64,000 nt of DNA, taken from positions 98,137-162,136 of the forward strand of contig CAVTAJ010000013.1 of the NCBI GenBank assembly GCA_963732675.1, written 5' to 3'. The DNA comes from Nitrospirota bacterium. GTDB lineage: Bacteria > Nitrospirota > UBA9217. This document shows positions 1 to 64,000 of this stretch, in pieces; within the stretch, counting starts at the first letter, position 1, and the number at the start of each line of letters is the position of its first letter. A program made the position numbers and the translations under genes. The notes beneath the pieces were generated by a model. It searched no databases. It was given only the letters and a program-made list of their open reading frames with translations, and was not told the DNA's origin.

Positions 1-458
1 GTCTCTCGAATACGGCCGAGCTCCTTCATCGCCTTGAGCTCGTCGAGCCGGTCTGCGATCGTGCTGCGATCCGTGCTGAACAGCGCAGCAGCACGCTTCA
101 ACCGCGCGAGCATTTCCTCCGGCGGAATATAGCTCCCGCCGCTGATCACCTCTCCCTGCGGTGTAAGAATGGCGGTGCTTGGCCAGCCGCCCTGGTTATA
201 CAGCGTGTCGATATCAGGACGCAGATCGGCATCGACCCGGATGGGGATGAAATGCTCATTGATATAGGCGATGATCTCGTCGTTCGAGTAGGTGGTCTCG
301 TCCATCACATGACACCAGTGGCACCACACCGCGCTGAGCGAGAGCAGGACCAGCCTGTTCTTTTTTCGCGCCTCCTCCAGCGCCTCGGGCCCCCAGCTCC
401 TCCACTGGACCAGGTGCGCCTTGTTCGGCCGGGGCGAAAAACGAAAGTCCGACGCCAT
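1..458 (-). CDS. thioredoxin-fold DUF255/YyaL-like protein, N-terminal part; the 3-prime end runs off the window
   Basis: Absent from the ORF track because it is open at the window edge. My reverse translation from the ATG at 458 gives MASDFRFSPRPNKAHLVQWRSWGPEALEEARKKNRLVLLSLSAVWCHWCHVMDETTYSNDEIIAYINEHFIPIRVDADLRPDIDTLYNQGGWPSTAILTPQGE... The WCHWCH redox motif is typical of DUF255 thioredoxin-domain proteins. Confidence 0.7.
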   Translation of the reverse strand, partial: MASDFRFSPRPNKAHLVQWRSWGPEALEEARKKNRLVLLSLSAVWCHWCHVMDETTYSNDEIIAYINEHFIPIRVDADLRPDIDTLYNQGGWPSTAILTPQGEVISGGSYIPPEEMLARLKRAAALFSTDRSTIADRLDELKAMKELGRIRE

Positions 459-971
459 CGCATGGTGAGAAATCGAGAAAGATACTGCACACAAGAATTG
501 TGAAGAGCCTTTTCACCGGAACACGCCTTTCTTCTTGTACCCTCCCTCGCTATAGAGGAGCATGCAGGGACGGGGGTATTGATCGTTGTTCAATGATACC
601 CCATTGCCTGCGAGAAATGAAGCATCATCTATGCGTCTCATATTATTGATCGCAGCGCGATAATGCCAAATCTTCTTTCCGGGCAATGGACTGAAAATTA
701 CTATTTGAAAGATTGATTTTATGATATAGTTGGTTGACAAATGGTTCTTCCGAGCCCACAACTGTTGCTTTTTTCCTAAATTGAAGACTACGATCCGAAA
801 TTAGCGGACAATGACGGGTTAAACGACTAACAGATCTGTTCGTTGCGCATCGCATATCCTGGAGTAGTTGTCACATCGCCTCTTGTAAATAGCAATCTTC
901 CGGCGGACGCGGATTTGTGATATAGTAATCAGCCAGAAAACCATTATATTTCATTTTTGGAGGGTGGATCG

Positions 972-1333
972 ATGAACGCAATGACATTCAGGACCTTTAA
1001 AATCAAGCACCGGGCATGGAAGACGAGGCTCAAGGACTTTCTGGAGGGGAAAGGCGGCCTTACCGAAGAGCAGGCCATTTCACACAAAGGACTGCGACCT
1101 GGGCAAGTGGATGTACGCCGAGGGGATAACCCAATGCGGGACCATACCGGAGATGAAGACCCTGGAGAAGGTGCATATCAACCTGCATAATACCGTGAAG
1201 AGCATCGTGTCGCTTAAAAACCAGGGCAAGAGTCGCTGATGCCGAAGCCGAGTATATGAAGATCGGACCGATCTCCGACGAGGTCGTTGACCTGCTCACG
1301 GCGATCGAAAAGAAGGTTGCCACCATTAAATGA
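972..1333 (+). pseudogene. CZB (chemoreceptor zinc-binding) domain protein, interrupted by two +1 frame changes near 1087 and 1235
   Basis: ATG at 972 follows GGAGGG. Frame 0 reads MNAMTFRTFKIKHRAWKTRLKDFLEGKGGLTEEQAISHK. Frame 1 continues DCDLGKWMYAEGITQCGTIPEMKTLEKVHINLHNTVKSIVSLKNQGKS, which contains the H-x3-C-x-LGKW CZB signature. Frame 2 ends ADAEAEYMKIGPISDEVVDLLTAIEKKVATIK and stops at 1331-1333. Confidence 0.55.
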
Positions 1334-1623
1334 CGACTTATCCTCCTGTATGCAACGGTGCCATGGCTTGACTGCCGCGATTATCATGTTTCAATCAGAA
1401 TTTTCACGGCGATTTTCAATCGAACACCGATGCATGATTGCAGGTGTACCAAACAATCCCCAATTTGTCAATGAATGCACGATTTCAACATAAAATCTGA
1501 AGTACGATATATTTTGTCTTGCAGGGAAGCACTGTGCATGATATCGCAGGATGAATTGAAGTTCGCAGTTGCCCTGTCCAGCGCAAATCTCTTCTCCTTA
1601 CGCCCGTTATAACAACTTTCTCC

Positions 1624-1652
1624 TTGTACATCCATCCGGATTCTTGTATATT
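1624..1652 (+). promoter_or_regulatory. possible sigma70-type promoter upstream of hisC (TTGTAC-N17-TATATT)
   Basis: TTGTAC at 1624-1629 and TATATT at 1647-1652. It lies only about 10 nt before the hisC ATG, so the transcript would be nearly leaderless. Weak call. Confidence 0.25.
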
Positions 1653-1661
1653 CCCCATACT

Positions 1662-2746
1662 ATGGCCACGAAATCAGCAAAAAATAAGGACATCTCAACG
1701 CTCATCAGGCCCCAGGTGCGCAAGCTCGCGGCGTACCACGTCGACGAAACGCCGGTCCGCATCAAGCTTGACGCCATGGAGAACCCGTTCCTCATGCCCG
1801 AAGCAGTGCGGCGAGAGATGGCTGAGGTCGTCCGCAAAACACCGATCAACCTTTACCCTGATCCCTCGGCCAAAGAGGTGAAGAAGTCCATTGCCTCATT
1901 CTGGAAGATGAGGCCGGAGCAGATGATCCTCGGCAATGGTTCTGACGAACTGATCCAGGCGATCATCCTCGCCTTCGGCGGCCCGGTGCTCGTTCCCGTG
2001 CCGACCTTTGCCATGTACGAGATCACCTCCCGCGCGCTCGCGCAAAGCGTGGTCACCGTGCCGCTCGACGATCACTTTGACCTCGACGCGGACCTGGTGC
2101 TCAAGAAGGCGAAACGAACGCAAGGTGAAAGTGATCTTCCTCGCCTGCCCGAACAATCCTACGGGAAACCGTTTCTCGGACAAGGCGATCAGGAAGGTCC
2201 TGGACAATGCCAATGCCGCGGTCGTGATCGATGAGGCCTATTTCAGCTTCTCTGATAAGACCTATCTGCCGCTCCTGAAGAAGTATCCCAACATGATCAT
2301 TCTCAGGACGCTTTCGAAGATCGGCTTTGCCGGGCTCCGCATCGGCGTGCTGACGGCCTCGCAGGCCATTGTTGATGAGCTGAACAAGATCAGGCTTCCG
2401 TACAATATCAACAGCCTGTCCCAGGCGGTCGGGGTAACTGCGCTCACAGCATAAAGATGTCATCAGCCGCCAGATTTCCCTGTTGATTTCAGAGCGGGAA
2501 AGATTATATAATGAGTTGTCAAAGCTGCGGAATGTCATTGTCTATCCGTCAGAGACCAATTTCATCATGTTCAGGACTGCTGCGGATGCATCGGGCATCC
2601 ACAGAAAGCTCAAGCAGGCCGGCATCCTTATCAAGAACCTGAACAAGCCGGGCCCGCTCAAGAACTGCCTGCGGGTGACCATCGGGACGCCTGAAGAGAA
2701 CAAGGTGTTTCTTGCCGCACTGAAAACGATATTGAGTGCGACTTGA
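1662..2746 (+). CDS. hisC: histidinol-phosphate aminotransferase, broken as sequenced by two frame changes (about 2110-2122 and 2440-2452)
   Basis: Three ORF-track pieces join in order: MATKSAKNKDISTLIRPQVRKLAAYHV...GNGSDELIQ..., then KVKVIFLACPNNPTGNRFS...LRTLSKIGFAGLRIGV..., then HKDVISRQISLLISERERLYNEL...CLRVTIGTPEENKVFL. These are class-II aminotransferase motifs. The summed length is about 361 aa. Confidence 0.9.
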
Positions 2747-2873
2747 TAAGCACCAGATAATAAGCATCAAACCCAAATAAATTCAAAGCGCCAGGAACCA
2801 ATTGTCTAAACTGTTGGATTGTTGAAATTCGGTTGTTATTTACAATTTGGAATTTGGAATTTAAGGATGCCAT

Positions 2874-3464
2874 ATGCCTCGTAAAACCACGATCGAACGC
2901 AAGACCAAAGAGACGGACATCAAAATATCGCTGAACCTTGACGGGACCGGCCAGTACAGCATCAAGACCTCGGTGCCGTTCATGGACCACATGTTCTCGC
3001 ACATTGCCAAGCACGGCTTCTTCGACCTGACGATCAAGGCAAAGGGCGACACGGAGATCGACGACCACCACACCGTGGAAGACCTCGGCATCGCCTTCGG
3101 CCAGGCGCTCAAGAAGGCGCTCGGGGACAGCAAGGGCATCCGCCGTTACGGCGAGGCGACCGTGCCCATGGACGAGACGCTCGCGCAGGTGGTCATGGAC
3201 CTCTCCGGCAGGCCGTATCTCGTGTACCAGCTGGACCTGCCGAAGAAATACAAGCTCAAGGACTTCGATCCCGGACTTGCCGAGGACTTCTTCCGCTCTG
3301 TTGCCAACCACGCAGGCATGAACCTCCACATCCGCATACTATATGGCCGCGATGTCCACCACATGCTCGAAGGCATCTTCAAGGCCTTCGGCCGCGCCCT
3401 GGACCAGGCCACCAGCCTGGACCCGAGGATCAAGGGCGTGCTCTCGACAAAAGGAAAAATATAG
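2874..3464 (+). CDS. hisB: imidazoleglycerol-phosphate dehydratase
   Basis: Intact 196-aa ORF: [79 protein letters not shown]... Confidence 0.95.
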
Positions 3465-3483
3465 AATCGAAAAATTCTCTTTA

Positions 3484-3567
3484 GGGGAAATGGGGAAACA
3501 GGGAGAAATGGAGAAAAATCACCATCTGAACACTTCTCCCTTTCGCTGTTTAATTCCCCCTGTCTCC
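3484..3567. repeat. heptad-hairpin element, GGGGAAA/TTTCCCC word type, in the hisB-hisH spacer
   Basis: Left arm GGGGAAATGGGGAAACAGGGAGAAATGGAGAAAAA. Right arm TTCTCCCTTTCGCTGTTTAATTCCCCCTGTCTCC. The two arms are imperfectly complementary. Confidence 0.8.
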
Positions 3568-3584
3568 AAATTTAAGGTTTAGTC

Positions 3585-4224
3585 ATGATCGCGATCATCG
3601 ATTACGGAATGGGAAATCTCAGGAGCGTCCAGAAGGGCTTTGAACACACCGGCCATGCGGCCGTGGTCACCAGCGACGCGAAGACGATCCTGAATGCGGA
3701 CAAGGTCGTGCTGCCCGGCGTGGGCGCGTTCTCCGATTGCATGAAGAACCTTGAGCAGTACGGCCTCATCGATGCCGTGCGCACAAGCATCAGCTCCGGC
3801 AAGCCCTTTCTCGGGATCTGCCTGGGCCTGCAGCTGCTCTTCACGGAAAGCGAAGAGTTCGGGACATCGAAAGGCCTGGACATCATTAAAGGCCGCGTGG
3901 TCCGTTTCAAGGGACCTGTATTCGAAACTCCGAACTCCGAACTCGGCACGTTGAAGGTCCCGCACATGGGCTGGAACTCACTTACCTTCAAGAGGCGGCC
4001 GCCTGCGCTCAGCGGACGTTCCCGAGAACAGCCATGTGTATTTCGTGCACTCGTTCCATGTCGTGCCCGATGACAAGGCCGTGATCGCGACCACCACCCC
4101 GTACGGCATCGAGTTCGTCTCGAGCATCTGGAAGGACAACATCCTCGCGGTCCAGTTCCATCCCGAGAAGAGCCAGGCGCTGGGGTTGTCGATCCTGAAA
4201 AGATTCGGGGAACAGAAAGGATAG
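3585..4224 (+). CDS. hisH: imidazole glycerol phosphate synthase, glutamine amidotransferase subunit; one frame change near 4017
   Basis: MIAIIDYGMGNLRSVQKGFE...VLPGVGAFSDCM...GKPFLGICLGLQLLF...LKVPHMGWNSL continues in the +1 frame as VPENSHVYFVHSFHVVPDDKAVIATTTPYGIEFVSSIWKDNILAVQFHPEKSQ. Confidence 0.9.
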
Positions 4225-4226
4225 AT

Positions 4227-4380
4227 TTCACCACAGAGGGCACAGAGAAGAAGACTATAATTCTGACAGGATCATATGACTCAGCACGAAACAAGAGACG
4301 TTATAGCACTAACCAAGAATGCCTTTCTTCGTGCTTTGTGCTTCTTCTCAATGCATTATCTCTGCGTCCTCTGCGGTAAA
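4227..4380. repeat. heptad-hairpin element, CACAGAG/CTCTGYG word type, in the hisH-hisA spacer
   Basis: Left arm TTCACCACAGAGGGCACAGAGAAGAAG. Right arm GTGCTTTGTGCTTCTTCTC...CTCTGCGTCCTCTGCGGTAAA. Confidence 0.8.
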
Positions 4381-4397
4381 TTTTTTTTGAGGTTTTC

Positions 4398-5306
4398 ATG
4401 CTTATCATTCCCGCCATAGATCTTAAAGAAGGCAAATGCGTCCGCCTTGAACAGGGGCTCATGGACAAGGCCACGGTCTATTCCGACGACCCCGCGACCA
4501 CGGCACGGCACTGGGAATCCCAAGGTGCCGAGCTTCTGCATGTCGTGGACCTGAACGGCGCTTTTGCGGGCGTGCCGAAGAACCTCGACGCCATCAAGGC
4601 GATCCGCGCTGCCATCAAGATCCCGATCGAGGTCGGGGGCGGCATCCGCGACCTGGCCACGATCAGGACCCTCGTCTCGATCGGCATAGACCGCATCATC
4701 CTCGGCACTGCTGCGATCGAAAATCCTTCCTTTGTTCAGGAAGCCTGCAGAGAATTCCCCGGCAGGATCATCGTGGGAATCGACGCAAAGGAAGGTCTTG
4801 TGGCGATCAAGGGCTGGGCAGAGGTCACGAAGGTGCAGGCCGTCGACCTCGCACGACAAATGCAGGAGTATGGCGTCATCGCCGTCATCTATACGGACAT
4901 CAAACGCGACGGCATGCTGTCGGGCCCGAACATCGAGGCAACGCAGGCGCTCGCGAAGGCGCTCCATATCCCGGTCATTGCATCGGGCGGCGTGCATACG
5001 ATGAAGGACATTGAGGACCTGCTTGCAGTGCGCCACTCCGGCGTGAGCGGGGTCATCACCGGAAAAGCGATCTACAGCGGATCGCTGAATTTAAAAGAAG
5101 CCATCACGTTTGTCAAGCTGAATGATAACCAGTGCGCCGAGATAAAATTCATTTTCAGCGCAAAGCCGCTAAGCTCGCAGAGAACGGCTTCAAGACAAAA
5201 GAATGCATTGCTTTTCTTGGCGTCTTTGCGCCTCTGCGAGAGACGGCCTTGCCTTTATTATTTTGGAGTTATCAATGTTAACCAAACGCATCATACCCTG
5301 CCTTGA
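4398..5306 (+). CDS. hisA: ProFAR isomerase. The HisA barrel ends near 5118, but the ORF as sequenced runs on about 60 codons through a repeat element into hisF.
   Basis: [20 protein letters not shown]...[10 protein letters not shown]...IEVGGGIRD...IASGGV...[19 protein letters not shown]. The tail [32 protein letters not shown] is a translation of the repeat at 5158-5248. Confidence 0.9.
5158..5248. repeat. heptad-hairpin element, CGCAAAG/CTTTGCG word type, at the hisA-hisF junction
   Basis: Left arm GCGCAAAGCCGCTAAGCTCGCAGAGAACGG. Right arm TTGGCGTCTTTGCGCCTCTGCGAGAGACGGCC. The left arm is nearly identical to the one at 51816. Confidence 0.8.
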
Positions 5307-6132
5307 CGTGAAGGCCGGGCGGGTAGTAAAAGGCGTAAGCTTCGTGAACCTGCGCGATGCAGGCGACCCCGTCGAGATCGCGAAGATCTACGACGAGCAG
5401 GGCGCGGACGAGCTCACGTTCCTCGACATCACGGCCTCCCATGAGGAGCGCGGCATCATCCTCGATATCGTGCGCCGCACGGCGGAGCAGGTCTTCATGC
5501 CGCTCACCGTGGGCGGGGGCATCAAGGTCCTGGACGATATCCGCAACCTCCTGCTCGCCGGATGCGACAAGGTCTCGATCAACACCACCGCGGTCCACGA
5601 CCCGGAGTTCATCAAGGCCGCCTCCATGCGCTTCGGCAGCCAGTGCATTGTCGTCGCCATCGACGCGAAGCAGGTGGTAGCGCATGACAAGGACTTCAAG
5701 CCCCCGCTCAAATGGGCCGGCGATCCGCAGTATCGAGGTCTGTTCCTCTCCGACTCCGAACTCCACACTCCTCACTCCGAACTCAAATGGGAGGTCTACA
5801 CCCATGGCGGCAGAAAACCCATGGGCATCGATGCCGTGGCGTGGGCAAAGAAGATGGAGGAGTACGGCGCGGGTGAGATCCTGCTCACGAGCATGGACCA
5901 GGACGGCCAGAAGAACGGCTACGACCTGGCGCTCACGCGTGCCGTGGCCGAGGCGGTCACGATACCGGTCATCGCCTCGGGCGGCGTGGGGAACCTTGAA
6001 CACATCTATGATGGATTTACAAAAGGCAAGGCCGATGCCGCTCTTGCTGCCTCGATCTTCCATTTCAGGGAATATACCATCAGGCAGGCAAAGGAATACT
6101 TGAAGGAACGGGGCGTGCCGGTCAGGTTGTAA
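5275..6132 (+). CDS. hisF: imidazole glycerol phosphate synthase, cyclase subunit
   Basis: ATG at 5275 follows [38 protein letters not shown]...LTVGGGI...VVAIDAK...[21 protein letters not shown]...IASGGVG...[10 protein letters not shown]. Confidence 0.95.
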
Positions 6133-6224
6133 GCTGCAGGCGCAGAAATGAATCGTACGCTGCCGCAACGTAAGAACAGGATATGCTGCGGTGCGTCAGT
6201 CAACGAACAGGCGGTATTCTCGTG

Positions 6225-6268
6225 AAAAAAAAGCGGCCCCGACAGATTGTCGGGGCCGCTGCTGTTTT
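6225..6268. terminator. bidirectional intrinsic terminator between hisF (+) and the small secreted-protein gene (-)
   Basis: 12-bp stem GCGGCCCCGACA / TGTCGGGGCCGC with loop GAT. An A8 run lies on one side and TGCTGTTTT on the other. Confidence 0.8.
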
Positions 6269-6286
6269 ACAAACTGGAAAGAACGC

Positions 6287-6550
6287 TTACTTCGCCTTTA
6301 CTTCGATCTCCGCTGCACGTGATTCGTACTTCACGGTCACTTTCGCTCCAACCTTCAGGTCGCCCTTGACCTTCGTGCTGGCGTCCTTGGTCATTTCGAA
6401 TTTCTCGCCGTTCTTGTCCACCACGATGACGTTGTCCTTGACCTCCAGGACCTTGCCGGTGAACTGATAGGTCTTTCCTGCGTACGACACCGATGCAACC
6501 AGGAGCATGACTACCGCACATGCCACAACCAGTACTGATAAACGCTTCAT
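6287..6550 (-). CDS. small secreted protein (87 aa), function unknown
   Basis: ATG at 6550 follows GAGGAGG. Signal peptide MKRLSVLVVACAVVMLLVASVSYA, then a beta-rich KTYQFTGKVLEVKDNVIVVDKNGEKFEMTKDASTKVKGDLKVGAKVTVKYESRAAEIEVKAK. Confidence 0.7.
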   Translation of the reverse strand: MKRLSVLVVACAVVMLLVASVSYAGKTYQFTGKVLEVKDNVIVVDKNGEKFEMTKDASTKVKGDLKVGAKVTVKYESRAAEIEVKAK

Positions 6551-6644
6551 AGAAAACCTCCTCAACGTAAGATATGAATTTTGAACCATTGTAACTATAT
6601 CGAATCCGGACCACACTGTCAAGCGCCCCGGTCTATTCGCAGCG

Positions 6645-8114
6645 TCATCGTCTCTTTCCGCTGCCGAGGATCGAGCCGAGCACCCCGCGGATGATCTGCC
6701 GTCCGATCGAGCTGCCGATGGCATGGGCTGCGCTCTTGGCCATGGCTCCGAAGAGCTTCGCAGACTCCGACTCCGGCTCGGCAGTGCGGCCACGGCGTGC
6801 CGGCGCAGCTGTCTCGGCAGCCTGTGTTTCCGTGGTCCGCTGCTTCAGCTTTTCATAGGCCGATTCGCGGTCCACCGTCTTTTCGTAGTGCCCGAACAGC
6901 ACCGATGCCTTGATGATCCCTGAGCGCTCCTCCGGAGACAGCGGGCTGAGACGGCTCCTTGGCGGACAGACCATCGCACGCTCTACCATGGTCGGGGCCC
7001 CCTTCGCGTCGAGCACCGACACAAGGGCCTCGCCCACGGCGAGTTCAGTGATCGCCTTTGACACATCGAGGCCGGGGGCTGCGCGGAAGGTTTCCGCGGC
7101 TGCCTTCACTGCCTTCTGGTCCTTGGGCGTGAATGCCCTGAGCGCATGCTGGACCCGGTTGCCCAGCTGGCCGAGGACCACCTCCGGCACATCGAGCGGG
7201 TTCTGCGTCACGAAATAGACTCCGACGCCCTTGGAGCGGATAAGCCGGACGACCTGTTCGATCTTGTCCTCGAGCGCCTTGGATGTGTCATTGAACAGCA
7301 GGTGCGCCTCGTCAAAGAAGAACACGAGTTTCGGTTTATCAGGATCGCCCACCTCCGGCAGATTTTCGTAGAGCTCCGCCAGCAGCCAGAGCAGGAATGT
7401 GGCATAGAGCGTCGGCGATTGCATGAGCTTGTCCGCGGCAAGGATGTTGATCACCCCTTTGCCGCTGGCATCGGTCTGCATCAGGTCTTCGAGGTTAAGG
7501 GCGGGCTCGCCGAAGAACGTGTTGCCGCCCTGCTCCTCAATGGCGAGCAATCCGCGCTGTATCGCGCCGATGCTGGCGGTCGAGACGTTGCCGTATTCCG
7601 TCTTGAACTTTTCCGCATTCTCCCCCACGAACTGGATCATGGCCCGGAGGTCCTTGAGGTCCAGCAGCAGGAGGCCGTTGTCGTCGGCGATCTTGAAGGT
7701 CAGCGTGAGGACCCCGCTCTGGATGTCGTTCAGGTTCAGCACGCGCGAGAGCAGCAGCGGGCCCATCTCGGAGATGGTCGCGCGGACCGGATGTCCCTGC
7801 AGGCCGAAAACGTCCCAGAACACGGTCGGGCAGCTGTCAAAGGAAAAATCGCGAATGCCAAGCTGCCTGGCGCGCTCGGCGAACTCGGGCCGGTCGCCGC
7901 CCAGCTTTGCGATGCCCGAGAGATCGCCCTTCACGTCCGCCATGAAGACCGGCACGCCGATCCTGCTGAACTGCTCGGCCATCACCCGGAGCGTAACGGT
8001 CTTGCCCGTGCCCGTGGCGCCGGCGACCAGACCGTGCCGGTTGGCCATCCGCGGCAGGATTCCGACCTCGTCCTTGCCTTTTGCAATAAGCAGAAATTCA
8101 GCTTTTTGTGCCAT
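6645..8114 (-). CDS. DUF853 / HerA-like P-loop ATPase (YjgR family)
   Basis: Intact 489-aa ORF: [49 protein letters not shown]... Walker A GATGTGKT and Walker [10 protein letters not shown]. Confidence 0.85.
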
Positions 8115-8307
8115 AGATCCTCCAGGGAACAGACGCCGGTTGCATAAACCTGAAACAACACGCGGACACGGAAGAAGCGGAATGGATTATTCCACAAATA
8201 AATTTGCAGCGCAAGCACTTATTGCTAAGGCCCGTGTGTTCCTGGTTCACGAGCGGCGATGTTCCCGCCCTCCCGTTCCTGAACCGGTCTGACCAACGTT
8301 TCGTAAA

Positions 8308-8348
8308 ACCAAAAGGCGGGATGAGTGTTCATCCCGCCTTTTTTATTG
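8308..8348 (-). terminator. intrinsic terminator downstream of adk
   Basis: Stem GGCGGGATGA / TCATCCCGCC with loop GTGT and T/A runs on both sides. Confidence 0.75.
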
Positions 8349-8386
8349 TTCGCTTTCCCGCTGAGCCGAAAGAAGAACCTGCTTTT

Positions 8387-8420
8387 CTCCTGACTCCTGG
8401 ATACTGTCTCCTGACTCCTG
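8387..8420. repeat. direct repeat TCTCCTGACTCCTG x2, just downstream of the adk stop
   Basis: Identical 14-mers at 8387-8400 and 8407-8420, made of CTCCTGA-type heptads. Confidence 0.7.
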
Positions 8421-8425
8421 CTGAA

Positions 8426-9080
8426 TTACTTTTTCGCCGCAATGCCCTTCTGGATCGCCTTCACCACGCCGTCGCTGCTGGCCTCGCTGATCTTGAGGAG
8501 CATGCCCTTCTTCTCGTAGTAGCCGATGAGCGGCGCGGTCTTTTCGTTGTACACATCGAGGCGCTTGCTGATGGCCTCCACGGTCTCGTCAGCGCGTTGG
8601 ATCGTGGGGTGGCCGCACTTCTTGCACTTGTCGCCGTGGGCCGGCGGGTTGCTCTTGATGTTGTAGATCTCCTGGCACGTAGCAGTTCGAGCAGGTCCTG
8701 CGCGTGGTCAATCGGTCGAGGATGACATCGCGCGGGACTTCGATGCTCGCCACGAGGTCAAGCTTGATGTTGAGCTTCTGGAGCAGCGCGCCAAGCTCAT
8801 CGGCCTGCGGTATGGTCCTCGGAAAACCGTCGAGCAGAAAACCCTTCTTGCAATCCGGCTCCTGAAGCCGCTGCTCCATGATGCCCATGATGAGTGAATC
8901 GGGCACCAGGTCGCCCCGGTCCATGTAGCCCTGTGCTTCTTTGCCGAGCGCTGTGCCGGCCTTGACCGCTCCGCGCAGAATATCGCCCGTCGAGATCTGC
9001 ACCGACCCGTCCAGTGCTGTCAACAGTTTTGCCACCGTGCCCTTGCCCGCGCCCGGTGCGCCTAAAAGAATGATCCTCAT
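8426..9080 (-). CDS. adk: adenylate kinase with a Cys4 zinc-lid; one frame change near 8670-8685
   Basis: MRIILLGAPGAGKGTVAKLL...FLLDGFPRTIPQA...RLTTRRTCSNC continues in another frame as QEIYNIKSNPPAHGDKCKKCGHPTIQRADETVEAISKRLDVYNEKTAPLIGYYEKKGMLLKISEASSDGVVKAIQKGIAAKK. Stop at 8426-8428. Confidence 0.9.
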
Positions 9081-9139
9081 GGTTACTTACCTCCTCAGCG
9101 TGAAAAATGGATTAGTGCTTCAAGTCGGCCATTATCGTA

Positions 9140-9325
9140 TTAACGGGTAAAAAAATCAAGGGAAATGTCATCATGCTTGTCGATCGCACAGGTTACCTGT
9201 CCCATGGTTATCAAGGGAGAGCCGAACCGATGTTTGAGTGTGAGGATGCGGCGGAAGCCGATCTTTTCGCCTTCGTAACAGAGGACTAGGGGACAGTTCG
9301 CGTCGTGTCTTCCACCGACGAACGA
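9140..9325 (-). pseudogene. short RadA/Sms-like relic with no start codon, in the rng-adk spacer
   Basis: My reverse translation gives ...CPLVLCYEGEKIGFRRILTLKHRFGSPLITMGQVTCAIDKHDDISLDFFTR*. It resembles the RadA segment VLYFEGE....YRILRAVKNRFGS, which I am recalling from memory. Confidence 0.35.
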
Positions 9326-9331
9326 TCCGCT

Positions 9332-10837
9332 TTACACCATCACGACTTCGTACTGCTCCTGGTGCAGGTTGGGGTCGGCCTTGATCACGATCTTCTTCTG
9401 AAATTCCTTTTCCAGCTCCTCCACGCCCTGCCGCTCCTCATCGTACATCAGGTCGGCGACCCCGGAGTTCACGGTCACAAGCGCCTTCTTTTCGTCGGAC
9501 CGGGTAAAGGCCCTGCGGAGCTCGCGGAAGACCTCGTAGCACACGGTGCGGTTTGACTTGATGTAGCCGCGGCCTTCGCAGTAGGGGCAGGTATCGCACA
9601 GAGTGCGTCCCAGGCTCTCTCGAATGCGCTTGCGCGTCATCTCGATCAGCCCGATGGGCGAGATGTGCGAAATGGTCGTCTTGGCCTTGTCGCTGGCCAG
9701 GGCCTCCTGGAGAGCCGCGTACACCTTGCGCCGGTTGTCCTCTCGTTCCATGTCGATGAAGTCGAGAATGATGATGCCGCCGATGTTCCGGAGCCGGAGC
9801 TGGTAGGCGATCTCGCGCACCGCCTCGAGGTTGGTCTTCAGGATCGTGTCTTCGAGAGAACGCTTGCCCACGTACCTGCCGGTGTTCACGTCGATCGTCG
9901 TGAGCGCCTCGGTCTGGTCGAGGACGATATACCCACCCGACTTGAGCCAGACCTTCCTGCCGAGGGCCCGCGAGATCTCGATCTCCACGCCGTAATGCTC
10001 GAAAATGGGGTCGTCTCCGTCGTAGGGCTTCACGCGCCTGCCGAGCTGGGGGATGTAGGAGTCCACGAACTCTTTCACCCGCTGGTATTCCTCGGGGGCG
10101 TCGATGACCATCCTGTCCACATCACGGGTGAACACGTCGCGGATCACGCGGAAGACGAGGTCGAGCTCGTTGTGCATCAACGCGGGCGCCGAGGTCTTCT
10201 CCTTTTTCTTCTGGATGTTCTCCCAGAGCCGGGAGAGGAACTCGATGTCGGCGACGAAATCATCCTCGCTCCTGCCCTGGCTGGCGGTCCGGATGATGTA
10301 GCCCGTGTTCGGCTTCCGGAGCCGGCTCACGATCTCGCGCAGCCGCTTTCGTTCCTCGCCGTTCTCGATCCTGCGCGAGACGCCGATGTGGTTGACGCCC
10401 GGCATCATGACCAGGTAGCGGCCGGGGATGCTGATGTAGGTCGTCACGCGCGCGCCCTTGGTGCTGATCGGCTCCTTCGAGACCTGGACCAGGATGTCCT
10501 GGCCTTCCTGCAACAGGTCCTCGATCTGGGTTGCGTGAGAGCGCTTCCGCTTGGGCTCGACCTCGAGCTCAAGGCCCTCGTCCTCCATCATGGGCGTGTA
10601 TTCCGACGTGCTGTCGAACACATCGCCCACATACAGGAAGGCGGACTTCTCCAGCCCGATGTCCACGAAGGACGCCTGCATGCCCGGAAGGACCTTCATC
10701 ACGCGGCCCTTGTACACATTGCCTGCAACGCCGCGGTCTTTCTTGCGGTCGATATATATTTCCGTGACCAGGCCGTTCTCCAGGAACGCCACGCGAGTCT
10801 CCTCCCGGCCTGCGTTTACGATGATCTCAGATGACAT
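9332..10837 (-). CDS. rng: ribonuclease G/E family endoribonuclease
   Basis: Intact 501-aa ORF. S1 domain: GNVYKGRVMKVLPGMQASFVDIGLEKSAFLYV. Catalytic region: GGYIVLDQTEALTTIDVNTG...GGIIILDFIDM. Confidence 0.9.
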   Translation of the reverse strand: MSSEIIVNAGREETRVAFLENGLVTEIYIDRKKDRGVAGNVYKGRVMKVLPGMQASFVDIGLEKSAFLYVGDVFDSTSEYTPMMEDEGLELEVEPKRKRSHATQIEDLLQEGQDILVQVSKEPISTKGARVTTYISIPGRYLVMMPGVNHIGVSRRIENGEERKRLREIVSRLRKPNTGYIIRTASQGRSEDDFVADIEFLSRLWENIQKKKEKTSAPALMHNELDLVFRVIRDVFTRDVDRMVIDAPEEYQRVKEFVDSYIPQLGRRVKPYDGDDPIFEHYGVEIEISRALGRKVWLKSGGYIVLDQTEALTTIDVNTGRYVGKRSLEDTILKTNLEAVREIAYQLRLRNIGGIIILDFIDMEREDNRRKVYAALQEALASDKAKTTISHISPIGLIEMTRKRIRESLGRTLCDTCPYCEGRGYIKSNRTVCYEVFRELRRAFTRSDEKKALVTVNSGVADLMYDEERQGVEELEKEFQKKIVIKADPNLHQEQYEVVMV

Positions 10838-11133
10838 TGTGTCTCCTTCATGATGGTTATGACCGTCTCAAAATCTATTTTATAATACAACAGGATTGAA
10901 TACAAGAATTAAAAAAGGGGATTGGTTGGGAGCCGGCAGCATGCTTCTCGGCATACACAGATGCTCAGGGCTATCGTAATAAGCATCATCTCGCACGAAA
11001 TCGCAGGTACTGAAGAAGGCTATAATCTTCTGAAAAACCGGATTCAACGTGATAACCATTCGTGATTCGCCCGTGTGAACATAGTCAGATCCGACAGTTC
11101 AAAAACAGTGATACGCGCTGTCCGAACCGGTCC

Positions 11134-13626
11134 TCAGGGCGCCATCGGACTTACCCACTGGTCCTGCTCCCGGCAATACACCCCAATGCGCGTTACCCTG
11201 AAGAGCACGGACTCATCACGCCCGATGCCGAACAGGTGCTCGATCACATCCTGCAGGCGCGGCTTGATCTGGTCGTGATCGACCAGCGTGCAGAGAAGAC
11301 TGTCAGGACCCGCGGCGATCGACTCAATACACGGGCGGATGTCCTTCTGCTTCCCTTCTTTTGAAACGATCACCGATGTGCGGGACAAGGAACTCCTGCA
11401 CCCGCTCTTCGATCCTGTCCCGATACGGCGCTGCGACAATGACCTTATACGTGTATCTGCTGATGCTGCCGGACAGGGACGGCGCTTTCTTCGGAACGAC
11501 CTTCGATTTCAAGGATCCTGACGCCCTCAGGCAGGGCGCTGTTCAGGCCCTTGGTGATCTGGAGCAGGTCCGCGAACGGGTCGATCTCCAGGTCCAGATA
11601 TTCCGTCTCGCTCTCCATGCCCACCGGGAGCGCCGGGCCGAACGCGATCTTCAAATGGGGGTTGAAACCCTGGGAAAAGGCGATGGGCACCTGCGCGCGG
11701 ACCACGGCACGATGGAACAGGGTCATGAAATCGAGATGGGAAAGAAAGCGGATGCGTCCGGTCTTGGTGAACTTCATCCTGACGCGGATGGTCATGTCCG
11801 GCAGTCCCGCGGGTTTTTGTCGATCAGCCGGCGCGAATTGTTCCGGAACCGGCTTCGTTGTTGCCAACGCTGCCGGTCTCCCGAGCTCGTTCGTTCCGCC
11901 GTCCGCGCACCCGATGCCGCAATGCTCGCACTCCTCCCGGCAGTTCTCCGTGATCTTCTCCTCCACCGCGCGTTGATACTCGCGCTTCAGGAATTCCCTG
12001 GTCACACCGCTCTGGACAACGCCCCAGGGCAGTTCATCCTCCAACCCGAACGTCCGTGAGGCATAGGTAGAGGCATCGAGTCCGCATTTCTGAAAAGCCT
12101 CGGTCCACTTCTTGAAATCAAAGCACTCGGTCCATCCGTCGAAGCGGCAGCCGAGGCGCACGGCCTCCTCGATGACCCTGCCGAGCCGCCGGTCGCCGCG
12201 CGCGAACGCGCCCTCCAGCAGGCTCGTCTCGGGATCGTGGGCCTTCAGCTGGATGCCGCGCTTCTTCAGGCCCCGGTCGAGATAGGCCTGCTTTCTCCGG
12301 ATCTCCCCGATGGACGCCTGTCCATGCCACTGGAAAGGCGTGTGCGGCTTGGGCACGAAGGTCGAGACGCTGATATTGAGCTGTACAGCGCGCTTGGAGG
12401 CGCGCTTGCCGACGCTGAAGAGTTCGTTCGCGAGCCTGATGATGCCGTCGAGGTCTTCATCGGTCTCGGTCGGGAGTCCGATCATGAAGTAGAGCTTGAT
12501 CGTGTTCCATCCGCTCCTGAAGATGGTCTCCGCTGCGTCCATGAAGGTCCAGGTCGGTCACCGGTTTGTTGATGACCCTGCGCAGGCGCTCGGTGCCTGC
12601 CTCAGGCGCGAGAGTAAAGCCGGTCTTGCGCGTGCCGGCAATGGCCCTGATCATCTCCGGCGTGAGCGTGCCCACGCGGAGCGAAGGGAGCGAGACCGAA
12701 ACGCGGCTGTCCCGGTACTTCTCCATCAACTCGATGATGAGCGGCTGGATCTCCGAGTAGTCGCCGGAACTCAGCGAGGCGAGCGACAGTTCGTCATACC
12801 CGGTGCAGGAGAGCGATTCATCGAGCAGCCCTTTCACCGTTTCCGGGCCCCGCTCCCGGTAGGGCCGGTAGATGATCCCCGCCTGGCAGAACCTGCAGCC
12901 GCGGATGCAGCCGCGCGCGACCTCGACGGTCACCCGGTCGTGGATCGGTTTCATGAGCGGCACGAGGGGTTTGTCCGGATAGGGCGCTGTATCGATGCTT
13001 TTGAGATACCGCCTGCGTACGGTCGCTTTTCCAAGCGAGGGAACGTAAAAGCCTTCCTGTTTCGAGATGGCCTTGAGAAATTCCTGTTTGCCCCGATGTT
13101 CCTGCCGAAGCGCCACGATCTCGTGCACGGCCTCCTCTGCCTCGCCGATGAAAAAAACATCGATAAAATCGGAAAGCGGCTCCGGGTTCACGGCGCAGGG
13201 GCCGCCGGCGATGATGAGCGGGTGTTTGTCGTCGCGGTCCGTGGAGCGTATCGGGATCTTTGCAAGCTCCAGCCCCGTCAGGATGTTGGAGTAGGAGAGC
13301 TCGTACTGGAGGGTGATGCCGATAATGTCGAATTCCGCAAGCGGCAGATTGGACTCCAGGCTGGTGAGCGGCCTTCCTGATGCGCGGAGCCGGTCCTCAT
13401 AGTCTGTCCAGGGAGAGAAGACCCGTTCGCATGCCGTGTCCGGCCTGTTGTTCAGGATGTGATAGAGGATCCGGATGCCGAGGTGCGACATGCCGACCTC
13501 GTAGGTGTCGGGAAAGAAGAGGCAGACCCTGGTCTTGACCCGGGCCAGGTCTTTGTGGACTGCGTTGATCTCGGTGTTGATGTACCGTGCGGGCTTGGTG
13601 ACCAGCGGGAGAAAATCTTCGAGCAT
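11134..13626 (-). CDS. fused B12-binding/radical-SAM protein (TIGR03960-like) plus DUF2344 (TIGR03936-like); at least 3 frame changes (about 12545, 11510 and 11390)
   Basis: ATG at 13626 follows AAGGAG. MLEDFLPLVTKPARYINTEINAVHKDL...VEVARGCIRGCRFCQAGIIYRPYRER... then MDAAETIFRSGWNTIKLYFMIGLPTETDED... then IRVRMKFTKTGRIRFLSHLDFMTLFHRAVVRAQVPIAFSQGFNPHLKIAF... The sequence continues through two more ORF-track fragments to 11134. Confidence 0.8.
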
Positions 13627-13642
13627 GGAACTCCTTGGAAAG

Positions 13643-13742
13643 GCAGGGTCAGGGCATAGGGTCATGGAGCATAGGGTCAGCAGGAAGCATGAGTACATCT
13701 GTTACACTATGACCCTCTGACCCATGCGTTCTTGACCCTGCA
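13643..13742. repeat. heptad-hairpin element, AGGGTCA/TGACCCT word type, in the radical-SAM/rodA spacer
   Basis: Left arm GCAGGGTCAGGGCATAGGGTCATGGAGCATAGGGTCAGCAGG. Right arm ACTATGACCCTCTGACCCATGCGTTCTTGACCCTGC. Confidence 0.8.
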
Positions 13743-13744
13743 TT

Positions 13745-14875
13745 TTAGTAGAACAGCATAAACCGCCGTGTCTGGATATTCAAGAGAATTCCGAGAGCGA
13801 GAAAGGTGGCAATGACGGAGGTCCCGCCGTAGCTCACGAGGGGAAGCGGCACGCCGACGACGGGCACGATGCCCACGGCCATGCCGACATTGATGAGGAC
13901 GTAGAGCGATATCATGGAGACAAGGCCGCCGGCCATAAGAGCGCCGAGACGGTCCTTTGCGTTCCTGGCAGTGTCCACGCCTACGAGGAGAAGGACCAGA
14001 TACAGGAACAGCAGCAGGCTGGCGCCGACGAGGCCCGTCTCTTCCGCGATCACGGCGAAGATGAAGTCCGTGTGGCGCTCGGGCAGAAAGGCCATCTGGC
14101 TCTGCGTGCCGTTGCGGTAACCCTTGCCCATGATCTGGCCGGAGCCTACGGCGATCTTGGACTGGTTCGCGTGATAGCCGCTCCCGAGCGGGTCCGAGCT
14201 CGGGTCGACGAACGCCTTGATCCGGTTCTGCTGGTACGGCTTGAGCGAACCCCAGATCTTGTGACGCACCGGCGACACGGCGAAGACGAGTGCGGCGACC
14301 ACCAATCCGGCGACGAGCACGATCAGGGCGGACCGCAGGTGAATGCCGGCGAGCATGACGATGAGGGACGACGTCATCAGCAGCATGATCGCCGTGCCGA
14401 GGTCAGGCTGTTTGAGCACGAGCAGGAGCGGGACCAGGACCATGGCCCCGGGGATGGCCAGGTCGCGAAGCTCGTGACCTCCCCGCTTCGGGTCTTCCGC
14501 AAAGTACCGCGCCAGGGCGAGCGTGACCGACAGCTTCGCAAGCTCCGAAGGCTGGAAGGCGAAGGGGCCGATGGCGAGCCAGCGCTGGGCCCCCATGCCG
14601 GTCTTGCCCATGACCATGACGAGGAACAGGAGCACAAGCGAGATCGCGTAGAACACGTAGGCATAGCGGCCCACCGTGTGATAATCAGGGATGAGCGCAA
14701 GGACCATGACAACGAAACCAATGGAAACCCAGATGAGCTGCTTCGTGAACAAGGACGAGGGTCCTCTCGACGTGTACGTTGCGCTGTATACCGCGCTCAG
14801 GCCGATGGCGGCAATGATGACGACCAGCAACACGAGTCCCCAGGGCAGATTATCGAACCGTCTTTGGCTCAACAT
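13745..14875 (-). CDS. rodA: peptidoglycan glycosyltransferase RodA (SEDS family)
   Basis: Intact 376-aa polytopic ORF in the FtsW/RodA/SpoVE family, immediately downstream of PBP2. Confidence 0.9.
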   Translation of the reverse strand: MLSQRRFDNLPWGLVLLVVIIAAIGLSAVYSATYTSRGPSSLFTKQLIWVSIGFVVMVLALIPDYHTVGRYAYVFYAISLVLLFLVMVMGKTGMGAQRWLAIGPFAFQPSELAKLSVTLALARYFAEDPKRGGHELRDLAIPGAMVLVPLLLVLKQPDLGTAIMLLMTSSLIVMLAGIHLRSALIVLVAGLVVAALVFAVSPVRHKIWGSLKPYQQNRIKAFVDPSSDPLGSGYHANQSKIAVGSGQIMGKGYRNGTQSQMAFLPERHTDFIFAVIAEETGLVGASLLLFLYLVLLLVGVDTARNAKDRLGALMAGGLVSMISLYVLINVGMAVGIVPVVGVPLPLVSYGGTSVIATFLALGILLNIQTRRFMLFY

Positions 14876-16664
14876 TTTTCAGATACTCCTCAATGACTTT
14901 TTTTGCTATGGGGGCGGCGGCGCTTCCACCGTGACCGCCGTGCTCGACCACCACGGCCACGGCGATCTTCGGGTTCTCGACCGGAGCAAACGCAACGAAC
15001 CACGCGTGGTCCTTCGTTTCGTCCGATAGTTTTCGTCCGGAAACTTTCTGCGCAATGACCTGGGCCGTGCCTGTCTTGCCGGCGACCGTTGCAAGCGGCG
15101 TAGCGGCCGCATGGGCGGTGCCGCCTGGTTCGTTGACCACGCCGGCGAGGGCGCTCCGCACTTCCTGGAGTACGTTGGGATCGAGCGTGACCGAGCCTGT
15201 GTGTTCCGGAGAAACTACGTTCACTTCCCCGGTCTCCCGGTTCCTGGTCTGCTTAAGCAGCAGGGGTCGGAAGAAGCGTCCGCCGTTCGCAACAGCGCTC
15301 ATCATCTGGCAGGCCTGGATCGGGCTGACGAGGACGAACCCCTGGCCGATGGAGTTGATGTACGTGTCTCCCGGATACCAGGCTTCGCCGGTCCGTTTCC
15401 TCTTCCACTCCGTCGTGGGAATGAGCCCCGGTTTTTCGTCAGGCAGAAGAATGCCGGTCAGACTCCCGTAACCGAGCTTCCTTGCATACTCGGCCACACG
15501 GTCCCAGCCGATGCGCTCTCCCATCGTATAGAAATAGACGTCGCAGGACTCGACGAGCGCCTGGTGGAATGAGACCGCGCCATGTCCGCCTTTTTTCCAG
15601 CACCGGAAGGAGTGCCTGCCGCTCGTGAGAAATCCCTTGCACGCTACCTTATCATCAAGCTTGATCACGCCGGACTCCAGGCCGGCCAGCGCCACGATGA
15701 TCTTGAACGTGGAGCCGGGTGGATACACGCTCTGGATCGCGCGGTTGTACATCGGGTGGCTCGGGTCTTTCATGAGCTGCACCCAGTCCTTTGGAGAAAT
15801 TCCCCGGGGAAAGAGGTTCGGGTCGTACGTGGGATGGCTGGTGAGGGCGAGGATCTCACCGGTGTTCGGGTCCATGGCCACCACGGCCCCTGCCCGGCTG
15901 CCGAGCCCTTCTTCGGCCGCTTTTTGCGCATCGAGGTCGATGGTGAGATAGATGTCCGTGCCGGGCCTTGGCTCCTCGATGCCGAGGTCCTTCACCTTCC
16001 TGCCCGCTGCGTTGACCTGGATCATGCGCCTGCCCGCAACACCGCGCAACAACTTGTCGTAGATCTTTTCCAGGCCGCTCTGGCCGGTCAACATCCCGAT
16101 ATCGGCCTGCTCTTTCTTGCGCTGGGACTGCGACACCTTTCCGATATAACCGAATTGGTGGGAAGCGAGCCCCCCGTAAGGATAATGCCTGAGATGCTCC
16201 GGCTCGATGATCGCCCCGGGCAGATCGTCCTGATGGGCCTCGATCACGGCCACCTCGTCCCAGGGCGCCTCTTCCCGGATCTTCACCGGGTCATATCTTG
16301 TTCTGACATCGGTCGCGTCTTCAAGGGCTTTGCGGATGACATCCGGAGTGACCTTGACGATTGCCGACAACTTCTCTATCGTGGCGTCAAGGTCAGGGGC
16401 GTCTTCCGGGATCAGCGAGATATCGAAGACGAGTTCATTCTCGACAAGCGGCCTGCCGCTGCGGTCATAGATAACGCCGCGCGGCGGCCTGAGCATGACC
16501 GGTCTGATCCGGTTGCTCTCCGCCTGCTCCTGATAATACTCTCCCTTGACCGCCTGGAGGTACCAGAGGCGGATGAAGAGGATCACAATAGCGAGGATGA
16601 TGAAGGCCGCCAGGAGCGGAAGCCTTCCCTGGATCTCCTCGGGGCCGTCCTGTTGCTGATACAT
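14850..16664 (-). CDS. mrdA: penicillin-binding protein 2 (elongasome transpeptidase)
   Basis: Intact 604-aa ORF with an N-terminal TM segment. STFK (PPGSTFKII) and KTGTA motifs are present. It sits between mreD and rodA. Confidence 0.9.
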   Translation of the reverse strand: MYQQQDGPEEIQGRLPLLAAFIILAIVILFIRLWYLQAVKGEYYQEQAESNRIRPVMLRPPRGVIYDRSGRPLVENELVFDISLIPEDAPDLDATIEKLSAIVKVTPDVIRKALEDATDVRTRYDPVKIREEAPWDEVAVIEAHQDDLPGAIIEPEHLRHYPYGGLASHQFGYIGKVSQSQRKKEQADIGMLTGQSGLEKIYDKLLRGVAGRRMIQVNAAGRKVKDLGIEEPRPGTDIYLTIDLDAQKAAEEGLGSRAGAVVAMDPNTGEILALTSHPTYDPNLFPRGISPKDWVQLMKDPSHPMYNRAIQSVYPPGSTFKIIVALAGLESGVIKLDDKVACKGFLTSGRHSFRCWKKGGHGAVSFHQALVESCDVYFYTMGERIGWDRVAEYARKLGYGSLTGILLPDEKPGLIPTTEWKRKRTGEAWYPGDTYINSIGQGFVLVSPIQACQMMSAVANGGRFFRPLLLKQTRNRETGEVNVVSPEHTGSVTLDPNVLQEVRSALAGVVNEPGGTAHAAATPLATVAGKTGTAQVIAQKVSGRKLSDETKDHAWFVAFAPVENPKIAVAVVVEHGGHGGSAAAPIAKKVIEEYLKNVEPKTVR

Positions 16665-17177
16665 CTAAAACTCCCTTTGAACGGTTCGTCTCATCAGTGC
16701 CGACATGACGTTCTTGCTGCCGAGCAGTCTCAGTAACATCGCGCCAAGCACGCCTGTGTACAGCGCCTGGGGAATGATGCGGCCCGCCACCAGGCTGAAG
16801 AAGGGGACCGACCCGTAGAACATCTGCAGAAAAAAAGTGATGACGATCCCTTCCAGCAGGCTGAAGGCCGCCAGGAAGATGCTGTTCGAGGGGCTGGTAT
16901 AGTCGAGCACTCTCCTGCCGAGCAGTCCCGCGGAGAGACCGACCAGCCCCCTGGTCATGCCGGAAAACCCGATAAAGCTCGCAGAACCGATATCCTGGAC
17001 CAGCCCGATGGCCATGCCCGCAAGAGCGGCCTCCCAGGGTCCGGTCAGCAGCCCTATGATATAGAGCAGGGCCAGGGCAAGGTCCGGCTTGATTCCACCA
17101 AGCGACAGGGGTTCGAGCAGGACTGCCTGAACAGGAATGATCAAGAGCAGAATGGTAAAATACACGAGGGATTTCAT
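16665..17177 (-). CDS. mreD: rod shape-determining protein MreD
   Basis: 170-aa polytopic membrane ORF between mreC and mrdA. Confidence 0.8.
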   Translation of the reverse strand: MKSLVYFTILLLIIPVQAVLLEPLSLGGIKPDLALALLYIIGLLTGPWEAALAGMAIGLVQDIGSASFIGFSGMTRGLVGLSAGLLGRRVLDYTSPSNSIFLAAFSLLEGIVITFFLQMFYGSVPFFSLVAGRIIPQALYTGVLGAMLLRLLGSKNVMSALMRRTVQREF

Positions 17178-17980
17178 TTCAAGAGCACGAGCGCCTCTTC
17201 CAGGCGAGAGAGTCCGACAGCAGGCTCAGCCACCACGGTCTGGAACGGGTTGGCCTCATGTTTTGATACTTTGACGACACTCGCCACGGCGAGACCTTTG
17301 GGATAGATGCCATCGAGGCCCGACGTGACGAGCACGTCGCCTTCCTGGATGTCAGCATAGTACGAGATGTATTTAAGGGAGCAATTGACGAGCTTGCCCT
17401 CGAGCAGCCCTTCTTCGCGGTTCCGCATGACACGGACAGCGATCGTGCTGCCGGGATCGGTCAGGAGAAGGACCTTCGCTGTGCCGGGAAGCACGGCCTG
17501 GACCTTCCCGACCACCCCTTGCGCGGTGATCACGGCCATGTCCTTCCGGATGCCATGGTCCGAACCCTTGTTGAGGGTGACGGTGCTGGAAACCGGCGAA
17601 GACTGCTTGCCGATCACCTGGGCCATGACTGCCGGCGGCGGATAGGTCCGTTTAAAGTCCAGCGAATCCCGCAGCCGTTCATTCTCGTGCAGCAGCTCGT
17701 TCATGACGCCGTTCTCGAGCTGCAGCCGTTCGTTCTCGCTCCGGAGCCGCTGGTTATCCTGCTGGGTGCCGACGAGAAGAATATACCCCTTTCCGATGGA
17801 CGCCACCGTGTCAAAGGGCCAGCTTATGATACGCTCAAAAAAGCCCGAGATGGCCAGGACCGGCTTTTCCATGAACGTGAGCCGCCCGTTCTTTACCTGG
17901 AGAGTGACCAGCCAGAAGAGGAGGATAAAGAGGAAAAGAATGGACAAAGATTTTCTGTGTTTTGCAATAAACCCGGGCAT
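17174..17980 (-). CDS. mreC: rod shape-determining protein MreC
   Basis: Internal ATG at 17980 gives MPGFIAKHRKSLSILFLFILLFWLVTLQ (TM). This is followed by a coiled coil (NQRLRSENERLQLEN) and a beta domain. The ORF-track start at 18094 is probably too far upstream. Confidence 0.85.
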   Translation of the reverse strand: MPGFIAKHRKSLSILFLFILLFWLVTLQVKNGRLTFMEKPVLAISGFFERIISWPFDTVASIGKGYILLVGTQQDNQRLRSENERLQLENGVMNELLHENERLRDSLDFKRTYPPPAVMAQVIGKQSSPVSSTVTLNKGSDHGIRKDMAVITAQGVVGKVQAVLPGTAKVLLLTDPGSTIAVRVMRNREEGLLEGKLVNCSLKYISYYADIQEGDVLVTSGLDGIYPKGLAVASVVKVSKHEANPFQTVVAEPAVGLSRLEEALVLLK

Positions 17981-18210
17981 CCGCTTCAGCCGCTTTCCGT
18001 TTACCCCGTTAGAGCTCGTCCCGAGCGCTCTCTCGTGGGCGCTATGGCAATGATTGCCGTAAATTTCATTCGTGCGCATCAATATCTTCGTCAAGCTCTA
18101 ACGGGGTTTACCCCCATCTTTCTTGTTCGGCATGCCTCTCATGGGCTACAGAGATGTTCGTTAACAATGTCCGTGATCGTTGAGCAACATCTTTTTATCT
18201 CTCACGGGCA

Positions 18211-19236
18211 TTACATGATGACTTTTTTCAGAATTTCCTCATCATCGAGGACCATACCAGCCCCGAGCGCTACGCAGGTAAGCGGGTTTTCAGCGATGAT
18301 GATGGGAAGGGAGGTCTCCTCGCGCAGGAACACGTCGAGCCCTTTCAGGAGCGCGCCTCCGCCGGCCAGCACGATGCCTTTGTCCACGATGTCCGCCGAC
18401 AGCTCCGGAGGCGTGTTCTCGAGCGCCAGCTTGATGCCGTTCAGTATCTGGCTGACCGTTTCCGCGAGCGACTCACGCACTTCGTCGTCGTCGAGGACGA
18501 GCGTCTTGGGGATGCCGGAAACCAGGTCGCGGCCCTTGATCTCCATCGTATGCCGTTCGCCGTCCGTCTTGTACGCCGAACCGAGTTCGAGCTTGATCGA
18601 CTCGGCCATCATTTCGCCGATCAGGAGGTTGTACTTGCGCTTGATGTAATTGATGATCGCCTCGTCCATCTTGTCGCCGCCCACCCGGATGGCCTTGCTG
18701 TAGACCACGCCGTCCATGGAGATGACGGCGATGTCCGTGGTGCCGCCGCCGATGTCCACGATCATATTGCCCGAGGGCTCGGAGATGGGCAGCCCCGTCC
18801 CGATGGCCGCTGCCACGGGCTCCTCGATGAGGTAGACATCCCGTCCGCCCGAGGTGATGGCGGCGTCCTTGACCGCCCGCTGTTCCACCTGCGTGATCCC
18901 CGAGGGGACGCCGATGACAATGCGGGGCCGCATGAACGATTTGCGGTTGTGCACCTTGCGGATGAAGTACTTCAGCATCTCGCCGGTGATGTCGAAGTCG
19001 GAGATGACGCCGTCCTTGATCGGACGGATCGTCTTGATATCGCCGGGCGTGCGGCCGAGCATCCGTTTCGCCTCCACGCCCACGGCGAGCACCTTGCCGG
19101 ATTTGACAGAAATGGCGACGACAGACGGCTCGTTGCAGATGATCCCCTTCCCCTTCACGTAGACCAGGGTGTTGGCCGTGCCCAGGTCGATCGCCATGTC
19201 GTTCGAAAACCAGCCCATGATAGTATTGATAAACAT
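18211..19236 (-). CDS. mreB: rod shape-determining actin homologue MreB
   Basis: From the ATG at 19236: [41 protein letters not shown]...[14 protein letters not shown]... Confidence 0.95.
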
Positions 19237-19316
19237 TATTGCCGGAACTCCTTTCGATAAAAAAAATACGTACTCGGGACCAGAAAAAAATAATGCAGGT
19301 GGAGAGCATTCGCGCA

Positions 19317-19419
19317 ATGGCCAAGAGAGGGCCAGACTGGGCCGCCAGGCAAGGCGTTTGTTCTCAAGAAACCTTTGCGTTCTTTGTGTTTGCCCGCGTT
19401 TTGGCTTGTCCCCGCCTTG
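19317..19419. repeat. heptad-hairpin element carrying the conserved ATGGCCAAGA..GGGCCA core, in the mreB-RDD spacer
   Basis: Left arm ATGGCCAAGAGAGGGCCAGACTGGGCCGCCAGGCAAGGCG. Right arm CCTTTGCGTTCTTTGTGTTTGCCCGCGTTTTGGCTTGTCCCCGCCTTG. The right arm matches the element at 51881-51920. Confidence 0.75.
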
Positions 19420-19476
19420 TTAGACCTGAGCGGTAAGAAGTTAATTCACCGTCACGCTGCTGTCATATATACATAA

Positions 19477-19962
19477 TTATTGCTGCATATCGAGCGGCCT
19501 GTTCGTACCCGTCGGCGAGACCTCGGGCTGCTGCTCCAGCGCGGCTTTTTTCTCTCCCGGGACCGGCGCCTCCAGAACGACCTGCGTCTTCGCCAGCATG
19601 TCGCCGATCCGCATCCCCGTCTTGTCGCCAATGGCGATAAGGCATTCCGCGCCGAGGGCAAGCGGGCCGAATGCCCAGCCCGCATAGGGTATCAAAAAGA
19701 GAAAATAGGCCAGAACAAGCGGAACATTCCTGATGATCGAGTCCCGGTAGATCGACGCAGGCCCGGAGTCCTCCAATGATACGACCCGCAGCCCGATGAG
19801 TTTTTTGCCGATGCTTCGGCGATCGAACAGCCCATCACGGATGAGGATGTACCCTGCCGCGGACAAAAAACCGATGACATCCGGCAGTCTTGCCAGGCCG
19901 ATGATAAGCAGGAGATCGACAAGTCCTGCAACTGCTCTGGTTGTAAGGTCCGCCCTCTGCAA
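19477..19962 (-). CDS. RDD-family membrane protein
   Basis: TTG start follows GGAGG. MQRADLTTRAVAGLVDLLLIIGL...GYILIRDGLFDRRSIGKKLIGLRVV is a typical RDD layout. Confidence 0.7.
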   Translation of the reverse strand: MQRADLTTRAVAGLVDLLLIIGLARLPDVIGFLSAAGYILIRDGLFDRRSIGKKLIGLRVVSLEDSGPASIYRDSIIRNVPLVLAYFLFLIPYAGWAFGPLALGAECLIAIGDKTGMRIGDMLAKTQVVLEAPVPGEKKAALEQQPEVSPTGTNRPLDMQQ

Positions 19963-20144
19963 TGAGCCTCCTGAACAAGTTCATACTATCAGAATAAAAA
20001 AGGTATTTCAAGACTAAAAAAGGCTTCGGGTACTGTGGAGAGAACACAAAATGGTCCCTGTGCGCAAAACATGCCGTGGACGAAGTGGTCCTGAGCGGGT
20101 ATACTTAAAGCATCGTTTCCCGAAAGGACCTCCTATGCCAATTG

Positions 20145-21980
20145 ATGCTGAGGGTAAGGGCCGTTCTCCGCTATCCAGACGCAGACTGGGGAAAAGTATT
20201 TCCCTTCCTGAGCTGGAAGCACCTGATAAACCGCAGGAGCACGCGCGCCGACCTCATGGCCGGGATCACCGGTGCGATCATCGTGCTGCCGCAGGGCGTC
20301 GCCTTTGCCATGATCGCGGGCCTGCCGCCGGAATACGGGCTCTATTCCGCCATCGTGCCGGCGATGATCGCCGCCCTGTTCGGTTCCTCCTTTCACCTTA
20401 TCTCCGGGCCCACGACCGCCATCTCCATCGTGGTGTTCACCACCGTCAGCCCCCTTGCAGAACCCTCGAGCGCCGCGTACATCCAGATGGTCCTCACGCT
20501 CACGTTCATTGCCGGCGCTTTCCAGTTCGCGCTGGGGCTTTCGCGGCTCGGCGCGCTCGTCAATTTCGTCTCCCACTCCGTGGTGGTGGGCTTTACCGCC
20601 GGCGCGGCACTGCTCATCGGGACCAGCCAGCTCAGCAACTTCTTCGGCGTGCCCGGCGCAAAACAGCATTCCTTTATCCATATCTGGATGGACCTCTTCC
20701 ACCGGCTGCCGGAGACCAACCTGTTTGTGGTCGGCATCGCCCTTGCCACGCTGACTGCCGCCCTCCTCTTCAAGATCTACTTCCCCCGCTGGCCCGGCAT
20801 GCTGCTTGCCATGATCATCGGCAGCGTGCTCGCAGCGGCACTTCATGGCAAGGAACACGGGGTACGGCTGATCGGGTCCCTGCCGGGACACCTGCCGCCG
20901 CTCTCCCTGCCCGACCTCTCCACAGCATCGGTGCGACAGCTGGCGCCTGCCGCGCTCGCCGTTGCCATGCTCGGCCTGGCCGAGGCCGTGTCCATCGCCC
21001 GGTCCGTGGCAACCCGCTCTCACCAGCGCATCGACAGCAACCAGGAGTTCATCGGCCAGGGCCTCTCGAACATCGTGGGCAGCTTTTTCTCGAGCTATGC
21101 CTCGTCGGGCTCCTTTACCCGCACCGGGCTGAACTACGAGGTGGGGGCGCAGACCCCCATGGCCGCGGTGTATGCGGCCGCCACCCTGACCGCGGTGCTG
21201 CTGCTCATTGCCCCGCTCACGGCCTATCTCCCGATCGCGTCCATGGCGGGCGTGCTGCTCCTGGTCGCCTACAGCCTCGTCGACATTCACCACATCAAGA
21301 CCATCATCAGCGTAAGCAATCAGGAGACCGCCGTGCTTGTTGTCACCTTTTTTGCGACCCTGCTCGTGGAGCTGGAATTCGCCATTTACATCGGCGTCAT
21401 CCTGTCGCTCCTGCTCTATCTTAACCGCACCTCGCACCCCCATTTTGTCACCCTGGTCCCCGATCCCGACAGCAAGCGGCGGAGCTTCGTTAACATTCTA
21501 AAAAAGCCGTCCCTTGAATGCCCCCAGATGAAGATCATCCGGATCGACGGGTCTCTGTTCTTCGGCGCTGTAAATCATATTGCCGATCAACTGGATAAGA
21601 TCGCCAAAGAGAGCCCTGAGCAGGCCCATATCCTGATCGTTGGCAGCGGCATCAATTTTATCGACGTCGCGGGATGTGAAATGCTGGCCAATGAGGCCCA
21701 TCGTCTGCACATGAGCGGAAGAAAGCTCTACTTCTGTTCGATGAAGAGCGAGATCCTGGACATCCTGGGGCGCGGCGGCTACCTGGACCGGATCGGCGAG
21801 GAAAACATCTTCCTGTCCAAAGCCCAGGCAATGAAAAGGATCGTGCTCCAACGTCTGGACCCGGAGCGGTGCCGTGTCTGCCGGGCCCGCATCTTTACGG
21901 AATGCAGCCAGATGCCGCAGGAACCAATGACCAATAAACCTGAAAAGATCGTTGAACAAAGGATTAACTCGGAGTTATAA
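20145..21980 (+). CDS. SulP-family anion transporter with a C-terminal STAS domain
   Basis: DLMAGITGAIIVLPQGVAFAMIAGLPPEYGLYSAIVPAMIAALFGSSFHLISGPT... STAS tail: MKIIRIDGSLFFGAVNHIADQL... Confidence 0.9.
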   Translation: MLRVRAVLRYPDADWGKVFPFLSWKHLINRRSTRADLMAGITGAIIVLPQGVAFAMIAGLPPEYGLYSAIVPAMIAALFGSSFHLISGPTTAISIVVFTTVSPLAEPSSAAYIQMVLTLTFIAGAFQFALGLSRLGALVNFVSHSVVVGFTAGAALLIGTSQLSNFFGVPGAKQHSFIHIWMDLFHRLPETNLFVVGIALATLTAALLFKIYFPRWPGMLLAMIIGSVLAAALHGKEHGVRLIGSLPGHLPPLSLPDLSTASVRQLAPAALAVAMLGLAEAVSIARSVATRSHQRIDSNQEFIGQGLSNIVGSFFSSYASSGSFTRTGLNYEVGAQTPMAAVYAAATLTAVLLLIAPLTAYLPIASMAGVLLLVAYSLVDIHHIKTIISVSNQETAVLVVTFFATLLVELEFAIYIGVILSLLLYLNRTSHPHFVTLVPDPDSKRRSFVNILKKPSLECPQMKIIRIDGSLFFGAVNHIADQLDKIAKESPEQAHILIVGSGINFIDVAGCEMLANEAHRLHMSGRKLYFCSMKSEILDILGRGGYLDRIGEENIFLSKAQAMKRIVLQRLDPERCRVCRARIFTECSQMPQEPMTNKPEKIVEQRINSEL

Positions 21981-22278
21981 CGCTTCCGGAACGTGCGTGA
22001 CGGGGCGATCTGTTCGGAGAGCCTTGATTTTACCCTCATGCTTCCTTTTATATCGTTTTTCTGCGAAAATCTGCTTCAAACCTCATGCGTAAAGACGACA
22101 GGTTGCGTCCCTGTACTTTAAAAAAGAGTTAGAGCTTTTCGTTTCAAAAAGGTGTATACTGATGTTTCCTGGAAAGGACGTCTGATCCAGACGAGAACCT
22201 TCCGGAGCAACCCCCCTCGACAAAGAAACTGCAGTTCGTTATGAGTACATCAGCCCAGTCGATGAAAAGGAGAACACG

Positions 22279-22683
22279 ATGCCAGAAAAAATCCAAGCCG
22301 GTGACAACATTGCCTCATACTGCACCAAGTGCAAGCTCAACCTCGACCATACGGTCGTGGCCATGGCCGACGAGACCATCGCCAAGGTAAAATGCAAAAC
22401 CTGCGCCAGTGTGCACAAGTTCAAGGACCCGGCGGCCGTCAAAAAGCCCCGGACCGTGAAAAAGAAGGAAGATGCTGTGAAAACCGCCGAAACCCTGTGG
22501 GAGACCAGCCTGTCCGAGACAAAGGGCAAAGAGCGCGTATACGACATGTCCGGTAAATACCGCGTCGGCGACATCGTGCTCCACAATACCTTTGGCAAGG
22601 GCATCGTGCGGAAGCTCTATATGAACAAGTGCGACATGCTCTTCAAGGACAAGGAACGCCTCATGGCGTCGGCGAACCAATAG
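22279..22683 (+). CDS. zinc-ribbon protein with a C-terminal GD-x-V-x-H-x-x-FG-x-G (Tudor/DUF3553-like) motif; function unknown
   Basis: ATG follows AAAGGAG. The paired CxxC motifs are YCTKCK...KCKTCA. The C-terminus reads YRVGDIVLHNTFGKGIV. Confidence 0.6.
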   Translation: MPEKIQAGDNIASYCTKCKLNLDHTVVAMADETIAKVKCKTCASVHKFKDPAAVKKPRTVKKKEDAVKTAETLWETSLSETKGKERVYDMSGKYRVGDIVLHNTFGKGIVRKLYMNKCDMLFKDKERLMASANQ

Positions 22684-22859
22684 CCTTCATTCTCTTACCG
22701 CACTCGCCCCGTGTGAGATGAAAAATGCTGACCGGAGTGAGCCGCTAAAAAAATCTGTGGCGTAAGAAGGTGAGAACGCAGGCACGTAAGCAGGCCCCCG
22801 TTTCTCACCTTCTTCCCTTTTTAACCTCTCATCTCAGCGCCAGGCCATCTCTTTCCGAA

Positions 22860-24033
22860 ATGAGTACATCAAAAATCCTCATCACCTGCCCCAAAGGCAT
22901 CCCTCCTTTTCTCAAGCAGGAGTTGTGTAACCTGCGCTTCCCGGTGCTGTCCGAAAACATCGCCGGTGTCGAGACCGAGGGCAGCCTCGACGACGCCATG
23001 CGTTTGAACCTGTTCCTTCGCACGGGACACCGTGTGCTTTTCGTGCTGAAGGAATTTCACGGCCAGGAACGCCGACGAGCTCTATCGGGCGATACGCGGC
23101 ATCGCCTGGGAGCGGCACATCCCCGAGGACGGGTATCTCTGCATCACCTCGAGCGTCGATAATCCCACGATCAAAGACTCCCGCTTCGCGAGCCTGAAAT
23201 GCAAGGACGCCATTGTCGACCGCATACAGGAACACTGCGGGAAACGGCCCGACTCCGGCCCCGAACGCGACCGGTCCGTGGTGCATCTCTACTGGAAGGA
23301 CGACCAGTGCTCGGTGTATCTCGACACCACGGGAGAACCGCTCTCGCGCCGCGGCTACCGGAAGATCCCGCTGGGAGCGCCCATGCAGGAGACGCTTGCC
23401 GGCGCGGTCGTGCTCGCCACGGGCTGGAACGGCACGGGGAACTTCATCAACCCCATGTGCGGCAGCGGCACGCTCGCTATCGAGGCGGCGCTCATCGGCC
23501 TGGACCGCGCGCCGGGGATCCTCAGGGGCAACTTCGGGTTCATGCACCTCAAGGGATTCAACGAAGCCCGCTGGAACGAGCTGCGCGAGAAGGCGCGGAA
23601 GGAGGCAAAGAAAAGCCTGCCAGGGAAGATCATCGCCACGGACATCAGCCCTCATGCGGTCGAAGCTGCGAAGAAGAACGCGACCACCGCCGGCGTTGAG
23701 CATTCCATCGAATTCAGCGTCTGCAATTTCTCCGACACTCCTTTGCCCGGGGACGGCGGCGTCATTGTGCTGAACCCCGAGTACGGCGAACGGATGGGCG
23801 AGGTCCAGAGGCTCGAGGCCACCTACAAGGACATCGGCGATTATTTCAAGCAGAAGTGCAGAGGCTTTACCGGCTACGTGTTCACGGGCAATCCCGCGCT
23901 CGCCAAGAAGGTGAGCCTCAAACCGAAGAGGACCTTTCAATTCTTTAACAGCGGGATCGAGTGCCGGCTGCTCGAGTATGAGCTGTATGAAGGGACCAGA
24001 AAGTTCAAAAAGCCAAAACCGCCGAAGGACTGA
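22860..24033 (+). CDS. THUMP-domain class I SAM-dependent RNA methyltransferase (RlmL N-terminal / YpsC-like); one frame change near 23057
   Basis: MSTSKILITCPKGIPPFLKQEL...GHRVLFVLKEFH continues in the +1 frame as ARNADELYRAIRGIAWERHIPEDGYLCITSS...LSRRGYRK...APMQETLAGAVV...NPMCGSGTLAIEAAL...VLNPEYGERMG. Confidence 0.8.
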
Positions 24034-24146
24034 AACCCGCCCCCCATCGTTTTTAGGCAGGAAGAGAATGCGTTTGTATGAACTCGAAAATCGTCATACC
24101 CGCCCTTTCCCCTCGTCAATAATCCCTTACAAAAACAAAAAATCAT

Positions 24147-24175
24147 TTGCCATATCAACCCTGCTGCGTTATTAT
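24147..24175 (+). promoter_or_regulatory. sigma70-type promoter candidate for the ABC-F gene (TTGCCA-N17-TATTAT)
   Basis: TTGCCA at 24147-24152 and TATTAT at 24170-24175, 47 nt upstream of the ATG at 24222. Confidence 0.45.
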
Positions 24176-24221
24176 GCTAAGCTGTTTTAGCAACTCATCT
24201 TTTTACCAGCAAGGAAAACAA

Positions 24222-26088
24222 ATGCTTCAGATCACGAACATAGAAAAATCCTACGGCAAACAGCTGCTCTTTGACAGCGTCAACCTCACGGTCAATCCCG
24301 GAGAACGCGTGGGGCTCGTGGGCAGGAACGGCCACGGCAAGACCACGCTCTTCCGCCTGATCCTCGGCGAAGAACATGCGGAATCGGGCTTGATCAAGGT
24401 GCCGAACGGGTATACCATCGGCCACCTCTCGCAGCACATCAACTTCACCGAGGACACGGTGATCAAGGAGGCCTGCCTGAGCCTCCCGGAGAACGAGGAC
24501 CATATCGATGAAACGTACAAGGCCGAGGCGATCCTGTTCGGCCTCGGGTTCACGGCCGAGGACATGGACAAGGACCCGGCCTCGCTCTCGGGCGGGTACC
24601 AGGTCAGGCTGAACCTCACGAAGGTCCTGGTGTCCGAGCCCAATCTCCTTCTGCTCGACGAACCCACGAACTATCTCGACATCATCTCGGTCCGCTGGCT
24701 CACCCAGTTCCTGCGCGCCTGGAGGAGCGAACTCATCATCATCACCCACGACCGCGACTTCATGGACAGCGTCACCACCCACACCATGTGCATCCACCGG
24801 AACAAGATCCGCAAGGTCGCCGGGTCCACGGAAAAGCTGTACGCCCAGATCCTGCTGGAAGAGGAAGTCTACGAAAAGACGCGGCAGAACGACGACAAGA
24901 AGCGCAAGGAGGCCGAGGCGTTCATCAATCGCTTCCGCGCCTCGGCCACGAAAGCGAAAGCGGTCCAGTCCCGCATCAAGGCCTTCGAGAAGCGGGAGAA
25001 GTTCGATAAGCTCGAGGAGATCAAGACCCTCGATTTCTCCTTTCGTTCGGCGCCCTTTGCCGCCAAGTGGCTCCTGACCGCGGAAGACCTTTCCTTCTCC
25101 TTCACCCCTGACGGGCCGAAGCTGATCGACGGGATCTCCTTCGGCGTGGCAAAAAAGGACCGCATCGCCGTCATCGGCAAGAACGGCAAGGGAAAGACCA
25201 CGCTCCTGAACCTGCTGGCGAACGAGATGCTCCGCGACCGGCGGCGAGGTGAGGCTCCATCCGAACACGAAGCTCGCCTATTTCGGCCAGACGAACATCA
25301 ACCGGCTGAATCCCGCTAAAACCTGCCTTGACGAGATCATGACCGCCCATCCCGAGCACAGCCACGGCATGGCCCGCGCCATCTGCGGCGTCATGATGTT
25401 CGAGGGCGACAACGCGCTCAAAAAGGTGAGCGTGCTCTCGGGCGGCGAGAAGAGCCGCGTGCTGCTCGGCAAGCTCCTTGTCTCACCGGCCAACCTCCTG
25501 ATGCTCGATGAACCCACGAACCACCTGGACATGGAGTCCATCGACTCGCTCGTCGAGGCCATCGAGGTCTTCGACGGCGCGGTGATCATCGTGACGCACA
25601 GCGAAATGATCCTGAACGCCGTGGCCACGAAGCTGATCGTCTATGACAAGGGAACGGTGAGCGTGTTCGACGGCACGTACCGGGAATTCCTCGAGCGCGT
25701 GGGATGGGACGATGAGGGCGGCGTCAAGGCGCCGAAGCAAAAGAAAAAAGACCAGGACCGGGGCGGCAACCGCAAGGACGCGAAGAAACTGCGCGCCGGG
25801 CTCGTGAACGACAAGTCAAAGGTCCTGAGCACGATGAAGAGCAGGATCGCGGCGCTCGAAGAAGAGATCACGAAACTGGAGTTCGACGTGGAACAGGACA
25901 CGCAGAAGCTGCTTGATGCCTCCCTCAAGGGCGAGGCCCTGTCCATCAAGCGGCTGTCGCAGGCCGTCCGGGACAACAAGGCGCGCATCGATGCGCGCTT
26001 TGCGGAGCTCCAGACCGTCACCACCGAACACGACGAGAAGGCGAAAGAGTTCGACGAGCAGCTGAACGAGCTGGCGCTGATATCATAA
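24222..26088 (+). CDS. ABC-F family ATPase with two ABC domains and no TM domain; one frame change near 25232
   Basis: MLQITNIEKSYGKQLLFDSVNLTVNPGERVGLVGRNGHGKTTL...LSGGYQVRLNL...LLLDEPTNYLD. The second half reads GKNGKGKTTLLNLLA...LSGGEKSRVLL...LMLDEPTNHLD and is followed by a charged coiled-coil tail. Confidence 0.9.
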
Positions 26089-26118
26089 GAAATTTTGCAT
26101 ACCAGGACTAACATCTAT

Positions 26119-26254
26119 CTCGCGCGAAGCCGCAAAGACCGCAAAGAACGTCAAAAACAAAAGGGGTTATTGTTTAAACTCAAGATCTAAAGCCTCTCTT
26201 TGTGCACTTTGCGGCTCAGTGTGGCCCTCTTCTTGGCCATTTGGATTGCGCGAG
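26119..26254. repeat. heptad-hairpin element, CGCAAAG/CTTTGYG word type, carrying the 28-nt core in reverse orientation
   Basis: Left arm CTCGCGCGAAGCCGCAAAGACCGCAAAGAACG. Right arm CTCTTTGTGCACTTTGCGGCTCAGTGTGGCCCTCTTCTTGGCCATTTGGATTGCGCGAG. The termini pair (TCTCGCGCG / TTGCGCGAGA). Confidence 0.85.
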
Positions 26255-26317
26255 AAAAATGATTTTATGCGTGGTTCCGTGCTGTAGTCCTGTGGTTTAG
26301 TGTATGGTGATACGACG

Positions 26318-28289
26318 ATGAAAGGCTTCAACCGCTTTCTCCTCCAATTCCAGCAAGACGTAAAGCAATGGCTTTTCTTCATGCTTTACCTGTCTTTCTT
26401 CCGTATCTCTTTTATCCTCTATTTCCGGAGCAAGATCGAACCCGCCACCGGCCTCTCTGATGTACTGATGACCGCGCTGAACGGGCTCCGCTACGACTCC
26501 ATGGTCTCCAGCTGGTGGATCCTGGTCCCGTTCCTTGCGAGCATCGCAACCGGTTTCGCGACGTTCGACCGCCTCGCTGACCGCATCCGCCAGGCCTTTG
26601 GCTTTCTTTTTATTCTCCTGACCTCCATCGCCTGGGTCTTCACCTTCGTCTACTTCAAGGAATACAACGAGCAGTTCAACTACTTTATTTTTAACCTGTA
26701 CTATGACGATACGAAAGCGATCATGCAGACGATCTGGACGGATTACCATCCCATCCCCGTGCTGATCATCATCAGCGTTATCTCGACCATCGCCTTCTCC
26801 GTGGTACAATTCCTCCTGAAGAGAAGGCCCCGTGCGACGGAGACGATCGCGGCCCGCCAATTTTCCCATTGTCTCACGAATACTTATTTCCCTGCTCATT
26901 CTGGCGCTGCTTATCGTGGCTTCTCGCGGATCGATCGGCCGCAGGCCCGCGCAGCGCAAGGACGCGGCGATCTCGAAGGACGCCTTCCTGAACAAGGCCG
27001 TGGTGAACCCCTACTTCTCACTTCTCTTCGCACTACAGGACCACGTCCTGCAAACCGGCCTGGCGGGACTGGAATCATATTTGCCGGACCGTGACGTACG
27101 GAAGGCGGCGCAGGAACTGTTCAATGATCATCGATCGTTCGACAATCTCGATGCCTATCTGAAAAAGCATGCGAAGGGTCCGAAGACCGTGCCGCCGCGC
27201 CACATTTTCCTCGTTGTCATGGAGAGCTACGATGCCTGGCCGTTCATCAAGAAGTACGCCTCCCTCGGCCTGACGGGAAATCTCACCCATCTCGCGGAGA
27301 ACGGCATTTATTTCGAGGACTTCGTTCCTGCCTCGGACGGCACCATGCAGTCGCTCACCGCGATCATGACGAGCATCCCCTATACTCAAGTTGAGATCAA
27401 TTATCAGTTCACGGCCCGCAAACCCTATCCTTCGTCGTTGTTCGAGACGTTCAAGCGACTTGGTTACCGCACGAGGCTGTTCTACGGTGGGTATCTGAGC
27501 TGGCAACGATTCGGGGATTTCGCCAAGGACCAGGGAGCGGAAGAGATCTACGGCGCGCCGCATATGAGCAAAGGCGTGGCAACCCATGAATGGGGCGTGG
27601 ACGATGAATATCTGCTCGACTTTATCGCGGGCAAGGTGGATGACAGCCAACCGAGCTTCAACCTTATCATGACGACGAGCTACCACCCGCCCTATAATAT
27701 CGATGTGTGGGGCAAAGGCTTTCCATTAAAACAGGTACCGCCCGATATCGCTCCGATGTTCGACAACACCACGAGCCTCAAGATGCTCGGCCATTTGTGG
27801 TACTCGGACAAATGCCTTGGCGATTTTGTGAGGAAGATCGAGGGCAAACTGCCCCGTCCGCTCTTTGCGTTCACCGGCGACCATTACGGCCGCAAGTTCA
27901 TCAATGCCAATCCGGATTTTTTTGAACGGTCCGGGGTCCCCCTGGTCCTGTATGGAAGAGAGGTGCTTCGCGGCATCAAGCTCCCCCGGGGCGCTGCAGG
28001 CACCCATATCGATATCGGACCCACGCTGGTCGAGCTCACTGCTCCAGAAGGGTTCGAGTACTTCTCGGTCGGACAGGACCTGCTCGCGCCGAGGGAACGG
28101 TTTTTGGCCGTCGGCTGGAGGAAGATCATCGGAAAGGACTTTATCTTCGATGTGGGAGGAAAGGAGTTCCATCCACTTCCGGGGAAAGCACTGCCGCAGA
28201 ACCTGCCTGACCCGCAAGAGTTGACGGCAGCCTACGACCGTACCTACGGCATCGGTTGGTGGCGGGTGAGACAAGGGGATCAGCTTTAG
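26318..28289 (+). CDS. LTA-synthase/phosphoglycerol-transferase family membrane sulfatase-fold enzyme; one frame change near 26845
   Basis: N-terminal polytopic part (WLFFMLYLSFFRISFILYF...). Extracytoplasmic alkaline-phosphatase-fold part: PRHIFLVVMESYDAW...DGTMQSLTAIMTSIP...HEWGVDDEYL...FNLIMTTSYHPPY...FTGDHYGR. Confidence 0.8.
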
Positions 28290-28348
28290 AAGAGTGCGAA
28301 AGAATCCTGCGGTCACTTGAACAGAATTACGCGCACGGGTGATAACAC

Positions 28349-28379
28349 AACAGCCCCGGCCTGAAGGTCCGGGGCTGTT
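28349..28379. terminator. hairpin between convergent genes; possible terminator with no clear U-tract
   Basis: AACAGCCCCGG / CCGGGGCTGTT 11-bp stem with a 9-nt loop. Confidence 0.4.
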
Positions 28380-28403
28380 GGAATGAGTACGCTGAGGATC
28401 GCC

Positions 28404-28934
28404 TTACTTCCGGGCTGACAACTTGTTGAGCGCCTGCCTGGCCGAGTCGGCGCCGGGTCCACTCGGCACCAGTTCAAGATAGCGATTGAACTCCTGTATG
28501 GCCTCTGCTTTCCTGTTCAGATCAAAACCCAGCACCACGCCGAGATTGAGGTGTCCATTCGGAAATTTCGGGTCGATCTTGAGCGCCTTCCGGTACTGCT
28601 CCACTGCCTTGTCGAATTTGCCGATCCCGCGATAGCAGGTCCCCTGGTCGACCAGTACGGCCACGTTCTTTGGCTCAAGGGCGAGCGCCTTTTCATAGGG
28701 ATCCACAGCCTCGCCAAAGCGCTGCGCATCCATCAAGGCATTGCCGAGATTGATCCAGGCCTGCGCGTTCTTTGGCGCCATCTTTGCCGCCTGCTCCATC
28801 TGGTCGAGCTGCAGTTGCGCCGGCGGTGCCGCTGGCGCATAATTTAGCTGCTGCTGTTTCTCCTCCTGCTTCTTGCACCCGATGGTCATCAGCATCATGA
28901 ACGACACGACCGCAACAACAATGATTTTTTTCAT
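28404..28934 (-). CDS. TPR-repeat lipoprotein
   Basis: MKKIIVVAVVSFMMLMTIGC lipobox, then TPR repeats (AWINLGNALMDAQRFGEAVDPYEKALALEPKNVAVLVDQGTCYRGIGKFDKAVEQYRKALKIDP). Confidence 0.8.
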   Translation of the reverse strand: MKKIIVVAVVSFMMLMTIGCKKQEEKQQQLNYAPAAPPAQLQLDQMEQAAKMAPKNAQAWINLGNALMDAQRFGEAVDPYEKALALEPKNVAVLVDQGTCYRGIGKFDKAVEQYRKALKIDPKFPNGHLNLGVVLGFDLNRKAEAIQEFNRYLELVPSGPGADSARQALNKLSARK

Positions 28935-29011
28935 GCTTCCTCCTTGCCACAGTTATGGTATCTCCCATCAAGGGAGACGAATTAAAATGATATCGTCTTA
29001 TGTTCCCTGTT

Positions 29012-29329
29012 TTATCTCTTGACGAACGAGCAGCAGTAATCGCTCAGCCTTTTTACTTTCATCGTGAATTTGGAGTTGGCGGCCACTGCAAAGGACTCGC
29101 CGCCCTTGACCGTCATCCAGTTCTTCTCCCCCGGCAGGAGCACGTCAAGCTCGCCGGACATGATCTCCATGATCTCCTTGTCAGTGGTGCTGAACTCGTA
29201 CACGCCGGGCTGCATCACACCGAGGGTCTTTTTGGAGCCGTCGGGAAAGACCACGGTCCTGCTGGTCACCTTGCCGTCGAAATAGACGTTTGCTTTCTTG
29301 ATCACGGTTACATTCTTAAATTCGGACAT
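29012..29329 (-). CDS. ppnP: pyrimidine/purine nucleoside phosphorylase PpnP (DUF1255 cupin)
   Basis: [68 protein letters not shown]... matches the YaiE/PpnP family pattern. Confidence 0.8.
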
Positions 29330-29590
29330 TGAACCCCCTTTTCACCCGCCGATGAATGGTTATAAGATACTATCGATGTTTCCTGCGCAGTTTTGTACCA
29401 CGTTCTTCTGTTTTTGTATAGCATTTTTTATATGCATCATCTGTCTCAGCACCTGGGATTCGATGGATTTGGTGATCTCGTCCGAGAGACTCCTGGGGCA
29501 GGAAAAAGTTGTTGCTGATGTTTACGACATTTCTGTTGAAGCCAAAACGTAATTATTCTCTCGTGAAATGCCTCTCTTGCTTCTCGGAGA

Positions 29591-30509
29591 TCACCTTCGG
29601 GGTGCCGCTTTTTCAAGGGACGCAGGGCGGATGAACTTCTCGAGCCCTTCACGGAACCCCAGGGGCTCGATGCCGAATGCGTCGCGGATATCGCGCATGG
29701 TGCAGACCGTGTCTTCCTGCAGCATGATGAGCTGGTCCGTGGTCACCGGCGGTTTTGGCAGCACGGCTTTGAGTACCGTTGCCATGGACTTCATGAAGAA
29801 AAGCGGCAGGTGCAGGGTGGGCCGCTTCACCCCCATGGCATCGGCGATCGCAACGGTGACTTCCTCGTAGGTCAGCTGGTCAGGCCCGCCGATCTCGTAG
29901 ATCTCATTCAAACAGCAATCGCTCGTCACGGCCTTCACGATGCACGTCGCGACATCGTCGATGAAGATCGGCTGCACCTTCGACCTGCCCGACCCGATGA
30001 TGGGCAGGACCGGCGAAAGCCGGATCATCTCAGACAGCCTGATAGTGAACTGGTCGCCGGGACCGTAGATGAGCGACGGGCGCAGGATGGTGAAGGAGAT
30101 CCCGCTCGCGCGCACGAGCTCCTCTGCCGCCCACTTGGACTTGTGATATTCGCTCTTGGCGTTGGGCCGGGTGCCGAGGGCGCTCTGGTAAAAGAAGTGG
30201 CGCACGCCGCTCTTTCTCGCCGCTTCAAGGAGGTTCCGCGTGCCGTCAACATGCACACGCTGGAAGGTCGCGCCCGCTGCCTCCTGGATGATGCCCACGA
30301 GATGGATAATGCGCTCCACGCCGATTGTCGCCTTCTCAAGCGAGTCAGTGTCCGACACATCGCCTTTGACGACATCCACCCCAAGGTCTGTTGAGCGCCC
30401 GGGCCTTGTCCGGGTCCCTGACGATCGCCCGAACAGGAATGCCCTCTTGACGCATGCGCTTGATCAGATGACTGCCGACGAATCCCGTGCCGCCGGTTAC
30501 GAGTATCAT
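29591..30509 (-). CDS. NAD(P)-binding Rossmann epimerase/dehydratase-like protein (NDUFA9/NmrA-like); one frame change near 30390
   Basis: My reverse translation from the ATG at 30509 gives MILVTGGTGFVGSHLIKRMRQEGIPVRAIVRDPDKARAL. It then joins ORF 29591..30379: VDVVKGDVSDTDSLEKATIGVERIIHLVGII... Confidence 0.75.
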
Positions 30510-30660
30510 GGAGAACCCCCCGTGAACGTCATTTTTCCCTCGAAGCGATGGAAGACAGGAAGAGACCGCAGTTTTTACCGTTTCAAAACACCACAGGCCT
30601 GTTTCATTTTACGTTAAGCAAAACCGGACCGAACGTCATTATGTGACGGGAATAAAGAAT

Positions 30661-30788
30661 GACAAAGTCGCAAAAAATCTTGTCTCACACAATGGCCAAG
30701 AAGAGGGCCACACTGAGCCACGAAGCCACGGAGAGGGAGCATCTTCATAATTAATGGCTTTTCTTTGTGCCCTTTGTGCCTCCGTGTG
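30661..30788. repeat. heptad-hairpin element carrying the 28-nt core in forward orientation
   Basis: GACAAAGTCGCAAAAAA...ATGGCCAAGAAGAGGGCCACACTGAGCCACGAAGCCACGGAGAGGGAGC ... GGCTTTTCTTTGTGCCCTTTGTGCCTCCGTGTG. Confidence 0.85.
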
Positions 30789-30905
30789 AATAATCGACTT
30801 ATTACGAAATCATCAATAATAAAGATGGATATAAAAAATTCAAAACCTGTTGATCCTGTTCTCCTGAAAAAATAGGTTTTGTTTTTTCTGTTCTCGTATG
30901 AACAA

Positions 30906-33806
30906 TTAAAACAACGACGGCATCCAGAGCGACACATAGACCTGGGACTCGCCTTTGTCGTCAAATCCGTGCGCATACACGATTCGGAACGTGATGGGGA
31001 GATAGTATGTCAGGTTCGTGTCGAGCCGGACCTCGGCGCCGGCAGATCGTTTGAATTCCCTGCTGCGGAATGCGTTGTCCCAGGCGTTGCCGGCTTCGGC
31101 AAAGACCGCGCCGTGGACGCGGCGTAAAAAGACGGGAGTGCTGCTCCAGCCCAATTCGATGTCCTTGATGGGGAAGCGGTATTCAAGGCTCGCGAGAGCG
31201 GCCTTTCTTCCCCGAAATTCATTGATCCGGTAGCCTCGCAAGTAGACCGACTCGTCATCAACCTGTAGTAACGTGTCACCAGGATTATCGCCGCCGACCT
31301 GGAACGCGCCCTGGGGCATCACATCCCCGGCCGAGTTCCCGGCAAAGGCCCGGACCTGAAGTACGTGGTGTTTCCAGGGAAAGTTGATGAACTCATGCCA
31401 GTCTGCGGTATACTTGGTGATGTCGAAATCGCTGCCGATCGATTTATCGTAACGTTTATACCCTACTTCTATGGTCCTGCCGTCCTCCGGGCTGATGGAA
31501 AAACCATACTTTTTCGCATTGTTGAAGAGATAAACGGCGCGGCCCGACGCCAGAGTGCCCTCGGCGGGAAGGGGACCGCGATAGCCGGGCCAGGGCGGGA
31601 GTTGGGTAAGCGCTGAAATTTCTTTCCTCCGATACCCGATGAGCAGGGCGTGCTGTTTCTGAAACTTGAGCAGGGGAAACAGGAGCGATGCATCAAGGGT
31701 CTTCTCACGCTGCACATAATCCTTTGACCCGGTCGCATCGATCAGCAGATCACTGAACGTCCTATCCACATCCGATGCCGCGACCCGGATGGTCGGGTAC
31801 AGCCCGTCATAGGCATAGTTGAACTCATACCACTTGCGGTACGTTTTGGGGCTGTAGAGGCCGGCCAATGCATAGGAGTGGCGTTCGACCGCGTCCTGGC
31901 CGAACGTCAGAAACCCGAAAAGGTCACGGCTTTCTTCACTAAACCCGTACCAGGGAATCCAGAAGCGCGGGACAAGCGTGGGGAGGGGATTGTATGAGCT
32001 CGTTTTCATTTCAACCGGTTTCTCGGCATAGGTGACCGCAGGATACCGGTCCTGGCAGGGTTCCGCCGATTTCCAGGATGCGGAGTCCGCAGGCCGCAGG
32101 TGAATATCGTACCCTGCGGAACTGTAAGACGAGAACACGAGCGTTTTCCCGTCCGGTGAGGGCGCAGGCGAGAACGCGCCGCCCAGTACGTTCGTTATCT
32201 GGTAGATCTTCTTTGTTGCGCGTTCATAGGCATAGAGGTTGAAGATGCCGGTACGGTCCGAGGAAAAGTAGATGATCTTGCCGTCGGGACTCCATGTTGC
32301 GTTTCCGTCGATCGCGCGATCGTGCATCAGTTCTTCGATCTTGTTTCCCCGTTCGTCGAGGACCTGGATATCTTTGTAGCCGCCCGGATGCGATAGGCCC
32401 GTAACGATCAGGGTCCCGTCCGGACTGTATCGCGGCGTTTCGTACTGGTCCGCGGTCTCTTCGGAAAGCCAGGTGACATCGGCTTCCCTGACTGCGTGGT
32501 TCTTTGCTGCAGCAATATCGAGCGAAGCGAGACGGTTCCTGCCGAGCTTGTTCACAACAAAGATGAGCTTCTTATTGTCCGGCGAAGGATAGGGGTCGCG
32601 GGCGCGGAGTCCATCCGTAATACGCATTTCCTTGTTCTTCTCGCAGGTCGTAGATAATAGATGTCATTGTAGATGTCCGTGTTCCTGATGACATCGATTT
32701 TTGTATAGTAAATACCGCTGCCGTCAGGGCTCCAGGCGATGCTTTCGCCCGAGGAGGTCGAGGAGGTCGTGTTCTCTACCAGCTTGCGGTCTCCGGTCCC
32801 GTCCGCGTTCATGATATAGATGGCGGGGAATTCATCCTCATTCGAAACAGCGTAGGCTATGCTTTTCCCATCAGGCGAGAAAACAGGAGAGTCGTTTACG
32901 AACCCTCGCCGGGTCAGGGCAAGCGAGGCCGTCAGGCCCTTTGCGCTCAATTCATCCCGTGTTTTTTCGTAGCGCGTTTTTAACTCCTTTTGCCATTCAT
33001 CCCAGAGGTCGCTGTACCATTGACCCAACGTCCATCGTCCATTCGCATCCACGAGCCATGGTATACCGTAGTAGCTGTAGCGCGTGGAAATGTTGGCGAG
33101 TTTTTCCCTGCCGTACTTATCAGCGATGAAGCGAGTGAAACCCTTCGCCGAAGAGGTACGGGACCTGACCCGAGGGCCAGAAGTCGGGGAATACCGTGGC
33201 CTGGGAGAGTCGCGGAAACTTGTCTTCGAGCACGGCCATGCGAATCACCATCTCGGAGCCGGGTGAACGGCCGCGGCCGCCGGAAGTCTGCTCCGTTTCT
33301 TCATAGGTGGCAAGGCCTTCGATCATCCAGATGGGCTCGAAGAGGTTCGGGAAATAGAGCCTGCCGAAGATATACTGGAGAAAATCGGGGACGCCGTGGA
33401 CCATGTCGAGATGCAGGATGTGCGTGTATTCGTGAGTGATGAGCGTTCTCATCCAGTCATCATAGGCCGTTGTTCCGAAACCCGGAGCGCCAATGGGCGG
33501 CGTGAGGTAAAGCGTAATATGGTTATAGGGAAACGGTGTGGTCAGGCCGTTCGTGGCATCTTGAGCATCGACAAGGACGATGTGCGTCCGGCCCTTCGGC
33601 TCCCACTTGATGCGCGGGACCAGCCGCACGTGCACGTCCTCGGCGATGACCGCGGTACGCTTCGCGATCTCCTCTTCACCCTGGTGATAGTGGATGGAAA
33701 AGTGCGGTGTCTCGAGCGTGGTCCAGGTGAAGGCCGGGTCGAATTTGGCGAATGCAGGCGAGGCGCTGAACAGGAAAGCCGAGAAGAGGAAAAGGATCTT
33801 TTTCAA
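30906..33806 (-). CDS. about 965-aa secreted/outer-membrane fusion of gluzincin-type metallopeptidase (HEYTH...E), PD40/TolB-like beta-propeller repeats and a C-terminal Omp85-type beta-barrel; two frame changes (about 33115 and 32620)
   Basis: Three collinear ORF-track pieces. First: signal peptide MKKILFLFSAFLFSASPAFA and ITHEYTHILHLD...EGLATYEE. Second: PD40-like SPDGKSIAY / WSPDGSGIYY / YSPDGTLIV / WSPDGKIIYF / PSPDGKTLVF. Third: a C-terminal barrel ending VYAHGFDDKGESQVYVSLWMPSLF. Confidence 0.75.
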
Positions 33807-33866
33807 GGGGGCCCTCCGAAACAGGATTGGGACAACACTAAAATCATATCAGACCCCGTTTCGAAG

Positions 33867-34601
33867 TCAAGGGAATAGTTCCGGTGTTCCTGTCGTGCTG
33901 CCGGCCTGTTTTGCCACATCCCGCCTGACCCGGTACCTTCCGACAAGGATGACCGCCGCGGCACAGGCGATCTCAACAGAATAGATGATCAGCGGGGTCG
34001 GCGTGATGAACCGGCTGATGATCGGATCGGTAATGATCATCTGCCCGCCGATCTTGCCGAGGAGGGCGGCTCCGATGTAGATGATGACCGGATATTTGTC
34101 CATGAGCATTGAGAGCAGACTGCTGGTGAACACAATGAAGGGGATGCTCAGCCCCAGGCCGAAGAGGAGGAGAAAAAAATTCCCGTTCGAGGCCGCGCCC
34201 ACGGCCAGCATGTTGTCGAGGGCCATGGTGATGTCGGCGATCACGATCAGCCGGATGGCGTGCCAGAGCGTGGCAGCTTCCTTATGGGTCTCCACTGCTT
34301 CTTCGTCTTCGACAAAGAGCTTGACGGCGATCCAGACGATGACGATGCCGCCGATGAGCTTGACGTAGCTCATGGTGAGCAATTGCGCAACGAAAAAGGT
34401 CAGCGAGACCCGAAGCAGCACGGCCGCAAGAGAGCCGAAAATGATGCCCTTTCTGCGCTGTTCCTTCGGGAGAGCCCTCACGGCCATGGCGATGACCACG
34501 GCATTGTCGCCTGCCAGGAGAAGGTCGATGAGGACGATGCTGAAAAGAGATGAGAGGAATGGCAAATCCCACTGAATTGTACCGAGAACGTCGAAGTTCA
34601 A
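33867..34601 (-). CDS. TerC-family integral membrane protein
   Basis: TTG start follows AAGGAG. SIVLIDLLLAGDNAVVIAMAV...IVIADITMALDNMLAVGAA, the duplicated DN motif of TerC/YjbE proteins. Confidence 0.85.
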   Translation of the reverse strand: MNFDVLGTIQWDLPFLSSLFSIVLIDLLLAGDNAVVIAMAVRALPKEQRRKGIIFGSLAAVLLRVSLTFFVAQLLTMSYVKLIGGIVIVWIAVKLFVEDEEAVETHKEAATLWHAIRLIVIADITMALDNMLAVGAASNGNFFLLLFGLGLSIPFIVFTSSLLSMLMDKYPVIIYIGAALLGKIGGQMIITDPIISRFITPTPLIIYSVEIACAAAVILVGRYRVRRDVAKQAGSTTGTPELFP

Positions 34602-34616
34602 ATACTGCTCCTTGAC

Positions 34617-34650
34617 GAAAAAAATGATGGGAAGGCAAGTACCTTCCCAT
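34617..34650 (-). terminator. intrinsic terminator after the Yip1-like gene, directly upstream of the TerC RBS
   Basis: On the minus strand, ATGGGAAGG-loop-CCTTCCCAT is followed by T7. Confidence 0.75.
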
Positions 34651-34656
34651 GTTTCG

Positions 34657-35415
34657 TCATGAGTATACCACCGACGGCGGCTTGTTGACTAGTGCTATAT
34701 GTATTTCATCAAACGGTGCATTATCGGGAACGATGATCGAGAGAAGCGGAGTCCGTCGTCTTCTCCAGGCCCACCATCTTTTTTCTGAATCCTGTGCCCG
34801 GATGTCCGCCCCAATCCCCATGAAGAAGAGCATCACGCCGATCAGTCCGAAAACCAGCCATGCCCTCGTGACCTCGATCCCGTGCACCTTTCTGCTGATC
34901 AGGACGTAGAGGTACGTGAGCAGGGCAACGGAGACCAGGAGGCCCCAATAGGGGATGACCAGGAGCAGCGTAGTGATCGGCATGAACGCCGCGAGATAGG
35001 CCACGCAGCAGTAGGCGGTCTCGTAGGATTCACGGGACCCCAATATTTTCCAGACGGCAAACACGAGGCCTGCGCCGGCAAAGCCGAGTACGGCATAGGC
35101 CAGAGGATAGAGCATGATTGATGCGATCGCCATCCCGGTGCTCAGGATCGGGGTGCGCGAAAGCTCGGCGAACGGATAGAGAACAATGGATACCATCGTC
35201 ATGCCGGTGCTGAAAATGGGGTTCGATGCCATGTCGAACAGGCCGAGCGCGGCGGTGACCAGTCCGTTGATCACGCCCATCATCACCATGAATGCAAGCG
35301 GCAGGGAAAATCCTCCGCTCTCCGGCATCTCTCGAAAGAACGCTGCCGGAGATGTTATGACCTTGACCGCAGTTTGCATGAGTGCCGTGACCGTGACAGC
35401 TTTTTTCTCCTCCAT
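34657..35415 (-). CDS. Yip1-domain membrane protein
   Basis: ATG at 35415 follows GGGGAGG. MEEKKAVTVTALMQTAVKVITSPAAFFREMPESGGFSLPLAFMVMMGVINGLV... Five or more TM segments, with an internal duplication (NPIFSTGMTMVSIVLYP / TPILSTGMAIASIMLYP). Confidence 0.7.
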   Translation of the reverse strand: MEEKKAVTVTALMQTAVKVITSPAAFFREMPESGGFSLPLAFMVMMGVINGLVTAALGLFDMASNPIFSTGMTMVSIVLYPFAELSRTPILSTGMAIASIMLYPLAYAVLGFAGAGLVFAVWKILGSRESYETAYCCVAYLAAFMPITTLLLVIPYWGLLVSVALLTYLYVLISRKVHGIEVTRAWLVFGLIGVMLFFMGIGADIRAQDSEKRWWAWRRRRTPLLSIIVPDNAPFDEIHIALVNKPPSVVYS

Positions 35416-35884
35416 AACGATACCTCCCCTGAGTGTTATTTCGCACTGATACAGATCGCGCTGAGATGGATACGTGAAAAAAAAGAGCCGTACGATGAAC
35501 CTGGAGCCGCTGCCGGGAAGAACAGGTTGCTTGTCAGGATCGTGGTGCCTGGCTCCAACCGTATGAACATGTCGAGAGAAAAAAATAAAGACCGCCAGTC
35601 CGAGCCGCAATGCCGACCGGAATTCACTACTGTCTTCCGTTTATTGCGTGCGTATACGTTCCTTCTTTCCTTAATTGATATCGAACCGGTTCCTTGCGTG
35701 CTGAATACAGAGTATGTCCATGGCGAATCCGCCGCGTCATATCACCTCCCGTGAACAGGAACAATCCTTGCCGACGTCATATTATACGCTAAATGTGTAT
35801 TGAGTGGAAAAAATTTTTCAATGAAAACATGGCGTTATGTCTATTTATAACTTTATAAGTTATGAAGTTCAGTCTTTAGATAGG

Positions 35885-38572
35885 TCACCGTGTTCTTCGT
35901 CTTTTGATCATTTTCTCGATCTCGACAGCAAAGAACACGACCGATGACAGGAGCAGAACGAACGCGAGTTCCACTGGCGTAAGCGGCTGGGTCTTGAAGA
36001 TGGGATTCAGGAAAGGGACATAGATGGTGGCCAGCTGAAGGACCAGCGTTGTAAAGACACTCAGAATGAGCGGCTTGTTCGTAAAGATCCCCTGGGAAAA
36101 AAGCGACTCTTTCTCGGAGCGGATAGCCATTACGTGGCCCAGCTGCGTGAGGCAGAGCACGGTGAAGACCATGGTCTGCCAGTGGGCGTCGCCGATATGG
36201 ATGGCCCATGCCTGGAGCGAGAGCGTGACCCCTCCCATGAGCAGGCCCACCCAGATAGCGTGGATGCCGAGTCCATGGGCAAAGAGGCTTTCCTGAGGCT
36301 TGCGCGGCGGCCGCTTCATCACGTCCCCTTCCTCCGGCTCCACGGACAGGGCCAGCGCCGGAAGGCCGTCGGTCACGAGGTTGATCCAGAGGATATGGAT
36401 CGGCAGGAGCGGGATCGGGAGGCCCAGAAAGGGCGCCAGGAAGAGGGTCCAGATCTCGCCGGAGTTCGTGGTGAGCAGGTACTTGATGAACTTGCGGATG
36501 TTGTCGTAGATCCTGCGGCCTTCCTTCACGGCCTTTACGATGGTGGCGAAGTTGTCGTCCAGCAGGATCATGGACGACGCCTGCTTGGCCACATCCGTAC
36601 CCGTGATGCCCATGGCCACACCGATGTCGGCGCGCTTGAGCGCCGGCGCGTCGTTCACCCCGTCGCCGGTCATGGCCACGAAGTGGCCCTTGTCCTGGAG
36701 CGCCTGGACGATCTTCAACTTCTGTTCCGGCGCTACCCGCGCGTACACGCGGATGGACTCGACGCGCTGTTCGAACGCCTCGAGCGAGAGGGCTTCGAGC
36801 TCAACACCGGTAATGATCGCCGCTGGGTCATCGTTCTCGAGGATGCCCACCCGTTTCGCGATGGTCCTCGCGGTCAGGGGATGGTCTCCGGTGATCATGA
36901 CCGGGATGATGCCGGCGCTCTTGCAAAGCGAGACGGACTCCGTTGCCTCTTCCCGCGGAGGGTCCATCATGCCCATGAGGCCGAGGAGGACCAGACCGGT
37001 CTCGGCGTTTTCAGAGGACAGGTCCGCCGGGACAGTGTCCCAGACCCGCATCCCGATGGCCAGGACCCGGAGCCCATCCGCGGCCATCTGGTCGCTGATC
37101 GATTGCATCTTCCGGACATCAATATCCTGTATCCCTCGTGATGTCAGGACGCTCGCTGAGCGTTCGAGCACAACCTCCACAGCTCCCTTGGTAAAGGAGA
37201 TATACGATCCGCTTATGACTGACCCCTGGCCCATGCCCCCTGACGCCGGCAGTCGATGAAACGTGGTCATGAGCTTTCGATCGGAATCAAAGGGGAGCTC
37301 CGCTGTGCGGGGATAGACGGCCTCCAGTTCCTGCTTTCTGAATCCATGGTCGCGTGCGGCAACAAAGAGCGCGGCTTCGGTGGGATCTCCGGTCACTTCT
37401 CCCGACGCGTCCTGGCGTGCATCAGTGGAGAGGGCCAGCGCGGTGAAGAACAAGGGTTCGGAGGGTCCAGGGTGCCAGGGCCCGGGTTTTCCTTCGCCTT
37501 CCTGAGCCCTGACCCCCGACCCCTGACCCCGCAATAACCTCCCGTCGCACCACATCTCCTCCACCGTCATTCTGTTCAGGGTGAGCGTTCCGGTCTTGTC
37601 CGTGCAGATGTAGGTGACCGATCCGAGCGTTTCGACAGCCGGAAGTTTGCGCACCAGGGCATTCCGTTTCACCATCTTGCGCGCGCCGAGGGCAAGGGCG
37701 ATGGTGACCACGGCGGGCAGGGCTTCGGGAATGGCGGCAACGGCGAGGCTTACGGCCACGAGGAACATCCTGACAGGCTCCTCTTCCCGCATCAGGCCTG
37801 CGACAAAAACGATGGCGCAGATGGCGAGCACGGCATAGGCGAGTTTTTTACCGAACGCAGCGAGCCGCTTCTGGAGCGGCGTCTTTCCCTCTTCCTCGCC
37901 CTGGATCATGGCCGCGATCCTGCCGAGCTCGGTGTCCATGCCCGTTGCCGTCACCATGCCGATGCCCCGGCCGTAGGTCACGATCGTGCCCTTGTAGAGC
38001 ATGTTCTTCCGGTCGCCGAGGGGAAGCGGCTCCTGCTCGAGCGTCTGCGGGTGTTTTTCCACAGGAAGCGATTCGCCCGTCAACGCGGCCTCTTCGATCC
38101 GGAGCCGGGCTGACTCGATGACCCGCATGTCCGCAGGCACGATCCTGCCGGCTTCAAGGACCACGATATCGCCGGGCACCAGCTCCGATGCCGCGATGGT
38201 CTGATGCCCGTTGTCGCGGAGGACGACGGCAAGAGAGGCCGCCATCTTCTTGAGCGCTTCCATGGCCTTCTCCGCGCGGTACTCCTGCGTGAACCCGAGC
38301 ACGGCGTTCAGGAGCACGATCACGACAATGGCCGCCGTATCAGCCGGCTCGCCGATGATCCCGGAGATCACTGCCGCCGCGATCAGGACCAGGATCATGA
38401 AGTCCTTGAACTGGTCAAGGAACATCATCACGGGTGTCTTCTTCTTTTTTTCGACAAGCTCATTGGGGCCGTGGGTTTCGAGGCGCGCCTGTGCCTCTTC
38501 CGAGGTCAGGCCCTGGAGGGAGGATCTCAGTTCAGCAAGTGTTTCTGCAACACTGCGTTGGTAGGGGTACAC
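35885..38572 (-). CDS. P2-type (Ca2+/Mg2+-like) cation-transporting P-type ATPase
   Basis: Intact 895-aa ORF. Motifs: [24 protein letters not shown] (a PEGL-type motif, not CPC), [19 protein letters not shown]. Confidence 0.9.
37453..37531. repeat. heptad-hairpin element, GGGTC/GACCC word type, embedded in frame in the ATPase gene
   Basis: + strand: AGGGTTCGGAGGGTCCAGGGTGCCAGGGCCCGGG...CTGAGCCCTGACCCCCGACCCCTGACCCCGC. It encodes [26 protein letters not shown] in the ATPase. Confidence 0.7.
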
Positions 38573-38791
38573 GCGTTTTTCTCCTCGCGCCTCTCGCGCA
38601 ATAGAGCAGGATGAACAGGTACGACAGAAGCGGACATACGGCGAAGCCCGCGGGCGCAGGAACTGCGCCCGTTTTCTTTGAACATATCATTAATTCCGCT
38701 GTATGTAAAGGCAGGCGAGGAGGTCCGGTCCAGGGATACAATAATTCATCGGGCAAACTGAAGAGAGGATCATCAAACCAGAAAGGAAGAT

Positions 38792-38834
38792 AAAAAATGA
38801 GGCAGCAGGATTACTATCTCCCCGGCTGCCTCAT
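38792..38834 (-). terminator. intrinsic terminator ending the Met-rich lipoprotein transcription unit
   Basis: ATGAGGCAGC / GCTGCCTCAT 10-bp stem, followed on the minus strand by a T run. Confidence 0.7.
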
Positions 38835-38969
38835 TTCATCTCTTTTATTTATTGTTGGAACAGAACACCCGCAGGCCTGACCATACCGTCAGCCGCTTCG
38901 TTCGGCGTCTTCCCATGGGTTGTCCCAGGCGCTGCTGTGCAGGTGTTGACTTCCCTCATCGGGCTGATT

Positions 38970-39071
38970 CTAAGTCTTTTTATTCTGCGGCTGATCTCCG
39001 CCACATAGATGCTCTCCATGCATCAAATGCGTTCCGCCGAACAACATCATCACAGCCATCATGACTACCAT
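38970..39071 (-). CDS. candidate 33-aa Met/His-rich membrane peptide, below the ORF-track size cut-off
   Basis: My reverse translation gives MVVMMAVMMLFGGTHLMHGEHLCGGDQPQNKKT. AGGGAGG lies 19 nt upstream, which is poor spacing. Confidence 0.25.
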   Translation of the reverse strand: MVVMMAVMMLFGGTHLMHGEHLCGGDQPQNKKT

Positions 39072-39119
39072 GATACCGATGACGACTTAGCCTCCCTGAT
39101 TGTTCACATAACCTCTCTC

Positions 39120-40858
39120 TTAAATGGTTCCGTTGGATGAGTTCAACTGGTTCATAAGCGTCTGCATGTCTGTCGCGGTCAGCCCTGATTTGTTCATTGT
39201 TGACCCCATGAACGTTGTCATCGCAGTGGCCAGCCCACTTGTTCCTGCCGTGGACTGCATCATGGTGCCGCCGCCCATCATGCCTCCACCCATGCCGCCC
39301 ATGGTGATAGACGTGCCGCCCATCATGCCGTTCATGATACCATCCGATGCGTCATTCATCATGGCCGTTATCAGCGCTGCGGGATCGGTCATGCTGTTTG
39401 TCTGGGCATACTGAGACATGGCGGCAATGCAAATGCCGTAGTTCTTCATGGCCGTCGTCTGTACCTCCGGATACTAATTCAGCCGCGTTCATCGGCATCG
39501 TCTGGAGGATGTCAGTGACCATGAAGTAATTGCCCACGGACGTGTTTGCCGCAGCGATGTTCGCGCCGGTCATGCCGCCTGCCATGTTGTTGGCCATGGC
39601 CTGGGCCATTGATGTAAGGGGTGTCATCTGAATGCCGGTGACCGTGCTTCCGCTTGAAATGTTCGGAATGACTGCGGTCATGATATCGCCGGACAACATG
39701 GTCATGGTCGTGCCGGTTGCCAGGTTCGTCATACGAGCCTCCGCTCATCTTGAGCATGACGGGACCGGAATAGGCGCCGAGGGACAGGCTGAAGCTGCCC
39801 ATGCTGTTCGTGGTCCCGCTGGCCAGCTGCGCACCCATGGCGCCGCCAGTCATTGAATATGCCATGACCGTGGAGTCGCTCATCGACCCGTTGAAGACCG
39901 ATCCGCTGACCATCCCGTTCATCATCGTTCCTCCTCCGCTCTGAATGGTGCCGGTCGCCGAGGAAGCTAAGTGGTTCATGAGTGTCTGCATGTCCGTCGC
40001 GGTTACGCCTGACTTATTCATGGTGGATGTGATGAACGTCGCCATTTCCGAGGCGAGCCCGCTTGTTCCCGCCGTTGTGGTCATCATGGAGCTGCCGGTC
40101 ATCATACCGCCCATCATGATCGGCGTACTTCCCATCAAGCCGTTCATGACCCCGTCCGACGCGTCGCTCATCATGGACGTGACCATGCTTGACGAGGAGG
40201 TCATTCCCATGTCCTTTGCGGACTGCGACATGGCGGCGATGGCCATCCCGTAGTTTTTCATGTCCTGGGTTGCCGTGCCGCTCGAACCTGACACCAGCGG
40301 GTTCATGGGCTGTGTATGCAGGATATCAGTGACCATGAAGTAATTGCCCACGGACGTGTTTGCCGCTGCGATGTTCGTGCCGGTCATGCCGCCTGCCATG
40401 TTGTTAGCCATGGTCTGGGCCATGGAGGTAAGCGGGGTCATTTGAATTCCCGTTATGGTACGTTCCGCTGTCACCGAGGGAATGACAAGCGGTCATCACG
40501 TCGCCGGGAGACATGGTCATGGTGGCTCCCGTTGCTTCATCTATATAGGATCCACCGCTCATCTGGAGCATGACAGGACCGGTGTAAGCGCCCATCGTCA
40601 TGCTGAAATTGCCCTGCGAGTCCGTTGTTCCACTGGCCACCTGAGTGCCCATGACTCCATTTGTGATGCCGTATGCCATTACCGTTGCTCCGCTTACCGG
40701 CCCTTTAACCGCTGTGCCGCTGATGGTTCCGCTATTTGTAGCAGGAGTTGTCCCGTTGTCGCTGCCGCCGCTCCCCCTCCGCAACCAGAAAGCAGCGACA
40801 TGGACCCGATCAAGAGCGTGAGAGCCAAAATTACGCGTAGATTTCTGTTTCTTTTCAC
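39120..40858 (-). pseudogene. about 580-aa extremely Met-rich lipoprotein made of two tandem units of about 285 aa; interrupted as sequenced by about 4 frame changes (about 40795, 40480, 39735 and 39452)
   Basis: GTG at 40858 follows AAGGAGG. VKRNRNLRVILALTLLIGSMSLLSGC is a lipobox. Four overlapping ORF-track fragments (40404..40910, 39512..40474, 39352..39732, 39120..39449) read through collinearly. Unit 1 (ISGTAVKGPVSGATVMAYGITNG...TGIQMTPLTSMAQTMANNMAGGMTG...MKNYGMAIAAMSQ...) is repeated as unit 2 (VSGSVFNGSMSDSTVMAYSMTGG...TGIQMTPLTSMAQAMANNMAGGMTG...MKNYGICIAAMSQ...). Confidence 0.75.
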
Positions 40859-40915
40859 TGTAAGCCTCCTTATTGATTTTGTACTGAGTACTTTTTTTCA
40901 CAATTAACAACCATT

Positions 40916-40941
40916 AGACGAGCGGAAAACAAAAAGGTTAC
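40916..40941 (-). promoter_or_regulatory. ECF-type promoter candidate GTAAC-N16-CGTCT upstream of the Met-rich lipoprotein gene
   Basis: The minus strand reads TTTGTAACCTTTTTGTTTTCCGCTCGTCTAATGG. The motif and spacing are the same as upstream of the ECF sigma gene. Confidence 0.55.
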
Positions 40942-41066
40942 AAAGAAAAAAATTGGTCCTTTAGTAGCAGGACGATATATAATGGCTATCCCTATGATGG
41001 TGCTATAATAATAACACAAAGCAAAGAACGCACTGCAATGACGTGTCTCGACAACAAGGAATAAAT

Positions 41067-41414
41067 ATGCGCAACCGCTCTATTATAAATATAATCGTCC
41101 TGCTCCTGCTCACCGGCTGCGCACCCAAGTCAACTGCTCCTGAGGTGTTGAGCAACGGGGTCCGCTTTTCGCTTTTCGCTCCCGCTGCTAAGAGCGTCGC
41201 CATCGCCGGCAGCTTTAACCAGTGGGATCCAGAGCAGGCCCACCTCACGGGTCCTGACAAGAAGGGCCTCTGGACCATTATTCTGCCGCTCTCCGCGGGC
41301 CGCCATGAGTACCGCTTTGTCATTAACAACAGTGAATGGGTCCTGGACCCGGCTGCTCCGTCAATAGATGACGGGCTCGAAGGGAAGAACTCCTTTGTCA
41401 TCGTTCCGCCATAA
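41067..41414 (+). CDS. lipoprotein with a CBM48 / AMPK-beta glycogen-binding-like (E-set) domain
   Basis: MRNRSIINIIVLLLLTGC lipobox. VRFSLFAPAAKSVAIAGSFNQWDPEQAHLTGPDKKGLWTIILPLSAGRHEYRFVINNSEWVLDP. Confidence 0.75.
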   Translation: MRNRSIINIIVLLLLTGCAPKSTAPEVLSNGVRFSLFAPAAKSVAIAGSFNQWDPEQAHLTGPDKKGLWTIILPLSAGRHEYRFVINNSEWVLDPAAPSIDDGLEGKNSFVIVPP

Positions 41415-41504
41415 GAAACCGCAGAAGAGGGTGCCCCGGAACAGAGGGAAGCCTCCCGAAGAATAGTCCCTATATGGTGGCGGCGAAGTCCGGCAAAAAA
41501 GAAT

Positions 41505-41530
41505 GTAACTTTTTTTCTTATCATTCGTCT
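41505..41530 (+). promoter_or_regulatory. ECF-type, probably autoregulated, promoter candidate GTAAC-N16-CGTCT upstream of the sigma factor gene
   Basis: GAATGTAACTTTTTTTCTTATCATTCGTCTTACG. The -10-like element lies only 13 nt before the annotated ATG, so the mRNA would be nearly leaderless. Confidence 0.5.
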
Positions 41531-41543
41531 TACGTGTATAAAT

Positions 41544-42107
41544 ATGAATATTGATCAGCAGTCCGGGGAAGCGGACATTATCCGGCAATGTCTCGATGGA
41601 GAGGCGGATTCCTATTCCGTCCTGGTGGACCGCTATAAAAAGATGGTTTACAACGTGGCCTACCGGATGCTTGGAGACGGTGATATTGCGAAGGATATTG
41701 CCCAGGAAAGCTTTATCGCCGCCTATGGGGGTCTTAAGACGTTCAAGCAGGACGCGAAATTTTCATCATGGCTCTACAGCATTGTCTTGAACAAGTGCCG
41801 GGACCATCTGCGGCTGACAAAAGAAAACATCCCGATCGACGATATTTCAGACATCAGGCCCGGCAGCGGTATTTCTCCGGAACAGGCCGCGGCGGACCAC
41901 CAGAGCAACGACCTGCTGCAACAGGCCTTGAATGCGCTCCCGGCGGAATACCGCGAGGTGCTCGTTCTGAAACACATCGAGGAGCTGGATTACCAGGAGA
42001 TCTCGGCGATCACGGGGGCCAGCGTGTCGGCGCTCAAGGTCAGGGCGCATCGGGGGCGTGAGATGCTGAAAAAGATACTGGAAAAATCAGGAGTGACCCA
42101 TGGATAG
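41544..42107 (+). CDS. ECF-subfamily RNA polymerase sigma-70 factor
   Basis: Region 2: YSVLVDRYKKMVYNVAYRMLGDGDIAKDIAQESFIAAY...FSSWLYSIVLNKCRDHLR. Region 4: LPAEYREVLVLKHIEELDYQEISAITGASVSALKVRAHRGREML. Confidence 0.9.
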   Translation: MNIDQQSGEADIIRQCLDGEADSYSVLVDRYKKMVYNVAYRMLGDGDIAKDIAQESFIAAYGGLKTFKQDAKFSSWLYSIVLNKCRDHLRLTKENIPIDDISDIRPGSGISPEQAAADHQSNDLLQQALNALPAEYREVLVLKHIEELDYQEISAITGASVSALKVRAHRGREMLKKILEKSGVTHG

Positions 42108-42753
42108 AGAACGGGAGATCATACATAAGATCCTTGATGGCGATGCGGAGGAGGAAGAACAAAAGGTCCTTTCGCGGGGCATGGAGGCCGATACCAGGCT
42201 GAAGGAGGAATTCACCGGCCTCATGAACGCGGTCCGATTGCTCAAGGAGAGCGAACGGCACGAGGCGCCGTTTTCTTTTACCGCCGAGGTGATGAAGAAA
42301 CTTCCGCGAAGATCGCCGTCCGTGCTCAGCCGTTTCAGGGAATTCCTGTTTGGCAGCCGGGTGCTGCGCTGGAACATGGCGTCGGTGCTGGCAACGGCGG
42401 TTATCGTACTGGTCATGGTCGTGACTGTTTCCCGGATGCATCGCGAGCAAACCGGGACGATCGCAAGCAGTTCATCGGGCCAGGATGAGACCGCGGTCTC
42501 GGTCCGGTTGACCTTTCACTCTCCCCAGGCGCAGCGTGTGGCGGTAGCCGGCGATTTCAATAAGTGGAAGACCGATGCCCATGAGATGAAAAAGAGCAAT
42601 GGTATCTGGAGCATCGATCTGAAACTGAAGCCCGGCATCTATTCCTATAGCTTCGTCGTTGACGGTAAATCATGGGTCCCTGATCCCGGCGCTGAAGTAT
42701 TTCAAGATGACGGTTTCGGTTCACGGAACGCCGTCCTGAAGGTGGACATATGA
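42100..42753 (+). CDS. single-pass anti-sigma factor candidate with an extracytoplasmic CBM48-like domain
   Basis: Overlaps the sigma gene by 8 nt. TM segment: MASVLATAVIVLVMVVTV. C-terminal domain: VRLTFHSPQAQRVAVAGDFNKWKTDAHEMKKSNGIWSIDLKLKPGIYSYSFVVDGKSWVPDP. Confidence 0.7.
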   Translation: MDREREIIHKILDGDAEEEEQKVLSRGMEADTRLKEEFTGLMNAVRLLKESERHEAPFSFTAEVMKKLPRRSPSVLSRFREFLFGSRVLRWNMASVLATAVIVLVMVVTVSRMHREQTGTIASSSSGQDETAVSVRLTFHSPQAQRVAVAGDFNKWKTDAHEMKKSNGIWSIDLKLKPGIYSYSFVVDGKSWVPDPGAEVFQDDGFGSRNAVLKVDI

Positions 42754-43634
42754 AAAGGACGAATAGCATGCTAAGGTTTGCGGGCAGGGTACTGCTCCTG
42801 TTGCTTCTGGTCCCGTTGTCAGGGACGTTTGCGGCTGAGAACCGGCATCTTGACAATATCCGCAGTGTCCTGGAAGCATCAACAATCCCGCGAACGGAGC
42901 AGGCTGAAGTGAATACCAGGGCGGCTGCCGCCATGAACGCCGGGGTGCCGGGAGAGGACGTGGAGATCATCGTTTCGCGGGCAGTGGGCCGTGGAGCAGA
43001 CGCCGGAGCGATCAACCGGTTCCTCGATACGGGCCTGTCGGCGAAAAAAGAGGGACTGCCCGTTCGTCCTGTGCTGGACAGGATAGAGCAGGGACTGTCG
43101 AAGGGCGTTCCGACCGAGCGGATCGTTGCAGCTTCCCGGAGGCTTGCGGAGAAAATTGCAACAGCGCAGCCTCTTGTCGATGCGCTCATCCGCGACGGCA
43201 TGACACCCCGGCGGGGCAATGAACGCGAAGCGGCGATCGCATCAGCTGCCCGCGCGCTCGAGAAATCCATGAACGCTCAAGATGTCGGGGCTATGGGCGC
43301 TGCAGTCCGGAACAAGCGGGGATCGCTGTTGCTCTTTACCAGCGCCATGGACACGGCAACCTATTTTGCCGCAAGCGGCATGTCTCCGAAGACTGCGTCG
43401 CGCCTTGTCCGGGATGCCGTGCAAAAGGGCTCTTCCGAACACGACCTGGGCGCCATGGTACGTCGGATGGATGATGAGATGAAACACGGGACCAGCGCGG
43501 AGGATGTTGCGGCGAAAATGGAGCGCGGAAACATGCAGGGAGAGCGGGGCATGGAACGTCAGGAAATGCGCCAGGAGATGAATACCGACCATGGAAAGGG
43601 ATCAGGTTCCGGTATGGGCGGGCACGGGATGTGA
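42750..43634 (+). CDS. secreted helical-repeat protein with a Met/His/Gly-rich tail; function unknown
   Basis: ATGA start/stop overlap with the anti-sigma gene. Signal peptide MLRFAGRVLLLLLLVPLSGTFA. Tail: ...MQGERGMERQEMRQEMNTDHGKGSGSGMGGHGM. Confidence 0.65.
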   Translation: MKRTNSMLRFAGRVLLLLLLVPLSGTFAAENRHLDNIRSVLEASTIPRTEQAEVNTRAAAAMNAGVPGEDVEIIVSRAVGRGADAGAINRFLDTGLSAKKEGLPVRPVLDRIEQGLSKGVPTERIVAASRRLAEKIATAQPLVDALIRDGMTPRRGNEREAAIASAARALEKSMNAQDVGAMGAAVRNKRGSLLLFTSAMDTATYFAASGMSPKTASRLVRDAVQKGSSEHDLGAMVRRMDDEMKHGTSAEDVAAKMERGNMQGERGMERQEMRQEMNTDHGKGSGSGMGGHGM

Positions 43635-43728
43635 TGATCGGAAACATCCTGGAACCAGGCTGTAATGGTATGGTTGAAAACCGTACGCAAGACGCGCGAG
43701 TAAACTACAACGACAGGAGGTAAATATT

Positions 43729-44292
43729 ATGAAACGGTCCTTATACATGATCATCAGTGTGTTCGTGCTGTTGCTCACCATGCTGGGTGCGGTATGGGCG
43801 GCAGAATCGAAGGAAGAGCAGAGTCTCCAGAAGGAAGCCGCTGCGATCAACACCACGGCAGGCAACGCGCAGGGCGAAAAGGTCGTGATCCAGAGGCTGG
43901 AAAAAGATTTCAACGTAAGCAACGACCGGATCCAGGGCCTGCGGGACCAGAAACTGGGATACGGAGAGATCGCCATCACCCTGTCTCTTTGTCAGAAGAT
44001 GCCAGGCGGCATCACGGACGCCAATATTCATCAGGTCATGACCATGCGCCAGGGACCGCCAACCATGGGCTGGGGCGATATCGCAAAAAAGCTCGGGACC
44101 AAGCTGGGTCCTGCAATTTCCCAGGTCAGGAACGTCAACAGGGAAACGAACAGAGAGATGAAGCACGAGGCCAAAGGCGATAAGGAGCACATGGAGAAAC
44201 ATCAGGAACAGCATGAAGAAATGCACAGGGAGTCCATGGGCCATGAGAGCATGGGCGGTGGCCAGGGTGCGTCCCATGGCAAAGACAAATAA
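43729..44292 (+). CDS. secreted protein with a His/Met/Glu-rich tail; function unknown
   Basis: RBS AGGAGG. Signal peptide MKRSLYMIISVFVLLLTMLGAVWA. Tail: EMKHEAKGDKEHMEKHQEQHEEMHRESMGHESMGGGQGASHGKDK. Confidence 0.65.
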   Translation: MKRSLYMIISVFVLLLTMLGAVWAAESKEEQSLQKEAAAINTTAGNAQGEKVVIQRLEKDFNVSNDRIQGLRDQKLGYGEIAITLSLCQKMPGGITDANIHQVMTMRQGPPTMGWGDIAKKLGTKLGPAISQVRNVNRETNREMKHEAKGDKEHMEKHQEQHEEMHRESMGHESMGGGQGASHGKDK

Positions 44293-44430
44293 GTTAAAAT
44301 CGGGAGCATGTTCCATTTAAAACGAAGGGCTGTCTTCATTCTGTTCGGACAATGCTTTGTTCAGGAAAGAGGAAGATAGTCCTTCGTTTGTATCTATGCG
44401 GTGACTCAATGTGAAGAAGGAGCTGCTATT

Positions 44431-45355
44431 GTGAAGAGAGAACAGGACCGACCCGAAGCGCGTAAGAGATATTTTTCACCTGCATTACTCCTCATTGGTT
44501 TGATCCTCTGCTTTTTTGTATTTCCCGGAAACGTCTTTGCCGGCCTTATCCTCGACGCGGAGCTGCGGCTCCAGTATGAGGACAACGTAGTCGGCCTTCT
44601 CTCGGACCAGCAGAAGGGCGGTGTCAGTACCGGGGCAGGAATAGCCGGCAGCACGGCCATGCAGGCCAGCAGCATGGGGGGTATGGGAGGCGGAAAGAGC
44701 AATTATACCGGATCAAGTTCGGGCTCCTCCCAGTCTCCGGGAGATTTTTCAGCGACCCTTTATGCCGAGGCCGGAGGATACCAGGATGTGGGCAGGGATG
44801 CGGAAGTATTCGCGAAAGGCTTTGCCTCACATACCTCCTACGACACCTACACGGACCTGAATTCGAACATCGGAGGCGTCAGCACCGGCATTTCTGTAAT
44901 TCTCAGTGACCTCCTCTCCACCCGCATGTCGGTCCTCGGAAAGATCAAGCGTTTTGACGACAGCCAGCGCGAACAGCACCGCCTACGCAGGGAACCTCAG
45001 CCTGAAGGAAAAGCTCACACCCTCGTTCTGGCTTCGGGAGTTCGGCCAGTATGAAAAGAACAGCGCAGATACATCTGTTTTCAGTTATACCGGCACGACC
45101 ATCGGCATCGATGCGGGCTATGCATTCACGACGAAGACCCGCGCAACACTCGGCTACAGCTATCTCGTCCAGAAGTATGACGAACCTTCCGGCGCCGAGA
45201 TGAAGACGCAGACCGCTTACGTGAGCGCTGAACAGACAGTGAGGAAGAACTGGGCTGTTTCCGGGGAGTACGATCTCCAGCTAAGCAAGGAGAACGTGAC
45301 CGGGACGAGCGCGACGAACAACATCTTCTCGCTGGCGCTGCGGTACAGTTATTAA
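44431..45355 (+). CDS. outer-membrane beta-barrel protein with a Met/Gly-rich loop; one frame change near 44970
   Basis: GTG at 44431 follows GAAGGAG. Signal peptide ...LLLIGLILCFFVFPGNVFA. Loop: AGSTAMQASSMGGMGGGKSNY. The barrel has alternating beta-strand periodicity and the terminal signature NNIFSLALRYSY. Confidence 0.65.
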
Positions 45356-45904
45356 TAAGAATGAAGAAGTCTCTCGAAATCAAGGAAGCAGGATTGCCGT
45401 CTGGTCCTCTGATAGATACGTTCCCGAAATGCTCATACGGAGAGCGTATGGGCCATAAAGAGGGCCTTTTCGTAAACAAGGAAGTATCCCAACACTTTTA
45501 TTGTCAGAGCGAACATTCCCCTACGGCCTTTCTGAGCACGTCCATTGGGATATTCTCATAGAGAACATTTTTCTGTATCTCGCCGCGGCAACTTGTTTTG
45601 TCGCATGGCCCCTTCTTTATAACGGTCCCTGCACGATAATTGCATTTACTAATGCTTATGACGTAATGTGTTTCGCCGTTACAGACGAAATAGTTGATGC
45701 CTCCCCCTCTTCAGCCCTTTCCGAATCCCGGCGTTGTTTCAATATGAAATACTGACAAGTTCATAGAGATCACACTCCCTTCCCCGAACACCCCTGCCGG
45801 GTAATCCTGGCTGCTTCGCCCTGCTATGAATTCACGGAATAACTTCACGAAGAAGCTTATCATCCGGCGCCTCTATCGTGCAATCAGGATCGCGGAACCA
45901 TGCT

Positions 45905-46655
45905 TCAAGGCAGGGCCGCCGTATGCTGGTAATACCAGCTCACGACCTTTTCAATGTTGCCGATGATGCTCTCTTTTGCGTTCACCAGGAAGATCCGGTC
46001 CTGGATGTGGAACAGCTCGCGCTCCAGGCGCGTGATCAACGGGGGATAGGCGAACCGTCGCGCAAGCTCTGCCTCGAACATGGGCACGAGCTTGTCCTTC
46101 ATGCGGAGCTCCGTGTCCATGAGGAAAACAGCGATGGCGGGCGCCAGGTCCGCGACGCGGTCGAAGAACGCCGTGATCTCGCTGTCGTAGATCTGCTTGG
46201 GCGGCGAGGATTTGACTTCCACATAAACAAGCGCGCCATCGATCTTTGCGATCACATCGTAATCGCCGCCGACCCGCGGCCGCTTGAACTTCACGCCCCA
46301 GACCGCCGCGGAGCCGAACTCGCGCTTGAACACTTCGGCGACATACCACTCGAGCGTTTCTCCAAAGCTTCTGATCGGCCCCCTGGCAAGGACGTAACCG
46401 TTCTCCGTTTTCTTCACCAACTTGAGGGACACGAGATAATCGAGATACTCTTTCGTGATCGACGGTGTGGCATACCGCGTCACCTGCTCTGAGCGTGAAC
46501 AGCTTCTGGTGCTTGATCACGTCGCGCAGAAAGAGACGGAACGAATACTTATGGAGCATCCCGTAGAATTTTTGCTGAAATTTTTTTTGCGGAATAAGCA
46601 GGTCATCGGCAGGTTCCCTTTTATAGATAATAAAGCCCCGGTGCCGAAGGAGCAT
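45905..46655 (-). CDS. winged-helix plus PD-(D/E)xK nuclease-fold protein, function unknown; one frame change near 46480. The N-terminus may extend to a GTG at 46758 across an A-run.
   Basis: ITKEYLDYLVSLKLVKKTENGYVL is wHTH-like. GGDYDVIAKIDGALVYVEVKSS is a D...E-x-K nuclease core. The upstream in-frame coiled-coil ELAFLREEVKRLRKALNRQ has no start codon in frame. Confidence 0.55.
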
Positions 46656-46842
46656 GTCAAGGCCAAGCGTCTGCCGGTTGAGCGCCTTGCGCAGCCGCTT
46701 TACCTCTTCCCGCAGGAAGGCAAGCTCGTTAAAGGTTTTTGGTTTTTTCTGTGGACACAGTCGATCTCGCTGTCTCGTGAATACGGTGAACGTTAGTAAG
46801 TTAACGAATCAAATTCTACTCAATACAGGCAAGAATATTTCG

Positions 46843-46933
46843 TCGCAGAGGGCACAGAGTTCACAGAGAAAGGCTGAAATAATGTTCTAGTTAAAAGATG
46901 CTTCAGTTCATTTCCCTCTGTGTCCTCTGTGTA
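46843..46933. repeat. heptad-hairpin element, CACAGAG/CTCTGTG word type
   Basis: TCGCAGAGGGCACAGAGTTCACAGAGAAAGG ... TCCCTCTGTGTCCTCTGTGT. Confidence 0.85.
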
Positions 46934-47066
46934 CTCATGATGGCAAGGGAAAGGTTATTTGCCAGATACCCGCCAGTTTCTCCGGGGTTTCATTCATGCT
47001 GCGGGGGAAGGTATCTGATAAAAGTATAGCACAGGGTGGTGTTCACGAACGAAGAGCGGAGGGAAG

Positions 47067-47768
47067 TTATTGCAGTATGACCCTCATATCGAGTGCCGCA
47101 GCGCTGCGGGCATAGATGCGGACCGGGTTGAGGTCGATCTCTTTGATCCCGGGATGGTCGGTCATGAGCTTTGACAGGGCAGTGATGATCGAGAGCGCCG
47201 CCTCCTGGTCGAGCGCGGGGCTTCCCCGGAACCCTTTCAGGAACATGCCTGCCCGGGTCTGGGCGATCATGTCGAGCATCTCCTCGCGCGTCATGGGCAG
47301 GATGCCGAAGACCGCGTCCTTCAGCGCCTCGACCCAGATCCCGCCGAGACCGAAGGCAATCGAAGGGCCGAACTGCTCGTCACGCAGACCGCCGATCAAC
47401 AGCTCCAGGCCCTGCGGCATCATCTTCTCGATCAGGAACCAGCGGATCGTTGCGCCGGGAACACGCGCCGCGATCATGTTTTTCATCGTCGTAATGGAGG
47501 CCGACAGACCGGCGCTGTTCGTAATGTTCAGCATCACGGCCCCGGCGTCGGTCTTGTGCAGGATGTCGGGGGAAACGGCCTTGAGCACAACGGGAAAACC
47601 GAGCTTCTCGCCAGCGGCCACGATGGCCTTCTGGTCAGCGGGATCGGCCAGCACGAACCTCGGGACGATAATGCCCACTGAGCGCGCAAGCTCTTTGGCC
47701 TCGTGTTCGAAGAGCGCCTTTCGGCCTTCTTTTTGTGCTGCTTGTATGATCTCAGCGGGAGTATTCAT
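47067..47768 (-). CDS. ADP-forming acetyl-CoA synthetase (acetate--CoA ligase), ATP-grasp beta subunit
   Basis: ALFEHEAKELARSVGIIVPRFVLA...GFPVVLKAVSPDILHKTDAGAVMLNI...IEKMMPQGLELLIGGLRDEQFGP...EIDLNPV. Confidence 0.8.
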   Translation of the reverse strand: MNTPAEIIQAAQKEGRKALFEHEAKELARSVGIIVPRFVLADPADQKAIVAAGEKLGFPVVLKAVSPDILHKTDAGAVMLNITNSAGLSASITTMKNMIAARVPGATIRWFLIEKMMPQGLELLIGGLRDEQFGPSIAFGLGGIWVEALKDAVFGILPMTREEMLDMIAQTRAGMFLKGFRGSPALDQEAALSIITALSKLMTDHPGIKEIDLNPVRIYARSAAALDMRVILQ

Positions 47769-47781
47769 AAAAAGTACTTTC

Positions 47782-47885
47782 AGGAGAAATGGGGAAGTGG
47801 GAGAAAGGGAAGGTGAAGTACCTTGAGATGTTCAATCATACTAGCTGCTCTCTCCCTTTCGCCTTTCTTCTCTCCCTTTCCCCTT
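47782..47885. repeat. heptad-hairpin element, GGAGAAA/TTTCTCC word type, between the two ACS subunit genes
   Basis: AGGAGAAATGGGGAAGTGGGAGAAAGGGAAGGTGAAG ... CTCTCTCCCTTTCGCCTTTCTTCTCTCCCTTTCCCCTT. Confidence 0.85.
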
Positions 47886-47914
47886 AACAGGGTTCGATTT
47901 TATTCATGGCAGCC

Positions 47915-49282
47915 TTACTCTTTGCACGTGGCCTTCATGAGCGCCGCGAGCGCCCGCACCGCACGCTCAGGCGACGGATACACGGGGATGCCGAGTCGCA
48001 GGAGCGCATGCGTTGCCTCCTGCGTGTAGCCCAGTCCCTGCAGGATACAACAGGTGACGGGCTTCTTCGCCTCATGGCAGGCGCGGGCGATCAGGCTGGT
48101 CGCCTCTTCGCTCACCGTGGTGGCGCCCATCAGCACGATCACGACGGCCGCGTCGTAGTGCGGCAAAGCTTCTTTGAGCGCGGTGTAGTAGTCCTCATTT
48201 TTCCCGCTGCCGGTGAGGTCAATGGGGTTCCGCGTTACAAAAAAAGAAGGAAAGGCCTGGCCGAGCCGCTCCTGCACCTGCTGCGGTACCGGAGGCATCG
48301 TGAATCCTTCCTGCTGCGCCTGATCCGAAGCCGCGACCGCCATACCGCCGCCGTTCGTCACGATCAGGAGGCGGTTCCCTGTGCAGGGATAATCCATGAG
48401 CGCAACGGCCTTTGACGCGTCGATCATGTGGTCGAAGCCATAGGCCTCGACGGCGCCGGCCTGCCGGAAAGCGGCCTGGTACAGCCCGTACGTGCCGGCG
48501 AGGGTAGCGGTGTGCGATGCCACTGCGACCGCGCCGAGCTCGTGCTTCCCCGCTTTCCAGATGACCAGCGGTTTTTTGGCGGCACAAGCCTTTGCTGCCG
48601 ACAGGAATTTTCTGCCGTCGCCCACGGATTCCATGTACATGGCGACCGCGGCTGTCTGAGGATCGTCGGCGAAATACTCGAGCGCATCCGCGTCGTCCAC
48701 GTCCAGCCGGTTTCCGTAGTTCACGGCCTTGGCGATCCCCATGCCGTCCCGGGCAAGGGCTTCCATCAGGATGACGGTGATGGCGCCGCTCTGCGAGATG
48801 ATCGAAAGATGTCCCGTCGCGGGCCGTGACACCCGCTCCCGGGACACAAAGAAACTGTCGAGTCCATTGTCAGTGTTGTACACGCCGAGGCAGTTCGGCC
48901 CGATGACCCGGATGCCATGCCTTTTCGTTTTTTCAGCGATACGCTTCTGCATGGCAATACCCTCATCGCCTGCCTCGGCAAACCCGGAGCTGATGATGAT
49001 GATCCGGCGGATGCTTTTTTCATGAAGTGCGTCGAGTTCCTGCTCAACGAGCCGGGCGGGCAGGGCGATGATGGCCAGGTCTATCGCGTCCGGTATTGCC
49101 GCGATGGACGGGTAACAGTGGTGGCCGAGCAGCATCTCGTGCTTCGGGTTGACGGGATAGACCGCTCCTTTAAAGTGAGAGAGGTTCTCGAGGATGGCCG
49201 TGCCGGGCTTGGTGGGCTTGTCCGTGGCGCCGATGAGCGCGACGGTCCTGGGGTAAAAAAAATCGTGAAGATCGTGAGGCAT
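47915..49282 (-). CDS. ADP-forming acetyl-CoA synthetase, CoA-binding/succinyl-CoA-synthetase-like alpha subunit
   Basis: FFYPRTVALIGATDKPTKPGTAILENL...VYPVNPKHEMLLGHHCYPSI...DLAIIALP...IIIISSGFAEAGDEG...IRVIGPNCLGV. Confidence 0.85.
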   Translation of the reverse strand: MPHDLHDFFYPRTVALIGATDKPTKPGTAILENLSHFKGAVYPVNPKHEMLLGHHCYPSIAAIPDAIDLAIIALPARLVEQELDALHEKSIRRIIIISSGFAEAGDEGIAMQKRIAEKTKRHGIRVIGPNCLGVYNTDNGLDSFFVSRERVSRPATGHLSIISQSGAITVILMEALARDGMGIAKAVNYGNRLDVDDADALEYFADDPQTAAVAMYMESVGDGRKFLSAAKACAAKKPLVIWKAGKHELGAVAVASHTATLAGTYGLYQAAFRQAGAVEAYGFDHMIDASKAVALMDYPCTGNRLLIVTNGGGMAVAASDQAQQEGFTMPPVPQQVQERLGQAFPSFFVTRNPIDLTGSGKNEDYYTALKEALPHYDAAVVIVLMGATTVSEEATSLIARACHEAKKPVTCCILQGLGYTQEATHALLRLGIPVYPSPERAVRALAALMKATCKE

Positions 49283-49349
49283 GATTAATAAATAGCATTC
49301 CTATCGCGGCTTGTAAAGGTTATTTAATCCGTATTTAAAGATCCATTTT

Positions 49350-49420
49350 CGTCATGCCGGACTCGATCCGGCATCAGAAGATTTTGAAAAGACTGATTCC
49401 AGCCTTTCGCTGGAATGACG
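49350..49420. repeat. nested double hairpin (CGTCAT ... ATGACG closing two 8-bp hairpins)
   Basis: CGTC ATGCCGGA-CTCGA-TCCGGCAT ... ATTCCAGC-CTTTC-GCTGGAAT GACG. Confidence 0.6.
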
Positions 49421-49742
49421 GACCTTGTGAATTTTCAATTAAATATACAAGAATACATCCGGGTGGTCAAAGGAACCGCTGACCCCGGTACAGCAGACTT
49501 CATTCTATCAAAAGACCTCATTGTAGCCCACGGAAGAATCGGATGTAATGTATGATAAACACTGCGGATGAACATTCAGGCACATCGGATTCGCCCCATC
49601 GCATCACCTCCCCGGCATGGAAGTGAACCGTCAGATATCCGGCACAGCATAATCCAAGTTTCGAGGATGGAAAAGTTTAAACCGCGAATGTCTATGATTA
49701 TCGTCATATCATTTTCACGGATTACCGGGTATTATTGATCAC

Positions 49743-50753
49743 ATGAACGCTGAGAGACCATACCTTCGCATCCTGCGGTATTCGGTACAGGCCGCTTTTT
49801 TTCTGCTTACGCTGTTTGTCGGCTACCGGTTTTATCAGTTCGTCCAGCACTTCGAAGCGGCCGGCCGGCCCTTTGTCCAGAGACCGCCGTCCGTTGACGC
49901 TTTCCTGCCCATCGGCGGGCTCATGGCCTTCAAGTACTTCATCCTGACCGGCATTGTCGAGCCGGTGCATCCCTCCGGCTTCATCATGTTCGTGGCGATC
50001 CTCGGCGTTTCCCTGGTCGTGAAAAAGGGCTTTTGCGGCTGGATCTGCCCTGTCGGCACGCTGTCGCAGTATATCTGGATGGCAGGTGAGAAGGTATTCG
50101 GCAGGAACTTCCGCATCGGCCCCTTTACGGACCTCTCGCTCCGCTCGATCAAGTACCTGCTCCTCGGGCTCTTCGTGTTCCTGATCGGGATCGCCATGCC
50201 GCCGAACATGATGGCCCTGTTCTTTATCGCCGACTATTACAAGATCGTGGACGTGCGGATGATGAAGTTCTTCACCGAGATGACCACGCTCACGATGTGG
50301 GTCCTCATCGCGCTCGGTGTGCTCTCCCTGTTGTACAAGAACTTCTGGTGCCGCTATCTCTGCCCCTACGGCGCGCTCCTCGGTTTGCTCAGCCGCTTCA
50401 GCCCCTTCAAGGTCCGGCGGAACGAAGAGAAGTGCATCCACTGCCACGCCTGTACGCAGCACTGCCCCACGCTGATCGATGTTGAGAAAAAAGAGGTGGT
50501 GAAGTCCGAGGAATGTTTCGGATGCCTGACCTGCGTGAGCCATTGTCCCGCGGAGGGCGCGCTCGAACTCACTGCAAGCGCCGGGAAAAAGGTCGGCGTA
50601 GTAAAACCCTGGCTGTTCCCCATTCTCCTGATCGTGCTTTTTTATCTCGTGATCGGCATCGGTGTTGCCACTGACAAGTGGCATTCGAAGATACCCAACG
50701 AGGATTACCAGGTGCTTATTCCGGAAGTGCAGAAGGAATATATGAAGCGGTGA
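49743..50753 (+). CDS. NapH/MauN-type polytopic membrane protein with 4Fe-4S ferredoxin-type motifs
   Basis: KKGFCGWICPVGTL, NFWCRYLCPYGALL, CIHCHACTQHCP and CFGCLTCVSHCP, with flanking TM helices. Confidence 0.8.
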   Translation: MNAERPYLRILRYSVQAAFFLLTLFVGYRFYQFVQHFEAAGRPFVQRPPSVDAFLPIGGLMAFKYFILTGIVEPVHPSGFIMFVAILGVSLVVKKGFCGWICPVGTLSQYIWMAGEKVFGRNFRIGPFTDLSLRSIKYLLLGLFVFLIGIAMPPNMMALFFIADYYKIVDVRMMKFFTEMTTLTMWVLIALGVLSLLYKNFWCRYLCPYGALLGLLSRFSPFKVRRNEEKCIHCHACTQHCPTLIDVEKKEVVKSEECFGCLTCVSHCPAEGALELTASAGKKVGVVKPWLFPILLIVLFYLVIGIGVATDKWHSKIPNEDYQVLIPEVQKEYMKR

Positions 50754-50785
50754 TTCAAAGCAACATTCAACTACGGACATCATCA

Positions 50786-50890
50786 GGGGAAACGGGGATG
50801 AGAGGAGATAATGGAGAAACAAACGTATATATCAAAGATCAAATGCCTTTGTATTCTTCCTCCTTTCGCTCGCTCACTCTCCTTTCCCCT
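50786..50890. repeat. heptad-hairpin element, GGGGAAA/TTTCCCC word type
   Basis: GGGGAAACGGGGATGAGAGGAGATAATGGAGAAAC ... TTCTTCCTCCTTTCGCTCGCTCACTCTCCTTTCCCCTT. Confidence 0.85.
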
Positions 50891-50945
50891 TAAGGCCTTT
50901 CCCGTTTTTCTTCGTTACCTCACGTCGCTGTAATTCGCATATCGC

Positions 50946-51729
50946 CTACCCCAGGTCCCCCGCCGCGAAGGTGATCTCATCGCGGAACGCCTTGATCAGA
51001 TAGACCACCTTCATGAGCTCCCCATCGTTCATATCCACCAGTGGCCGCGCTCAACCCCGCTCCCGCGAGGTAGGAGAGGTATGCAGAGGCCACGGTGGAT
51101 CTCACGTTCTTCGGCAGGCCCGATGTCACGTTCGAGATCCAGACCACCGTATTGATCGGCGGGTCGACCATTTCATTCAGGACCACGATGCTCTCGTGGG
51201 TGTTGAGCAGATGCTCTTGTCCATTGCCCCTGGCGATGTGCACCACCGACGGATCGGCGAAGATCCGCTCGTTCGGGATGTCCGCCGCATTTGCCTTCTC
51301 GATCAGGTCCTCGATGATCATGAGCTTCGCCTCGAGCGTGGCGGGCACGGTGCCCTTGAGCGCCCTGATGACAAGGTTCGATCTGGTCTCCCGGACCAGG
51401 GTGAGGAGTTCACCCGGGTCCGTTTCGTCCGCTGAAAGATAATTGATGATCGGCGGTTCCGCGCAGAGCGGCACGGTCTTCTTGAGCGCCTTCACATTCC
51501 GCGAGTCAAGGCAGAGGGGCAGGCCTGAACCCTTTTGCACGGCCTCGCACGCCATCGGGAGGCTGACCTCGTCGCCGGCGCCGTCGAGCGACACCTGCAC
51601 GTTGATCATATCCGCACCTTTGGCCGCCAGTTCCTTTGCCATGGCACCGATCGCCTTCGCGTCCTTCTTCTTGAGCGCATCCCTATAAGCTTTGTTCCTT
51701 ACACTGAGATTGTCCGCGATTACGAGCAT
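50946..51729 (-). CDS. pterin-binding (DHPS-like TIM barrel) methyltransferase, MtrH/AcsE-like; one frame change near 51040
   Basis: ATG at 51729 follows AAGGAGG. MLVIADNLSVRNKAYRDALKKKD...GADMINVQV...LCLDS...IINYLS...IFADPSV... In the shifted frame the C-terminus is restored as LVDMNDGELMKVVYLIKAFRDEITFAAGDLG, with the stop at 50946. Confidence 0.7.
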
Positions 51730-51815
51730 GTGTTCCTCCTTGAGCATTATGGTGTCAGTCGCAAATTCTCAGTCAGTTTCAAATCAAATTCTTCTCAAAA
51801 TGGGGAAATTATTTT

Positions 51816-51986
51816 CGCGCAAAGACACTAAGCTCGCAAAGAAAGGCCAAATCATTTGTTTATTAAAACCAAGGCCTAAAGGTTTTCTTTGCGTTCTTTG
51901 CCTGTGCCCGCGCCTTGGCAACAGCAGGGTACGGCTTTGCGAGAGACGCCTTTGAGCTTTTGCCTTTTGGTTCCGGCTTTGCCGCG
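51816..51986. repeat. heptad-hairpin element, CGCAAAG/CTTTGCG word type, with an extended right arm
   Basis: CGCGCAAAGACACTAAGCTCGCAAAGAAAGGCC ... GGTTTTCTTTGCGTTCTTTGCCTGTGCCCGCGCCTTGGC...GGCTTTGCGAGAGACGCCTTTGAGC...GGCTTTGCCGCG. Confidence 0.8.
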
Positions 51987-52030
51987 TTAAGTTTCTTACT
52001 GGTGATGATTTCAAAAAACCCGATTGTACC

Positions 52031-52170
52031 GCAGCGTCACGGAGGGCATGGAGGTGAAAAATAATCAGGCAAATGAGGATTTACGAGAGTCTCACCAAGA
52101 ACTTCTTACTATATAAGCTTCGCAGACTCCCGCCCTAAAACTCCGTGTCACAGTGCCTCCGTGGGTGAAA
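52031..52170. repeat. heptad-hairpin element, CACGGAG/CTCCGTG word type, adjacent to the previous copy
   Basis: GCAGCGTCACGGAGGGCATGGAGGTGAAAA ... CTTCGCAGACTCCCGCCCTAAAACTCCGTGTCACAGTGCCTCCGTGGGTGAAA. Confidence 0.8.
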
Positions 52171-52283
52171 TTGACTGTTTCGAATATTTCCATTTTTAGT
52201 ATAGCATAAATTCCTTCCGCTCATGTCAATGAAGCCGCTCACTCAAAACTTGACAAAATTCCGATGTCGATTATAGTTATCGT

Positions 52284-53139
52284 ATGCAAAGAGAGAAATT
52301 AAGCCTTCACCATAAAGACCTCCTTTATGCAAGGCTCCGTACGCTCACGGTCCCCCTTTCCGAATATACCTTTCCCAACCTGTACCTGTTCCGCGGAATA
52401 CACGATTATGAGGTGATCGTTGACAAGGAGATCTTTGTCAGGGGTACAACCTACGACGGCCATTCCTATCTTATGCCGACCACGGATGTTCGTTCGCTGG
52501 ATAGCGGGTATCTCAAGGACATGATGCGCGGGGTCGATTTTCTCTTCCCTGTCCCCGAGGAGTGGCTGTCCTGTTTTAGTACCGACGAGTTCGAGATCAC
52601 CTTTGCTGAAGGCGACGCGGATTATATGTACACCGTGGAAAAAATGAGCACCCTGACAGGAAGGAACCTGCACAAAAAGAGAAATCTGCTGAAGCAGTTC
52701 CTGGAGAGGTACACGGCACGAGGCCCGGCCCCTGACCAATGACCGGCTGGACCAGGCGCGGACCATCCTCGCGGACTGGCTTGCAACTACGGAGATGCAG
52801 GCCGATGACACCGACTTCGGTCCCTGCCTGGAGGCCCTCGACCGGTACGAGGAGCTCATCCTCTGCGGCGGGATCTATTACGCCGACAACGAGCCCGCGG
52901 GATTCGTGCTCGGCGAAGAGCTGAACGAAGCGACCTTTGTGCTGCACTTTGCCAAGGCCAGGACGAAATTCAAAGGTGTCTACCAATACATGTTCAACAA
53001 CTTCGCGAAGATCCTGCCGCCAAAGTACAAATACCTGAACCTCGAGCAGGACCTTGACAAGGAAAATTTGCGGGTCTTCAAGTCATCCTATATCCCCGAT
53101 GTGATGCTCAAAAAGGCCCGGGTGAGGCTGAGGGCCTGA
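52284..53139 (+). CDS. DUF2156 protein (MprF C-terminal, aminoacyl-phosphatidylglycerol-synthase-like fold); one frame change near 52725
   Basis: LSEYTFPNLYLFRGIHDYEV...TYDGHSYLMP...DYMYTVEKMSTLTGRNLHKKRNLLKQFLERY continues in the +1 frame as ...LDQARTILADWL...GGIYYADNEPAGFVLGEELNEATFVLHFAKARTKFKGVYQYMFNNFA...NLEQDLDKENLRVFKSSY. Confidence 0.65.
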
Positions 53140-53185
53140 GGGAAATAACTACCAGGACAGAGAGTAGCGTCTGCGACTTAAGACG

Positions 53186-53322
53186 ATGGATCCCCTGCAT
53201 GAATGAACTGGAACTAAATAAACTGCTTCCCAGGATCCATGCATGAGCCTGGAACTAAGAACTAAGAACTAAAAACTAATAACTAAAAACTGCTTTTCCA
53301 TGTCTCCGTGCATGAGCCTGGG
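53186..53322. repeat. tandem array: three copies of a (GGATCC..TGCATGA..CTGG)+(GAACTAA)n+ACTGCTT unit with a variable heptad count
   Basis: ...TGGATCCCCTGCATGAATGAACTGGAACTAAATAAACTGCTTCCCA / GGATCCATGCATGAGCCTGGAACTAAGAACTAAGAACTAAAAACTAATAACTAAAAACTGCTTTTCCA / TGTCTCCGTGCATGAGCCTGG. Confidence 0.7.
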
Positions 53323-53462
53323 GAAAATCACCACCTTACTATTGCAATTTCACCAGATAGAAATCACTGACTACACGTTGTTGGAAAGAAGAATGGATTA
53401 TTGCAAGAGCTAATCGTTGAGATATTAGCACGTTAGCTTTTATGCTGCCAATGATAGAATAG

Positions 53463-53478
53463 TGGTATGGTAATTGCT
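53463..53478 (+). promoter_or_regulatory. sigma54 (-24/-12) promoter TGGTATGGTAATTGCT upstream of the REC-PilZ gene
   Basis: Matches TGGCAC-N5-TTGCW at TGG.A.G....TTGCT, with the canonical GG-N10-GC spacing (GG 53464-65, GC 53476-77). It lies 69 nt before the ATG at 53547. An NtrC-type activator is encoded next door. Confidence 0.7.
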
Positions 53479-53546
53479 ATAAATTGTCTAAGTTGCTCTG
53501 TACTCAGTACTCATCCAAGATATGGAAACGCCGGGAGCCCTGGTTA

Positions 53547-54329
53547 ATGAAAAGAATATTGATCGTTGATGATGAAAATTTGATCCGGTACTCCCTTTCC
53601 GCTTCGCTCCGGCAGGACGATACCTATGTCAAGGCTGTTGCATGCGGAAAAGACGCGATCGACGAGATAGACCATATCTTTTACGATCTCTGTTTTCTCG
53701 ACGTTAACCTCCCTGACATAAATGGCCTGGAGATCATGAAGTACATCAAAAAATCTTCGCCAGCCACGAAGATCATTATTATGACGGGGGGCGTGGTTGA
53801 TGAACCTGAAATGCTGCAATCCATTCAGGCGAATGCGAATCTGCTCCTTCCCAAACCCTTTGATCTGGACCGCATCAAGCTGTTCGTGGATCGAATCATC
53901 GGTCAGGGAATGTCCATACGCCGGTCGGAAGAGCAGTCTTACAGCGGGAGCGAACACGAACCATTCGAAAACTGGCTGAGGGAAGACAAGAGACTGTACC
54001 AGAGAAAGGCAGTCGAACAGTGTACTACCTGTTCCGTGATCGTCGCAGAGAACGAACAGGGAGAAAGGAATTTAACCGCCAGCGTGCTCGATATCAGCGA
54101 TGCCGGAATGCGCATCCGGACTGATTATGGGCTCAAACCCGGACACCTCCTCCGGGTCAGCAACAGCCCTGCCCTGTCTACAGGGATTGTGCGGTGGAGC
54201 AAGAGCGCGGGGGCCGAAAACTCCTACCACGCAGGGATCCAGTTCGTCATGCCGGAGAATCCATCCAACAGCTCCTTTTTACAGGCGCACGACAGCTCCC
54301 CTTTACAGGCGCAGGCTGATGGAGACTAG
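53547..54329 (+). CDS. response-regulator receiver domain fused to a PilZ-like C-terminal domain
   Basis: REC: MKRILIVDDENLIRYSL...YDLCFLDVNLPDINGLEIMKYIKK...IIIMTG...LPKPF. PilZ-like: LYQRKAVEQCTTCSVIV...ASVLDISDAGMRIRTDYGLKPGHLLRV. Confidence 0.75.
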   Translation: MKRILIVDDENLIRYSLSASLRQDDTYVKAVACGKDAIDEIDHIFYDLCFLDVNLPDINGLEIMKYIKKSSPATKIIIMTGGVVDEPEMLQSIQANANLLLPKPFDLDRIKLFVDRIIGQGMSIRRSEEQSYSGSEHEPFENWLREDKRLYQRKAVEQCTTCSVIVAENEQGERNLTASVLDISDAGMRIRTDYGLKPGHLLRVSNSPALSTGIVRWSKSAGAENSYHAGIQFVMPENPSNSSFLQAHDSSPLQAQADGD

Positions 54330-54427
54330 TTGTAACCGTTCATATTCAAAAAACGGGTAAAAGCGCACTGCGCAAAAAAAATCCTGCTTTTATGGTTTTA
54401 CTTCCGCTCCTGAGTAACTTCGATGTG

Positions 54428-55816
54428 CTACTCTAATCCGTATTTCTTCACCTGATATCGCAGAGTATCATAGCTGACCTGCAGGAGCTTGGCCGCCTGT
54501 GCCTTATTATTTTTCGTCCGCTCCAGCGCCTGAACGATCAGCCCCTTTTCCACTTCATCGAGCGATATGCCGGTTTCGGGGAGCGCGAACTTCGCGACCG
54601 GTGGTTGGCTGACGATGCCTGATTGACCGGTCAACCAGTTCGGCAGATGCTTCGGGAGGATCTCCTCCGCGCTTTCCAGTACCACAAGCCTTTCCACAAG
54701 GTTCCGCAGCTCCCGGACATTTCCCGGCCATGCGTAGGATTCCATGAGTTTTTCCGATTCCGGCGAGAAGCGTTTTATCGATTTCTTATTATACCGCTGG
54801 GCGATGTGCGAGAGAAAATAGCCGGCCACGAGCGGAATGTCCTCTTTCCGCTCCCTGAGCGGGGGCACATGCAGATAGAAGATGCTCAAGCGGTAGAACA
54901 GGTCCATTCTGAATTCGCCTTTTTCCACCGCTTCCGAGAGGTTCCTGTTCGTCGTTGCTATGACCGTTACATCGACGGGGATCTCCTCACTCCCGCCGAT
55001 CGGCCGTACGGTCCGCTCCTCCAGCACCCGCAGGAGCTTGCCCTGAAGGTTCTGCTTCATGTCGCCGATCTCATCGAGAAGGATCGACCCGCCCTGCGCC
55101 ATTTCAAACAAGCCCTTCTTGGCCGACCGGGCATCGGTAAACGAGCCCTTTTCGTATCCGAAGAGCTCGCTCTCCAGGAGGGTCTCGGGCAGGGCCACGC
55201 AGTTCAACTTGATGAACGGGGAAAACCCCGACCGACCCTCATCACGGATCAACCGGTGGGCATACCGCGCGAACAGTTCCTTCCCGGTCCCGCTCTCCCC
55301 GGTGATGAGGAGCGTGGAGACCGAGGCCTCGGCCATCATCTCTATTTTTGACTTTAATTCCCGCACTGCCGCTGACCCGCCGATGATCTCCTTCTCAAAG
55401 ACCTCTGACTGCACCTTTCGGAGATAATCGACCTCCTGTTTCAATTGTCCTTTTTCAATGATGTTGTGGAGAACGATCTTGACCTCATCGACATTGAACG
55501 GCTTCGTGAGATAATCCGCGGCACCAAGCTTCATCGCCTTCACCGCGGTCTCCGCCGTGTCGTCAGCCGTCAGCATGACGACCTGGAGCGGGAGTTCCTC
55601 CTTGACGATCTCCTTCAGGACATCGATGCCGTTCCGGTCGGCGATCCGGATATCGAGGAGGACGACGGCGGGGGACCAGGCCTTGATCTTGCTCACGATA
55701 TCGTCCGCATCGGTCGCTGTTCGGACCTCGTATCCACCGTTCTTCAGCACCCGCGAGAGCATGGAAATAATGAGCTCATCATCATCAACGAGAAAGATCT
55801 TCTCTTTGTTTTTCAT
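54428..55816 (-). CDS. sigma54-dependent NtrC-family response regulator (REC-AAA+-HTH)
   Basis: REC: IFLVDDDELII...VVLLDIRIADRNG...KPF. AAA+: TLLITGESGTGKELFARYAH, GSILLDEIGDM, and GAFTGA-like ESELFGYEKGSFTDA. C-terminal Fis-type HTH: NKAQAAKLLQVSYDTLRYQVKKYGL. Confidence 0.9.
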   Translation of the reverse strand: MKNKEKIFLVDDDELIISMLSRVLKNGGYEVRTATDADDIVSKIKAWSPAVVLLDIRIADRNGIDVLKEIVKEELPLQVVMLTADDTAETAVKAMKLGAADYLTKPFNVDEVKIVLHNIIEKGQLKQEVDYLRKVQSEVFEKEIIGGSAAVRELKSKIEMMAEASVSTLLITGESGTGKELFARYAHRLIRDEGRSGFSPFIKLNCVALPETLLESELFGYEKGSFTDARSAKKGLFEMAQGGSILLDEIGDMKQNLQGKLLRVLEERTVRPIGGSEEIPVDVTVIATTNRNLSEAVEKGEFRMDLFYRLSIFYLHVPPLRERKEDIPLVAGYFLSHIAQRYNKKSIKRFSPESEKLMESYAWPGNVRELRNLVERLVVLESAEEILPKHLPNWLTGQSGIVSQPPVAKFALPETGISLDEVEKGLIVQALERTKNNKAQAAKLLQVSYDTLRYQVKKYGLE

Positions 55817-57651
55817 ACCGTGTGTACCCTTTCCGGATGTGTTGCCATGAGGCTGATTTTAAAGGTGACGCCTCCGCTTGCGTTCTTTTCGATGCTGATC
55901 CTCCCCCCATGGTCCTCGATCAGCCGTTTCGAGATCGCCAGCCCCAATCCGGTCCCTTTTGGTTTCGTCGTGAAAAACGGATGGAATATCTTGTCCATCA
56001 CCGCAGCGCTTATTCCCTTGCCCGTATCGGATATTTCCACCAGAACGACCTGAGCTGCCGCATCGAACAGGGTTTTCATGGTCAGGGTGCCGCCGTCCTG
56101 CATGGCGTCAACGGCATTCAGGATCAGGTTCATGAATACCTGCTTCAGCTGCATGGGGTCGGCCGTGATCATCGGAAGCCGGCTGTCGAAATCCTTCACG
56201 ACAGCGATCGTCCGCGAAGACCCCGGCGTGCGGGACTGATCTTGCAACACCAGGCCTGAAACGCCGGAAAGGACCTCGTTCACATCCGTTTCAGCGAATC
56301 GGGGCCGGGGCGGTCGGGCAAAACTGAGGAGACCCTGTATTAACGATTCTATCCGCCTGATCTCGTCGATCACTTTCACGAGGACGCCCCGGTCCTCTTC
56401 CGGCATGTACGGCTCATTGGAGAGGACCTCGATCGACACCTTGATGCCGGCAAGGGGGTTCTTGATCTCGTGCGCGAGACCGGCTGCCAGCTCTCCCACC
56501 ATCTTGAGCTGTTCAGCCCGCTGCATTTTTTCCTCCGCCTCTTTCCGCGCGGTGAGGTCGCGGTCGATCGCGAGAATATATTTATGGCCCCCGAGTTGGA
56601 GCAGGGTGGCGCTGATCTCGATCGGGAACAGCGTGCCGTCTTTTTTTCGATGTTCGGTCTCTACCTCGAGCACTTCCCCGTTGAGTATCTGCCTGATCCT
56701 CTCCGGCGCGCCCGCAGCGAACTCAGGCGTGTCGAGGCTTGCTATGTGCATCCCCAGGAGCTCCTCGATCGTATAGTCGTGCATCGCCGCCGCGGCCGGA
56801 TTTGCCGCAACGATCCTGCCTGCCTGCGCCCCTTCGGCATCCAGGATAAAGATGGAATCCGTCGCGGTTTCAAACAACAGCCGATAACGCTTCTCGCTTT
56901 CCTCGATTTTCTGCAGATGTTCCCTGAGCGATCCCGCCATCGCATTAAATCCGACCGCCAGTTCCGCGAACTCGTCCCGGAGCCCTTCGATCCGGTACTC
57001 CAGGTCGCCTGCCTTCAATTTTCTCGTTGCATCGAGGAGGACATGGATCGGCCCCGTAACGCCCCTGATCACCGTAATGGCCAGTACCGCGATCAGCAAG
57101 GGACCGGCGGCGACGAGCAGGATCAGGAAGATCCTCGTCTGATGCACTTCCCGCAGGGCGTTTTCAGTCCGGTTGTTGAGCCTCTTGGTGGTCATGACGA
57201 TCATGGTATTGATCTTGCTGATGAGAGAACGACTGATGAGGCGGGCGGCTTCCTGTTCTGCCTGAAACCGGCGGGACTTCGCCTTCAGGGTCAATACGCT
57301 GCTTACTGCATGGCCATAGTGGTCGATCTGCTTTTGCAGATCACGAAGTTCCTCCATCACGAGCTCGTTATGGTGACAATTAAAACAGGTGTTGATGGAA
57401 TCCCCCATATCGCGTACGTGCCTGGAGACCGCGTCGACGCTCTCCGCGTTCTGTACGCCTTGCGAATACAGGTCCGCCTGTACCTCGCGAATATTCAGCA
57501 AAAGGCGCTCTCTCAGTATCTCAACCTGATGGGACGTGATAATTTTTTCGAACCGCGATGCGTTGGCATCGATCGCCTTGATGAGGTAGATACCCCCCAG
57601 GAGAAAGAGCAGGGACACGACACCGAGGACTATGATGATCTTTTTTTTCAT
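55813..57651 (-). CDS. sensor histidine kinase: periplasmic helical domain with a CxxCH haem-c motif, then HAMP, PAS, HisKA and HATPase_c
   Basis: TM1 IIIVLGVVSLLFLLGGIYLI. Periplasmic segment of about 135 aa containing NTCFNCHHN (codons at 57373-57387). TM2 IFLILLVAAGPLLIAVLAITV. H-box LAHEIKNPL. N and G boxes: NLILNAVDAM...DTGKGI...GTGLGLAI. Confidence 0.85.
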   Translation of the reverse strand: MKKKIIIVLGVVSLLFLLGGIYLIKAIDANASRFEKIITSHQVEILRERLLLNIREVQADLYSQGVQNAESVDAVSRHVRDMGDSINTCFNCHHNELVMEELRDLQKQIDHYGHAVSSVLTLKAKSRRFQAEQEAARLISRSLISKINTMIVMTTKRLNNRTENALREVHQTRIFLILLVAAGPLLIAVLAITVIRGVTGPIHVLLDATRKLKAGDLEYRIEGLRDEFAELAVGFNAMAGSLREHLQKIEESEKRYRLLFETATDSIFILDAEGAQAGRIVAANPAAAAMHDYTIEELLGMHIASLDTPEFAAGAPERIRQILNGEVLEVETEHRKKDGTLFPIEISATLLQLGGHKYILAIDRDLTARKEAEEKMQRAEQLKMVGELAAGLAHEIKNPLAGIKVSIEVLSNEPYMPEEDRGVLVKVIDEIRRIESLIQGLLSFARPPRPRFAETDVNEVLSGVSGLVLQDQSRTPGSSRTIAVVKDFDSRLPMITADPMQLKQVFMNLILNAVDAMQDGGTLTMKTLFDAAAQVVLVEISDTGKGISAAVMDKIFHPFFTTKPKGTGLGLAISKRLIEDHGGRISIEKNASGGVTFKISLMATHPERVHTV

Positions 57652-58156
57652 GATTAACGGGGAACGTTACGGCACCTTGCTGCGAGGAGATTATACAACC
57701 AGAACAGTACTGCTAGCTCTGTAGTTTTGGGCCATCCGGTTTCGTGCGGTTTGCTCACCCACTGAACAACGGCGTTCAGATCGACGGGCTGGTCTCATAA
57801 CTCCTTTGAAGGGTCTCATCCGGGACACGTCTGTGATGAAGAGCGTAAAACTTCGTTATCTTAACGCAAATGTAACATCCTGTCAATATACCAAAATATC
57901 GCTGTCAAGCCAAAGCTAAAATGTCCTTTTTTGGATGTGTCCTGCAGCCCTGTTCTAGTTTTAACCTTTGCTTTTTCCGGAGTTACCATGGCACACTCAC
58001 GTTTTTAAATGGTAGAATAATAAAAAGTTTTTGGCTTAGCATGAAGAACCTTCGGGGTATTGAAAAACCCCGGATAAAGGTATATCCTGGGACGATTCTT
58101 CTGCTCCTACGGATTCGAGCACGTAACGGCATTAGCAATATATGATGTCATTTTGT

Positions 58157-58188
58157 TTGAAAAAAGTTGACTTTAGTACTATAGTACT
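58157..58188 (+). promoter_or_regulatory. sigma70-type promoter candidate (TTGAAA-N17-TATAGT) for the OmcS-like gene, overlapped by a perfect 14-bp palindrome AGTACTATAGTACT
   Basis: -35 at 58157-58162, -10 at 58180-58185, palindrome at 58175-58188. Confidence 0.5.
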
Positions 58189-58262
58189 GATATGAAGAAG
58201 TAAACAGGGTAGTTTATGATGGACCTTCCATCATGACCGTAATTAAATTCAGGGAGGACGAT

Positions 58263-59456
58263 ATGAAAATATCAATAATGTCTTTTGTTCTCGTGATTGT
58301 GATTGCCGTCATACCTTATGGTTTGGAAGGAACGGTGTATGCGTTTCATGAAAGTGCAGATAGTTGTCCGGGTTGCCATAACTGGTCTGCTTCTTCAGGA
58401 ACATCATCGGGAACAGCAACCAGTGGTCAAATAATATCTTCGGGCGCAACAACAGTCGCAAGTCATCCCTATAATTTGATAGGCAGCGACCAGAGTTCTA
58501 CCTGCCTCAGATGCCATGCTGCACCATACAACCAGGTACTTTCGCAAGAACACTACGTCATGTCCATCATCACGAACATTACAAGTACTGCCATGCCGGC
58601 GGGGAGGACTCCGGGTGGAGACTTCGCCTGGACTAAGGTCGGCAACGCTGAAGTAAATCCTGCTTCGTTCCACGGGCACAACATTGTAGCTCTCGATTAT
58701 GGGCTCGAGGCCTCTGCTGATTATGTCGAAGCCCCGGGCGGTTCGTATCCTTCATCCAGCCTGGCATGCTCAAGCTGCCATGACCCGCACGGCACCGGTG
58801 TATCCTACAGACGACTGGGCGGGGTCGGTTATTCTTCGAAGAGCGCGCCGGACAAGGCATTTACCAAATCCGCCCCTATCGCGGTCGCTCCCTCGAAATA
58901 TAACAGGTCAGAAGCATCAACCGATACACGCGTGGCCTATGGGAAAGGAATGTCCGAATGGTGTAAGAATTGCCATCCCCTGGATCAATCGCATCCCTCT
59001 GGAGATTACTCAAAACTCACAAAGGATGTCGTGTCAAATTACAATACGTTTATCAATACCAATAACTATGCTGGTAAACAGGAGACCGCTTATACTTCCC
59101 TTGTTCCTTTTGAAGAAGGGACAGACGATATTGCAATCCTCTCCTCTCATGCGAAATACGACAATTCTCAGATGGGCGGGCCGAAGACGGGAAATGAGAA
59201 CGTGATGTGCCTCACCTGCCATAGGGCACATGCATCGGGCTGGCCCCACATATTTCGGTGGAACTCCAAAGGTTTTTATATGGTCGTAGATGGCGCATAT
59301 CCTGGTATCGATGCGGGCACTGAAGGCGGGAAAGACCCTCAAGTCAACCTCGGCTATACCCAGGCGCAAACACGTGCCGCATACTACGACCGGCCTGCGT
59401 CAAAGTATGCCTCAATGCAAAAAAGCCTCTGCAACAAATGCCACTTGAAAGACTGA
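58263..59456 (+). CDS. omcS: OmcS-family hexahaem c-type cytochrome (homologue of the nanowire-forming cytochrome)
   Basis: ATG at 58263 follows AGGGAGG. Signal peptide ...GTVYA|FHES. Six CxxCH motifs: CPGCH, CLRCH, CSSCH, CKNCH, CLTCH, CNKCH. Long collinear matches to G. sulfurreducens OmcS as I recall it: GHNIVA.DY...APGG.YP...CSSCHDPHG, YR.LGG.GY, AVAPS.YNR.EA.T.TRVAYG.GMSEWC.NCH, SL.PFEEGT.D, C.CHRAHASG, AAYY.R...K.....Q..LCNKCH.KD. Confidence 0.85.
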   Translation: MKISIMSFVLVIVIAVIPYGLEGTVYAFHESADSCPGCHNWSASSGTSSGTATSGQIISSGATTVASHPYNLIGSDQSSTCLRCHAAPYNQVLSQEHYVMSIITNITSTAMPAGRTPGGDFAWTKVGNAEVNPASFHGHNIVALDYGLEASADYVEAPGGSYPSSSLACSSCHDPHGTGVSYRRLGGVGYSSKSAPDKAFTKSAPIAVAPSKYNRSEASTDTRVAYGKGMSEWCKNCHPLDQSHPSGDYSKLTKDVVSNYNTFINTNNYAGKQETAYTSLVPFEEGTDDIAILSSHAKYDNSQMGGPKTGNENVMCLTCHRAHASGWPHIFRWNSKGFYMVVDGAYPGIDAGTEGGKDPQVNLGYTQAQTRAAYYDRPASKYASMQKSLCNKCHLKD

Positions 59457-59618
59457 TATAAGCAGAATAACAAATCAGGCTCTTGCAAAAGTCTTGCTGA
59501 ACTGTTTCAGTATCTCAAATATCCCGTTCGGTACGATATCCTAAAACAAGTTCAAAGTGACGGCAAAAGACGTTCGCAAGAGGCTCGACAGTACGAACGG
59601 GAATGTTCAAAGAAACCG

Positions 59619-60528
59619 CTATTTGAGCGGAGTGAACATCTGAATCCGGCTGTTGGCCCTGTCCGCGACAAAGAGATCTCCGTCCTTATTGACGCAGATC
59701 TGCGCGGGATATCGGACCGTGCCTTCCTTCCACCCCAGACTCAGCAACCTGTTCCGAAAGGTGCCGTCCTGTCCGATCGCGACGATACCGCCGCTGTTTT
59801 GATCGCTGATGAAAAGCATGCCCTTTTCATCCGCAACTATGTTCGAAGCAAACTTCAAATCTTCTTTCATTGTTCCGGTGATCGGGGCAAAGGCACTGGG
59901 GTCCTTGGCATTGGAATAAACCATCGCCTTGACGCCGTCAGTTAAGAAAACCGTCCCTTTCGAGTTGACGGCCAGGTCGGTAATAAATCCGTACTCCTTC
60001 GGGAAGTCGATCTGCCTCTGAAATTTTCCCGTCCGCATCGAGGACCAGCACCCTCCCTGCCAGGACATCGAGCAGATAGATGTTGTCACCGCCGTCAAGA
60101 TCGATGCCGGCCGGAACGACCATGCTCTCCGTCGGCCATCCCGCAAGTTCGACATATTGCTTAAAAGCGCCTTCAGGCGTGAGCCGGACAACCTTCCGTT
60201 GCCGCTCGTCGAGGACGAAAATGTCTCCTTTTGAATTGATCCTGACCCGTACAGGATAGACCACCTGCGGAAGTTTTATTTCTTTTCCGCCCTTGGGCTC
60301 CCCGTTCTGCAGTGTAAAGAGAACGAGCCTCCCGTTGCCGGTGTCGGCGACCACCAGACGATCATCTTTGCAGGCGATCCCTTCCGGCTGGTTCAAACCA
60401 TTCCCTTTTTCATCGGCATACGCCGAAAACGCATATTTGATTACTACCTGCTCCGCCCCGAATGCATGCAGCGGCAGCAGTAAAACGATCATCAGTACAA
60501 TCAAACGGCTCATTATCGTTCCTCGCAT
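59619..60528 (-). CDS. secreted NHL-repeat six-bladed beta-propeller protein; one frame change near 60028
   Basis: Signal peptide MSRLIVLMIVLLLPLHAFGA. Repeated blades: PEGIACKDDRLVVADTGNGRLVLF, VRINSKGDIFVLDERQRKVVRL, GIDLDGGDNIYLLDVLAGRVLVLD, LAVNSKGTVFLTD, IVADEKGMLFISDQNSGGIV, ICVNKDGDLFVADRANSRIQMF. Confidence 0.8.
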
Positions 60529-60532
60529 GTTC

Positions 60533-61887
60533 TTACCTCTTATATTCCACGTGGCATTGAGTACAAAGTTCGGACGTCGTCGGCGAACGGAAGCATATGC
60601 TTGAATTCCGTTCCGTGCGCCCGGTGACAGCTCAGGCACTGTACCGTCAGGTTCTTGTTTCTTTTATCGATGACCTTGTCACCGACCGGATGGGTCGAGT
60701 GTTTCATATAGTCGTGACACTGTGCCGCAGAGCTCGATGGTCGATCGGCTGGGTGAACAGCAGCACATTGTCGGAAGCATGGGGAGAATGGCAGACAATG
60801 CACTTCCCCTCCTTTATCGGTTCATGTTTCGTCATCGAATTTTCCTGGCGCTGGATCGTATCCGCATGGCATGTCCCGCAGAGCCGGACCGGAGGCGCCT
60901 TCAAGAGCGGCTGCTCTGCGGCGACGCATGAGGGTTGTGACAATTGAGGCAGCCGTCTTTCCCCATGACAGGCCAATGGAGGCGGTTTTTGGCGAACATT
61001 TCGTTGACCATCGTTGTTGTGGCATCCCCTGCACAATTCAAAGCCCTTTTTCTTCAGGGCGAGCGGATTGGGAGACGTCGGCGCTTTCATGGCACAGACT
61101 GCACGTCTTATTGGCAAAGGGCGGATGGGCCGTATTATAGATCATCCCGGCCTTGTCGGAGCCGTGCACGTTGTGACACATGGTGCAGCGGCTATTTGCC
61201 CACGGGATAATTCATCGTGCTGTTTGACGAAGAGGGGTTTATCGATCTGGTGGCATTCTTTGCAGAGCCCGGGCACCTCGTTTTTCAGCAGGGCCGCGGC
61301 CTTCGGGGAGCCATGCGGATTGTGGCAGTTGATGCACCCTTTCTCCACCGGGTCGTGCTTGAATTTGACCTTTGCAATCGCCTCCACCTTTTCTTTATGG
61401 CAGCCAAGCACAGTTCATTGCCGCCTTGCGCAGGTTGTTCTTGTTGTCCGAGGCGTGCGGGTCGTGGCACTGGACGCATTTGCCTTCGAGAGCGACCTTG
61501 TGCGTGCTGCGCGCGTCCTGCGGCAGGATCCTGGCATGGCACGTGAGGCAGATCCGTGCTCACCTCCGCCGACAACTGTTTCGGGATAATTCGCGCGCGT
61601 GCGGGCTGTGACACGGCGATACAGCCCGGTTTTTACAGGGCGTGTGGACCGAAGGGCTTTTTCAGCTTGTCCTCGAATTCCGCGTGGCACGTCAGGCAGA
61701 CCTTTTGCTGGGCGCCCGGTTTCAGCCTGAATTTACTCTCGGTACTTTCTTTGCTGACCGCTGTGTTCTTGTCGCCTTGGTTGTTTTCGTCCCCTTGCTT
61801 TGCCGTTTCGCCGCATCTGCCTGCGGCGCAACACAGAGGCACATCACCGAAAGGGCCAATATGACGCATATTGGTTCGTAATTTCAT
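60533..61887 (-). pseudogene. multihaem c-type cytochrome of about 450 aa with about 16 CxxCH in c7-like modules; the reading frame changes at least about 10 times as sequenced
   Basis: ATG at 61887 follows GAGGAG, 22 nt after the stop of the upstream cytochrome. CxxCH-bearing fragments lie in all three minus frames: CLTCH, CVQCH, CINCH, CKECH, CTMCH, CSLCH, CRGCH, CLNCH, CGTCH, CIVCH, CLSCH, CTQCH. Confidence 0.7.
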
Positions 61888-61909
61888 ACCATGCTCCTCT
61901 ATTTCGTTT

Positions 61910-63880
61910 TTACAAGATGTGACAGTCATCGCACGATCTGCCCGCAAAGGGGGCGATGCACGTGTTTTTTAAAGAATTTCGGGTCCTTCGACGCATGCGG
62001 GTCATGGCAGCTCTTGCAGTTCATGACAGACGCGTCAATGTAGATGTGGGCGCTTCTTGAACGAATCCCCTTTCACGTCGTGGCACTGAGCTGCAGAGAG
62101 CCAGGACGGCTGGCGAGCAGCCTTCTGCTGCGACGACATGTGGGCATGTGGCAGATCAGGCAATCGCCCGCTGCCGGCGGGTGCTTGTTTTCCTTGCCCA
62201 TCCGCTCCTTCAGTTCTTTGTGGCAGGCCAGGCACATATCGGGGGACTGCGCCAGCAGCAGTTTGGCGAGTTTCGTCTGATGGGGACTGTGGCACTTCGT
62301 GCACGAGACCGTCCTCGACAGGCTTATGCCTGTCCGCGGACGACTTGAGCGCTTACTCTGGTTGTATGGCAGCCAGACAGAGGACGCTCTGGTTCTTGAC
62401 GATCATGCCGTCATTGTTGCTGGCATGGGGGGTGTGGCAACCCATGCAGAGACCTTTTCCGAAGGGCGGATGGACGATATTGTCCTTCACCTCTTTCATG
62501 AGGTCGCCGTGGCACTGTGCGCAGAGTTTCGGTCCTGCGCCTTGAGCAGTTTTCCCTCGGTCTGAGCCGTGGCCGTTATGGCAGGAGAAGCACTGCGCCG
62601 TCCTGTACGGGTTTATGGACGGTTTTTTCACAAAGCCGGTCTCCGCGTCGTAATGGCACGAGTAGCAGACCTTGTCCATCCTGTCTTGGCCATCAGCGGG
62701 GCAAATTCGAACCGTGAGGGTTGTGGCACGTGGTGCACATCGCCTCGGCGAAAGGCGGATGGACGGTGCTTGAATTTCTGCGCCTCCTTTACTTTCTCAT
62801 GACAGGTGAAGCAGAGGCTCGCGCCTTTTGCAGTGAGCAGATGTTCGTTCTTGGCGGCATGCGGCGAATGGCAGGAGACGCCCTCCTGCTTCAACGGCCG
62901 GGTGGGGGAAAGCGACCTTTGTTCCTTTGTCCGCGTGACAGTCGAAGCACAGAGCTTATTGCCGCTTTTATCAGGAGCTTCGGGTTCTCCGAGGCATGGG
63001 GGTTATGACACTGGACGCACATCCCATCCTTGAAGGGCGTGTGCTCATGGTGCCGCCCGCCTTGAGATCGTCGCGCGCATGACACTGCTGCGCAAAGATC
63101 GCCGATGGCGCCTTCCTTCAACTGAAGGGCTTGCCCGTGTTCGGCGCGTTATGGCACATGTCGCAGCTCCCCGTAACGACCGGGTTATGCGCGCTCGCCT
63201 TCATGAGCTTCGGCTGGTCCGAGGAGTGGGGATTATGGCAGACCGTGCAGGATTTCGTCTTGAACGGGATAGTTGCCGTGCGCCTTCTTGAACGCGGAAC
63301 CGCCGCTGTCGTGGCAGGACAGGCAGAGGGGCGTCTCAGCCTTTACCAGGAGGTTCTTCTGGTCCGCGCTGTGGGAAAGGTGGCACGCGCCGCACCCCTT
63401 CGTATTCAGGACCGCGTGCATTGTTTTCTTTTCATAGTTCTCTTTCTTGTGGCACTGAAAGCACAGGGCCTTGCCTTCTGCCTTCAGCAGATGGTCCGTT
63501 TGAGAGGCATGCGGATTGTGGCAGTCCGTGCATTTTCCCGCCTTTCAGGGCGGTATGCACGTTCGGCTTCATGCCCATTTTGTCCTTCGTGTGACAGTCA
63601 GGCAGAGATCGTTCCCTATCTTCTTCAGGATCAGTTTGGCGACAAGGCCGTGCCGAAGATGGCAGCCTTCGCACTTCTTCTCCTTCACTACCGCATGAAC
63701 ATTTTTCATCCCCAGGTACTTGTCCGTGAATTTGGTGTGGCAGTCCAGACAATCCTTGCGGGCGAATTTTTTCCGCGCCGCCGAACCGGTCCCCGCGAAC
63801 AGGACAATGCAGCACAGGAGCAAAACCGCCCCGAGAACTCTGAGTCCATTGTTTGTTAGCACGATCCGCATCACAATCAC
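61910..63880 (-). pseudogene. multihaem c-type cytochrome of about 655 aa with about 25 CxxCH; the reading frame changes at least about 12 times as sequenced
   Basis: Signal peptide MIVMRIVLTNNGLRVLGAVLLLCCIVLFAGTGSAA, then CLDCH, CEGCH, CFQCH, CGACH, CLSCH, CTVCH, CDMCH, CVQCH, CFDCH, CFTCH, CTTCH, CYSCH, CFSCH, CAQCH, CMGCH, CTKCH, CLACH, CLICH, CKSCH and CDDCH, spread over overlapping ORF-track fragments in different frames. Confidence 0.7.
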
Positions 63881-63901
63881 CCCATAAATAATTTTGAATC
63901 G

Positions 63902-64000
63902 CTAATTCCCCGTTCCCGATAGGTAGACCTTAACGTCGCCGGCGGCTCTCAGCTTGTGGAACCAGTCATCTATGGCCTTTACGACATCGTCGTTTGAGAC
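63902..64000 (-). CDS. 3-prime end of an upstream gene in the cytochrome operon; the C-terminus is possibly SurA/PpiD-like chaperone/PPIase (weak)
   Basis: My reverse translation gives ...VSNDDVVKAIDDWFHKLRAAGDVKVYLSGTGN*. The ORF is open to the window edge. Confidence 0.4.
   Translation of the reverse strand, partial: VSNDDVVKAIDDWFHKLRAAGDVKVYLSGTGN

Follow-up and report, generated by a model that had tools for sequence, protein, structure and literature searches.

Tandem-word hairpins between the genes of an uncultured Nitrospirota lineage as probable MITE-like mobile elements

Bacterial MITEs, such as Correia/NEMIS of Neisseria and Nezha of cyanobacteria, are non-coding sequences of 100–260 nt present in many dispersed copies, with terminal inverted repeats that fold as a hairpin, flanking target duplications, insertion polymorphism between strains, and intergenic as well as intercistronic sites. 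Smaller repeats are known too: Elhai et al. 2008 are said to have described small dispersed repeats (SDR) of 21–27 nt and heptameric STRR repeats in Nostoc and its relatives. REP, BIME and REPIN sequences with RAYT transposases are repeated extragenic palindromes, often within operons, which form modular mosaics and vary between strains in the composition of a given site. Reiterated subterminal binding sites occur in transposons of the IS21 family, Tn7, Mu and Tn402, and in the eukaryotic Foldback and CACTA elements.

We analysed a 64,000-nucleotide stretch (the window) from a Nitrospirota bacterium (assembly GCA_963732675.1, contig CAVTAJ010000013.1, positions 98,137 to 162,136), in which a sequence-only reading had listed 13 hairpin elements. 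These have the MITE features given above, with target duplications in type II and polymorphism at E7, but their arms are arrays of 7–9-nt tandem words, one architecture extends across several families, type I ends are non-inverted, the sequence searched yielded no parent IS or transposase, and whole spacers are exchanged rather than just interrupted. We give a probability of about 0.6 to the reading that they are non-autonomous mobile inverted-repeat (MITE-like) elements, of several related families, in the intergenic spacers of this uncultured lineage.

Architecture and word families

At all 13 coordinates tandem purine-rich words are followed by a variable centre and then by complementary pyrimidine-rich words, as the sequence-only reading had described. 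The elements and associated features are as follows, with folding z-scores against dinucleotide shuffles.

3483–3568, plus strand: E1, GGGGAAA-family hairpin filling the hisB-hisH spacer from stop codon to Shine-Dalgarno (SD); z −3.3 plus, −2.0 minus
4226–4381, plus strand: E2, family III (TTTCACCRCRGAGG ... CCTCYGYGGTAAAT), hisH-hisA spacer; z −4.3 / −4.4
5150–5262, plus strand: E3, type I core hairpin and GAGAGACGGCC tail, hisA-hisF spacer; z −1.0 / −2.05
8387–8420, minus strand: one-armed array of CTCCTGA words (CAGGAGT family), adk-HerA spacer, not listed earlier; TRF period 7, 4.9 copies
13641–13741, no strand assigned: E4, CAGGGTC-family hairpin filling the rodA-radical SAM spacer; z −3.9 / −3.2
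19300–19425, plus strand: E5, decayed type I element, mreB-RDD spacer, with a degenerate module A (19318–19339) and a trailer remnant (19399–19423); z +0.65
26095–26300, minus strand: E6, type I element between convergent-side ABC-F and sulfatase genes, core hairpin 26119–26255, reverse-complement trailer 26273–26300; z −4.5 / −3.4
26217–26239, minus strand: module A in an E6 arm, exact copy
30652–30658 (left) and 30819–30825 (right), plus strand: 7-bp direct repeat ATAAAGA flanking E7
30660–30815, plus strand: E7, type II MITE with long terminal inverted repeats; z −2.2 / −2.9
30693–30715, plus strand: module A in the E7 5' arm, exact copy
37453–37535, minus strand: E8, CAGGGTC/GACCCTG hairpin-forming tract, in frame in a P-type ATPase ORF (35885–38572) after the DKTGT motif; z −3.3 / −2.6
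46807–46935, plus strand: E9, type I-like leader (46807–46840) and CACAGAG/CTCTGTG hairpin (46841–46935); z −4.6 / −3.5
47781–47885, plus strand: E10, GGGGAAA-family hairpin between ATP-grasp and CoA-ligase genes; z −3.4 / −2.1
50784–50892, plus strand: E11, GGGGAAA-family hairpin between convergent Fer4 and pterin-binding genes; z −4.05 / −2.9
51770–51991, plus strand: E12, full-length type I element with leader, core hairpin (51814–51955) and trailer (51969–51991); z −1.1 / −1.7
51902–51932, minus strand: module B (reverse complement of GTACCCTGCTGTTGCCAAGGCGCGGGCACAG), an insert of ~31–34 nt in the E12 3' arm
52036–52170, plus strand: E13, CACGGAG/CTCCGTG hairpin with a large loop, derived from type II; z −1.3 / −2.1

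With a threshold of z < −2 on a strand, 11 of the 13 elements were more stable than their shuffles on at least one strand (z −2.05 to −4.6), E3 and E13 more weakly than E1, E2, E4 and E6–E11; folding of E12 is weak and E5 forms no stable hairpin. There are 14 occurrences of the double word CRCDRAGNNCRCRRAG where 2.2 would be expected, and 0 of 100 shuffles reach that count; its plus-strand hits fall in 5' arms and its minus-strand hits in 3' arms. A perfect 28-nt repeat is shared by 30692 (plus) and 26213–26240 (minus). The recurrent pseudo-peptides of the open reading frames derive directly from the words, as had been proposed; GGGGAAATGGGGAAACAGGGAGAAATGGAGAAA, for example, translates as GEMGKQGEMEK. 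The unit of the CRCRRAG group had been called a heptad, but by TRF it is 9 nt (a 7-nt core plus 2), and a genuine 7–8-nt period is restricted to the GGGGAAA and CCTGACC types. This group divides into families with conserved ends; the leader of E9 agrees with the type I consensus AATCAAATTCTACTCAAAACGGCAAGAATATTT.

Copies bearing module A turn up again in 68 metagenome contigs, one Nitrospirota MAG and one Acidobacteriota MAG, and in these copies leaders, trailers and terminal inverted repeats are conserved; loops and termini are likewise conserved inside families. The elements are dispersed repeats and not low-complexity tracts, the alternative that had been raised against them. They match no Rfam family, in agreement with the earlier failure to assign a named one. 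The statement that they occupy most spacers was too strong, since, of 50 gaps measuring 60 nt or more in a crude gene model, about 10 contain a listed element, although in the his operon three of four examined spacers do.

E8 is a candidate member of these families, having CCCTGGACCCT in common with an element of L058. The ATPase reading frame continues through it, and homologues differ in length at that loop. A repeat-like hairpin tract in frame in a conserved gene, at a length-tolerant loop, recalls the Rickettsia palindromic elements (RPE), but E8 is a single case and a candidate insertion.

Six word families can be told apart (CRCRRAG, GGGGAAA, CAGGGTC, CAGGAGT, TTGGAAA and TGCAAAA), and in all six the purine arm is 5'. 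The uniform polarity noted earlier thus extends to every family but, because the 13 copies fall into few sequence families and are not independent, it amounts to about six observations; its being the same on either strand is true of any hairpin automatically. The MITE-like model leaves this polarity to shared ancestry. It could also be produced by generation in place, with words expanding by replication slippage and arms being matched by intramolecular template switching (quasipalindrome correction) or, in a variant, with both 3' ends of a break being extended with purine-rich repeats, so that the purine arm would be 5' on both strands. Heptad arrays that are one-armed or lie in coding regions (8387, 3926, 5748 and 53252) are consistent with such growth, as are the orthologous rodA-radical SAM hairpins, which begin alike with GCAGGGTCAAG and then diverge in unit number and word. 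However, near-identical arms occur at unrelated loci of different genomes (68 loci). The CAGGAGT family, for instance, makes full hairpins in the rodA spacer of L080 and the hisB-hisH spacer of L081, which share 27 of 28 nt when compared by eye, so copying between loci is needed and not local growth. Conserved loops and termini, together with the target duplications and the clean presence or absence of E7 described below, which indicate insertion, leave generation in place very improbable.

Covariation, strand and orientation

The sequence-only reading held that base pairing rather than sequence is preserved. The word does differ between elements while the arms match internally, and across all copies this match is significant (p = 2e-4), but the difference lies only between families. 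Inside one family the two arms show plain conservation, each drifting independently of the other. The fit of a 5' arm to its own 3' arm, compared with the 3' arms of other copies, was 17.4 vs 17.1 in type I and 13.0 vs 15.3 in type II; for 17 type II copies the covariation score was 0.127 vs 0.125 in shuffled controls, a value reached by 201 of 500 shuffles, and the RNAalifold covariation term was +0.27. The two arms match because each family has its own end sequence and not through selection on pairing in each copy, the pattern also seen in the terminal inverted repeats of different mobile-element families.

These results bear on the possibility that the elements are functional RNA hairpins of polycistronic transcripts (intercistronic stabilisers, processing sites or attenuators), kept for their pairing, with their repeat nature being secondary. 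Hairpins of the his and mre operons fill the spacer exactly from stop codon to SD, with some hairpin in every strain whatever its sequence, and the stability of the 11 elements points the same way. Moreover, the E10 orthologue in L094, which has a bigger loop, differs by one compensatory change (GGGG/CCCC to GGAG/CTCC), and there are weak terminator-like features at the ends of E2 and E3. Against this, arm mismatches show no strand bias (G-T vs A-C 79:70 and 68:83), A-C being as frequent as G-U whichever strand is chosen, which together with the absence of within-family covariation is evidence against a strand-specific RNA role. Orientation argues likewise, since it is independent of the direction of flanking genes (15 sense, 12 antisense), and 66 of 70 copies are intergenic. 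In addition, copies such as E6 and E11 are found between convergent genes, a tandem-word hairpin is missing from some orthologous spacers (hisA-hisF of L009; L091), and the nearby hairpins most likely to be true terminators are of another kind, compact and GC-rich. We therefore regard an RNA function as an unlikely explanation of the elements.

Insertion, nesting and turnover

Conserved termini, target-site duplications, a nested 23-nt module and strain-to-strain turnover had been overlooked in the sequence-only reading. Type II ends read TGA...TCA, and the terminal inverted repeats of E7 run from TGACAAAGTCGCAAAAAATC...TCTCACACA on the left to TGTGTGA...GACTTATTACGAAATCATCA on the right. The window, L084 and L085 have E7, whereas L086, L087, L088 and L090 (93–98% identical to the window) lack it, their site reading TCAAAGA-ATAAAGA; the ATAAAGA repeat can be read as a target duplication or as an excision footprint. 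The target-duplication test, which covered type II only, found direct repeats of 4 bp or more on either side of 7 of 15 copies, several of them 7–8 bp long, compared with 0.5% of mismatched pairs (p = 3e-13); the other 8 have no duplication of that length. The type II family behaves as a MITE. Transposons with reiterated sites offer a possible parallel in having several copies of a short word per end in the same orientation relative to the terminus, TG...CA-like termini (here TGA...TCA) and target duplications of 4–8 bp, but the words here are just 7–9 nt and directly tandem, and their binding protein is putative.

Mobility is further indicated by nesting, as the loop of the family III element E2 contains a partly deleted type IIb element (~4262–4350), intact in the 265-nt version of L008, L009, L010 and L080. 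E13 has orthologues in L094 and L095 and a shorter version in L092 that ends in the type II right end GTGTGAGACAAGACTTTATAAGACTTTGTCA.

Some observations run against the MITE-like reading. Duplications were seen in fewer than half of the type II copies, and the E7 repeat is offset from the assigned ends by 1 base on the left and 3 on the right. In the small word-only hairpins E1, E4, E10 and E11 no termini could be recognised. As its two ends are not mutual inverted repeats, type I falls outside the classical MITEs.

Module A is a near-invariant 23-nt hairpin insert (TGGCCAAGAAGAGGGCCACACTG), whereas the host arms match mutually at only ~70–80% of aligned positions. It always lies at CRCRCAA^AG within an arm (logo TYTCRCRCRA-T|...|AG-N-CRCRAAG, 68 contexts), in a single orientation and with no duplication, and its presence differs between three pairs of orthologous elements (E3 vs L001, E6 vs L084, E12 vs L094). 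The L086 orthologue of E6 has the module, and that of L084 (97.9–98.8% identical to the window) precisely lacks it; the E7 copy of the module is intact in L085 and degenerate in L084. E3 has no nested module, its orthologous element carrying module A in L001 and module B, in the 5' arm, in L010; module B also occurs in L016, L036, L049 and L074. The E12 orthologues in L094 and L095 have module A and lack module B, and L092 lacks the element. E5 is intact with module A in L064 and has lost its 5' arm in L080 and L081. By description, module A resembles the Nostoc SDR in its length and small hairpin, its position inside tandem short repeats and minitransposon arms, its nesting with other modules, and its presence or absence in orthologous sequence without duplication. 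It differs in its hosts (Nitrospirota and an Acidobacteriota MAG, not cyanobacteria), in the 9-nt units of the host repeats arranged as inverted arms, and in its defined target motif.

Turnover of whole spacers is rapid. L080 and L081, 98% identical, have unrelated hairpins in the rodA-radical SAM spacer and in all three hisB-to-hisF spacers; the exchange is clean, extends from stop codon to SD and leaves no trace of the earlier hairpin. E1 is found as the same element in L009, L010 and L011 (its relatives being E10, E11 and copies in L053 and L079), and unrelated hairpins take its place in L008, L080, L081 and L082. The hisH-hisA spacer holds a type I element in L001 and a CACGGAG-type one in L081 and L082, and in the rodA spacers of L080, L081 and L082 the stop codon and the SD (AAGGAGTTCC) are unchanged but the tandem-word hairpins between them are different. 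E11 is shared with L092 and L093 and replaced in L094 and L095 by a family III CACGGAG element. Such replacement is not predicted by simple insertion. It would be expected of REP/REPIN-like elements moved as single-stranded DNA hairpins by an HUH enzyme (RAYT or IS200/IS605-type), as precise excision and target-specific re-insertion would let families take turns in one spacer without scars. The asymmetric type I ends, whose leader and trailer are not inverted repeats, the insertion of module A at a fixed sequence and orientation without duplication, and the intergenic, often intercistronic, REP-like location of the hairpins agree with this. The flanking duplications of 4–8 bp on type II copies do not, as HUH single-strand transposition is not known to make any. 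The elements, at 90–260 nt, are far above the 20–40 nt of REPs, a conserved GTAG-like 5' tetranucleotide was not seen, and the window yielded no RAYT or TnpA gene. Movement by an HUH enzyme thus appears improbable. The suggested search for a mobilising protein, RAYT/IS200-like or other, was negative in the window, and neither the window nor the 615 kb of sequence searched yielded a transposase or autonomous element with matching ends.

Under the MITE-like reading, each arm would be a long terminal inverted repeat made of 2–4 short tandem words, putative reiterated binding sites for a cognate transposase, which would explain why all words change jointly in both arms of a family. The hairpin would be a by-product, because the two ends are inverted copies of each other. 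Very small hairpin modules, A (23 nt) and B (~31–34 nt), would form a second layer, A having probably inserted into the arms, always in one orientation. The elements themselves would insert in spacers, sometimes in one another's loops, and decay by point mutation and deletion, their loss and replacement probably being fast relative to coding divergence.

Tandem-word hairpins and their setting

Thirteen hairpin elements (E1–E13), lying between 3484 and 52170 of the window, had been recognised from sequence alone, and at 13/13 of these coordinates we found purine-rich words in tandem, followed by a variable centre and then by the complementary words rich in pyrimidines. The purine-rich arm is 5′ in every copy, as the sequence-only reading had stated, and this polarity is the same across all six word families. 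On folding, 11 of the 13 copies beat dinucleotide shuffles on one or both strands (z -2.05 to -4.6), and the hairpin description therefore stands for these; E12 folded weakly (z -1.1, -1.7) and E5 gave no hairpin (z +0.65). The elements also account for the recurrent pseudo-peptides noticed earlier, which are spurious small ORFs (e.g. LCVLCV..., GEMGKQ...). We counted 14 occurrences of the double word CRCDRAGNNCRCRRAG where 2.2 would be expected, with plus-strand matches in 5′ arms and minus-strand matches in 3′ arms. Parts of the original description had to be revised: the main group repeats in units of 9 nt and not in heptads, and the statement that the elements occupy most spacers was too strong, a listed element being present in only ~10 of 50 crude intergenic gaps, with 3 of the 4 his-operon spacers examined being filled by elements. 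Further word families with the architecture and polarity of the window elements, TTGGAAA/TTTCCAA and TGCAAAA/TTTTGCA, were found in other loci (L008 1326–1420 and L009 4619–4713, both in the hisD-hisG spacer; L046, which additionally carries a tandem AACCTGA array; and L061).

Indels and transitions between the arms cause ungapped inverted-repeat and exact-word scans to miss most elements. Purine-run and degenerate word scans were too noisy for element detection, and RNALfold across the whole window was uninformative as a detector, since every 200-nt window folds.

The window (G+C ~56%) carries housekeeping operons, including hisC-B-H-A-F, adk, rng, mreBCD-PBP2-rodA, a P-type ATPase and multihaem cytochromes, and its RNase G is 89–99% identical to proteins named as Nitrospirae/Nitrospirota MAG in the source databases, which places the organism among the uncultured Nitrospirota. 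Identical-protein look-ups with three window proteins gave no match. Across the whole window, no tRNA gene was found in a tRNA/tmRNA scan and Rfam gave 0 matches at the gathering threshold, the permissive mode returning chance miRNA- or lncRNA-like matches alone (15–23 bits against family thresholds of 55–117). Many genes appear frameshifted (3585–4224, 11134–13626, 24222–26088, 50977–51747 and 60000–64000), among them hisH (near 4030–4073), a radical SAM gene, ABC-F, the C-terminus of a pterin-binding gene and the multihaem cytochromes. This suggests a long-read metagenome assembly, and, because related contigs have intact orthologues, the frameshifts probably reflect errors in assembly and do not mark pseudogenes. 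Multihaem c-type cytochrome genes, which encode many CxxCH motifs and carry numerous frameshifts in the assembly, are clustered at 58233–64000.

Close strains differ in gene content beside the his operon, as the HerA/DUF87-like gene at 6645–8114 of the window is shared with L008, L009, L080 and L081, missing from L001 and a fragment in L082, and an extra 331-residue gene lies beside hisF in L080 and L081. In L009 (12469–18151), hisF, an 87-residue gene and HerA form a block that is followed by a slightly different tandem copy; this may be an artefact of strain collapse during metagenome assembly and not a true duplication.

One element, E8, is in frame within the P-type ATPase ORF, where it may be an insertion, at a loop of variable length among homologues; the nearest of these are 59–68% identical and differ in length at that loop, and the ATPase of L092 is a paralogue. 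Heptad arrays were also seen in other coding regions. In hisH (3926–3944), three tandem AACTCCG heptads (21 nt, in frame) make the protein of the window and of L010 longer by ~7 residues (TPNSELG) than its orthologue in L080 (KGPEFADLKIPHMGW). In hisF (5748–5784), a CTCCGAA-like array (TRF, 5.4 copies) lies within a ~35-residue segment that is not known from textbook HisF, and whose length is kept in L001, L080 and L082 while its sequence drifts. A further array, GAACTAA x5.7 in tandem (53252–53291), has a direct repeat of CCATGCATGAGCCTGG on both sides and no inverted partner, and is hence one-sided.

Sequence families and the pairing of arms

The elements, which are 90–260 nt long and non-coding, are not unrelated low-complexity tracts; they belong to dispersed families with recurring sequence.

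Sequence families of the elements
Type I (E3, E5, E6, E9, E12): leader ...AATCAAATTCTACTCAAAACGGCAAGAATATTT; hairpin built from the units CGCGCAAAG and CGCAAAG, its loop conserved in part; trailer GAGACGC...GGTTCCGGCTTGTCCGGGTTAGG; 190–262 nt from leader to trailer; outer ends not inverted repeats
Type II (E7; E13 a derivative): terminal inverted repeats (TIRs) of ~55 nt, TGAyrAnnTCGTAAnAAGTC...TCTCACACA / TGAyrAnnTCGTAAnAAGTC...TCTCACACAAAGCCACGAAG..., plus complement
Family III (outer part of E2): palindromic ends ATTTAACCACAGAGG and CCTCTGTGGTTAAAT, also given as TTTCACCRCRGAGG and CCTCYGYGGTAAAT
GGGGAAA group (E1, E10, E11): recurs in other element-bearing contigs
CAGGGTC group (E4, perhaps E8): recurs in other element-bearing contigs

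Dispersal is illustrated by a perfect 28-nt block repeated at 30692 (+) and 26213–26240 (-). Scanning species genomes with 20 nt of this block returned four copies in one Nitrospirota MAG contig and one in an Acidobacteriota MAG, together with a match within a coding region of an Actinomycetota MAG that is apparently due to chance, while 22 nt of it matched 68 contigs in a metagenome scan. From these 68 metagenome loci, the MAG loci and the window we assembled 75 copies bearing a 23-nt hairpin insert, module A, and alignment of their contexts identified type I and type II as its two main host families. No module A was found in a search of viral contigs.

It had been proposed that the arms co-vary between copies, so that pairing rather than sequence would be preserved. 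Within families this was not borne out, as we detected no covariation above shuffles. Both arms are conserved in type II, so that across 17 copies and 30 consensus pairs 93.5% of cells are paired; RNAalifold gave a covariation term of +0.27, and the covariation score (0.127, against 0.125 in shuffles) was reached by 201 of 500 shuffles. The sole freely varying pair (G-C 5, G-U 5, A-C 4, A-U 2) follows the expectation of independent drift. Matching within copies gave a signal only when families were pooled (p = 2e-4); within a family, a copy's own 3′ arm scored 17.4 as a partner against 17.1 for those of other copies in type I, and 13.0 against 15.3 in type II. Copy-specific covariation was therefore rejected. 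Strand-specific RNA structure was rejected as well, given that arm mismatches are mainly transitions with balanced G-T and A-C counts (79 to 70 and 68 to 83) and no strand bias, and so was a tie to transcription, element orientation being unrelated to the direction of flanking genes (15 sense, 12 antisense). The absence of covariation within families, the balanced mismatches and the free orientation together indicate that matching arms are a property of families, as expected if one protein must recognise both ends alike, and not evidence of RNA-level selection on each copy. We saw one compensatory change among orthologous E10 copies, to which we attach little weight.

A role as operon terminators was also considered and rejected, since the elements do not show a compact GC-rich stem, short loop and U tract, and the likely terminators are different hairpins. 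The clearest of these, compact and GC-rich, lie outside the elements at 6232–6260 and 8311–8342; E2 and E3 gave only weak 5-pair terminator-like matches, at their 3′ edges.

Insertion, nesting and spacer replacement

Target duplication was assessed for type II alone. Of 15 copies, 7 are flanked by direct repeats 4 bp or longer, against 0.5% of mismatched flank pairs (binomial p = 3e-13), and several repeats are 7–8 bp long (examples of duplications are TCACATT, TCACTCG, TTATAAT and ACTAT). Orthologous loci, obtained via exact-protein look-ups, revealed that the window, L084 and L085 carry E7 and that L086, L087, L088 and L090 lack it, their flanks being otherwise collinear and 93–98% identical to the window. 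ATAAAGA lies on either side of E7 (30652–30658 and 30819–30825, with small offsets), and the E7-less sites have two tandem 7-mers, TCAAAGA-ATAAAGA, which may represent either the target in its original state or a footprint left by excision. Elements are also nested, as a complete type IIb element occupies the loop of the family III element equivalent to E2 in L008–L010 and L080; the nested copy in the window E2 carries an internal deletion.

A different type of repeat, composed of two small hairpins (GTCATGCCGGACTCGATCCGGCATC ... ATTCCAGCCTTTCGCTGGAATGACG), was seen at 49340–49425. Its relatives break into a type I element in L002 and are also found in the mreB-mreC and hisC-hisB spacers of L082.

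On a smaller scale, module A (23 nt, TGGCCAAGAAGAGGGCCACACTG) folds into a stem of 5 bp closed by a loop of 8 nt, with a folding energy as DNA of -4.2 kcal/mol (z -1.9 to -2.2). In 68 distinct contexts it is flanked by ...TYTCRCRCRA(A) and AG-N-CRCRAAG, which places it inside the outermost word of the arm: its position is CRCRCAA^AG, always within the word array of the host arm. Either arm can carry it, and its orientation is constant relative to the host word. Module B, an insert of ~31–34 nt, behaves in the same way, and the two are found together in some copies; some module B copies contain a further insert (L016, L036, L037, L079).

Modules A and B in orthologous elements
Module A, hisA-hisF spacer hairpin: missing from the window, present in L001
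Module A, E6: present in the window and L086, missing from L084 (97.9–98.8% identical)
Module A, E12: missing from the window, present in L094 and L095
Module B, E12: in the 3′ arm in the window, missing from L094
Module B, hisA-hisF element of L010: in the 5′ arm

Presence or absence of module A is precise in three orthologous pairs, and module B is polymorphic in two. Insertion at a defined point would produce this pattern, and precise deletion from copies that once carried the modules is the alternative explanation. By manual count, module A copies that had not been selected by the search pattern comprised 3 exact, 4 with one mismatch and 1 degenerate. This near-invariance, compared with the ~70–80% of aligned positions at which the host arms match each other, implies that module A has either spread recently or is strongly constrained. 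At 45440–45480, outside every recognised host element, TATGGGCCATAAAGAGGGCCTTTTCG resembles the module A hairpin GGCCAAGAAGAGGGCC.

Whole spacers also differ between close relatives. L080 and L081 have the same RNase G protein and are ~98% identical across 20 kb; the hairpins in their hisB-hisH, hisH-hisA, hisA-hisF and rodA-radical SAM spacers are unrelated. The last of these spacers has identical bounds in the window, L080, L081 and L082, running from the same stop codon to the AAGGAGTTCC ribosome-binding site, and always consists of a tandem-word hairpin, with differing words (CAGGGTC, CAGAAGT/ACTCCTG, GGGGCAA and CAGGGTT). The L080 hairpin in this spacer and the L081 hairpin in hisB-hisH, compared by eye, share 27 of 28 nt, and as these are different loci the hairpins are dispersed families rather than local inventions. 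Of all the features, this scar-free replacement of whole spacers is the least well explained by a simple MITE model.

Relation to known repeat systems

We interpret these observations as a real and rather rich repeat system, made of MITE-like elements with word-array ends and nested micro-insertions. The likeness to MITEs lies in the small size, the non-coding nature and the many dispersed copies, in the TIRs and target duplication of type II, and in the insertion polymorphism of E7; family III has palindromic ends, whereas type I lacks inverted outer ends. An autonomous partner with the same ends, as MITEs have, was not found: no pairs of type II ends 0.4–8 kb apart occur in the 615 kb scanned, and a Pfam scan covering 30 of the ~64 ORFs predicted in the window (the ORFs at 22–54 kb) detected no transposase domain, including the RAYT/IS200-like transposase suggested as a candidate from sequence alone. 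REP/REPIN doublets, ~20–40-nt palindromes with a conserved 5′ tetranucleotide, differ from the elements described here, which are 90–260 nt with tandem-word arms, and no GTAG-like motif was seen in flank logos. We found no specific description of MITE or REP elements in Nitrospirota in the literature.

Small dispersed repeats (SDR, 21–27 nt) and heptamer arrays were reportedly described in Nostoc by Elhai in 2008, and these are the closest analogue, followed by REP/BIME mosaics. Module A, a small hairpin of 23 nt, falls within the size of SDR units, and modules A and B share with them embedding in tandem repeats or minitransposons, nesting and presence/absence in orthologous sequence; SDR are reportedly confined to a subgroup of cyanobacteria, the host here is Nitrospirota, and the likeness is one of size, form and arrangement.

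A joint reading, which we consider rather unlikely, is that modules A and B and their relatives are self-standing, very small mobile elements and that the word hairpins of spacers are exchanged as whole cassettes. The modules could home to CRCRCAA^AG in one orientation and with no target duplication, perhaps through an RNA or single-strand intermediate, and the hairpins between stop codon and ribosome-binding site could be swapped by a hairpin-directed mechanism. Whole-cassette exchange would account for the way spacers are replaced with no scar between 98%-identical strains, and also for the purine arm being uniformly 5′. If this were true, the modules would be the first such very small mobile system outside cyanobacteria, with a defined target.

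Module A is a tractable case for studying how sequences with no room for a gene spread, a question that dates from the report of the cyanobacterial SDR. The results also serve as a warning that family-specific matching arms can mimic RNA covariation. If our interpretation as MITE-like elements with nested micro-insertions is right, uncultured Nitrospirota harbour layered tiny mobile DNAs, in which MITEs built from short-word arrays host a precisely targeted 23-nt insert, and in the operons compared these elements make up much of the sequence difference between 98%-identical strains. They would serve as strain markers for a widespread environmental lineage and, being positioned exactly at the translation start of the next gene, may shape operon expression and evolution.

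Follow-up and report, generated by a model that had tools for sequence, protein, structure and literature searches.

Gene Organization of the Cluster

The window analyzed here, a 64-kb stretch of a Nitrospirota genome, carries on its + strand genes for a CBM48 lipoprotein, an ECF sigma factor, an anti-sigma factor, two secreted proteins (P4 and P5), and an outer-membrane barrel, in that order, with a Met-rich lipoprotein encoded divergently:

39120..40858, − strand: Met-rich lipoprotein, 577 aa as repaired; GTG start after AAGGAGG, lipobox LLSGC
40916..40941, − strand: ECF-type promoter motif GTAACCTTTTTGTTTTCCGCTCGTCT, 57 nt 5′ of the lipoprotein GTG
41001..41009, + strand: extended −10 element TGCTATAAT, 58-66 nt 5′ of the CBM48 lipoprotein ATG
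41067..41414, + strand: CBM48/AMPK1_CBM lipoprotein, 115 aa; lipobox LLLTGC, Pfam matches
41505..41530, + strand: autoregulatory ECF promoter GTAACTTTTTTTCTTATCATTCGTCT, 14 nt 5′ of the sigma ATG
41544..42107, + strand: ECF sigma factor, 187 aa; Pfam, TIGR02937, and PDB matches
42100..42753, + strand: single-pass anti-sigma factor, 217 aa; RsiW-like N-terminus, C-terminal CBM48
42750..43634, + strand: P4, secreted helical-repeat protein, 294 aa; AF2 model, profile search
43729..44292, + strand: P5, secreted protein, 187 aa; conserved core of approximately 90 aa, His/Met/Glu-rich tail
44401..45355, + strand: outer-membrane β-barrel, 317 aa as repaired; weakly BBP2_2-like, C-terminal motif LRYSY

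All genes lie where the original prediction had placed them, and both stop/start overlaps that it described (42100-42107 and 42750-42753) are real. The prediction had also counted the CBM48 lipoprotein as a member of the operon, but this gene sits upstream of the sigma promoter, so its membership in the sigma-dependent transcript is not obvious. Frame breaks in two genes of this assembly had been overlooked. The Met-rich lipoprotein is assembled as four reading-frame pieces (11.6-16.7% Met), and removal of five extra bases, inserted at 40769-70, 40487, 39730, and 39460 (four sites in all), gives a clean ORF with 13.3% Met; what had been called a giant Met-rich lipoprotein is indeed Met-rich and, at 577 aa, of considerable size, but it is neither giant nor encoded by an intact ORF. 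In the barrel gene, an additional G at position 44971 leaves two ORFs, 44401-45054 and 44906-45355.

The inserted bases in both genes are probably assembly errors. Were the frameshifts real, the lipoprotein and barrel genes would be pseudogenes and the cluster would now be functionless in this genome, a scenario that is extremely improbable. It is favored by the position of the six inserted bases, none of which falls within a homopolymer, and by the four frameshift sites in the 1.74-kb lipoprotein gene, whereas the neighboring 2.7-kb ATPase gene has none. However, frameshifts relative to the L001 locus also affect unrelated genes of the window (30906-33806 and 45905-46655), the L001 lipoprotein gene has a single frameshift of its own at a different place, and once the inserted bases are deleted, the ORFs are again free of stops and at least 90% identical to their orthologues. 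Further arguing against decay, the lipoprotein gene is intact in the Illumina-assembled L021, where it encodes a 583-aa orthologue, and the closest relatives are MAGs that come from a single survey and bear names of the type MFD....bin.x, with a sequencing method given in the records for L021 only.

A SigW-Like Sigma Factor and Its CBM48 Anti-Sigma Factor

The sigma factor matches the Pfam r2 and r4_2 families (E = 4e-19 and 5e-16) and TIGR02937 (107.9 bits; cutoff, 42.9), and its closest solved relative is Bacillus subtilis SigW (PDB 5wuq; E = 6.8e-31). Residues 6-72 of the anti-sigma factor match RsiW (E = 9.8e-07); a single hydrophobic segment (approximately residues 90-112) and a C-terminal periplasmic domain follow, the latter matching AMPK1_CBM (6.4e-12) and the AMPK β CBM. 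Matches to Pfam, NCBIfam, and PDB thus confirm the predicted ECF sigma factor and the single-pass anti-sigma factor ending in a CBM48 paralogue. The CBM48-like lipoprotein is confirmed in the same way by its lipobox and by Pfam (CBM_48, E = 2.6e-13; AMPK1_CBM, 5.3e-11); approximately 10 residues link its lipid-anchored Cys to the domain.

SigW-RsiW provides the best solved-structure match to both the sigma factor and the cytoplasmic domain of the anti-sigma factor, and a single-pass anti-sigma factor, autoregulation, and an AAC...CGT-type promoter are common to both systems. SigW has a characteristic promoter consensus, and SigW-RsiW signaling proceeds by regulated proteolysis. The two systems differ in that the sigma factor of the cluster misses the SigW equivalog cutoffs (143.7 versus 209, and 134.3 versus 243.1), while the RsiW-like domain has no Cys and, therefore, no zinc motif. 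Moreover, the extracytoplasmic domain of the anti-sigma factor is a CBM48, and the setting is a diderm envelope with three dedicated envelope partners.

Both CBM domains score above the Pfam cutoff and align with the AMPK β2 CBM, including the FNxW, WxxDP, and Asn positions; unlike their AMPK counterpart, they are periplasmic, either stand-alone or fused to the anti-sigma factor, with no attached enzyme. The FNxW, WxxDP, and DDGxGxxN positions are invariant in 21/21 lipoprotein and 25/25 anti-sigma domains. In the AMPK β1-cyclodextrin structure, two Trp and one Asn are the sugar-binding residues.

Such conservation bears on the possibility that the module senses an envelope glycan. The CBM48 domains, one per membrane, would bind a periplasmic or outer-membrane-associated glycan, and loss or excess of this ligand would trigger the anti-sigma factor; the output would be remodeling of the surface or envelope, with the Met-rich, nearly uncharged lipoproteins acting as structural surface proteins whose Met content is incidental to metals. 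Consistent with this are the alignment of the AMPK β sugar-binding residues with invariant positions, the scores above the CBM_48 cutoff, the weak affinities of the barrel to BBP2_2 and EpsL (families tied to polysaccharide loci), the presence of lipoproteins without Met enrichment (Ig-repeat and DUF4382 types) in the remote-locus regulon, and P4 tails that are not Met-rich in the wider family. However, CBM48 is specific for α-glucan and periplasmic α-glucan is not known here, conservation of the Trp residues may have structural reasons, and genes that make or degrade glycans are not recurrent neighbors of the cluster in the flanking census. Glycan sensing would also leave unexplained why unrelated promoter-linked Nitrospirota proteins converge on Met/His-rich compositions, and it is unlikely.

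Promoters and Predicted Regulon

The motif GTAAC-N16-CGTCT occurs at exactly two sites in the window versus 0.18 expected, and these are the sites that had been proposed as a common promoter motif of the sigma operon and the divergent lipoprotein. Loci with available upstream sequence yield the consensus tGTAACcTTTt-N-tCGTCTtA, which precedes the sigma gene in all of them (22/22), at 9-32 nt from its start in 20 and at approximately 100 nt in two; the 14-nt distance in the window implies a near-leaderless transcript. In L001, L017, and L021, as in the window, the motif also lies 5′ of the Met-rich lipoprotein gene; in L028, L030, and L031, it precedes the genes for P4 and for other lipoproteins. 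Additional sites in L019, L022, L024, and L027 each precede nonhomologous Met/Gly/His-rich secreted proteins, so that regulon prediction with this motif, which the original prediction had advised, points to Met-rich secreted proteins beyond this genome as well. No such motif was found at the nearby Ca(/Mn) pump and YjbE/TerC genes.

For the CBM48 lipoprotein, the extended −10 element is a candidate housekeeping promoter, judging from its sequence, which would make this gene independent of the ECF sigma factor. Matches to TGnTAnnnT occur 57-82 nt 5′ of the orthologue starts in 11 further loci, as TGnTATAAT in seven and with TATACT, TATGAT, or TAAATT in the remainder.

Conservation of the Module and Its Envelope Partners

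In 27 genome loci, which come almost exclusively from Nitrospirota and cover a P4 identity range of 33 to 90%, the genes for the CBM48 lipoprotein, sigma factor, anti-sigma factor, P4, and barrel show conserved synteny. Remote versions occupy approximately ten loci, including one Planctomycetota MAG and other metagenomic contigs. Remote P4 homologues are encoded beside a sigma factor and a CBM48 anti-sigma factor in L028/L029, L030, L031 (the Planctomycetota MAG), L035, L036, and L040, and the short contigs L037-L039 carry a CBM48 C-terminus alone directly 5′ of P4. The barrel is fused to CBM48 in L028, L030, L035, L036, and L040 and to P4 in L032, which ties the three partners physically. Co-occurrence and synteny, proposed earlier as a check, thus bear out the view of one functional system, the gene set being co-conserved in both the 27 genome loci and the approximately ten remote loci. 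The impression that this is no named system also holds: P4, P5, the barrel, and the Met-rich lipoprotein match no Pfam or NCBIfam family, solved structure, or paper. The sigma factor, the anti-sigma-CBM48 protein, an outer-membrane-tethered CBM48, the barrel, and P4 make up the conserved core, a signaling module that the original prediction had not recognized as such.

P4 and P5 are the two predicted secreted proteins with compositionally rich tails. P4, the best conserved of the cluster's unknowns, is modeled with 12 helices (AF2 pLDDT 81) followed by a disordered Gly/Met/His tail (residues 265-294). It has no PDB or Pfam match, and Foldseek returned nothing at E ≤ 0.001, with matches mainly to designed helical repeats. 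Met amounts to 5.8% of P4 overall, and to 15% of close-clade tails versus 2.8% of the core. A profile search retrieved 509 family representatives. In the wider family, only approximately 25% of tails contain four or more Met. P5 is an accessory gene confined to part of the Nitrospirota clade and at times located 5′ of the cluster, and the tails of its 119 homologues contain 10.5% Met and 10.2% His.

The barrel has a variable Gly/Met/Ser loop after its first strand. This loop had been cited as another Met-rich element, but three Met in 30 residues is within background and the loop is missing from five orthologues. In Slam proteins, a barrel is joined to a periplasmic domain of helical (TPR) repeats, which raises the alternative that the barrel and P4 form a Slam-like device that brings lipoproteins, among them the CBM48 and the Met-rich one, to the cell surface, with the sigma/anti-sigma pair only regulating supply. 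Subthreshold SlipAM matches (best E = 7.9e-06) and MtrB_PioB matches, each in 5/20 barrel orthologues, point in this direction, as do the barrel-P4 fusion and the fact that most promoter-linked genes encode lipoproteins. Even so, per-protein SlipAM scores do not exceed 18.7 (cutoff, 22), the barrel of the window has no such match, the domain order in the barrel-P4 fusion is opposite to that of Slam, and P4 has neither a TPR signature nor a natural Foldseek match. This alternative also leaves the CBM48 anti-sigma factor unexplained and is very unlikely.

Met-Rich Proteins as Candidate Output

The predicted Met enrichment is far beyond the window background: other ORFs of the window contain 0-4.4% Met, versus 11.6-16.7% for the lipoprotein pieces and 5.8% for P4. 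Among the 31 Met-rich ORFs of the 27 loci, all except approximately seven are cluster members or preceded by the motif. The Met-rich lipoprotein, which consists of two Ig-like β-sandwich copies and a Met-rich helical region, belongs to a family of >800 homologues (11.7% Met) with two-repeat and three-repeat forms.

The secreted Met-rich proteins predicted to be switched on by the module may, on grounds of sequence composition, sequester copper or oxidants. The Cu(I)/Ag(I) buffering or oxidant sink of the original prediction is a hypothesis based on composition and two neighbor anecdotes: in L027, a DUF305 protein is encoded next to the cluster, and in L034, the neighbors of a lipoprotein homologue include a CusA/CzcA-CzcB-OEP pump as well as a TlpA-like redoxin. 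Known Met/His-rich Cu(I)/Ag(I) binders (CusF, the Met-rich inserts of CueO/PcoA, PcoE/SilE, and CopM/DUF305) have Cys-free, Met(+His)-rich secreted sequence in common with the cluster proteins; in contrast, the latter are homologous to none of them, the flanking census reveals no linked copper pump, oxidase, or regulator, and the Met-rich lipoprotein is nearly devoid of His and charged residues. Counting against a metal role are the near absence of His, Cys, and charged residues from this lipoprotein, the Gly/Arg/Pro-rich P4 tails beyond the close clade, and the lack of any conserved Met, His, or Cys in the CBM48 sensor domains. The nearby transporters, a PMR1/SERCA-like Ca(/Mn) pump and a YjbE/TerC protein, are likewise not copper genes; the ATPase has the P2 domain set, as had been recognized, and is closest to PMR1/SERCA Ca pumps. 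No metal-resistance family is among the 25 most recurrent flanking families listed (129 flanking ORFs).

A sacrificial oxidant sink, in which the same module would supply surface methionines to be oxidized instead of essential envelope proteins (by HOCl, H2O2, or O2 exposure in an anaerobe), is unlikely. It would account for very high Met with nearly no Cys, and the flanking genes include two each for OsmC, DoxX, and hemerythrin, in addition to the TlpA-like redoxin next to a lipoprotein homologue. On the other side, no MsrA, MsrB, or MsrPQ is present in the cluster or among recurrent neighbors, and the His-rich tails of P5 are better suited to metal binding.

A Model for Trans-Envelope Signaling

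Given the gene content, synteny, fusions, promoter motif and targets, and protein composition observed, the cluster has about an even chance of being an autoregulated ECF module with a CBM48 anti-sigma factor, three envelope partners, and a Met-rich, soft-metal-binding output. The sigma/anti-sigma pair is genetically locked to a CBM48 paralogue, a small BBP2-like barrel, and P4, the paralogue being putatively tethered to the outer membrane as a lipoprotein here and by fusion to the barrel in other lineages. These partners would signal a disturbance of the outer membrane or periplasm to the CBM48 domain of the anti-sigma factor, which would then be inactivated, most simply by RsiW-like regulated proteolysis. 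The freed sigma factor would transcribe from tGTAACcTTTt-N-tCGTCTtA promoters its own operon (sigma, anti-sigma, P4, P5, and barrel) and the divergent 577-aa lipoprotein. Since nearly every Nitrospirota protein encoded behind this promoter is Met-rich and either secreted or lipid-anchored, the most plausible output would be a layer rich in thioethers, located in the periplasm and at the outer membrane and able to bind soft metal ions, such as Cu(I) or Ag(I). Weighing against this model are the two frameshifted output genes of this assembly, the flanking census, in which no family recurs more than three times among 129 ORFs, and the unsuccessful modeling of the Met-rich lipoprotein regions (pLDDT 42.6).

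Several known systems offer precedents. As in FecI-FecR-FecA and the Bacteroides ECF/anti-sigma/SusC-like systems, the genes for an ECF sigma factor and an inner-membrane anti-sigma factor are linked to that for an outer-membrane protein, and the signal would traverse the periplasm; however, the cluster has no TonB-dependent transducer, FecR domain, or N-terminal signaling extension, and coupling instead involves paired CBM48 domains and a helical-repeat protein. In RcsF-OMP-IgaA, a barrel-associated outer-membrane lipoprotein reports envelope damage to an inner-membrane regulator. The resemblance is conceptual, in that the three counterparts in the cluster (lipoprotein, barrel, and inner-membrane sensor) are inherited together and in some cases fused, but the proteins are unrelated in sequence and the output is an ECF sigma factor rather than a phosphorelay. 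CnrYXH, the Ni/Co-sensing system of Cupriavidus, also pairs an ECF sigma factor and a membrane anti-sigma factor with a helical periplasmic sensor protein and controls metal defense, and, by analogy, P4 could play a CnrX-like role. The cluster sigma factor nevertheless matches CnrH (E = 2e-13) less well than SigW, no PDB chain shows detectable similarity to P4, and the anti-sigma factor is far larger and carries a CBM48 domain.

The cluster is thus real and uncharacterized, and it represents a new form of ECF trans-envelope signaling with a putative function.

Organization and integrity of the gene cluster

The cluster comprises six plus-strand genes at 41067-45355, with a Met-rich lipoprotein gene lying divergently on the minus strand and a P-type ATPase gene nearby:

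41067 onward, plus strand: CBM48 lipoprotein, first of the six genes (115 aa; lipobox LLLTGC; body formed by a CBM48/AMPK1_CBM domain)
41544-42107, plus strand: ECF sigma factor, with Pfam and NCBIfam matches
42100-42753, plus strand: single-pass anti-sigma factor (217 aa; C-terminal CBM48/AMPK1_CBM domain)
42750-43634, plus strand: P4, a secreted protein (294 aa)
43729-44292, plus strand: P5, a secreted accessory protein (187 aa)
to 45355, plus strand: outer-membrane barrel (C-terminus LRYSY)
40858 (GTG) down to 39120, minus strand: Met-rich lipoprotein (AAGGAGG before the GTG; signal peptide ending LLSGC)
35885-38572, minus strand: P-type ATPase (Cation_ATPase_N and Cation_ATPase_C domains, no HMA; P2-type)

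The start/stop overlaps read in the original prediction at 42100-42107 and 42750-42753 are both present, and a terminator scan found no convincing terminator inside the operon. All of the predicted genes were recovered, but frameshifts leave two of them, encoding the Met-rich lipoprotein and the barrel, not intact as assembled. The lipoprotein is colinear with an intact 583-aa orthologue but is spread over four different frame segments. Alignment with locus L001, which is 92% identical, shows five surplus bases in this gene of the window, spread over four sites (40769-70, 40487, 39730, and 39460), and the barrel gene has one extra G at 44971; removing all six bases yields stop-free ORFs of 577 aa (13.3% Met) for the lipoprotein and 317 aa for the barrel.

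A locus in decay is an unlikely reading of these lesions, although four of the sites crowd into one 1.74-kb lipoprotein gene. Assembly error is the most likely explanation on sequence comparison, because two unrelated window genes (30906-33806 and 45905-46655) are likewise frameshifted relative to L001, the lipoprotein gene of L001 is itself frameshifted but at another place, the gene is intact in the Illumina-assembled locus L021, and one survey supplied many of the MAGs that are the nearest relatives (the sequencing method is stated in the records for L021 only). Programmed frameshifting was rejected, the sites being neither slippery nor shared with L001.

Of the two unrelated genes, that at 30906-33806 (minus strand) is one large gene split into three ORFs (30906-32627, 32552-33052, and 33120-33806) by uncompensated indels relative to L001; its product has a signal peptide, an HEYTH metallopeptidase-like motif, TolB-like propeller repeats, and an Omp85-like C-terminal barrel. 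The conserved minus-strand gene at 45905-46655, which has no family match, encodes 295 aa in L001, adjoins the cluster in six loci, and is broken here into two overlapping ORFs by an inserted T near 46490. Taken with the other split genes, this case suggests that indels are a problem throughout the assembly.

The sigma/anti-sigma pair and its promoter

ECF sigma systems are a major bacterial route for sensing conditions outside the cytoplasm, and ECF sigma/anti-sigma pairs are well known, with many orphan groups. The sigma factor contains only regions sigma-2 (Sigma70_r2, 4e-19) and sigma-4 (Sigma70_r4_2, 5e-16), scores 107.9 bits against a cut-off of 42.9 with the ECF (group IV) model TIGR02937, and is nearest to SigW of B. 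subtilis (E=6.8e-31). It falls below both SigW equivalog cut-offs (143.7 vs 209 for PRK09641 and 134.3 vs 243.1 for TIGR02948) and is classed on these matches as SigW-like, but not SigW. Residues 6-72 of the anti-sigma factor match the RsiW anti-sigma domain (E=9.8e-07); its 217 residues include no Cys, and hence no N-terminal HxxxCxxC zinc motif, and it is therefore not a zinc anti-sigma factor. Fec-type signalling pairs a FecR-domain anti-sigma factor with a TonB-dependent transducer whose N-terminus forms a signalling domain; no cluster protein has a Plug, TonB_dep_Rec, or FecR match in Pfam or NCBIfam.

The 64 kb window contains two copies of the ECF-type motif GTAAC-N16-CGTCT, against 0.18 expected: one before the sigma gene, the other before the divergent lipoprotein gene. 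In 22 loci compared, a site of this type, with the consensus tGTAACcTTTt...tCGTCTtA, lies 9-32 nt 5' of the sigma start in 20 and ~100 nt away in the other 2; this position just before the start is the usual signature of ECF autoregulation and implies a nearly leaderless transcript. The Met-rich lipoprotein is preceded by the motif in L001, L017, and L021 also. In more distant Nitrospirota loci, the motif stands before non-homologous secreted proteins, which are mostly low-complexity and Met/Gly/His-rich:

L019, L022, and L024: a family of 233-274 aa, with N-termini such as AAMMGNGGGTGSMMGG
L027: a (GSMGS[GR]Q)n protein
L024: an HMTGT-repeat protein
L019: a His/Met-rich 97-aa protein

Counter-examples are a DUF5666 lipoprotein in L013 and a charged low-complexity protein in L015. 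The 27 loci of the genome scan contain 31 ORFs with at least 6 Met in a stretch of 30 residues, and all but ~7 of these are cluster members or motif-preceded; the exceptions are a family of NapH-like membrane proteins and three small proteins, the latter adjoining the cluster anyway. In remote loci, the motif precedes the sigma gene, P4, and three lipoproteins, one of them a divergent DUF4382 protein.

The CBM48 lipoprotein gene lies 5' of the sigma promoter and has its own extended -10 element (TGCTATAAT, 41001-41009), which has matches at the equivalent position of 11 other loci (exact TGnTATAAT in seven). On this arrangement, constitutive production of the CBM48 lipoprotein is probable, which would suit a component of the sensor.

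Conservation of the module and natural domain fusions

The word index returned 213 P4 homologues, the few with a source name being from Nitrospirota MAGs; they are annotated as 'hypothetical protein' at most, apart from a single JGI name that is evidently mis-assigned. Among 185,579 species genomes scanned, 27 loci were identified, of which 26 are Nitrospirota and one is a 3.4-kb contig binned as Betaproteobacteria. When co-occurrence was examined by tblastn, the order CBM48 lipoprotein-sigma-anti-sigma-P4-(P5)-barrel was kept in essentially every locus of sufficient length, across P4 identities of 33-90%, bearing out the proposal that these genes belong together. About half of the loci have P5, in some of them at an upstream position, and the Met-rich lipoprotein adjoins the cluster in L001, L017, L021, and L024.

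A profile search of 1.84 billion representatives extended the P4 family to 509 relatives, 135 of them with E below 1e-10. In L028/L029 and L030, the sigma factor, CBM48 anti-sigma factor, a 434-437-aa protein, and P4 occur together, and the Planctomycetota MAG locus L031 encodes a small CBM48 protein, P4, sigma, CBM48 anti-sigma, and a BBP2_2-like barrel. Six further metagenome loci, found with a narrower alignment, have CBM48 directly 5' of P4, and the three of these that are long enough also have the sigma and anti-sigma genes; in L041, P4 is followed by a barrel homologue. The 434-437-aa proteins of L028, L030, L035, L036, and L040 are fusions of a barrel followed by CBM48, in which the N-terminal region of the barrel (..LDLRAGYDNEILVDP) resembles that of the window barrel (LILDAELRLQYEDNVVGL), and protein P0347 of L032 fuses a barrel to a following P4 domain. 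Because both kinds of natural fusion exist, the lipid-anchored CBM48, the barrel, and P4 very probably form one outer-membrane-associated unit, while the anti-sigma factor holds a paralogous CBM48 near the inner membrane.

Genes outside the module

The minus-strand block at 33867-38572 encodes a YjbE/TerC putative metal transporter (213 bits vs 134.8), a Yip1-domain membrane protein, and the PMR1/SERCA-like P2A ATPase. The ATPase had been predicted to be P2-type rather than a CPC heavy-metal pump, and its Pfam architecture agrees, as does the TM4 of this P2A-like pump, which reads IPEALPAV where CPC would stand; its best NCBIfam matches, PMR1-type (706.6 bits) and SERCA-type (670.4 bits), are both just under the equivalog cut-offs. 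No Rfam family matched at gathering threshold anywhere in the window, including yybP-ykoY, so there is no Mn riboswitch beside TerC or the ATPase. The block looks like one for Ca/Mn homeostasis. It is a conserved neighbour in the closer clade only, on which ground the ATPase and TerC were rejected as members of the system; an AAC...CGT-type site 5' of the ATPase appears in L004 only, as a weak CGTA variant.

Downstream, the closer clade also conserves two minus-strand ORFs (47067-49282) that read as ADP-forming acetyl-CoA synthetase-like subunits and a plus-strand NapH/MauN-type membrane ferredoxin (49743-50753; sub-threshold NCBIfam, 80.3 bits vs 213); these seem unrelated to the cluster. In L021 (12014-12805) and L017 (11998-12786), the plus-strand gene directly after the barrel resembles Lgt, the prolipoprotein diacylglyceryl transferase, which may be coincidence but is of note since most regulon members are lipoproteins.

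Architecture and proposed signalling route

The two CBM48 domains, of the CBM48 lipoprotein and the anti-sigma factor, score 50.5 and 42.0 bits with CBM_48 (Pfam gathering 22.4) and 43 and 46 bits with AMPK1_CBM (gathering 26.8), and the CBM of AMPK beta2 aligns with both. Across 46 such domains from these loci, FNxW, GxW, GxYxYxF, WxxDP, and DDGxGxxN are invariant, and no Met, His, or Cys is conserved. In the AMPK beta1-cyclodextrin structure, two Trp and an Asn contact the sugar; these positions are among the invariant ones, and their conservation favours, without proving, a glycan ligand. A glycan-sensing module with a structural output is a less likely alternative, to which these positions lend weight on the input side and against which the Met/His-rich secreted sequences described below would stand on the output side.

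The linkers to the CBM48 domains are short (~10 and ~20 residues), so the two domains cannot meet across the periplasm; the link between them is therefore likely to be made by the elongated P4 or by a ligand that both share. The P4 model (pLDDT 81) has twelve helices in a repeat arrangement and a disordered tail; its Foldseek matches in the PDB are mainly designed helical repeats, with nothing at E<=0.001, and PDB profile searches with P4, P5, and the barrel gave nothing useful.

Three barrel orthologues reach the BBP2_2 (PF10082) gathering score of 23.7 bits (L016, 29.7; L022, 25.4; L031, 31.6), with matches that span only the last 60-75 residues, while the window barrel matches only OMP_b-brl, at 19.3 against a cut-off of 28.7. 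SlipAM and MtrB_PioB similarities among the orthologues are sub-threshold. The SlipAM similarity, with a best E-value of 7.9e-06 among 20 orthologues, raises the unlikely alternative of a Slam-like lipoprotein exporter; however, the top per-protein score of 18.7 is below the SlipAM (PF04575) gathering score of 22 bits, no TPR match was found where Slam has an N-terminal TPR domain, and the barrel::P4 fusion has its domains in the opposite order to Slam.

In the route that we propose instead, the outer-membrane unit of barrel, tethered CBM48, and P4 would signal an envelope condition to the CBM48 domain of the anti-sigma factor, which would then be removed in a manner modelled on RsiW proteolysis, and the freed sigma factor would boost production of both the Met-rich proteins and the module to which it belongs.

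Composition of the secreted proteins and the metal question

A methionine theme had been predicted in four proteins. Against 0-4.4% Met in the other window ORFs, the lipoprotein pieces (11.6-16.7%) and P4 (5.8%) exceed the range. The last 45 residues of 118 close P4 homologues contain 15.0% Met (median 7 Met), compared with 2.8% in the core, and the tails of 119 P5 homologues contain 10.5% Met and 10.2% His, compared with 3.8% and 0.4%. The lipoprotein family (120 sequences) has 11.7% Met, 15% Gly, 13.5% Thr, and 10.5% Ser, with Lys, Arg, Glu, His, Cys, and Trp almost absent. The theme holds for the lipoprotein, P4, and P5 but is weak in the barrel loop, which has 3 Met in 30 residues here and is deleted in five orthologues; in the wider P4 family, the tails are Gly/Arg/Pro-rich.

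The lipoprotein is built of two units, in each of which a Met-rich helical region comes after an Ig-like sandwich; in its AlphaFold2 model (pLDDT 42.6), only the sandwiches are of moderate confidence. Its family exceeds 800 homologues and includes an annotated 799-aa homologue (P0174, 56% identity) in the complete 6.7-Mb genome of the cultured Anaeromyxobacter oryzae. In L002 (3566-3994, plus strand) and L027 (6923-7351, minus strand), homologous 142-aa secreted proteins that adjoin the cluster have up to 13 Met in 30 residues, e.g., QMGGGGMGGQQQPGGMMGSQQSQQMMGSQMM, and belong to no Pfam family.

No cluster protein has a Pfam or NCBIfam match to the Cus, Cop/Pco, CueO, or P1B families, and a census of 129 flanking ORFs revealed no recurrent functional partner and no metal family among the 25 families listed. 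Metal genes are single cases: a DUF305 protein in L027 and an HME-RND pump in L034. The former (11831-12262, minus strand; 72.7 bits) lies just downstream of the cluster and is followed by a DUF5676 two-TM protein; DUF305 is a domain of the cyanobacterial copper-binding protein CopM. In L034 (1240-11544), a three-repeat (847-aa) lipoprotein homologue is divergent to a TlpA-like redoxin and two small Cys-rich secreted proteins, in a group that also includes CzcB, CusA/CzcA (1176 bits), and OEP genes.

A less likely alternative is that the Met-rich proteins serve as an oxidant sink. On the strength of the Cys-free Met/His-rich secreted sequences, together with DUF305 in L027 and the CusA/CzcA pump and TlpA-like redoxin in L034, the preferred output is that soft metals such as Cu(I)/Ag(I) are bound, although the case is weak, given the lack of a recurrent copper gene, the Ca/Mn-type transporters, a sensor without metal ligands, and the tails of the wider P4 family. 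The Met theme therefore looks like a Nitrospirota-specific output added to a more general envelope sensor. What is sensed and what the Met-rich proteins do are largely independent questions.

Novelty and biological significance

The five-part module, its fusions, its autoregulated promoter, and the Met-rich promoter-linked genes in Nitrospirota were all observed here. As the original prediction had supposed, this is not a recognized named system: no family model, solved structure, or paper describing the architecture was found, the literature yielded nothing relevant on CBM48/AMPK1_CBM anti-sigma factors or Met-rich ECF regulons, and no matching group appears in the main text of the ECF reclassification paper. 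What is new is the sensor architecture (CBM48 anti-sigma, outer-membrane-tethered CBM48, barrel, and helical-repeat protein), its spread beyond Nitrospirota with fusion evidence, and a coherent Met-rich regulon. A full combined reading is possible but rather doubtful: a trans-envelope architecture in several lineages, with P4 as adaptor, that in Nitrospirota serves an envelope sponge for soft metals or oxidants, made of almost uncharged 12-13% Met lipoproteins and secreted proteins with Met/His tails.

To our knowledge, the understanding of sensing across the envelope is limited to a few mechanisms, for which the Fec-type and Rcs-type systems are the main models. The module offers a new and simple architecture, with paired CBM48 domains at two membranes, a barrel, and a helical-repeat protein, found from Nitrospirota to a Planctomycetota MAG; natural fusions already indicate which of its parts touch, and the motif is clear enough for regulon prediction straight from genomes. 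Anaeromyxobacter oryzae could be an experimental model for the Met-rich lipoprotein. Should the Met-rich proteins be ligands for Cu(I)/Ag(I) or a sink for oxidants, they would protect the envelope of uncultured, probably anaerobic soil and sediment Nitrospirota without classical copper machinery, and a large family of very unusual composition would join the known metal and redox buffers.

Follow-up and report, generated by a model that had tools for sequence, protein, structure and literature searches.

A methionine-rich, two-unit lipoprotein with an ECF-type promoter: a candidate copper(I)-binding protein of the bacterial envelope

What is a lipoprotein doing with a methionine at about every seventh position, and is such a protein made at all? 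The question arises from a Nitrospirota contig, of which we analysed a stretch of 64,000 nucleotides (the window). The sequence-only reading of this stretch had proposed a single lipoprotein gene, interrupted by frameshifts, with translation in the Met-rich frame. In this assembly, the gene shows four net frame changes between 40858 and 39120 and, as judged against an intact, 94.7%-identical contig (L001), carries six single-base indels. Three of the six are clustered at 40461..40485, where there is an extra T, a missing G and an extra G. The gene, its pieces and the indels are:

39120..40858, reverse strand: Met-rich lipoprotein gene, 578 aa once the indels are corrected
40694..40858, 40404..40910, 39512..40474, 39352..39732 and 39120..39449, reverse strand: the open reading frames into which the gene is split in this assembly
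40772/40771 and 40473/40472, reverse strand: a G missing relative to L001 at each
40485, reverse strand: a T extra relative to L001
40461, 39730 and 39459, reverse strand: a G extra relative to L001 at each
40781..40858, reverse strand: signal peptide and lipobox, MKRNRNLRVILALTLLIGSMSLLSG-C, read from the sequence, with Cys26 as the predicted lipidation site

Removal of the indels leaves no in-frame stop and yields a continuous protein, as had been proposed. Intact homologues are 578-584 aa long, among them P0002, with 95% identity at 100% coverage. The substitutions relative to L001 fall on codon positions 1, 2 and 3 in the proportion 13/9/46, changing 60 codons and 18 amino acids. Because an intact homologue exists and the substitutions are biased towards the third codon position, the Met-rich frame is the coding one and, on these sequence comparisons, 40858..39120 encodes one real lipoprotein gene. 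The alternative frame, a His/Arg-rich read-through (…HDHDHVVRRYHDRSHSEHFKRKHGHRH…) that arises when C-ATG is read as CAT, contains stops and is unconserved, and was rejected.

The frame breaks in the window are most likely errors of the assembly consensus rather than gene decay. We consider it unlikely that this copy is a true pseudogene, with six real mutations in a gene that the strain is losing, even though the indels are about 20 times denser here than elsewhere (6 in 1.74 kb, versus 3 in the other ~19 kb compared with a related MAG, L011), several of them lie outside homopolymers, and the L011 copy itself has one frameshift. Decay fits poorly with the codon-position bias, the small share of codon changes that alter the amino acid, the lack of stops, a Met count that has been kept (77 versus 75) and an intact promoter and ribosome-binding site. 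Moreover, isolated single-base insertions of the same kind break three other genes of the window when compared with the syntenic L011, the relatives derive from long-read MAG projects, and internal repeats and paralogues could have degraded the consensus.

The corrected protein contains 78 Met in 578 residues (13.5%, or about 1 in 7.4). The earlier figure of one residue in six therefore applies to the last fragment only, the 39120..39449 open reading frame, in which a recount from the sequence returned the same 19 Met in 109 residues that had been claimed, together with one Cys and no His; this fragment includes ITMGGMGGGMMGGGTMMQ. Cys and His are indeed nearly absent from the whole, with two of each, one of the former being the lipobox Cys; there is no Trp, and 6% of the residues are charged. 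Other proteins of the window have 0.8-3.7% Met and even the Met-poor homologues described below have a median of 1.5%, a composition far outside that of ordinary lipoproteins, as had been supposed. We took as a bacterial lipoprotein (Lgt/LspA substrate) any protein with an N-terminal signal peptide ending in a lipobox of the form [LVI][ASTVI][GAS]C. The protein starts with such a peptide, its lipobox is LLSGC, and Cys26 is invariant across 74 homologues.

After the lipid anchor, the protein consists of two tandem units:

39920..40730, reverse strand: unit 1, a transthyretin/CarboxypepD_reg-like beta-sandwich followed by a Met-rich six-helix domain with a Gly/Met loop
39123..39919, reverse strand: unit 2, of the same architecture, including GGMGGGMMGGGTMMQ

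Between the two units, identity is 67% at the protein level and 74% at the DNA level, and 30 of the 38 Met positions per unit are common to both. Each measures about 265 aa and not the 285 aa first estimated. Their resemblance had been taken as a sign of a relatively recent internal duplication, which the homologues contradict: in comparisons with 79 other two-unit proteins, unit 1 shows 73-94% identity to their unit 1 and 56-67% to their unit 2, and unit 2 mirrors this pattern, being closer to unit 2 of those proteins. Since each unit matches the same-position units of these proteins better than their other units, the duplication is, on these identities, older than the divergence of all the two-unit homologues examined.

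We then asked whether the units are folded. A first AlphaFold run, on the two-unit homologue P0002 with 74 close homologues, gave a pLDDT of 49, with values of 25-50 in the helical part, which might have been mistaken for disorder. AlphaFold2, run on a single-unit Met-rich homologue (P0131) with a diverse alignment that included Met-poor homologues, returned a mean pLDDT of 91.2 and a pTM of 0.84 for a sandwich and six helices. The secondary structure of the models agrees with the beta-sandwich-like segment followed by a helical segment that had been proposed for each unit. Thus, each unit is modelled as a transthyretin-like beta-sandwich with a folded domain of six helices joined to it.

Foldseek against the PDB matched the P0131 sandwich to transthyretin and HIU hydrolase (probability 0.9-1.0), all matches being to the sandwich and none to the helical domain. 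The window protein itself scores below the threshold of CarboxypepD_reg (PF13620/PF13715; E 0.03-0.06), while PF13620 is precomputed for several homologues; the sandwich is assigned to the CarboxypepD_reg/transthyretin-like group (by Pfam match or prealbumin-like fold) through these homologues and the P0131 Foldseek result. Such sub-threshold beta-sandwich matches are all that Pfam and NCBIfam scans of the corrected protein returned, apart from a NikL match that is spurious. Pfam has no model for the helical domain, a PDB sequence search with the family profile found nothing relevant, and neither Pfam, NCBIfam, PDB sequence nor Foldseek searches matched a known copper protein in sequence or fold.

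The module nevertheless belongs to a large family. A unit-wide profile search recovered 3322 cluster representatives at E<=1e-3, of which 180 reach E<=1e-30, and both units of the window protein match this unnamed superfamily of sandwich-plus-six-helix lipoprotein modules over the whole ~265 aa. Databases name its members "hypothetical" or give at most a generic domain label; we found no publication on the lipoprotein family and no curated family covering the lipoprotein. Members occur across phyla, in Nitrospirota, Anaeromyxobacter, Syntrophales and proteobacterial MAGs, including the cultured Anaeromyxobacter oryzae (AMOR_04760, WP_248358051.1) and A. terrae. Met-rich homologues occur on at least 800 contigs and Met-poor ones on at least 1000. 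Met content in the family is bimodal: among 129 units, 101 have at most 4% Met, none has 4-6% and 24 have 6-13%. The Met-poor members (e.g. P0151, whose contig is too short for gene context, P0211 and P0229) are true homologues, with E-values down to 1e-61, a lipobox, the same predicted fold and conserved TPLT and D-x-S/N-D-G motifs, the latter in the form D-x-S/N-D-G-x-x-D/N-G being common to both clades. They differ from the Met-rich clade in having 0-4% Met, with Leu, Ile, Val or Phe where that clade has Met, in the absence of its added Gly/Met loop, and in often continuing, after the module, into large surface proteins with PASTA, Ig-like, fn3 or PKD domains, which Met-rich members do not have at their C-termini.

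Across 277 units, 22 alignment columns are at least 80% Met. In the 31 columns where Met dominates, 54% of the residues of Met-poor homologues are Leu, Ile, Val or Phe, against a background of 25%. MxxxM spacing is enriched (18 observed versus 10.3 expected, P=0.006), and many of the clade's Met positions run along the helices in i/i+4 stripes. As read from these alignments, Met has replaced ancestral Leu, Ile, Val or Phe at fixed positions in the Met-rich clade. In the ancestral fold, about two in three of these conserved positions were hydrophobic, and probably buried. Substitution of this kind would also be expected of a flexible hydrophobic surface, and malleable Met-lined grooves are known from the SRP54 M domain and calmodulin. 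A groove of this sort, binding lipids, quinones or hydrophobic peptides, or else a structural role kept from the possibly anchoring one of the Met-poor relatives, which head large surface proteins and have the D-x-S/N-D-G-x-x-D/N-G motif in common with the Met-rich clade, would account for part of the data. We find it quite improbable: it leaves unexplained the bimodal Met content, the Gly/Met loops and the copper-gene neighbours and Met/His tails described below, and the C-terminal surface domains are missing from the Met-rich members.

How is the gene controlled? The sequence-only reading had suggested that ECF sigma genes be looked for in its context, and one lies adjacent, linked to the lipoprotein gene by a shared promoter motif. 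The features are:

40913..40944, reverse strand: ECF-type promoter TTTGTAACCTTTTTGTTTTCCGCTCGTCTAAT of the lipoprotein gene, its 3' end ~55 nt before the start codon
41043..41414, forward strand: small divergent lipoprotein, paralogous to the sensor domain of the anti-sigma factor and bearing a CBM48/AMPK1_CBM (E-set) domain
41504..41532, forward strand: the same ECF promoter motif (TGTAACTTTTTTTCTTATCATTCGTCTTA; variant TGTAACT...TCGTCTTA), directly before the sigma gene
41544..42107, forward strand: ECF sigma factor (Sigma70_r2 and r4_2)
42100..42753, forward strand: anti-sigma factor, with the anti-sigma region at its N-terminus, a single transmembrane segment and a CBM48/AMPK1_CBM domain outside the cytoplasm
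42750..43634, forward strand: secreted protein (294 aa) of the sigma operon, ending in a Met/His/Gly tail (...MNTDHGKGSGSGMGGHGM)
43729..44292, forward strand: secreted protein (187 aa) of the sigma operon; its tail is rich in His and Met (...EHMEKHQEQHEEMHRESMGHESMGG...)
44401..45355, forward strand: probable outer-membrane beta-barrel of the sigma operon, ending ...SLALRYSY

The motif TGTAACCTTTT-N10/11-TCGTCTAAT precedes orthologous lipoprotein genes at 12 non-redundant loci, some of which have no sigma gene nearby; in the window its spacing is TGTAACCTTTT-N10-TCGTCTAAT, at 40944..40913, and a loose form of the pattern is expected there 0.29 times by chance. The exact motif also stands before the sigma gene in L002, L005 and L016, and its position directly upstream suggests that the ECF sigma gene is autoregulated. 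As the lipoprotein gene carries the sigma gene's own motif at a suitable distance, it is a putative member of the adjacent ECF regulon, and it and the sigma operon are probably switched on together. A scan of 38400..41600 for sigma-70 promoters and terminators found nothing exceeding chance. Among the matches listed for 120 metagenome loci with the motif, an ECF sigma gene is present in 35 and the lipoprotein in 20. The motif also precedes unrelated genes in other lineages there, such as those for an 86-aa CxxC…CCG AhpD-like protein and a ~250-aa membrane protein, so the metagenome scan gave no clean regulon.

The models closest to the sigma factor are SigW-like, with scores under the family cut-offs. 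To our knowledge, the CBM48-like sensor domain of the anti-sigma factor is not a metal sensor in any known case, and we found no paper on CBM48-type anti-sigma factors. The divergent small CBM48 lipoprotein also adjoins the Met-rich gene in L001 and L011. The 294-aa secreted protein has no Pfam family, and the beta-barrel gene is broken by an extra G near 44971.

Clustering of neighbours across 20 loci found no universal operon partner of the lipoprotein gene. Copper genes are nonetheless recurrent: cop/cus genes, whose presence had been raised as a point to check, adjoin it in 6 of 23 genome loci and in 2 metagenome loci, with copA/copB or cusCBA beside it in four lineages. In L025 (TIGR01511, 603 bits; cut-off 397), L022 and L019, the gene immediately upstream is of CopA type. 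L049 and L065 have a CopA-type gene as well, the four genes of L065 (copA, lipoprotein, sigma and anti-sigma) being colinear. In L149, the order is cusC, cusB fused to CusF, cusA, DUF411 and the lipoprotein gene, with CopD and a cupredoxin also present; in A. terrae (L014) it is cusBA, the lipoprotein gene and a CPH-type CopB ATPase; and in L021 a cusCBA-like cluster is followed by the lipoprotein gene. The window has a Ca-type P2 ATPase and TerC beside the gene, and no cop/cus there. Secreted proteins that are co-regulated with the gene or encoded near it have terminal Met/His/Gly tails, for example RGHGMGMGRGMGM and MDHGTGMDHGSGM. The msrPQ genes that had also been put forward as possible neighbours did not appear: no msrP/Q or msrA/B gene or motif, and no Oxidored_molyb, Ferric_reduct, PMSR or SelR family, was found in ~25 loci or the window.

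Because the relatives' genes often neighbour copper exporters and the gene has its own stress-sigma promoter, the lipoprotein probably binds toxic copper(I) outside the cytoplasm; the full reading, of a Cu(I)/Ag(I)-binding envelope protein under ECF induction, we put at a probability of about 0.5. Copper in anoxic habitats is present as Cu(I), and a buffering role would suit such habitats. An envelope signal would switch on the lipoprotein gene together with the ECF sigma operon, and in the periplasm or at the cell surface the product would act as a high-capacity, Met-only thioether binder or buffer of Cu(I), possibly also of Ag(I), with CopA-type ATPases, CusCBA pumps and the co-regulated secreted proteins with Met/His tails as its partners. 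Thioether ligation is typical of extracytoplasmic Cu(I)/Ag(I) binding (reviews PMC7558416, PMC3847284). Met at buried ancestral positions would perhaps not be free for metal, unless the domain opens or forms a Met-lined cavity. Further points against metal binding are that copper genes adjoin the gene in a minority of the genome loci and not in the window, that the anti-sigma sensor domain is not a known metal sensor, and that the searches matched no known copper protein. More tentatively, the Met-rich clade might constitute a novel type of extracytoplasmic copper store, in which replacement of Leu, Ile and Val by Met turned a hydrophobic interior into a thioether-lined cage holding several Cu(I)/Ag(I) ions per unit, a Met analogue of the Cys-lined Csp bundles. 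The units would have been doubled or tripled and, in anaerobes, brought under the control of an ECF sigma factor of their own.

The main rival to metal binding is a sacrificial oxidant sink, likewise ECF-induced, whose Met would be converted to Met sulfoxide by HOCl, H2O2 or other oxidants in the envelope and perhaps regenerated by a periplasmic Msr whose gene lies elsewhere in the genome. Secretion, a high Met content and control by an ECF sigma/anti-sigma pair together follow the logic of MrpX (PMC4436054) and of a Brucella system (PMC8315932), and in L022 the gene immediately downstream encodes a highly charged, secreted protein of 145 aa with 24% Met. Since periplasmic Met is oxidised by copper stress as such (PMC9302797), the copper context is compatible with an antioxidant role. 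We regard this role as rather unlikely, given the lack of msr genes at the loci above and a protein that is predicted to be folded, sparsely charged and fixed in its Met columns, whereas MrpX is natively unfolded, 44% charged and unconserved. In addition, most conserved Met lie at ancestral core positions, which are poor sites for a scavenger, and the co-regulated proteins pair Met with His, a metal ligand and not an antioxidant.

The preferred Cu(I)-binding reading, if correct, would bring a previously unrecognised player into the copper handling of anoxic soils and sediments and provide a natural case of a fold in which a methionine core is tolerated or put to use. The Met-rich clade is a folded two-domain module in which hydrophobic positions have systematically become Met, and its homologues of ordinary composition offer a built-in comparison. 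As cultured A. oryzae and A. terrae carry homologues, the copper hypothesis is directly testable, and the conserved ECF promoter is a handle for defining the regulon.

The characterised secreted Met-rich proteins that we know of are Cu(I)/Ag(I) buffers or oxidant sinks, all of them short, disordered or single-site. The lipoprotein recalls the motifs of CusF, the CusB N-terminus, the CusA Met triad, CopC/PcoC and the Ctr1 Mets motifs, in that MxM and MxxxM spacings recur, and it recalls Cus systems in that relatives encode it beside cusCBA, with CusF fused to CusB. CusF/CopC-type proteins have OB or cupredoxin-like folds with one or two defined sites; the lipoprotein differs in its sandwich and six helices and its ~38 Met per unit, and has no homology to them. 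The CueO and PcoA/CopA oxidases have Met-rich inserts or tails. PcoB has a Met-rich disordered region (PMC12509749), and CopI is a copper protein with a Met-rich insert or tail (PMC13308877). These resemble the Met/His/Gly tails that the co-regulated proteins carry (HGMGMGRGMGM, MDHGTGMDHGSGM), yet they are accessory segments of enzymes or porins, and the lipoprotein has no His motifs.

MrpX of Azospira suillum, in the SigF/NrsF regulon, is likewise secreted and very Met-rich and has an ECF-sigma promoter beside sigma/anti-sigma genes; it is a small peptide with 20% Met whose gene shares an operon with yedYZ (msrPQ) (PMC4436054). A 578-aa, lipid-anchored protein with fixed Met positions and no msr nearby is not an oxidant-scavenging peptide of that type, and with a CBM48-like anti-sigma sensor in place of NrsF the regulatory logic is just analogous. 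The SilE/PcoE sponges are also periplasmic, Met-rich and encoded beside Cu/Ag efflux systems, and are thought to buffer Ag(I)/Cu(I), but they measure ~140 aa, lack a fixed fold (intrinsic disorder) and combine His with Met (PMC5008109). The lipoprotein, almost without His, with a confidently predicted fold and with neither sequence similarity nor a family match to them, was not assigned to this group. Nor was it assigned to the CusF, CopC or Csp families (PF11604, CopC and the DUF326-type four-helix bundle), there being no Pfam, NCBIfam, PDB or Foldseek helical match. Csp1/Csp3 are four-helix bundles whose Cys thiolates have been demonstrated to bind Cu(I) (PMC5171941), whereas the lipoprotein, a candidate binder with no homology to them, has Met in place of Cys and is predicted to have six helices plus a sandwich. 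As a possible analogy in function, for the storage of several Cu(I) ions, the two have in common a helical domain with a sulfur ligand residue at its inward positions.

On the minus strand at 40858..39120, five overlapping ORF fragments, read successively, together give one protein, at whose N-terminus a signal peptide and a lipobox (MKRNRNLRVILALTLLIGSMSLLSGC) precede two similar units. As a reference for indel calls, we used L001, a homologous short-read contig which is 94.7% identical and carries an intact gene (product P0002, 578 aa). Relative to L001, single bases are missing from the window at 40772/40771 and 40473/40472, and one surplus base is present at each of 40485, 40461, 39730 and 39459. 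Once these indels are removed, the lipoprotein has 578 residues, of which 78 (13.5%) are Met; the Met content of other window proteins is 0.8-3.7%. It contains 86 Gly, 81 Thr, 70 Ser and 57 Ala, only 2 Cys and 2 His, no Trp, and 6% charged residues. The count of 19 Met in the 109 residues of the last ORF fragment, made in the sequence-only reading, was reproduced. Past the frameshift at 39730, the frame of ORF 39512..40474 runs on through 39512..39735 (minus strand) and there spells a sequence rich in His and Arg (HDHDHVVRRYHDRSHSEHFKRKHGHRHSDD...), since a C in front of a Met codon (C-ATG) yields CAT in this frame. That sequence could be mistaken for a His-rich metal-binding tail, but is a product of the frameshifted reading.

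The gene is real and the Met-rich frame is the translated one, as had been supposed: it has more than 800 homologues, many of them intact (574-584 aa), substitutions relative to L001 fall 13/9/46 on codon positions 1/2/3, and the frame is free of stop codons after indel removal. Only 18 amino-acid changes are found among 60 differing codons, and the Met count is kept (77 versus 75 in the comparison of the window with L001). This pattern marks purifying selection. Isolated single-base insertions relative to L011, a syntenic Nitrospirota MAG contig 92% identical to the window, interrupt three further window genes:

~44971 (inserted G), outer-membrane beta-barrel
~46490 (inserted T), 296-aa protein
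~30400 (inserted G), 311-aa protein

The L011 copy of the lipoprotein gene itself has one frameshift, and the source assembly appears indel-prone in general. Because of the selection signature and the insertions in other genes, we read the frame breaks as probable consensus errors, although they are denser in this gene (6 within 1.74 kb) than in the rest of the compared sequence (3 in about 19 kb, ~0.16 per kb), an excess that this reading does not account for. That density is what a very recent pseudogene would account for, an unlikely reading given the codon-position bias, the stop-free corrected frame and the preserved Met count. Elsewhere, PD40 repeats occur in both overlapping minus-strand ORFs 30906..32627 and 32552..33052, the longer adding an Omp85-like domain; the two may be one gene, and their junction shows no indel against L011.

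The protein identity of unit 1 (residues ~44-313) to unit 2 (314-578) is 67% and the DNA identity 74%, the latter rising to 90-93% over one 120-nt stretch, and 30 of the 38 Met positions per unit are common to both. The duplication had been taken as relatively recent. It is instead old: compared with 79 other two-unit proteins, the window's unit 1 has 73-94% identity to their unit 1 but only 56-67% to their unit 2, and its unit 2 shows the same pattern. Three-unit (~840 aa) and one-unit (~300 aa) members also exist. AlphaFold2 with a shallow alignment of the two-unit protein was confident in the beta-sandwiches only; for P0131, a single-unit Met-rich homologue, a diverse alignment gave pLDDT 91.2 and pTM 0.84. 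The P0131 model consists of a nine-strand sandwich, six helices and a Gly/Met loop of lower confidence, in agreement with the sandwich-then-helical layout first described from sequence. The Met-rich segment is thus predicted to be a folded domain rather than disordered. In Foldseek searches against the PDB, the sandwich alone matched (transthyretin, HIU hydrolase and CarboxypepD_reg-like folds), the helical domain returning zero matches; a PDB sequence search for the family found nothing.

An exhaustive profile search yielded 3322 cluster representatives at E<=1e-3 (180 at E<=1e-30), in most of which the unit is the N-terminal module of a lipoprotein, often ahead of PASTA, Ig-like, fn3, PKD or hexapeptide domains. 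Met content is bimodal in 129 full-length units: <=4% in 101 (median 1.5%), 4-6% in none and 6-13% in 24. Within the Met-rich clade alignment (277 units), 22 columns are >=80% Met and 11 more 40-80%. At 31 Met-dominant columns, 54% of the residues in Met-poor homologues are Leu/Ile/Val/Phe (background 25%), in sandwich and helices alike, the remainder being mostly Lys, Thr, Gly or Ala. Met-Met spacings of four residues are enriched (18 observed versus 10.3 expected, P=0.006). Both clades share TPLT and D-x-S/N-D-G-x-x-D/N-G motifs. Taken together, the bimodality, fixed Met columns, hydrophobic ancestral residues and common motifs establish that the Met-rich clade derives from an ordinary fold by position-specific replacement with methionine and by the addition of Gly/Met loops. 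The second motif, invariant or nearly so in both clades, lies in the helical domain (P0002 residues 232-240, DASDGVMNG; window about 40166..40140, plus the unit 2 equivalent) and looks like a Ca2+-binding or tight-turn loop.

The gene lies beside an ECF sigma operon with the following features:

40944..40913, TTTGTAACCTTTT-N10-TCGTCTAAT, ending about 55 nt 5' of the lipoprotein start codon
41504..41532, the same motif with one mismatch, belonging to the sigma gene
41544..42107, sigma gene, overlapping an anti-sigma gene, the product of which has a CBM48/AMPK1_CBM-like domain as its extracytoplasmic part
42750..43634, secreted protein, Met/His/Gly-rich tail …MNTDHGKGSGSGMGGHGM
43729..44292, secreted protein, Met/His/Gly-rich tail …EHMEKHQEQHEEMHRESMGHESMGG…

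The genes for these two proteins, with their Met/His-rich C-terminal tails, and an outer-membrane beta-barrel gene lie 3' of sigma/anti-sigma. No Pfam family was found for either secreted protein; their tails resemble copper-binding repeats of CopA/CopB/PcoB-type proteins. By its sequence, the motif is a classical ECF-type -35/-10 pair. It is present 5' of the orthologous gene in 12 non-redundant loci, in 4 of which (L022, L025, L009, L010) no sigma gene lies within 10 kb, and 5' of the sigma gene itself in L002, L005 and L016. From this shared promoter, we infer that the lipoprotein gene belongs to the regulon of the adjacent sigma factor. Small secreted proteins ending RGHGMGMGRGMGM also have the motif; those in L002 (8799..9299) and L026 (12037..12570), about 170 aa and Tyr/Trp/Pro-rich, are probably further regulon members. 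One MAG, MFD01299.bin.1.129 (L003 and L009), carries at least two lipoprotein paralogues, 76% and 62% identical to the query, both with the promoter. In a metagenome motif scan, among the at least 120 loci listed, the motif was associated with an ECF sigma gene in 35 and the lipoprotein gene in 20; among those listed it also precedes unrelated genes in other lineages. In many contigs (L027-L146), the same extended motif lies 5' of an 86-aa AhpD-like protein (CIPC…CCG) and a ~250-aa multi-pass membrane protein. More distant ECF sigma genes are often close by, suggesting that a wider ECF group uses the same promoter.

No universal partner gene was found across loci. Copper genes accompany the gene in the following:

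L025, L022, L019 (Nitrospirota), CopA-type ATPase directly 5' (HMBD/YHS N-terminus, CPC motif; in L025, TIGR01511 603 bits versus cut-off 397)
L049, L065 (metagenome), CopA 5'; in L065 copA is colinear with the lipoprotein, sigma and anti-sigma genes, and the promoter occurs twice
L149 (proteobacterial MAG, 68% GC), cusC, cusB fused to CusF, cusA, DUF411, then the gene; CopD downstream, cupredoxin upstream
L014 (Anaeromyxobacter terrae), cusB, cusA, the gene, then a His-rich CPH CopB-type ATPase
L021 (Deltaproteobacteria MAG), cusCBA-like cluster, then a one-unit member

The pumps of L149 and L014 contain AIGAMVDAAI(V/I)MIENAHK, the CusA-type TM4 signature. Of the three kinds of neighbour that the sequence-only reading proposed to look for, two were found, an ECF sigma gene adjacent in the window and Cu/Ag export genes beside the gene in 6 of 23 non-redundant genome loci (four independent arrangements, four lineages); by a rough estimate from typical genomes, not computed, we presume fewer than one locus by chance. 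The third, msrPQ, was not: in the loci examined, neither Msr families nor Msr motifs turned up. The window's own neighbours, a PMR1/SERCA-type P2 ATPase, a Yip1-domain protein and TerC, say nothing about copper. In one Nitrospirota MAG, L002 also has a MamS_MamX-domain gene (1..396), which lies some 10 kb away from that of the lipoprotein. Directly 3' of the gene in L022, 12029..12463 encodes a secreted 145-aa protein with 24% Met, many charged residues and some His (…MMGAQQSQQMMGNQMMSQDMMRDMAGMMRQMNDMMGKM…), which has no family match and looks like SilE or the Met-rich periplasmic peptide MrpX.

The analysis shows that the gene is real, what its fold and relatives are, that Met replaces other residues at specific positions, that the promoter motif is shared, and that cop/cus genes adjoin it in relatives; ECF induction, metal binding and which metal it is are inferred. 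On the best-supported reading, the gene encodes a lipid-anchored envelope protein, induced through the ECF factor, whose thioethers would ligate Cu(I), perhaps Ag(I), and which may buffer the metal or pass it on alongside CopA and CusCBA. This reading has weak points: in the ancestral fold, many of the positions now conserved as Met were probably buried, copper genes lie beside the gene in only a minority of loci, and the CBM48-like sensor domain is not known to sense metals. The main rival, which we consider rather unlikely, is an oxidant sink as in the MrpX system (PMC4436054); the lipoprotein, however, is folded, low in charge and conserved in its Met positions, its partner proteins contain His, and msr genes are absent from the loci. 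Since copper stress is linked to Met oxidation (PMC9302797), a point in favour of the sink, the protein could play both roles. The reading that explains least, and is quite improbable, is a flexible hydrophobic binding surface or a purely structural role.

Source records label the family 'hypothetical protein' or 'Carboxypeptidase regulatory-like domain-containing protein' (e.g. A. oryzae WP_248358051.1 / AMOR_04760), and our literature searches found no publication on it. By family, PDB sequence and Foldseek searches, the lipoprotein is a member of none of the SilE/PcoE, CusF/CopC or Csp families. A likeness to the ligand-lined bundles of Csp (PMC5171941) is conceivable; the closest working likeness is to the Met-rich periplasmic Cu/Ag buffers, SilE/PcoE (PMC5008109) and CusF/CopC-type sites.

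Follow-up and report, generated by a model that had tools for sequence, protein, structure and literature searches.

The locus at the end of the analysed DNA raises the question of whether an OmcS-type nanowire system, complete with its companion genes, is present in a genome other than that of Geobacter, as a sequence-only reading had proposed. The window (the whole stretch of DNA that was analysed, 64,000 nt) ends within this locus, and the identified features are shown in Table 1. We consider it likely that the OmcS/osc system is present here in a Nitrospirota form, in which the frameshifts of the companion genes are most likely assembly errors. The proposed difference in genomic background holds, as the contig belongs to Nitrospirota according to its flanking genes: those at 24-29 kb of the window share 72-89% identity and their synteny with the Nitrospirota MAGs L003 and L005. 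The published extracellular-electron-transfer module (OmcS and its companion cluster) would now reach an uncultured Nitrospirota lineage.

Table 1. Features of the OmcS-family locus in the window
Feature	Position	Strand	Basis and remarks
Sigma54-dependent response regulator	54428-55816	-	Pfam domains
Sensor histidine kinase, HAMP-PAS-HisKA-HATPase	55813-57651	-	Pfam domains
Candidate sigma70-like promoter, TTGAAA-17-TATAGT	58157..58185	+	Consensus scan, 10/12 matches; weak; hexahaem gene about 78 nt downstream
OmcS-family hexahaem c-type cytochrome	58263..59456	+	Intact open reading frame, 397 codons; precursor of 397 aa
Secreted NHL-repeat beta-propeller, about 302 aa	59619..60528	-	Pfam NHL, E = 3e-20 (stitched protein); occupies the GSU2493 position, last in the osc block
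16-haem c-type cytochrome, OscJ/GSU2494-like, about 450 aa, signal peptide	60533..61887	-	Frameshift-aware alignment to orthologues
26-haem c-type cytochrome, OscI/GSU2495-like, about 655 aa, signal peptide	61899..63871	-	Frameshift-aware alignment to orthologues
PPIC-type peptidyl-prolyl isomerase (PPIase) tail, OscH-like	63902..64000	-	Last 32 codons and stop; remainder beyond the window end

An OmcS-family hexahaem cytochrome

Sequence and predicted fold together identify the product of the hexahaem gene as a secreted cytochrome of the OmcS family. The six CxxCH motifs are found in one frame (58365, 58503, 58767, 58962, 59208, and 59430). The Sec-type signal peptide, read directly from the sequence, ends with VYA before FH (MKISIMSFVLVIVIAVIPYGLEGTVYA followed by FHESAD), and the mature N-terminus Phe-His aligns with the family consensus AFH. 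Both the signal peptide and the count of exactly six motifs agree with the sequence-only reading.

In the phmmer search against the PDB, residues 33-397 of the hexahaem protein were aligned with residues 7-407 of the OmcS chain 6ef8_A (E = 6.1e-71), with 43% identity over 343 columns. Every OmcS block quoted in the sequence-only reading is present in this full-length collinear HMMER alignment to 6EF8 chain A, and long identical blocks extend beyond the CxxCH motifs. In alignments with OmcS and 110 full-length relatives, all six motifs coincide, with the family order and spacing kept. Six histidines outside the motifs (H29, H137, H139, H176, H244, and H323) are invariant or nearly invariant among these 110 relatives. 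The AlphaFold2 model, which is without haems, has a pLDDT of 83 and a pTM of 0.84, and its sole match in the Foldseek search against the PDB is 6ef8_A (E = 3e-29, TM 0.75/0.73). The OmcS family has 4019 members at E<=1e-5. The collinear alignment with its blocks outside the motifs, the TM of 0.75, and the size of the family all count against a mere coincidence of CxxCH motifs in an unrelated multihaem protein; no point in support of such a coincidence was found and we rejected it as having a negligible probability.

The closest proteins are P0001 (93% identity) and P0002 (72%), and the rest have at most 54% identity. No relative with more than 50% identity was found in the genome scan. Pfam has no OmcS-specific model, and the protein matches only generic haem-motif families.

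Converging companion genes and the osc cluster

The genes that converge on the hexahaem gene are the distal half of the omcS-companion block, and a haem-binding kinase and a sigma54 activator are located on the other side. The sequence-only reading had described them as a four-part operon. Its parts are as listed there, with 26 haems (about 25 claimed) and 16 haems in the large cytochromes, but none of the three complete genes (26-haem, 16-haem, and NHL) is an open reading frame in the assembly.

The tail peptide VSNDDVVKAIDDWFHKLRAAGDVKVYLSGTGN, which ends at the stop codon, aligns with the very C-terminal end of the 585-aa proteins whose genes directly precede the 26-haem gene in L084, L085, L086, and L150. 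The 585-aa protein of L150 matches Pfam Rotamase_2 (E = 1e-25), and the tail is also matched by the L066 orthologue in tblastn. Frameshift-aware alignment recovered 16 of the 16 CxxCH motifs of the 16-haem gene, with up to 76% identity after correction (orthologues of L150, L084, L085, L086, L012, L066, L008, and L063). The same approach recovered 26 of the 26 motifs of the 26-haem gene, with 75% identity to L150 after correction (orthologues of L150, L084, L085, L086, L012, L066, and L005). Both corrected genes are collinear with those of the Geobacter-lineage locus L012. In a protein search with the stitched 26-haem sequence, CxxCH words dominated the matches, and known close relatives did not come up.

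Full-length orthologues of the NHL protein (40-57% identity) are encoded beside OmcS-family genes in L005, L008, L012, L026, L057, L060, L063, and L066. These eight loci also exhibit, by the OmcS-family gene, the order of PPIase (about 550-620 aa), 26-CxxCH protein (about 660 aa), 16-CxxCH protein (about 450 aa), and NHL protein (about 300 aa). The same order is found in L084, L085, L086, and L150, where the OmcS-family gene is full in L086 and L150, truncated at the contig edge in L084, and not seen in L085. Among the 80 genome loci around OmcS-family genes, about 33 have a 26-haem orthologue and about 40 have a PPIase. The synteny of NHL, giant-cytochrome, and chaperone genes with omcS-like genes recurs in dozens of genomes, contrary to the possibility, raised beforehand, that the NHL and multihaem genes are never syntenic with them.

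Such an arrangement has been described before, under the name of osc cluster (Shen et al. 2025 via PMC13194489, bioRxiv 10.1101/2025.11.06.686851). The literature connects the eight genes GSU2500-GSU2493 with OmcS maturation/secretion (Shen et al. 2025, Cell Chem Biol 32:239; PMC13194489, bioRxiv 10.1101/2025.11.06.686851), with oscI as GSU2495 (26 haems), oscJ as GSU2494, and the beta-propeller OscD and channel-like OscE-G upstream (PMC13194489, bioRxiv 10.1101/2025.11.06.686851). We infer orthology to GSU2493-2496 from gene order, haem counts, domains, and the loci of Geobacter, Citrifermentans, and Geomonas species.

The window resembles the osc cluster in having the PPIase chaperone, the OscI- and OscJ-type cytochromes, and the terminal NHL gene in matching order by an OmcS-family gene. 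It differs in three respects. The window covers only the distal four genes, with the PPIase merely as a tail. The hexahaem gene is located after the NHL gene and convergent with it, not upstream of the block, a layout shared by L005, L060, and L066. The OscI-, OscJ-, and NHL-type genes are frameshifted in the assembly. The locus had been said to look complete, which the window does not bear out, as it stops within the PPIase gene and the OscD-G-type upstream genes are not in it. In the orthologous locus L086, the upstream genes encode a 490-aa propeller and proteins of 724, 212, and 404 aa. In L150, they encode proteins of 750, 214, and 1583 aa, and the stretch covered there has no propeller.

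Intact CxxCH motifs in the converging genes number 34 and are scattered over all three frames. About 32-35 single-base frame corrections are needed for both large cytochromes together: about 18 indels in the 26-haem gene, between 61914 and 63600, and 12-17 in the 16-haem gene. The NHL gene has one +1 frameshift near 60021-60030, and the gene is unbroken in L001, a 93%-identical relative, at the place where the window has one extra base. This gene excepted, the indels cannot be placed at the nucleotide level because the 26-haem orthologues in the metagenome scan reach only 74-80% amino-acid identity.

Consensus errors in a long-read metagenome assembly most likely account for the about 35 frameshifts, and the companion genes are probably intact in the organism. 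Assembly errors are preferred to decay because all 42 CxxCH sites (26 and 16) are recoverable, changes at otherwise invariant columns (8/214 and 1/87) are within the range of intact orthologues, housekeeping genes are frameshifted too, and L001 keeps the NHL gene intact. Elsewhere in the window, hisC, hisH, and the genes for an ABC-F ATPase and a sulfatase-like protein have frameshifts relative to intact orthologues of 77-83% identity. The companion genes could instead be real pseudogenes, with the osc cytochromes and the NHL protein lost and an orphan OmcS-like gene kept. This is consistent with the packing of the disruptions into 3 kb while the hexahaem, kinase, and regulator genes are intact, with a comparable pattern in L060, and with the oscJ frameshift reported in a laboratory-evolved Geobacter strain (PMC13194489 / bioRxiv 10.1101/2025.11.06.686851). 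We regard such decay as quite improbable, since no CxxCH has been lost through substitution, replacements at invariant columns are not in excess, and the events are all single-base indels with larger deletions absent. The frameshifts in essential-pathway genes elsewhere in the window also point to assembly quality and not to selection.

Indels occur about once per 90 nt in 60581-63600 compared to about once per 2-5 kb elsewhere in the window, and this difference is unexplained. No enrichment of a methylation-type motif, homopolymer runs, or nucleotide repeats was found at the indel sites. If the frameshifts are assembly errors, single-base indels can be so frequent in the giant multihaem genes of long-read metagenome assemblies that gene callers would miss these genes, and such missed genes would bias surveys of cytochrome content.

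The His16 position and filament formation

OmcS His16, which we take to coordinate haem 5 in the adjoining subunit, as Wang et al. reportedly described in 2019, is located in the sequence CEGCHTMH, and the window protein has Ser at this position (CPGCHNWS). With this cross-subunit ligand missing, the window protein may or may not form filaments. The protein had been called a nanowire cytochrome; the absence of a His16 equivalent and its placement in the neighbour-joining tree, where it and two metagenomic relatives form their own clade apart from OmcS, do not bear out that name. P0107 (Geomobilimonas luticola), like the other Geobacter-lineage OmcS-family proteins examined, keeps the CxGCHTMH histidine, unlike the window protein.

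The protein resembles OmcS (GSU2504; PDB 6EF8/6NEF) as a hexahaem protein of about 400 aa with the same mature start, motif arrangement, and distal histidines. It differs from OmcS in the missing His16, in His137 where OmcS has Lys108, in the Ser/Gly/Thr-rich loop after the first haem motif (residues 43-65), in its clade, and in its host, which is Nitrospirota and not Geobacter. The His16 equivalent is absent in 72 of the 110 full-length relatives examined, and these 72 keep the remaining OmcS architecture. Window position 137 is His in 72/72 of these sequences, and Lys/Arg is found there solely in His16 carriers, OmcS included.

The hexahaem protein may be a non-polymerising OmcS paralogue (compare OmcT, OmcJ, and GSU2501/OscC), that is, a monomeric periplasmic/surface electron carrier that forms no filament. 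We hold this to be possible but somewhat doubtful. The replaced His16, the lack of a conserved His or Met in the corresponding loop of the closest relatives, the low complexity of this loop (modelled pLDDT <50), and the separate clade favour it. The gene nevertheless adjoins the genes of a machinery to which the folding and secretion of OmcS filaments have been ascribed, and the 72 relatives without His16 are otherwise of OmcS architecture. Some of them are encoded close to an osc block, as in L150 and in L005, where the copy itself is N-terminally damaged. Inter-subunit His coordination in the filament is given as a general statement in PMC12307469, in which OmcZ filaments are also reported to assemble without inter-subunit haem ligation, and this counts against a non-polymerising paralogue as well. 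OmcS itself is described as the only known wire-former (PMC13194489 / bioRxiv 10.1101/2025.11.06.686851). GSU2501/OscC, OmcT, and OmcJ, likened here by description, are likewise hexahaem members of the OmcS family with unknown function, and GSU2501-type genes are constant companions of the eight-gene block.

In the branch without His16 (72/110, the window protein included), H137 might serve as an intra-subunit ligand that completes haem 5 coordination, an idea that we put forward as speculative and rather unlikely. If it is true, a large and mostly uncharacterised branch would form filaments without an inter-subunit metal cross-link or would not polymerise, and the osc machinery would serve something other than an OmcS-type wire. 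OmcS homology is not equivalent to nanowire formation, as most of the close relatives examined lack the inter-subunit His, and so does the window protein.

Proposed function and the two-component module

In the Nitrospirota version of the OmcS/osc system that we prefer, the hexahaem protein would be exported by Sec and then loaded with six bis-His haems. The PPIase would help to fold it and pass it to secretion components (OscE-G in the literature) that would be encoded outside the window. The 26- and 16-haem proteins may be periplasmic electron conduits or stores that feed the hexahaem protein, and the kinase/regulator pair may set the expression.

The search of 57652-58262, ahead of the hexahaem gene, gave no convincing sigma54 -24/-12 promoter, and this 610-nt leader has no Rfam match to a GEMM-type or other riboswitch. 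A ribosome-binding site (GGGAGG) is located 7 nt before the ATG of the gene.

The two-component module (54428..57651) is divergent from the hexahaem gene. The sequence-only reading had counted it as part of the locus, and it is indeed a recurrent neighbour of OmcS-family genes: orthologues of the regulator (50-72% identity) and the kinase are located at most 10 kb from OmcS-family genes in 11-12 of the 80 genome loci. A haem-binding sensor kinase/sigma54 regulator pair thus travels with the OmcS-companion module. The kinase has one CxxCH at residue 89 in its periplasmic part, and this motif is kept in 10 of the 11 kinase orthologues.

The hexahaem protein and the His16 site of OmcS

The hexahaem gene has a GGGAGG ribosome-binding site 7 nt 5' of its ATG. 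Its product exhibits a hydrophobic signal peptide (ending in VYA, before FH) and exactly six CxxCH motifs in one frame, both of which the sequence-only reading had reported. The phmmer search of all PDB chains matched the product to 6ef8_A, the chain of the Geobacter sulfurreducens filament cytochrome OmcS, with E=6.1e-71. The alignment consists of two collinear stretches, which pair residues 33-397 of the query with residues 7-407 of the chain, and contains every block that had been quoted as OmcS-like. Both proteins share 43% identity over 343 aligned columns. The AlphaFold2 model (pLDDT 83, pTM 0.84; 121 sequences as input) was searched against the PDB using Foldseek, and 6ef8_A was the only match (E=3e-29, TM 0.75/0.73). 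The product is an OmcS-family cytochrome. Chance coincidence of the haem motifs is excluded by the phmmer E value and the Foldseek TM scores. This is a very large family: 4019 proteins match at E<=1e-5. The closest relatives are two metagenomic proteins (93% and 72% identity), and all other relatives share at most 54% identity. The neighbour-joining tree exhibits a clade of the hexahaem protein and these two relatives, apart from OmcS.

His16 of OmcS reportedly serves as a ligand to haem 5 in the adjacent subunit (a finding attributed to Wang et al., 2019). In the chain numbering it is the histidine three residues past the first haem motif (CEGCHTMH), and the hexahaem protein has CPGCHNWS at that site, without the histidine. 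Inter-subunit histidine coordination has been described for OmcS (PMC12307469). The OmcS segment after His16 is replaced by a Ser/Gly/Thr-rich low-complexity loop, SASSGTSSGTATSGQIISSGATT (residues 43-65 of the precursor), which is modelled at pLDDT <50. The loop is kept in the 93% relative and is shorter in the 72% relative, where its sole histidine is not conserved. The lack of the inter-subunit histidine is worth recording, and the earlier description of the protein as a nanowire cytochrome was overstated in this respect.

The His16 histidine is present in 38 and missing in 72 of 110 full-length relatives. Six non-motif histidines are invariant or nearly so in the family. One of these six, H137 of the hexahaem protein, is histidine in all 72 sequences without His16 and is Lys/Arg only in six sequences with His16, OmcS included, although the sequences counted share ancestry and are not phylogenetically independent. 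This hints that in the proteins without His16 the ligand of haem 5 may come from the same subunit, which is offered only as a hypothesis because of that shared ancestry and because its basis is a sequence comparison.

Companion genes and the osc block

The minus strand at 60.6-64 kb has no long open reading frame, and its 34 intact CxxCH motifs are scattered across all three frames. The OmcS-family alignment was used to scan one genome per species, which gave 80 loci. Many of these exhibit the same order beside the OmcS-family gene, namely a haem-free protein of 550-620 aa, a protein of ~660 aa with 26 CxxCH, a protein of ~450 aa with 16 CxxCH, and an NHL protein of ~300 aa. They include loci of Nitrospirota (L005), Geobacter (L012), and Anaeromyxobacter (L026), as well as L008, L057, L063, and L066. 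Closer relatives with 72-75% identity, L084, L085, L086, and L150 among them, were obtained from the metagenome scan.

The orthologues were aligned protein-to-DNA with frameshifts allowed (own implementation), and the window runs from start to stop along them. All 26 and all 16 motif positions are regained after frame correction, and the few broken CxxCH motifs are broken exactly at a shift. The NHL gene is intact in L001, the 93%-identical contig. The last 32 codons before 64000 match the extreme C-terminus of the 585-aa protein that the relatives encode at this position; its L150 copy matches Rotamase_2 (E=1e-25) and is thereby a prolyl isomerase of the PPIC type. The four parts and haem counts of the previously proposed operon were right, though the sequence as given has no open frames for them. 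The coordinates are shown in the table.

Features of the window
Feature	Position	Strand	Remark
Hexahaem OmcS-family cytochrome gene	58263-59456	+	intact ORF
Ser/Gly/Thr-rich loop	58389-58460		
Sigma70-like site	58157-58185		
26-haem cytochrome gene	63871 to ~61899	-	18 single-base corrections needed
16-haem cytochrome gene	61887-60533	-	12-17 single-base corrections needed
NHL gene	60528-59619	-	one extra base near 60021 vs L001
Sensor histidine kinase	55813-57651	-	
Sigma54-dependent response regulator	54428-55816	-	
Receiver-PilZ response regulator	53463-54329	+	
-24/-12-like sequence	53463-53478		
Membrane protein, 336 aa	49743-50753	+	
Repetitive protein	39123-40913	-	
Syntenic housekeeping-type block	24123-29341		vs L005 1-4752, L003 1-2277
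hisC	1560-2743		split
hisH	3576-4221		split
THUMP-type methylase	22749-24030		split
ABC-F ATPase	24147-26088		split
Sulfatase-like membrane protein	26288-28286		split
Outer-membrane-like protein	44380-45352		split
DUF2156-like protein	52254-53136		split
CZB-like protein	921-1236		split

An omcS-companion (osc) operon has been described in G. sulfurreducens. An eight-gene block, GSU2500-GSU2493, accompanies OmcS-like hexahaem genes, and its GSU2495 has 26 haems, according to bioRxiv 10.1101/2025.11.06.686851. PMC13194489 names GSU2495 oscI and GSU2494 oscJ, and gives OscH a role in folding, OscE-G a role in secretion, and OscD a role in filament morphology. L086 exhibits the same block gene for gene: the OmcS-like gene, a 490-aa beta-propeller, 724-aa, 212-aa, and 404-aa proteins, the 585-aa protein in the PPIase position, the 26-haem cytochrome, the 16-haem cytochrome, and the NHL protein. 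Its 212-aa protein is the counterpart of an LpoB-like lipoprotein in L150. The window therefore holds only the distal half of an osc block, and the upstream half would lie past 64000. The hexahaem gene converges on the NHL gene, a layout common to L005, L060, and L066.

The 26-haem orthologue and the PPIase lie within 10 kb of an OmcS-family gene in ~33 and ~40 of the 80 genome loci, respectively, so the refuting condition set in the sequence-only reading, that such companions are never syntenic with omcS-like genes, does not hold. The sequence-only reading was mostly right in kind (OmcS-family cytochrome, companion genes, sigma54 module, and non-Geobacter host). However, it took the locus to look complete where only the distal half is within the window, and it overstated the novelty because the cluster had been published in 2025.

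Frameshifts in the companion genes

Four observations favour assembly error over decay. None of the haem motifs in the companion cytochromes is lost by substitution. The frame-corrected proteins differ at 8 of 214 (26-haem) and 1 of 87 (16-haem) columns invariant among intact orthologues, where individual intact orthologues differ at 0-5.5%; 35 neutral indels should bring many more replacements. All disruptions are single-base events. Frameshifts also split genes elsewhere in the window, namely hisC (twice), hisH, and the THUMP methylase, ABC-F ATPase, and sulfatase-like genes. The ABC-F and sulfatase-like genes, in two frames here, each correspond to one intact ORF of the Nitrospirota MAG locus L005 (77-83% identity). 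Judging from these genes, scattered indel errors are carried by the assembly.

The outer-membrane-like, DUF2156-like, and CZB-like genes are split as well. The Met/Gly/Thr-rich, secreted-looking repetitive protein occupies several reading frames with near-duplicate segments, and probably has more frameshifts inside.

The indel density is ~1 per 90 nt at 60581-63600 but only one every few kb elsewhere, and the neighbouring genes for the hexahaem protein, the kinase, and the regulator are free of frameshifts. This extraordinary local burst of single-base indels is worth recording. No k-mer or homopolymer enrichment was found at the indel sites and no nucleotide-level repeats in the indel-dense region. 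The same local pattern is exhibited by L060, from the independent long-read MAG MFD10007.bin.2.36, where 11450-19200 requires 20 frame corrections across the NHL, 16-haem, 26-haem, PPIase, and next genes; its OmcS-like gene is intact, as are 11 kb of flanking sequence. Our guess at the cause is that the consensus mixes several strains across cytochrome genes that evolve fast.

Regulatory genes and host

The two-component/sigma54 module that had been noted beside the hexahaem gene is present. The divergent kinase exhibits HAMP-PAS-HisKA-HATPase domains and is paired with the sigma54 activator; in 11-12 of the 80 genome loci, orthologues of the pair are found no more than 10 kb from an OmcS-family gene. 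The kinase has one CxxCH (CFNCH) at residue 89 in its periplasmic segment. The sequences suggest a haem-based sensor with a conserved haem-c sensor domain, because 10 of 11 orthologous kinases beside OmcS-family genes keep the single CxxCH at exactly that residue. Neither a sigma54 promoter nor a riboswitch was found 5' of the hexahaem gene, where the sole promoter-like site is sigma70-like.

The receiver-PilZ gene (Pfam Response_reg and PilZ) adjoins the sigma54 regulator, and a -24/-12-like sequence, TGGTATGGTAATTGCT, lies just 5' of it. Two-mismatch -24/-12 matches in the window are no more frequent than expected by chance.

The genomic background is non-Geobacter, as had been suggested: the genes at 24-29 kb are syntenic with those of the Nitrospirota MAGs L003 and L005 (72-89% identity), and the sigma54 regulator shares 72% identity with its counterpart in a third Nitrospirota MAG, L010. 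In L003 and L005, less than 10 kb separates the housekeeping-type block from the OmcS-like gene, and in the window the distance is 30 kb. The 336-aa membrane protein, encoded a few kb away from the cytochrome locus, has two CxxCxxCxxxCP ferredoxin-type motifs and looks NapH/polyferredoxin-like by eye.
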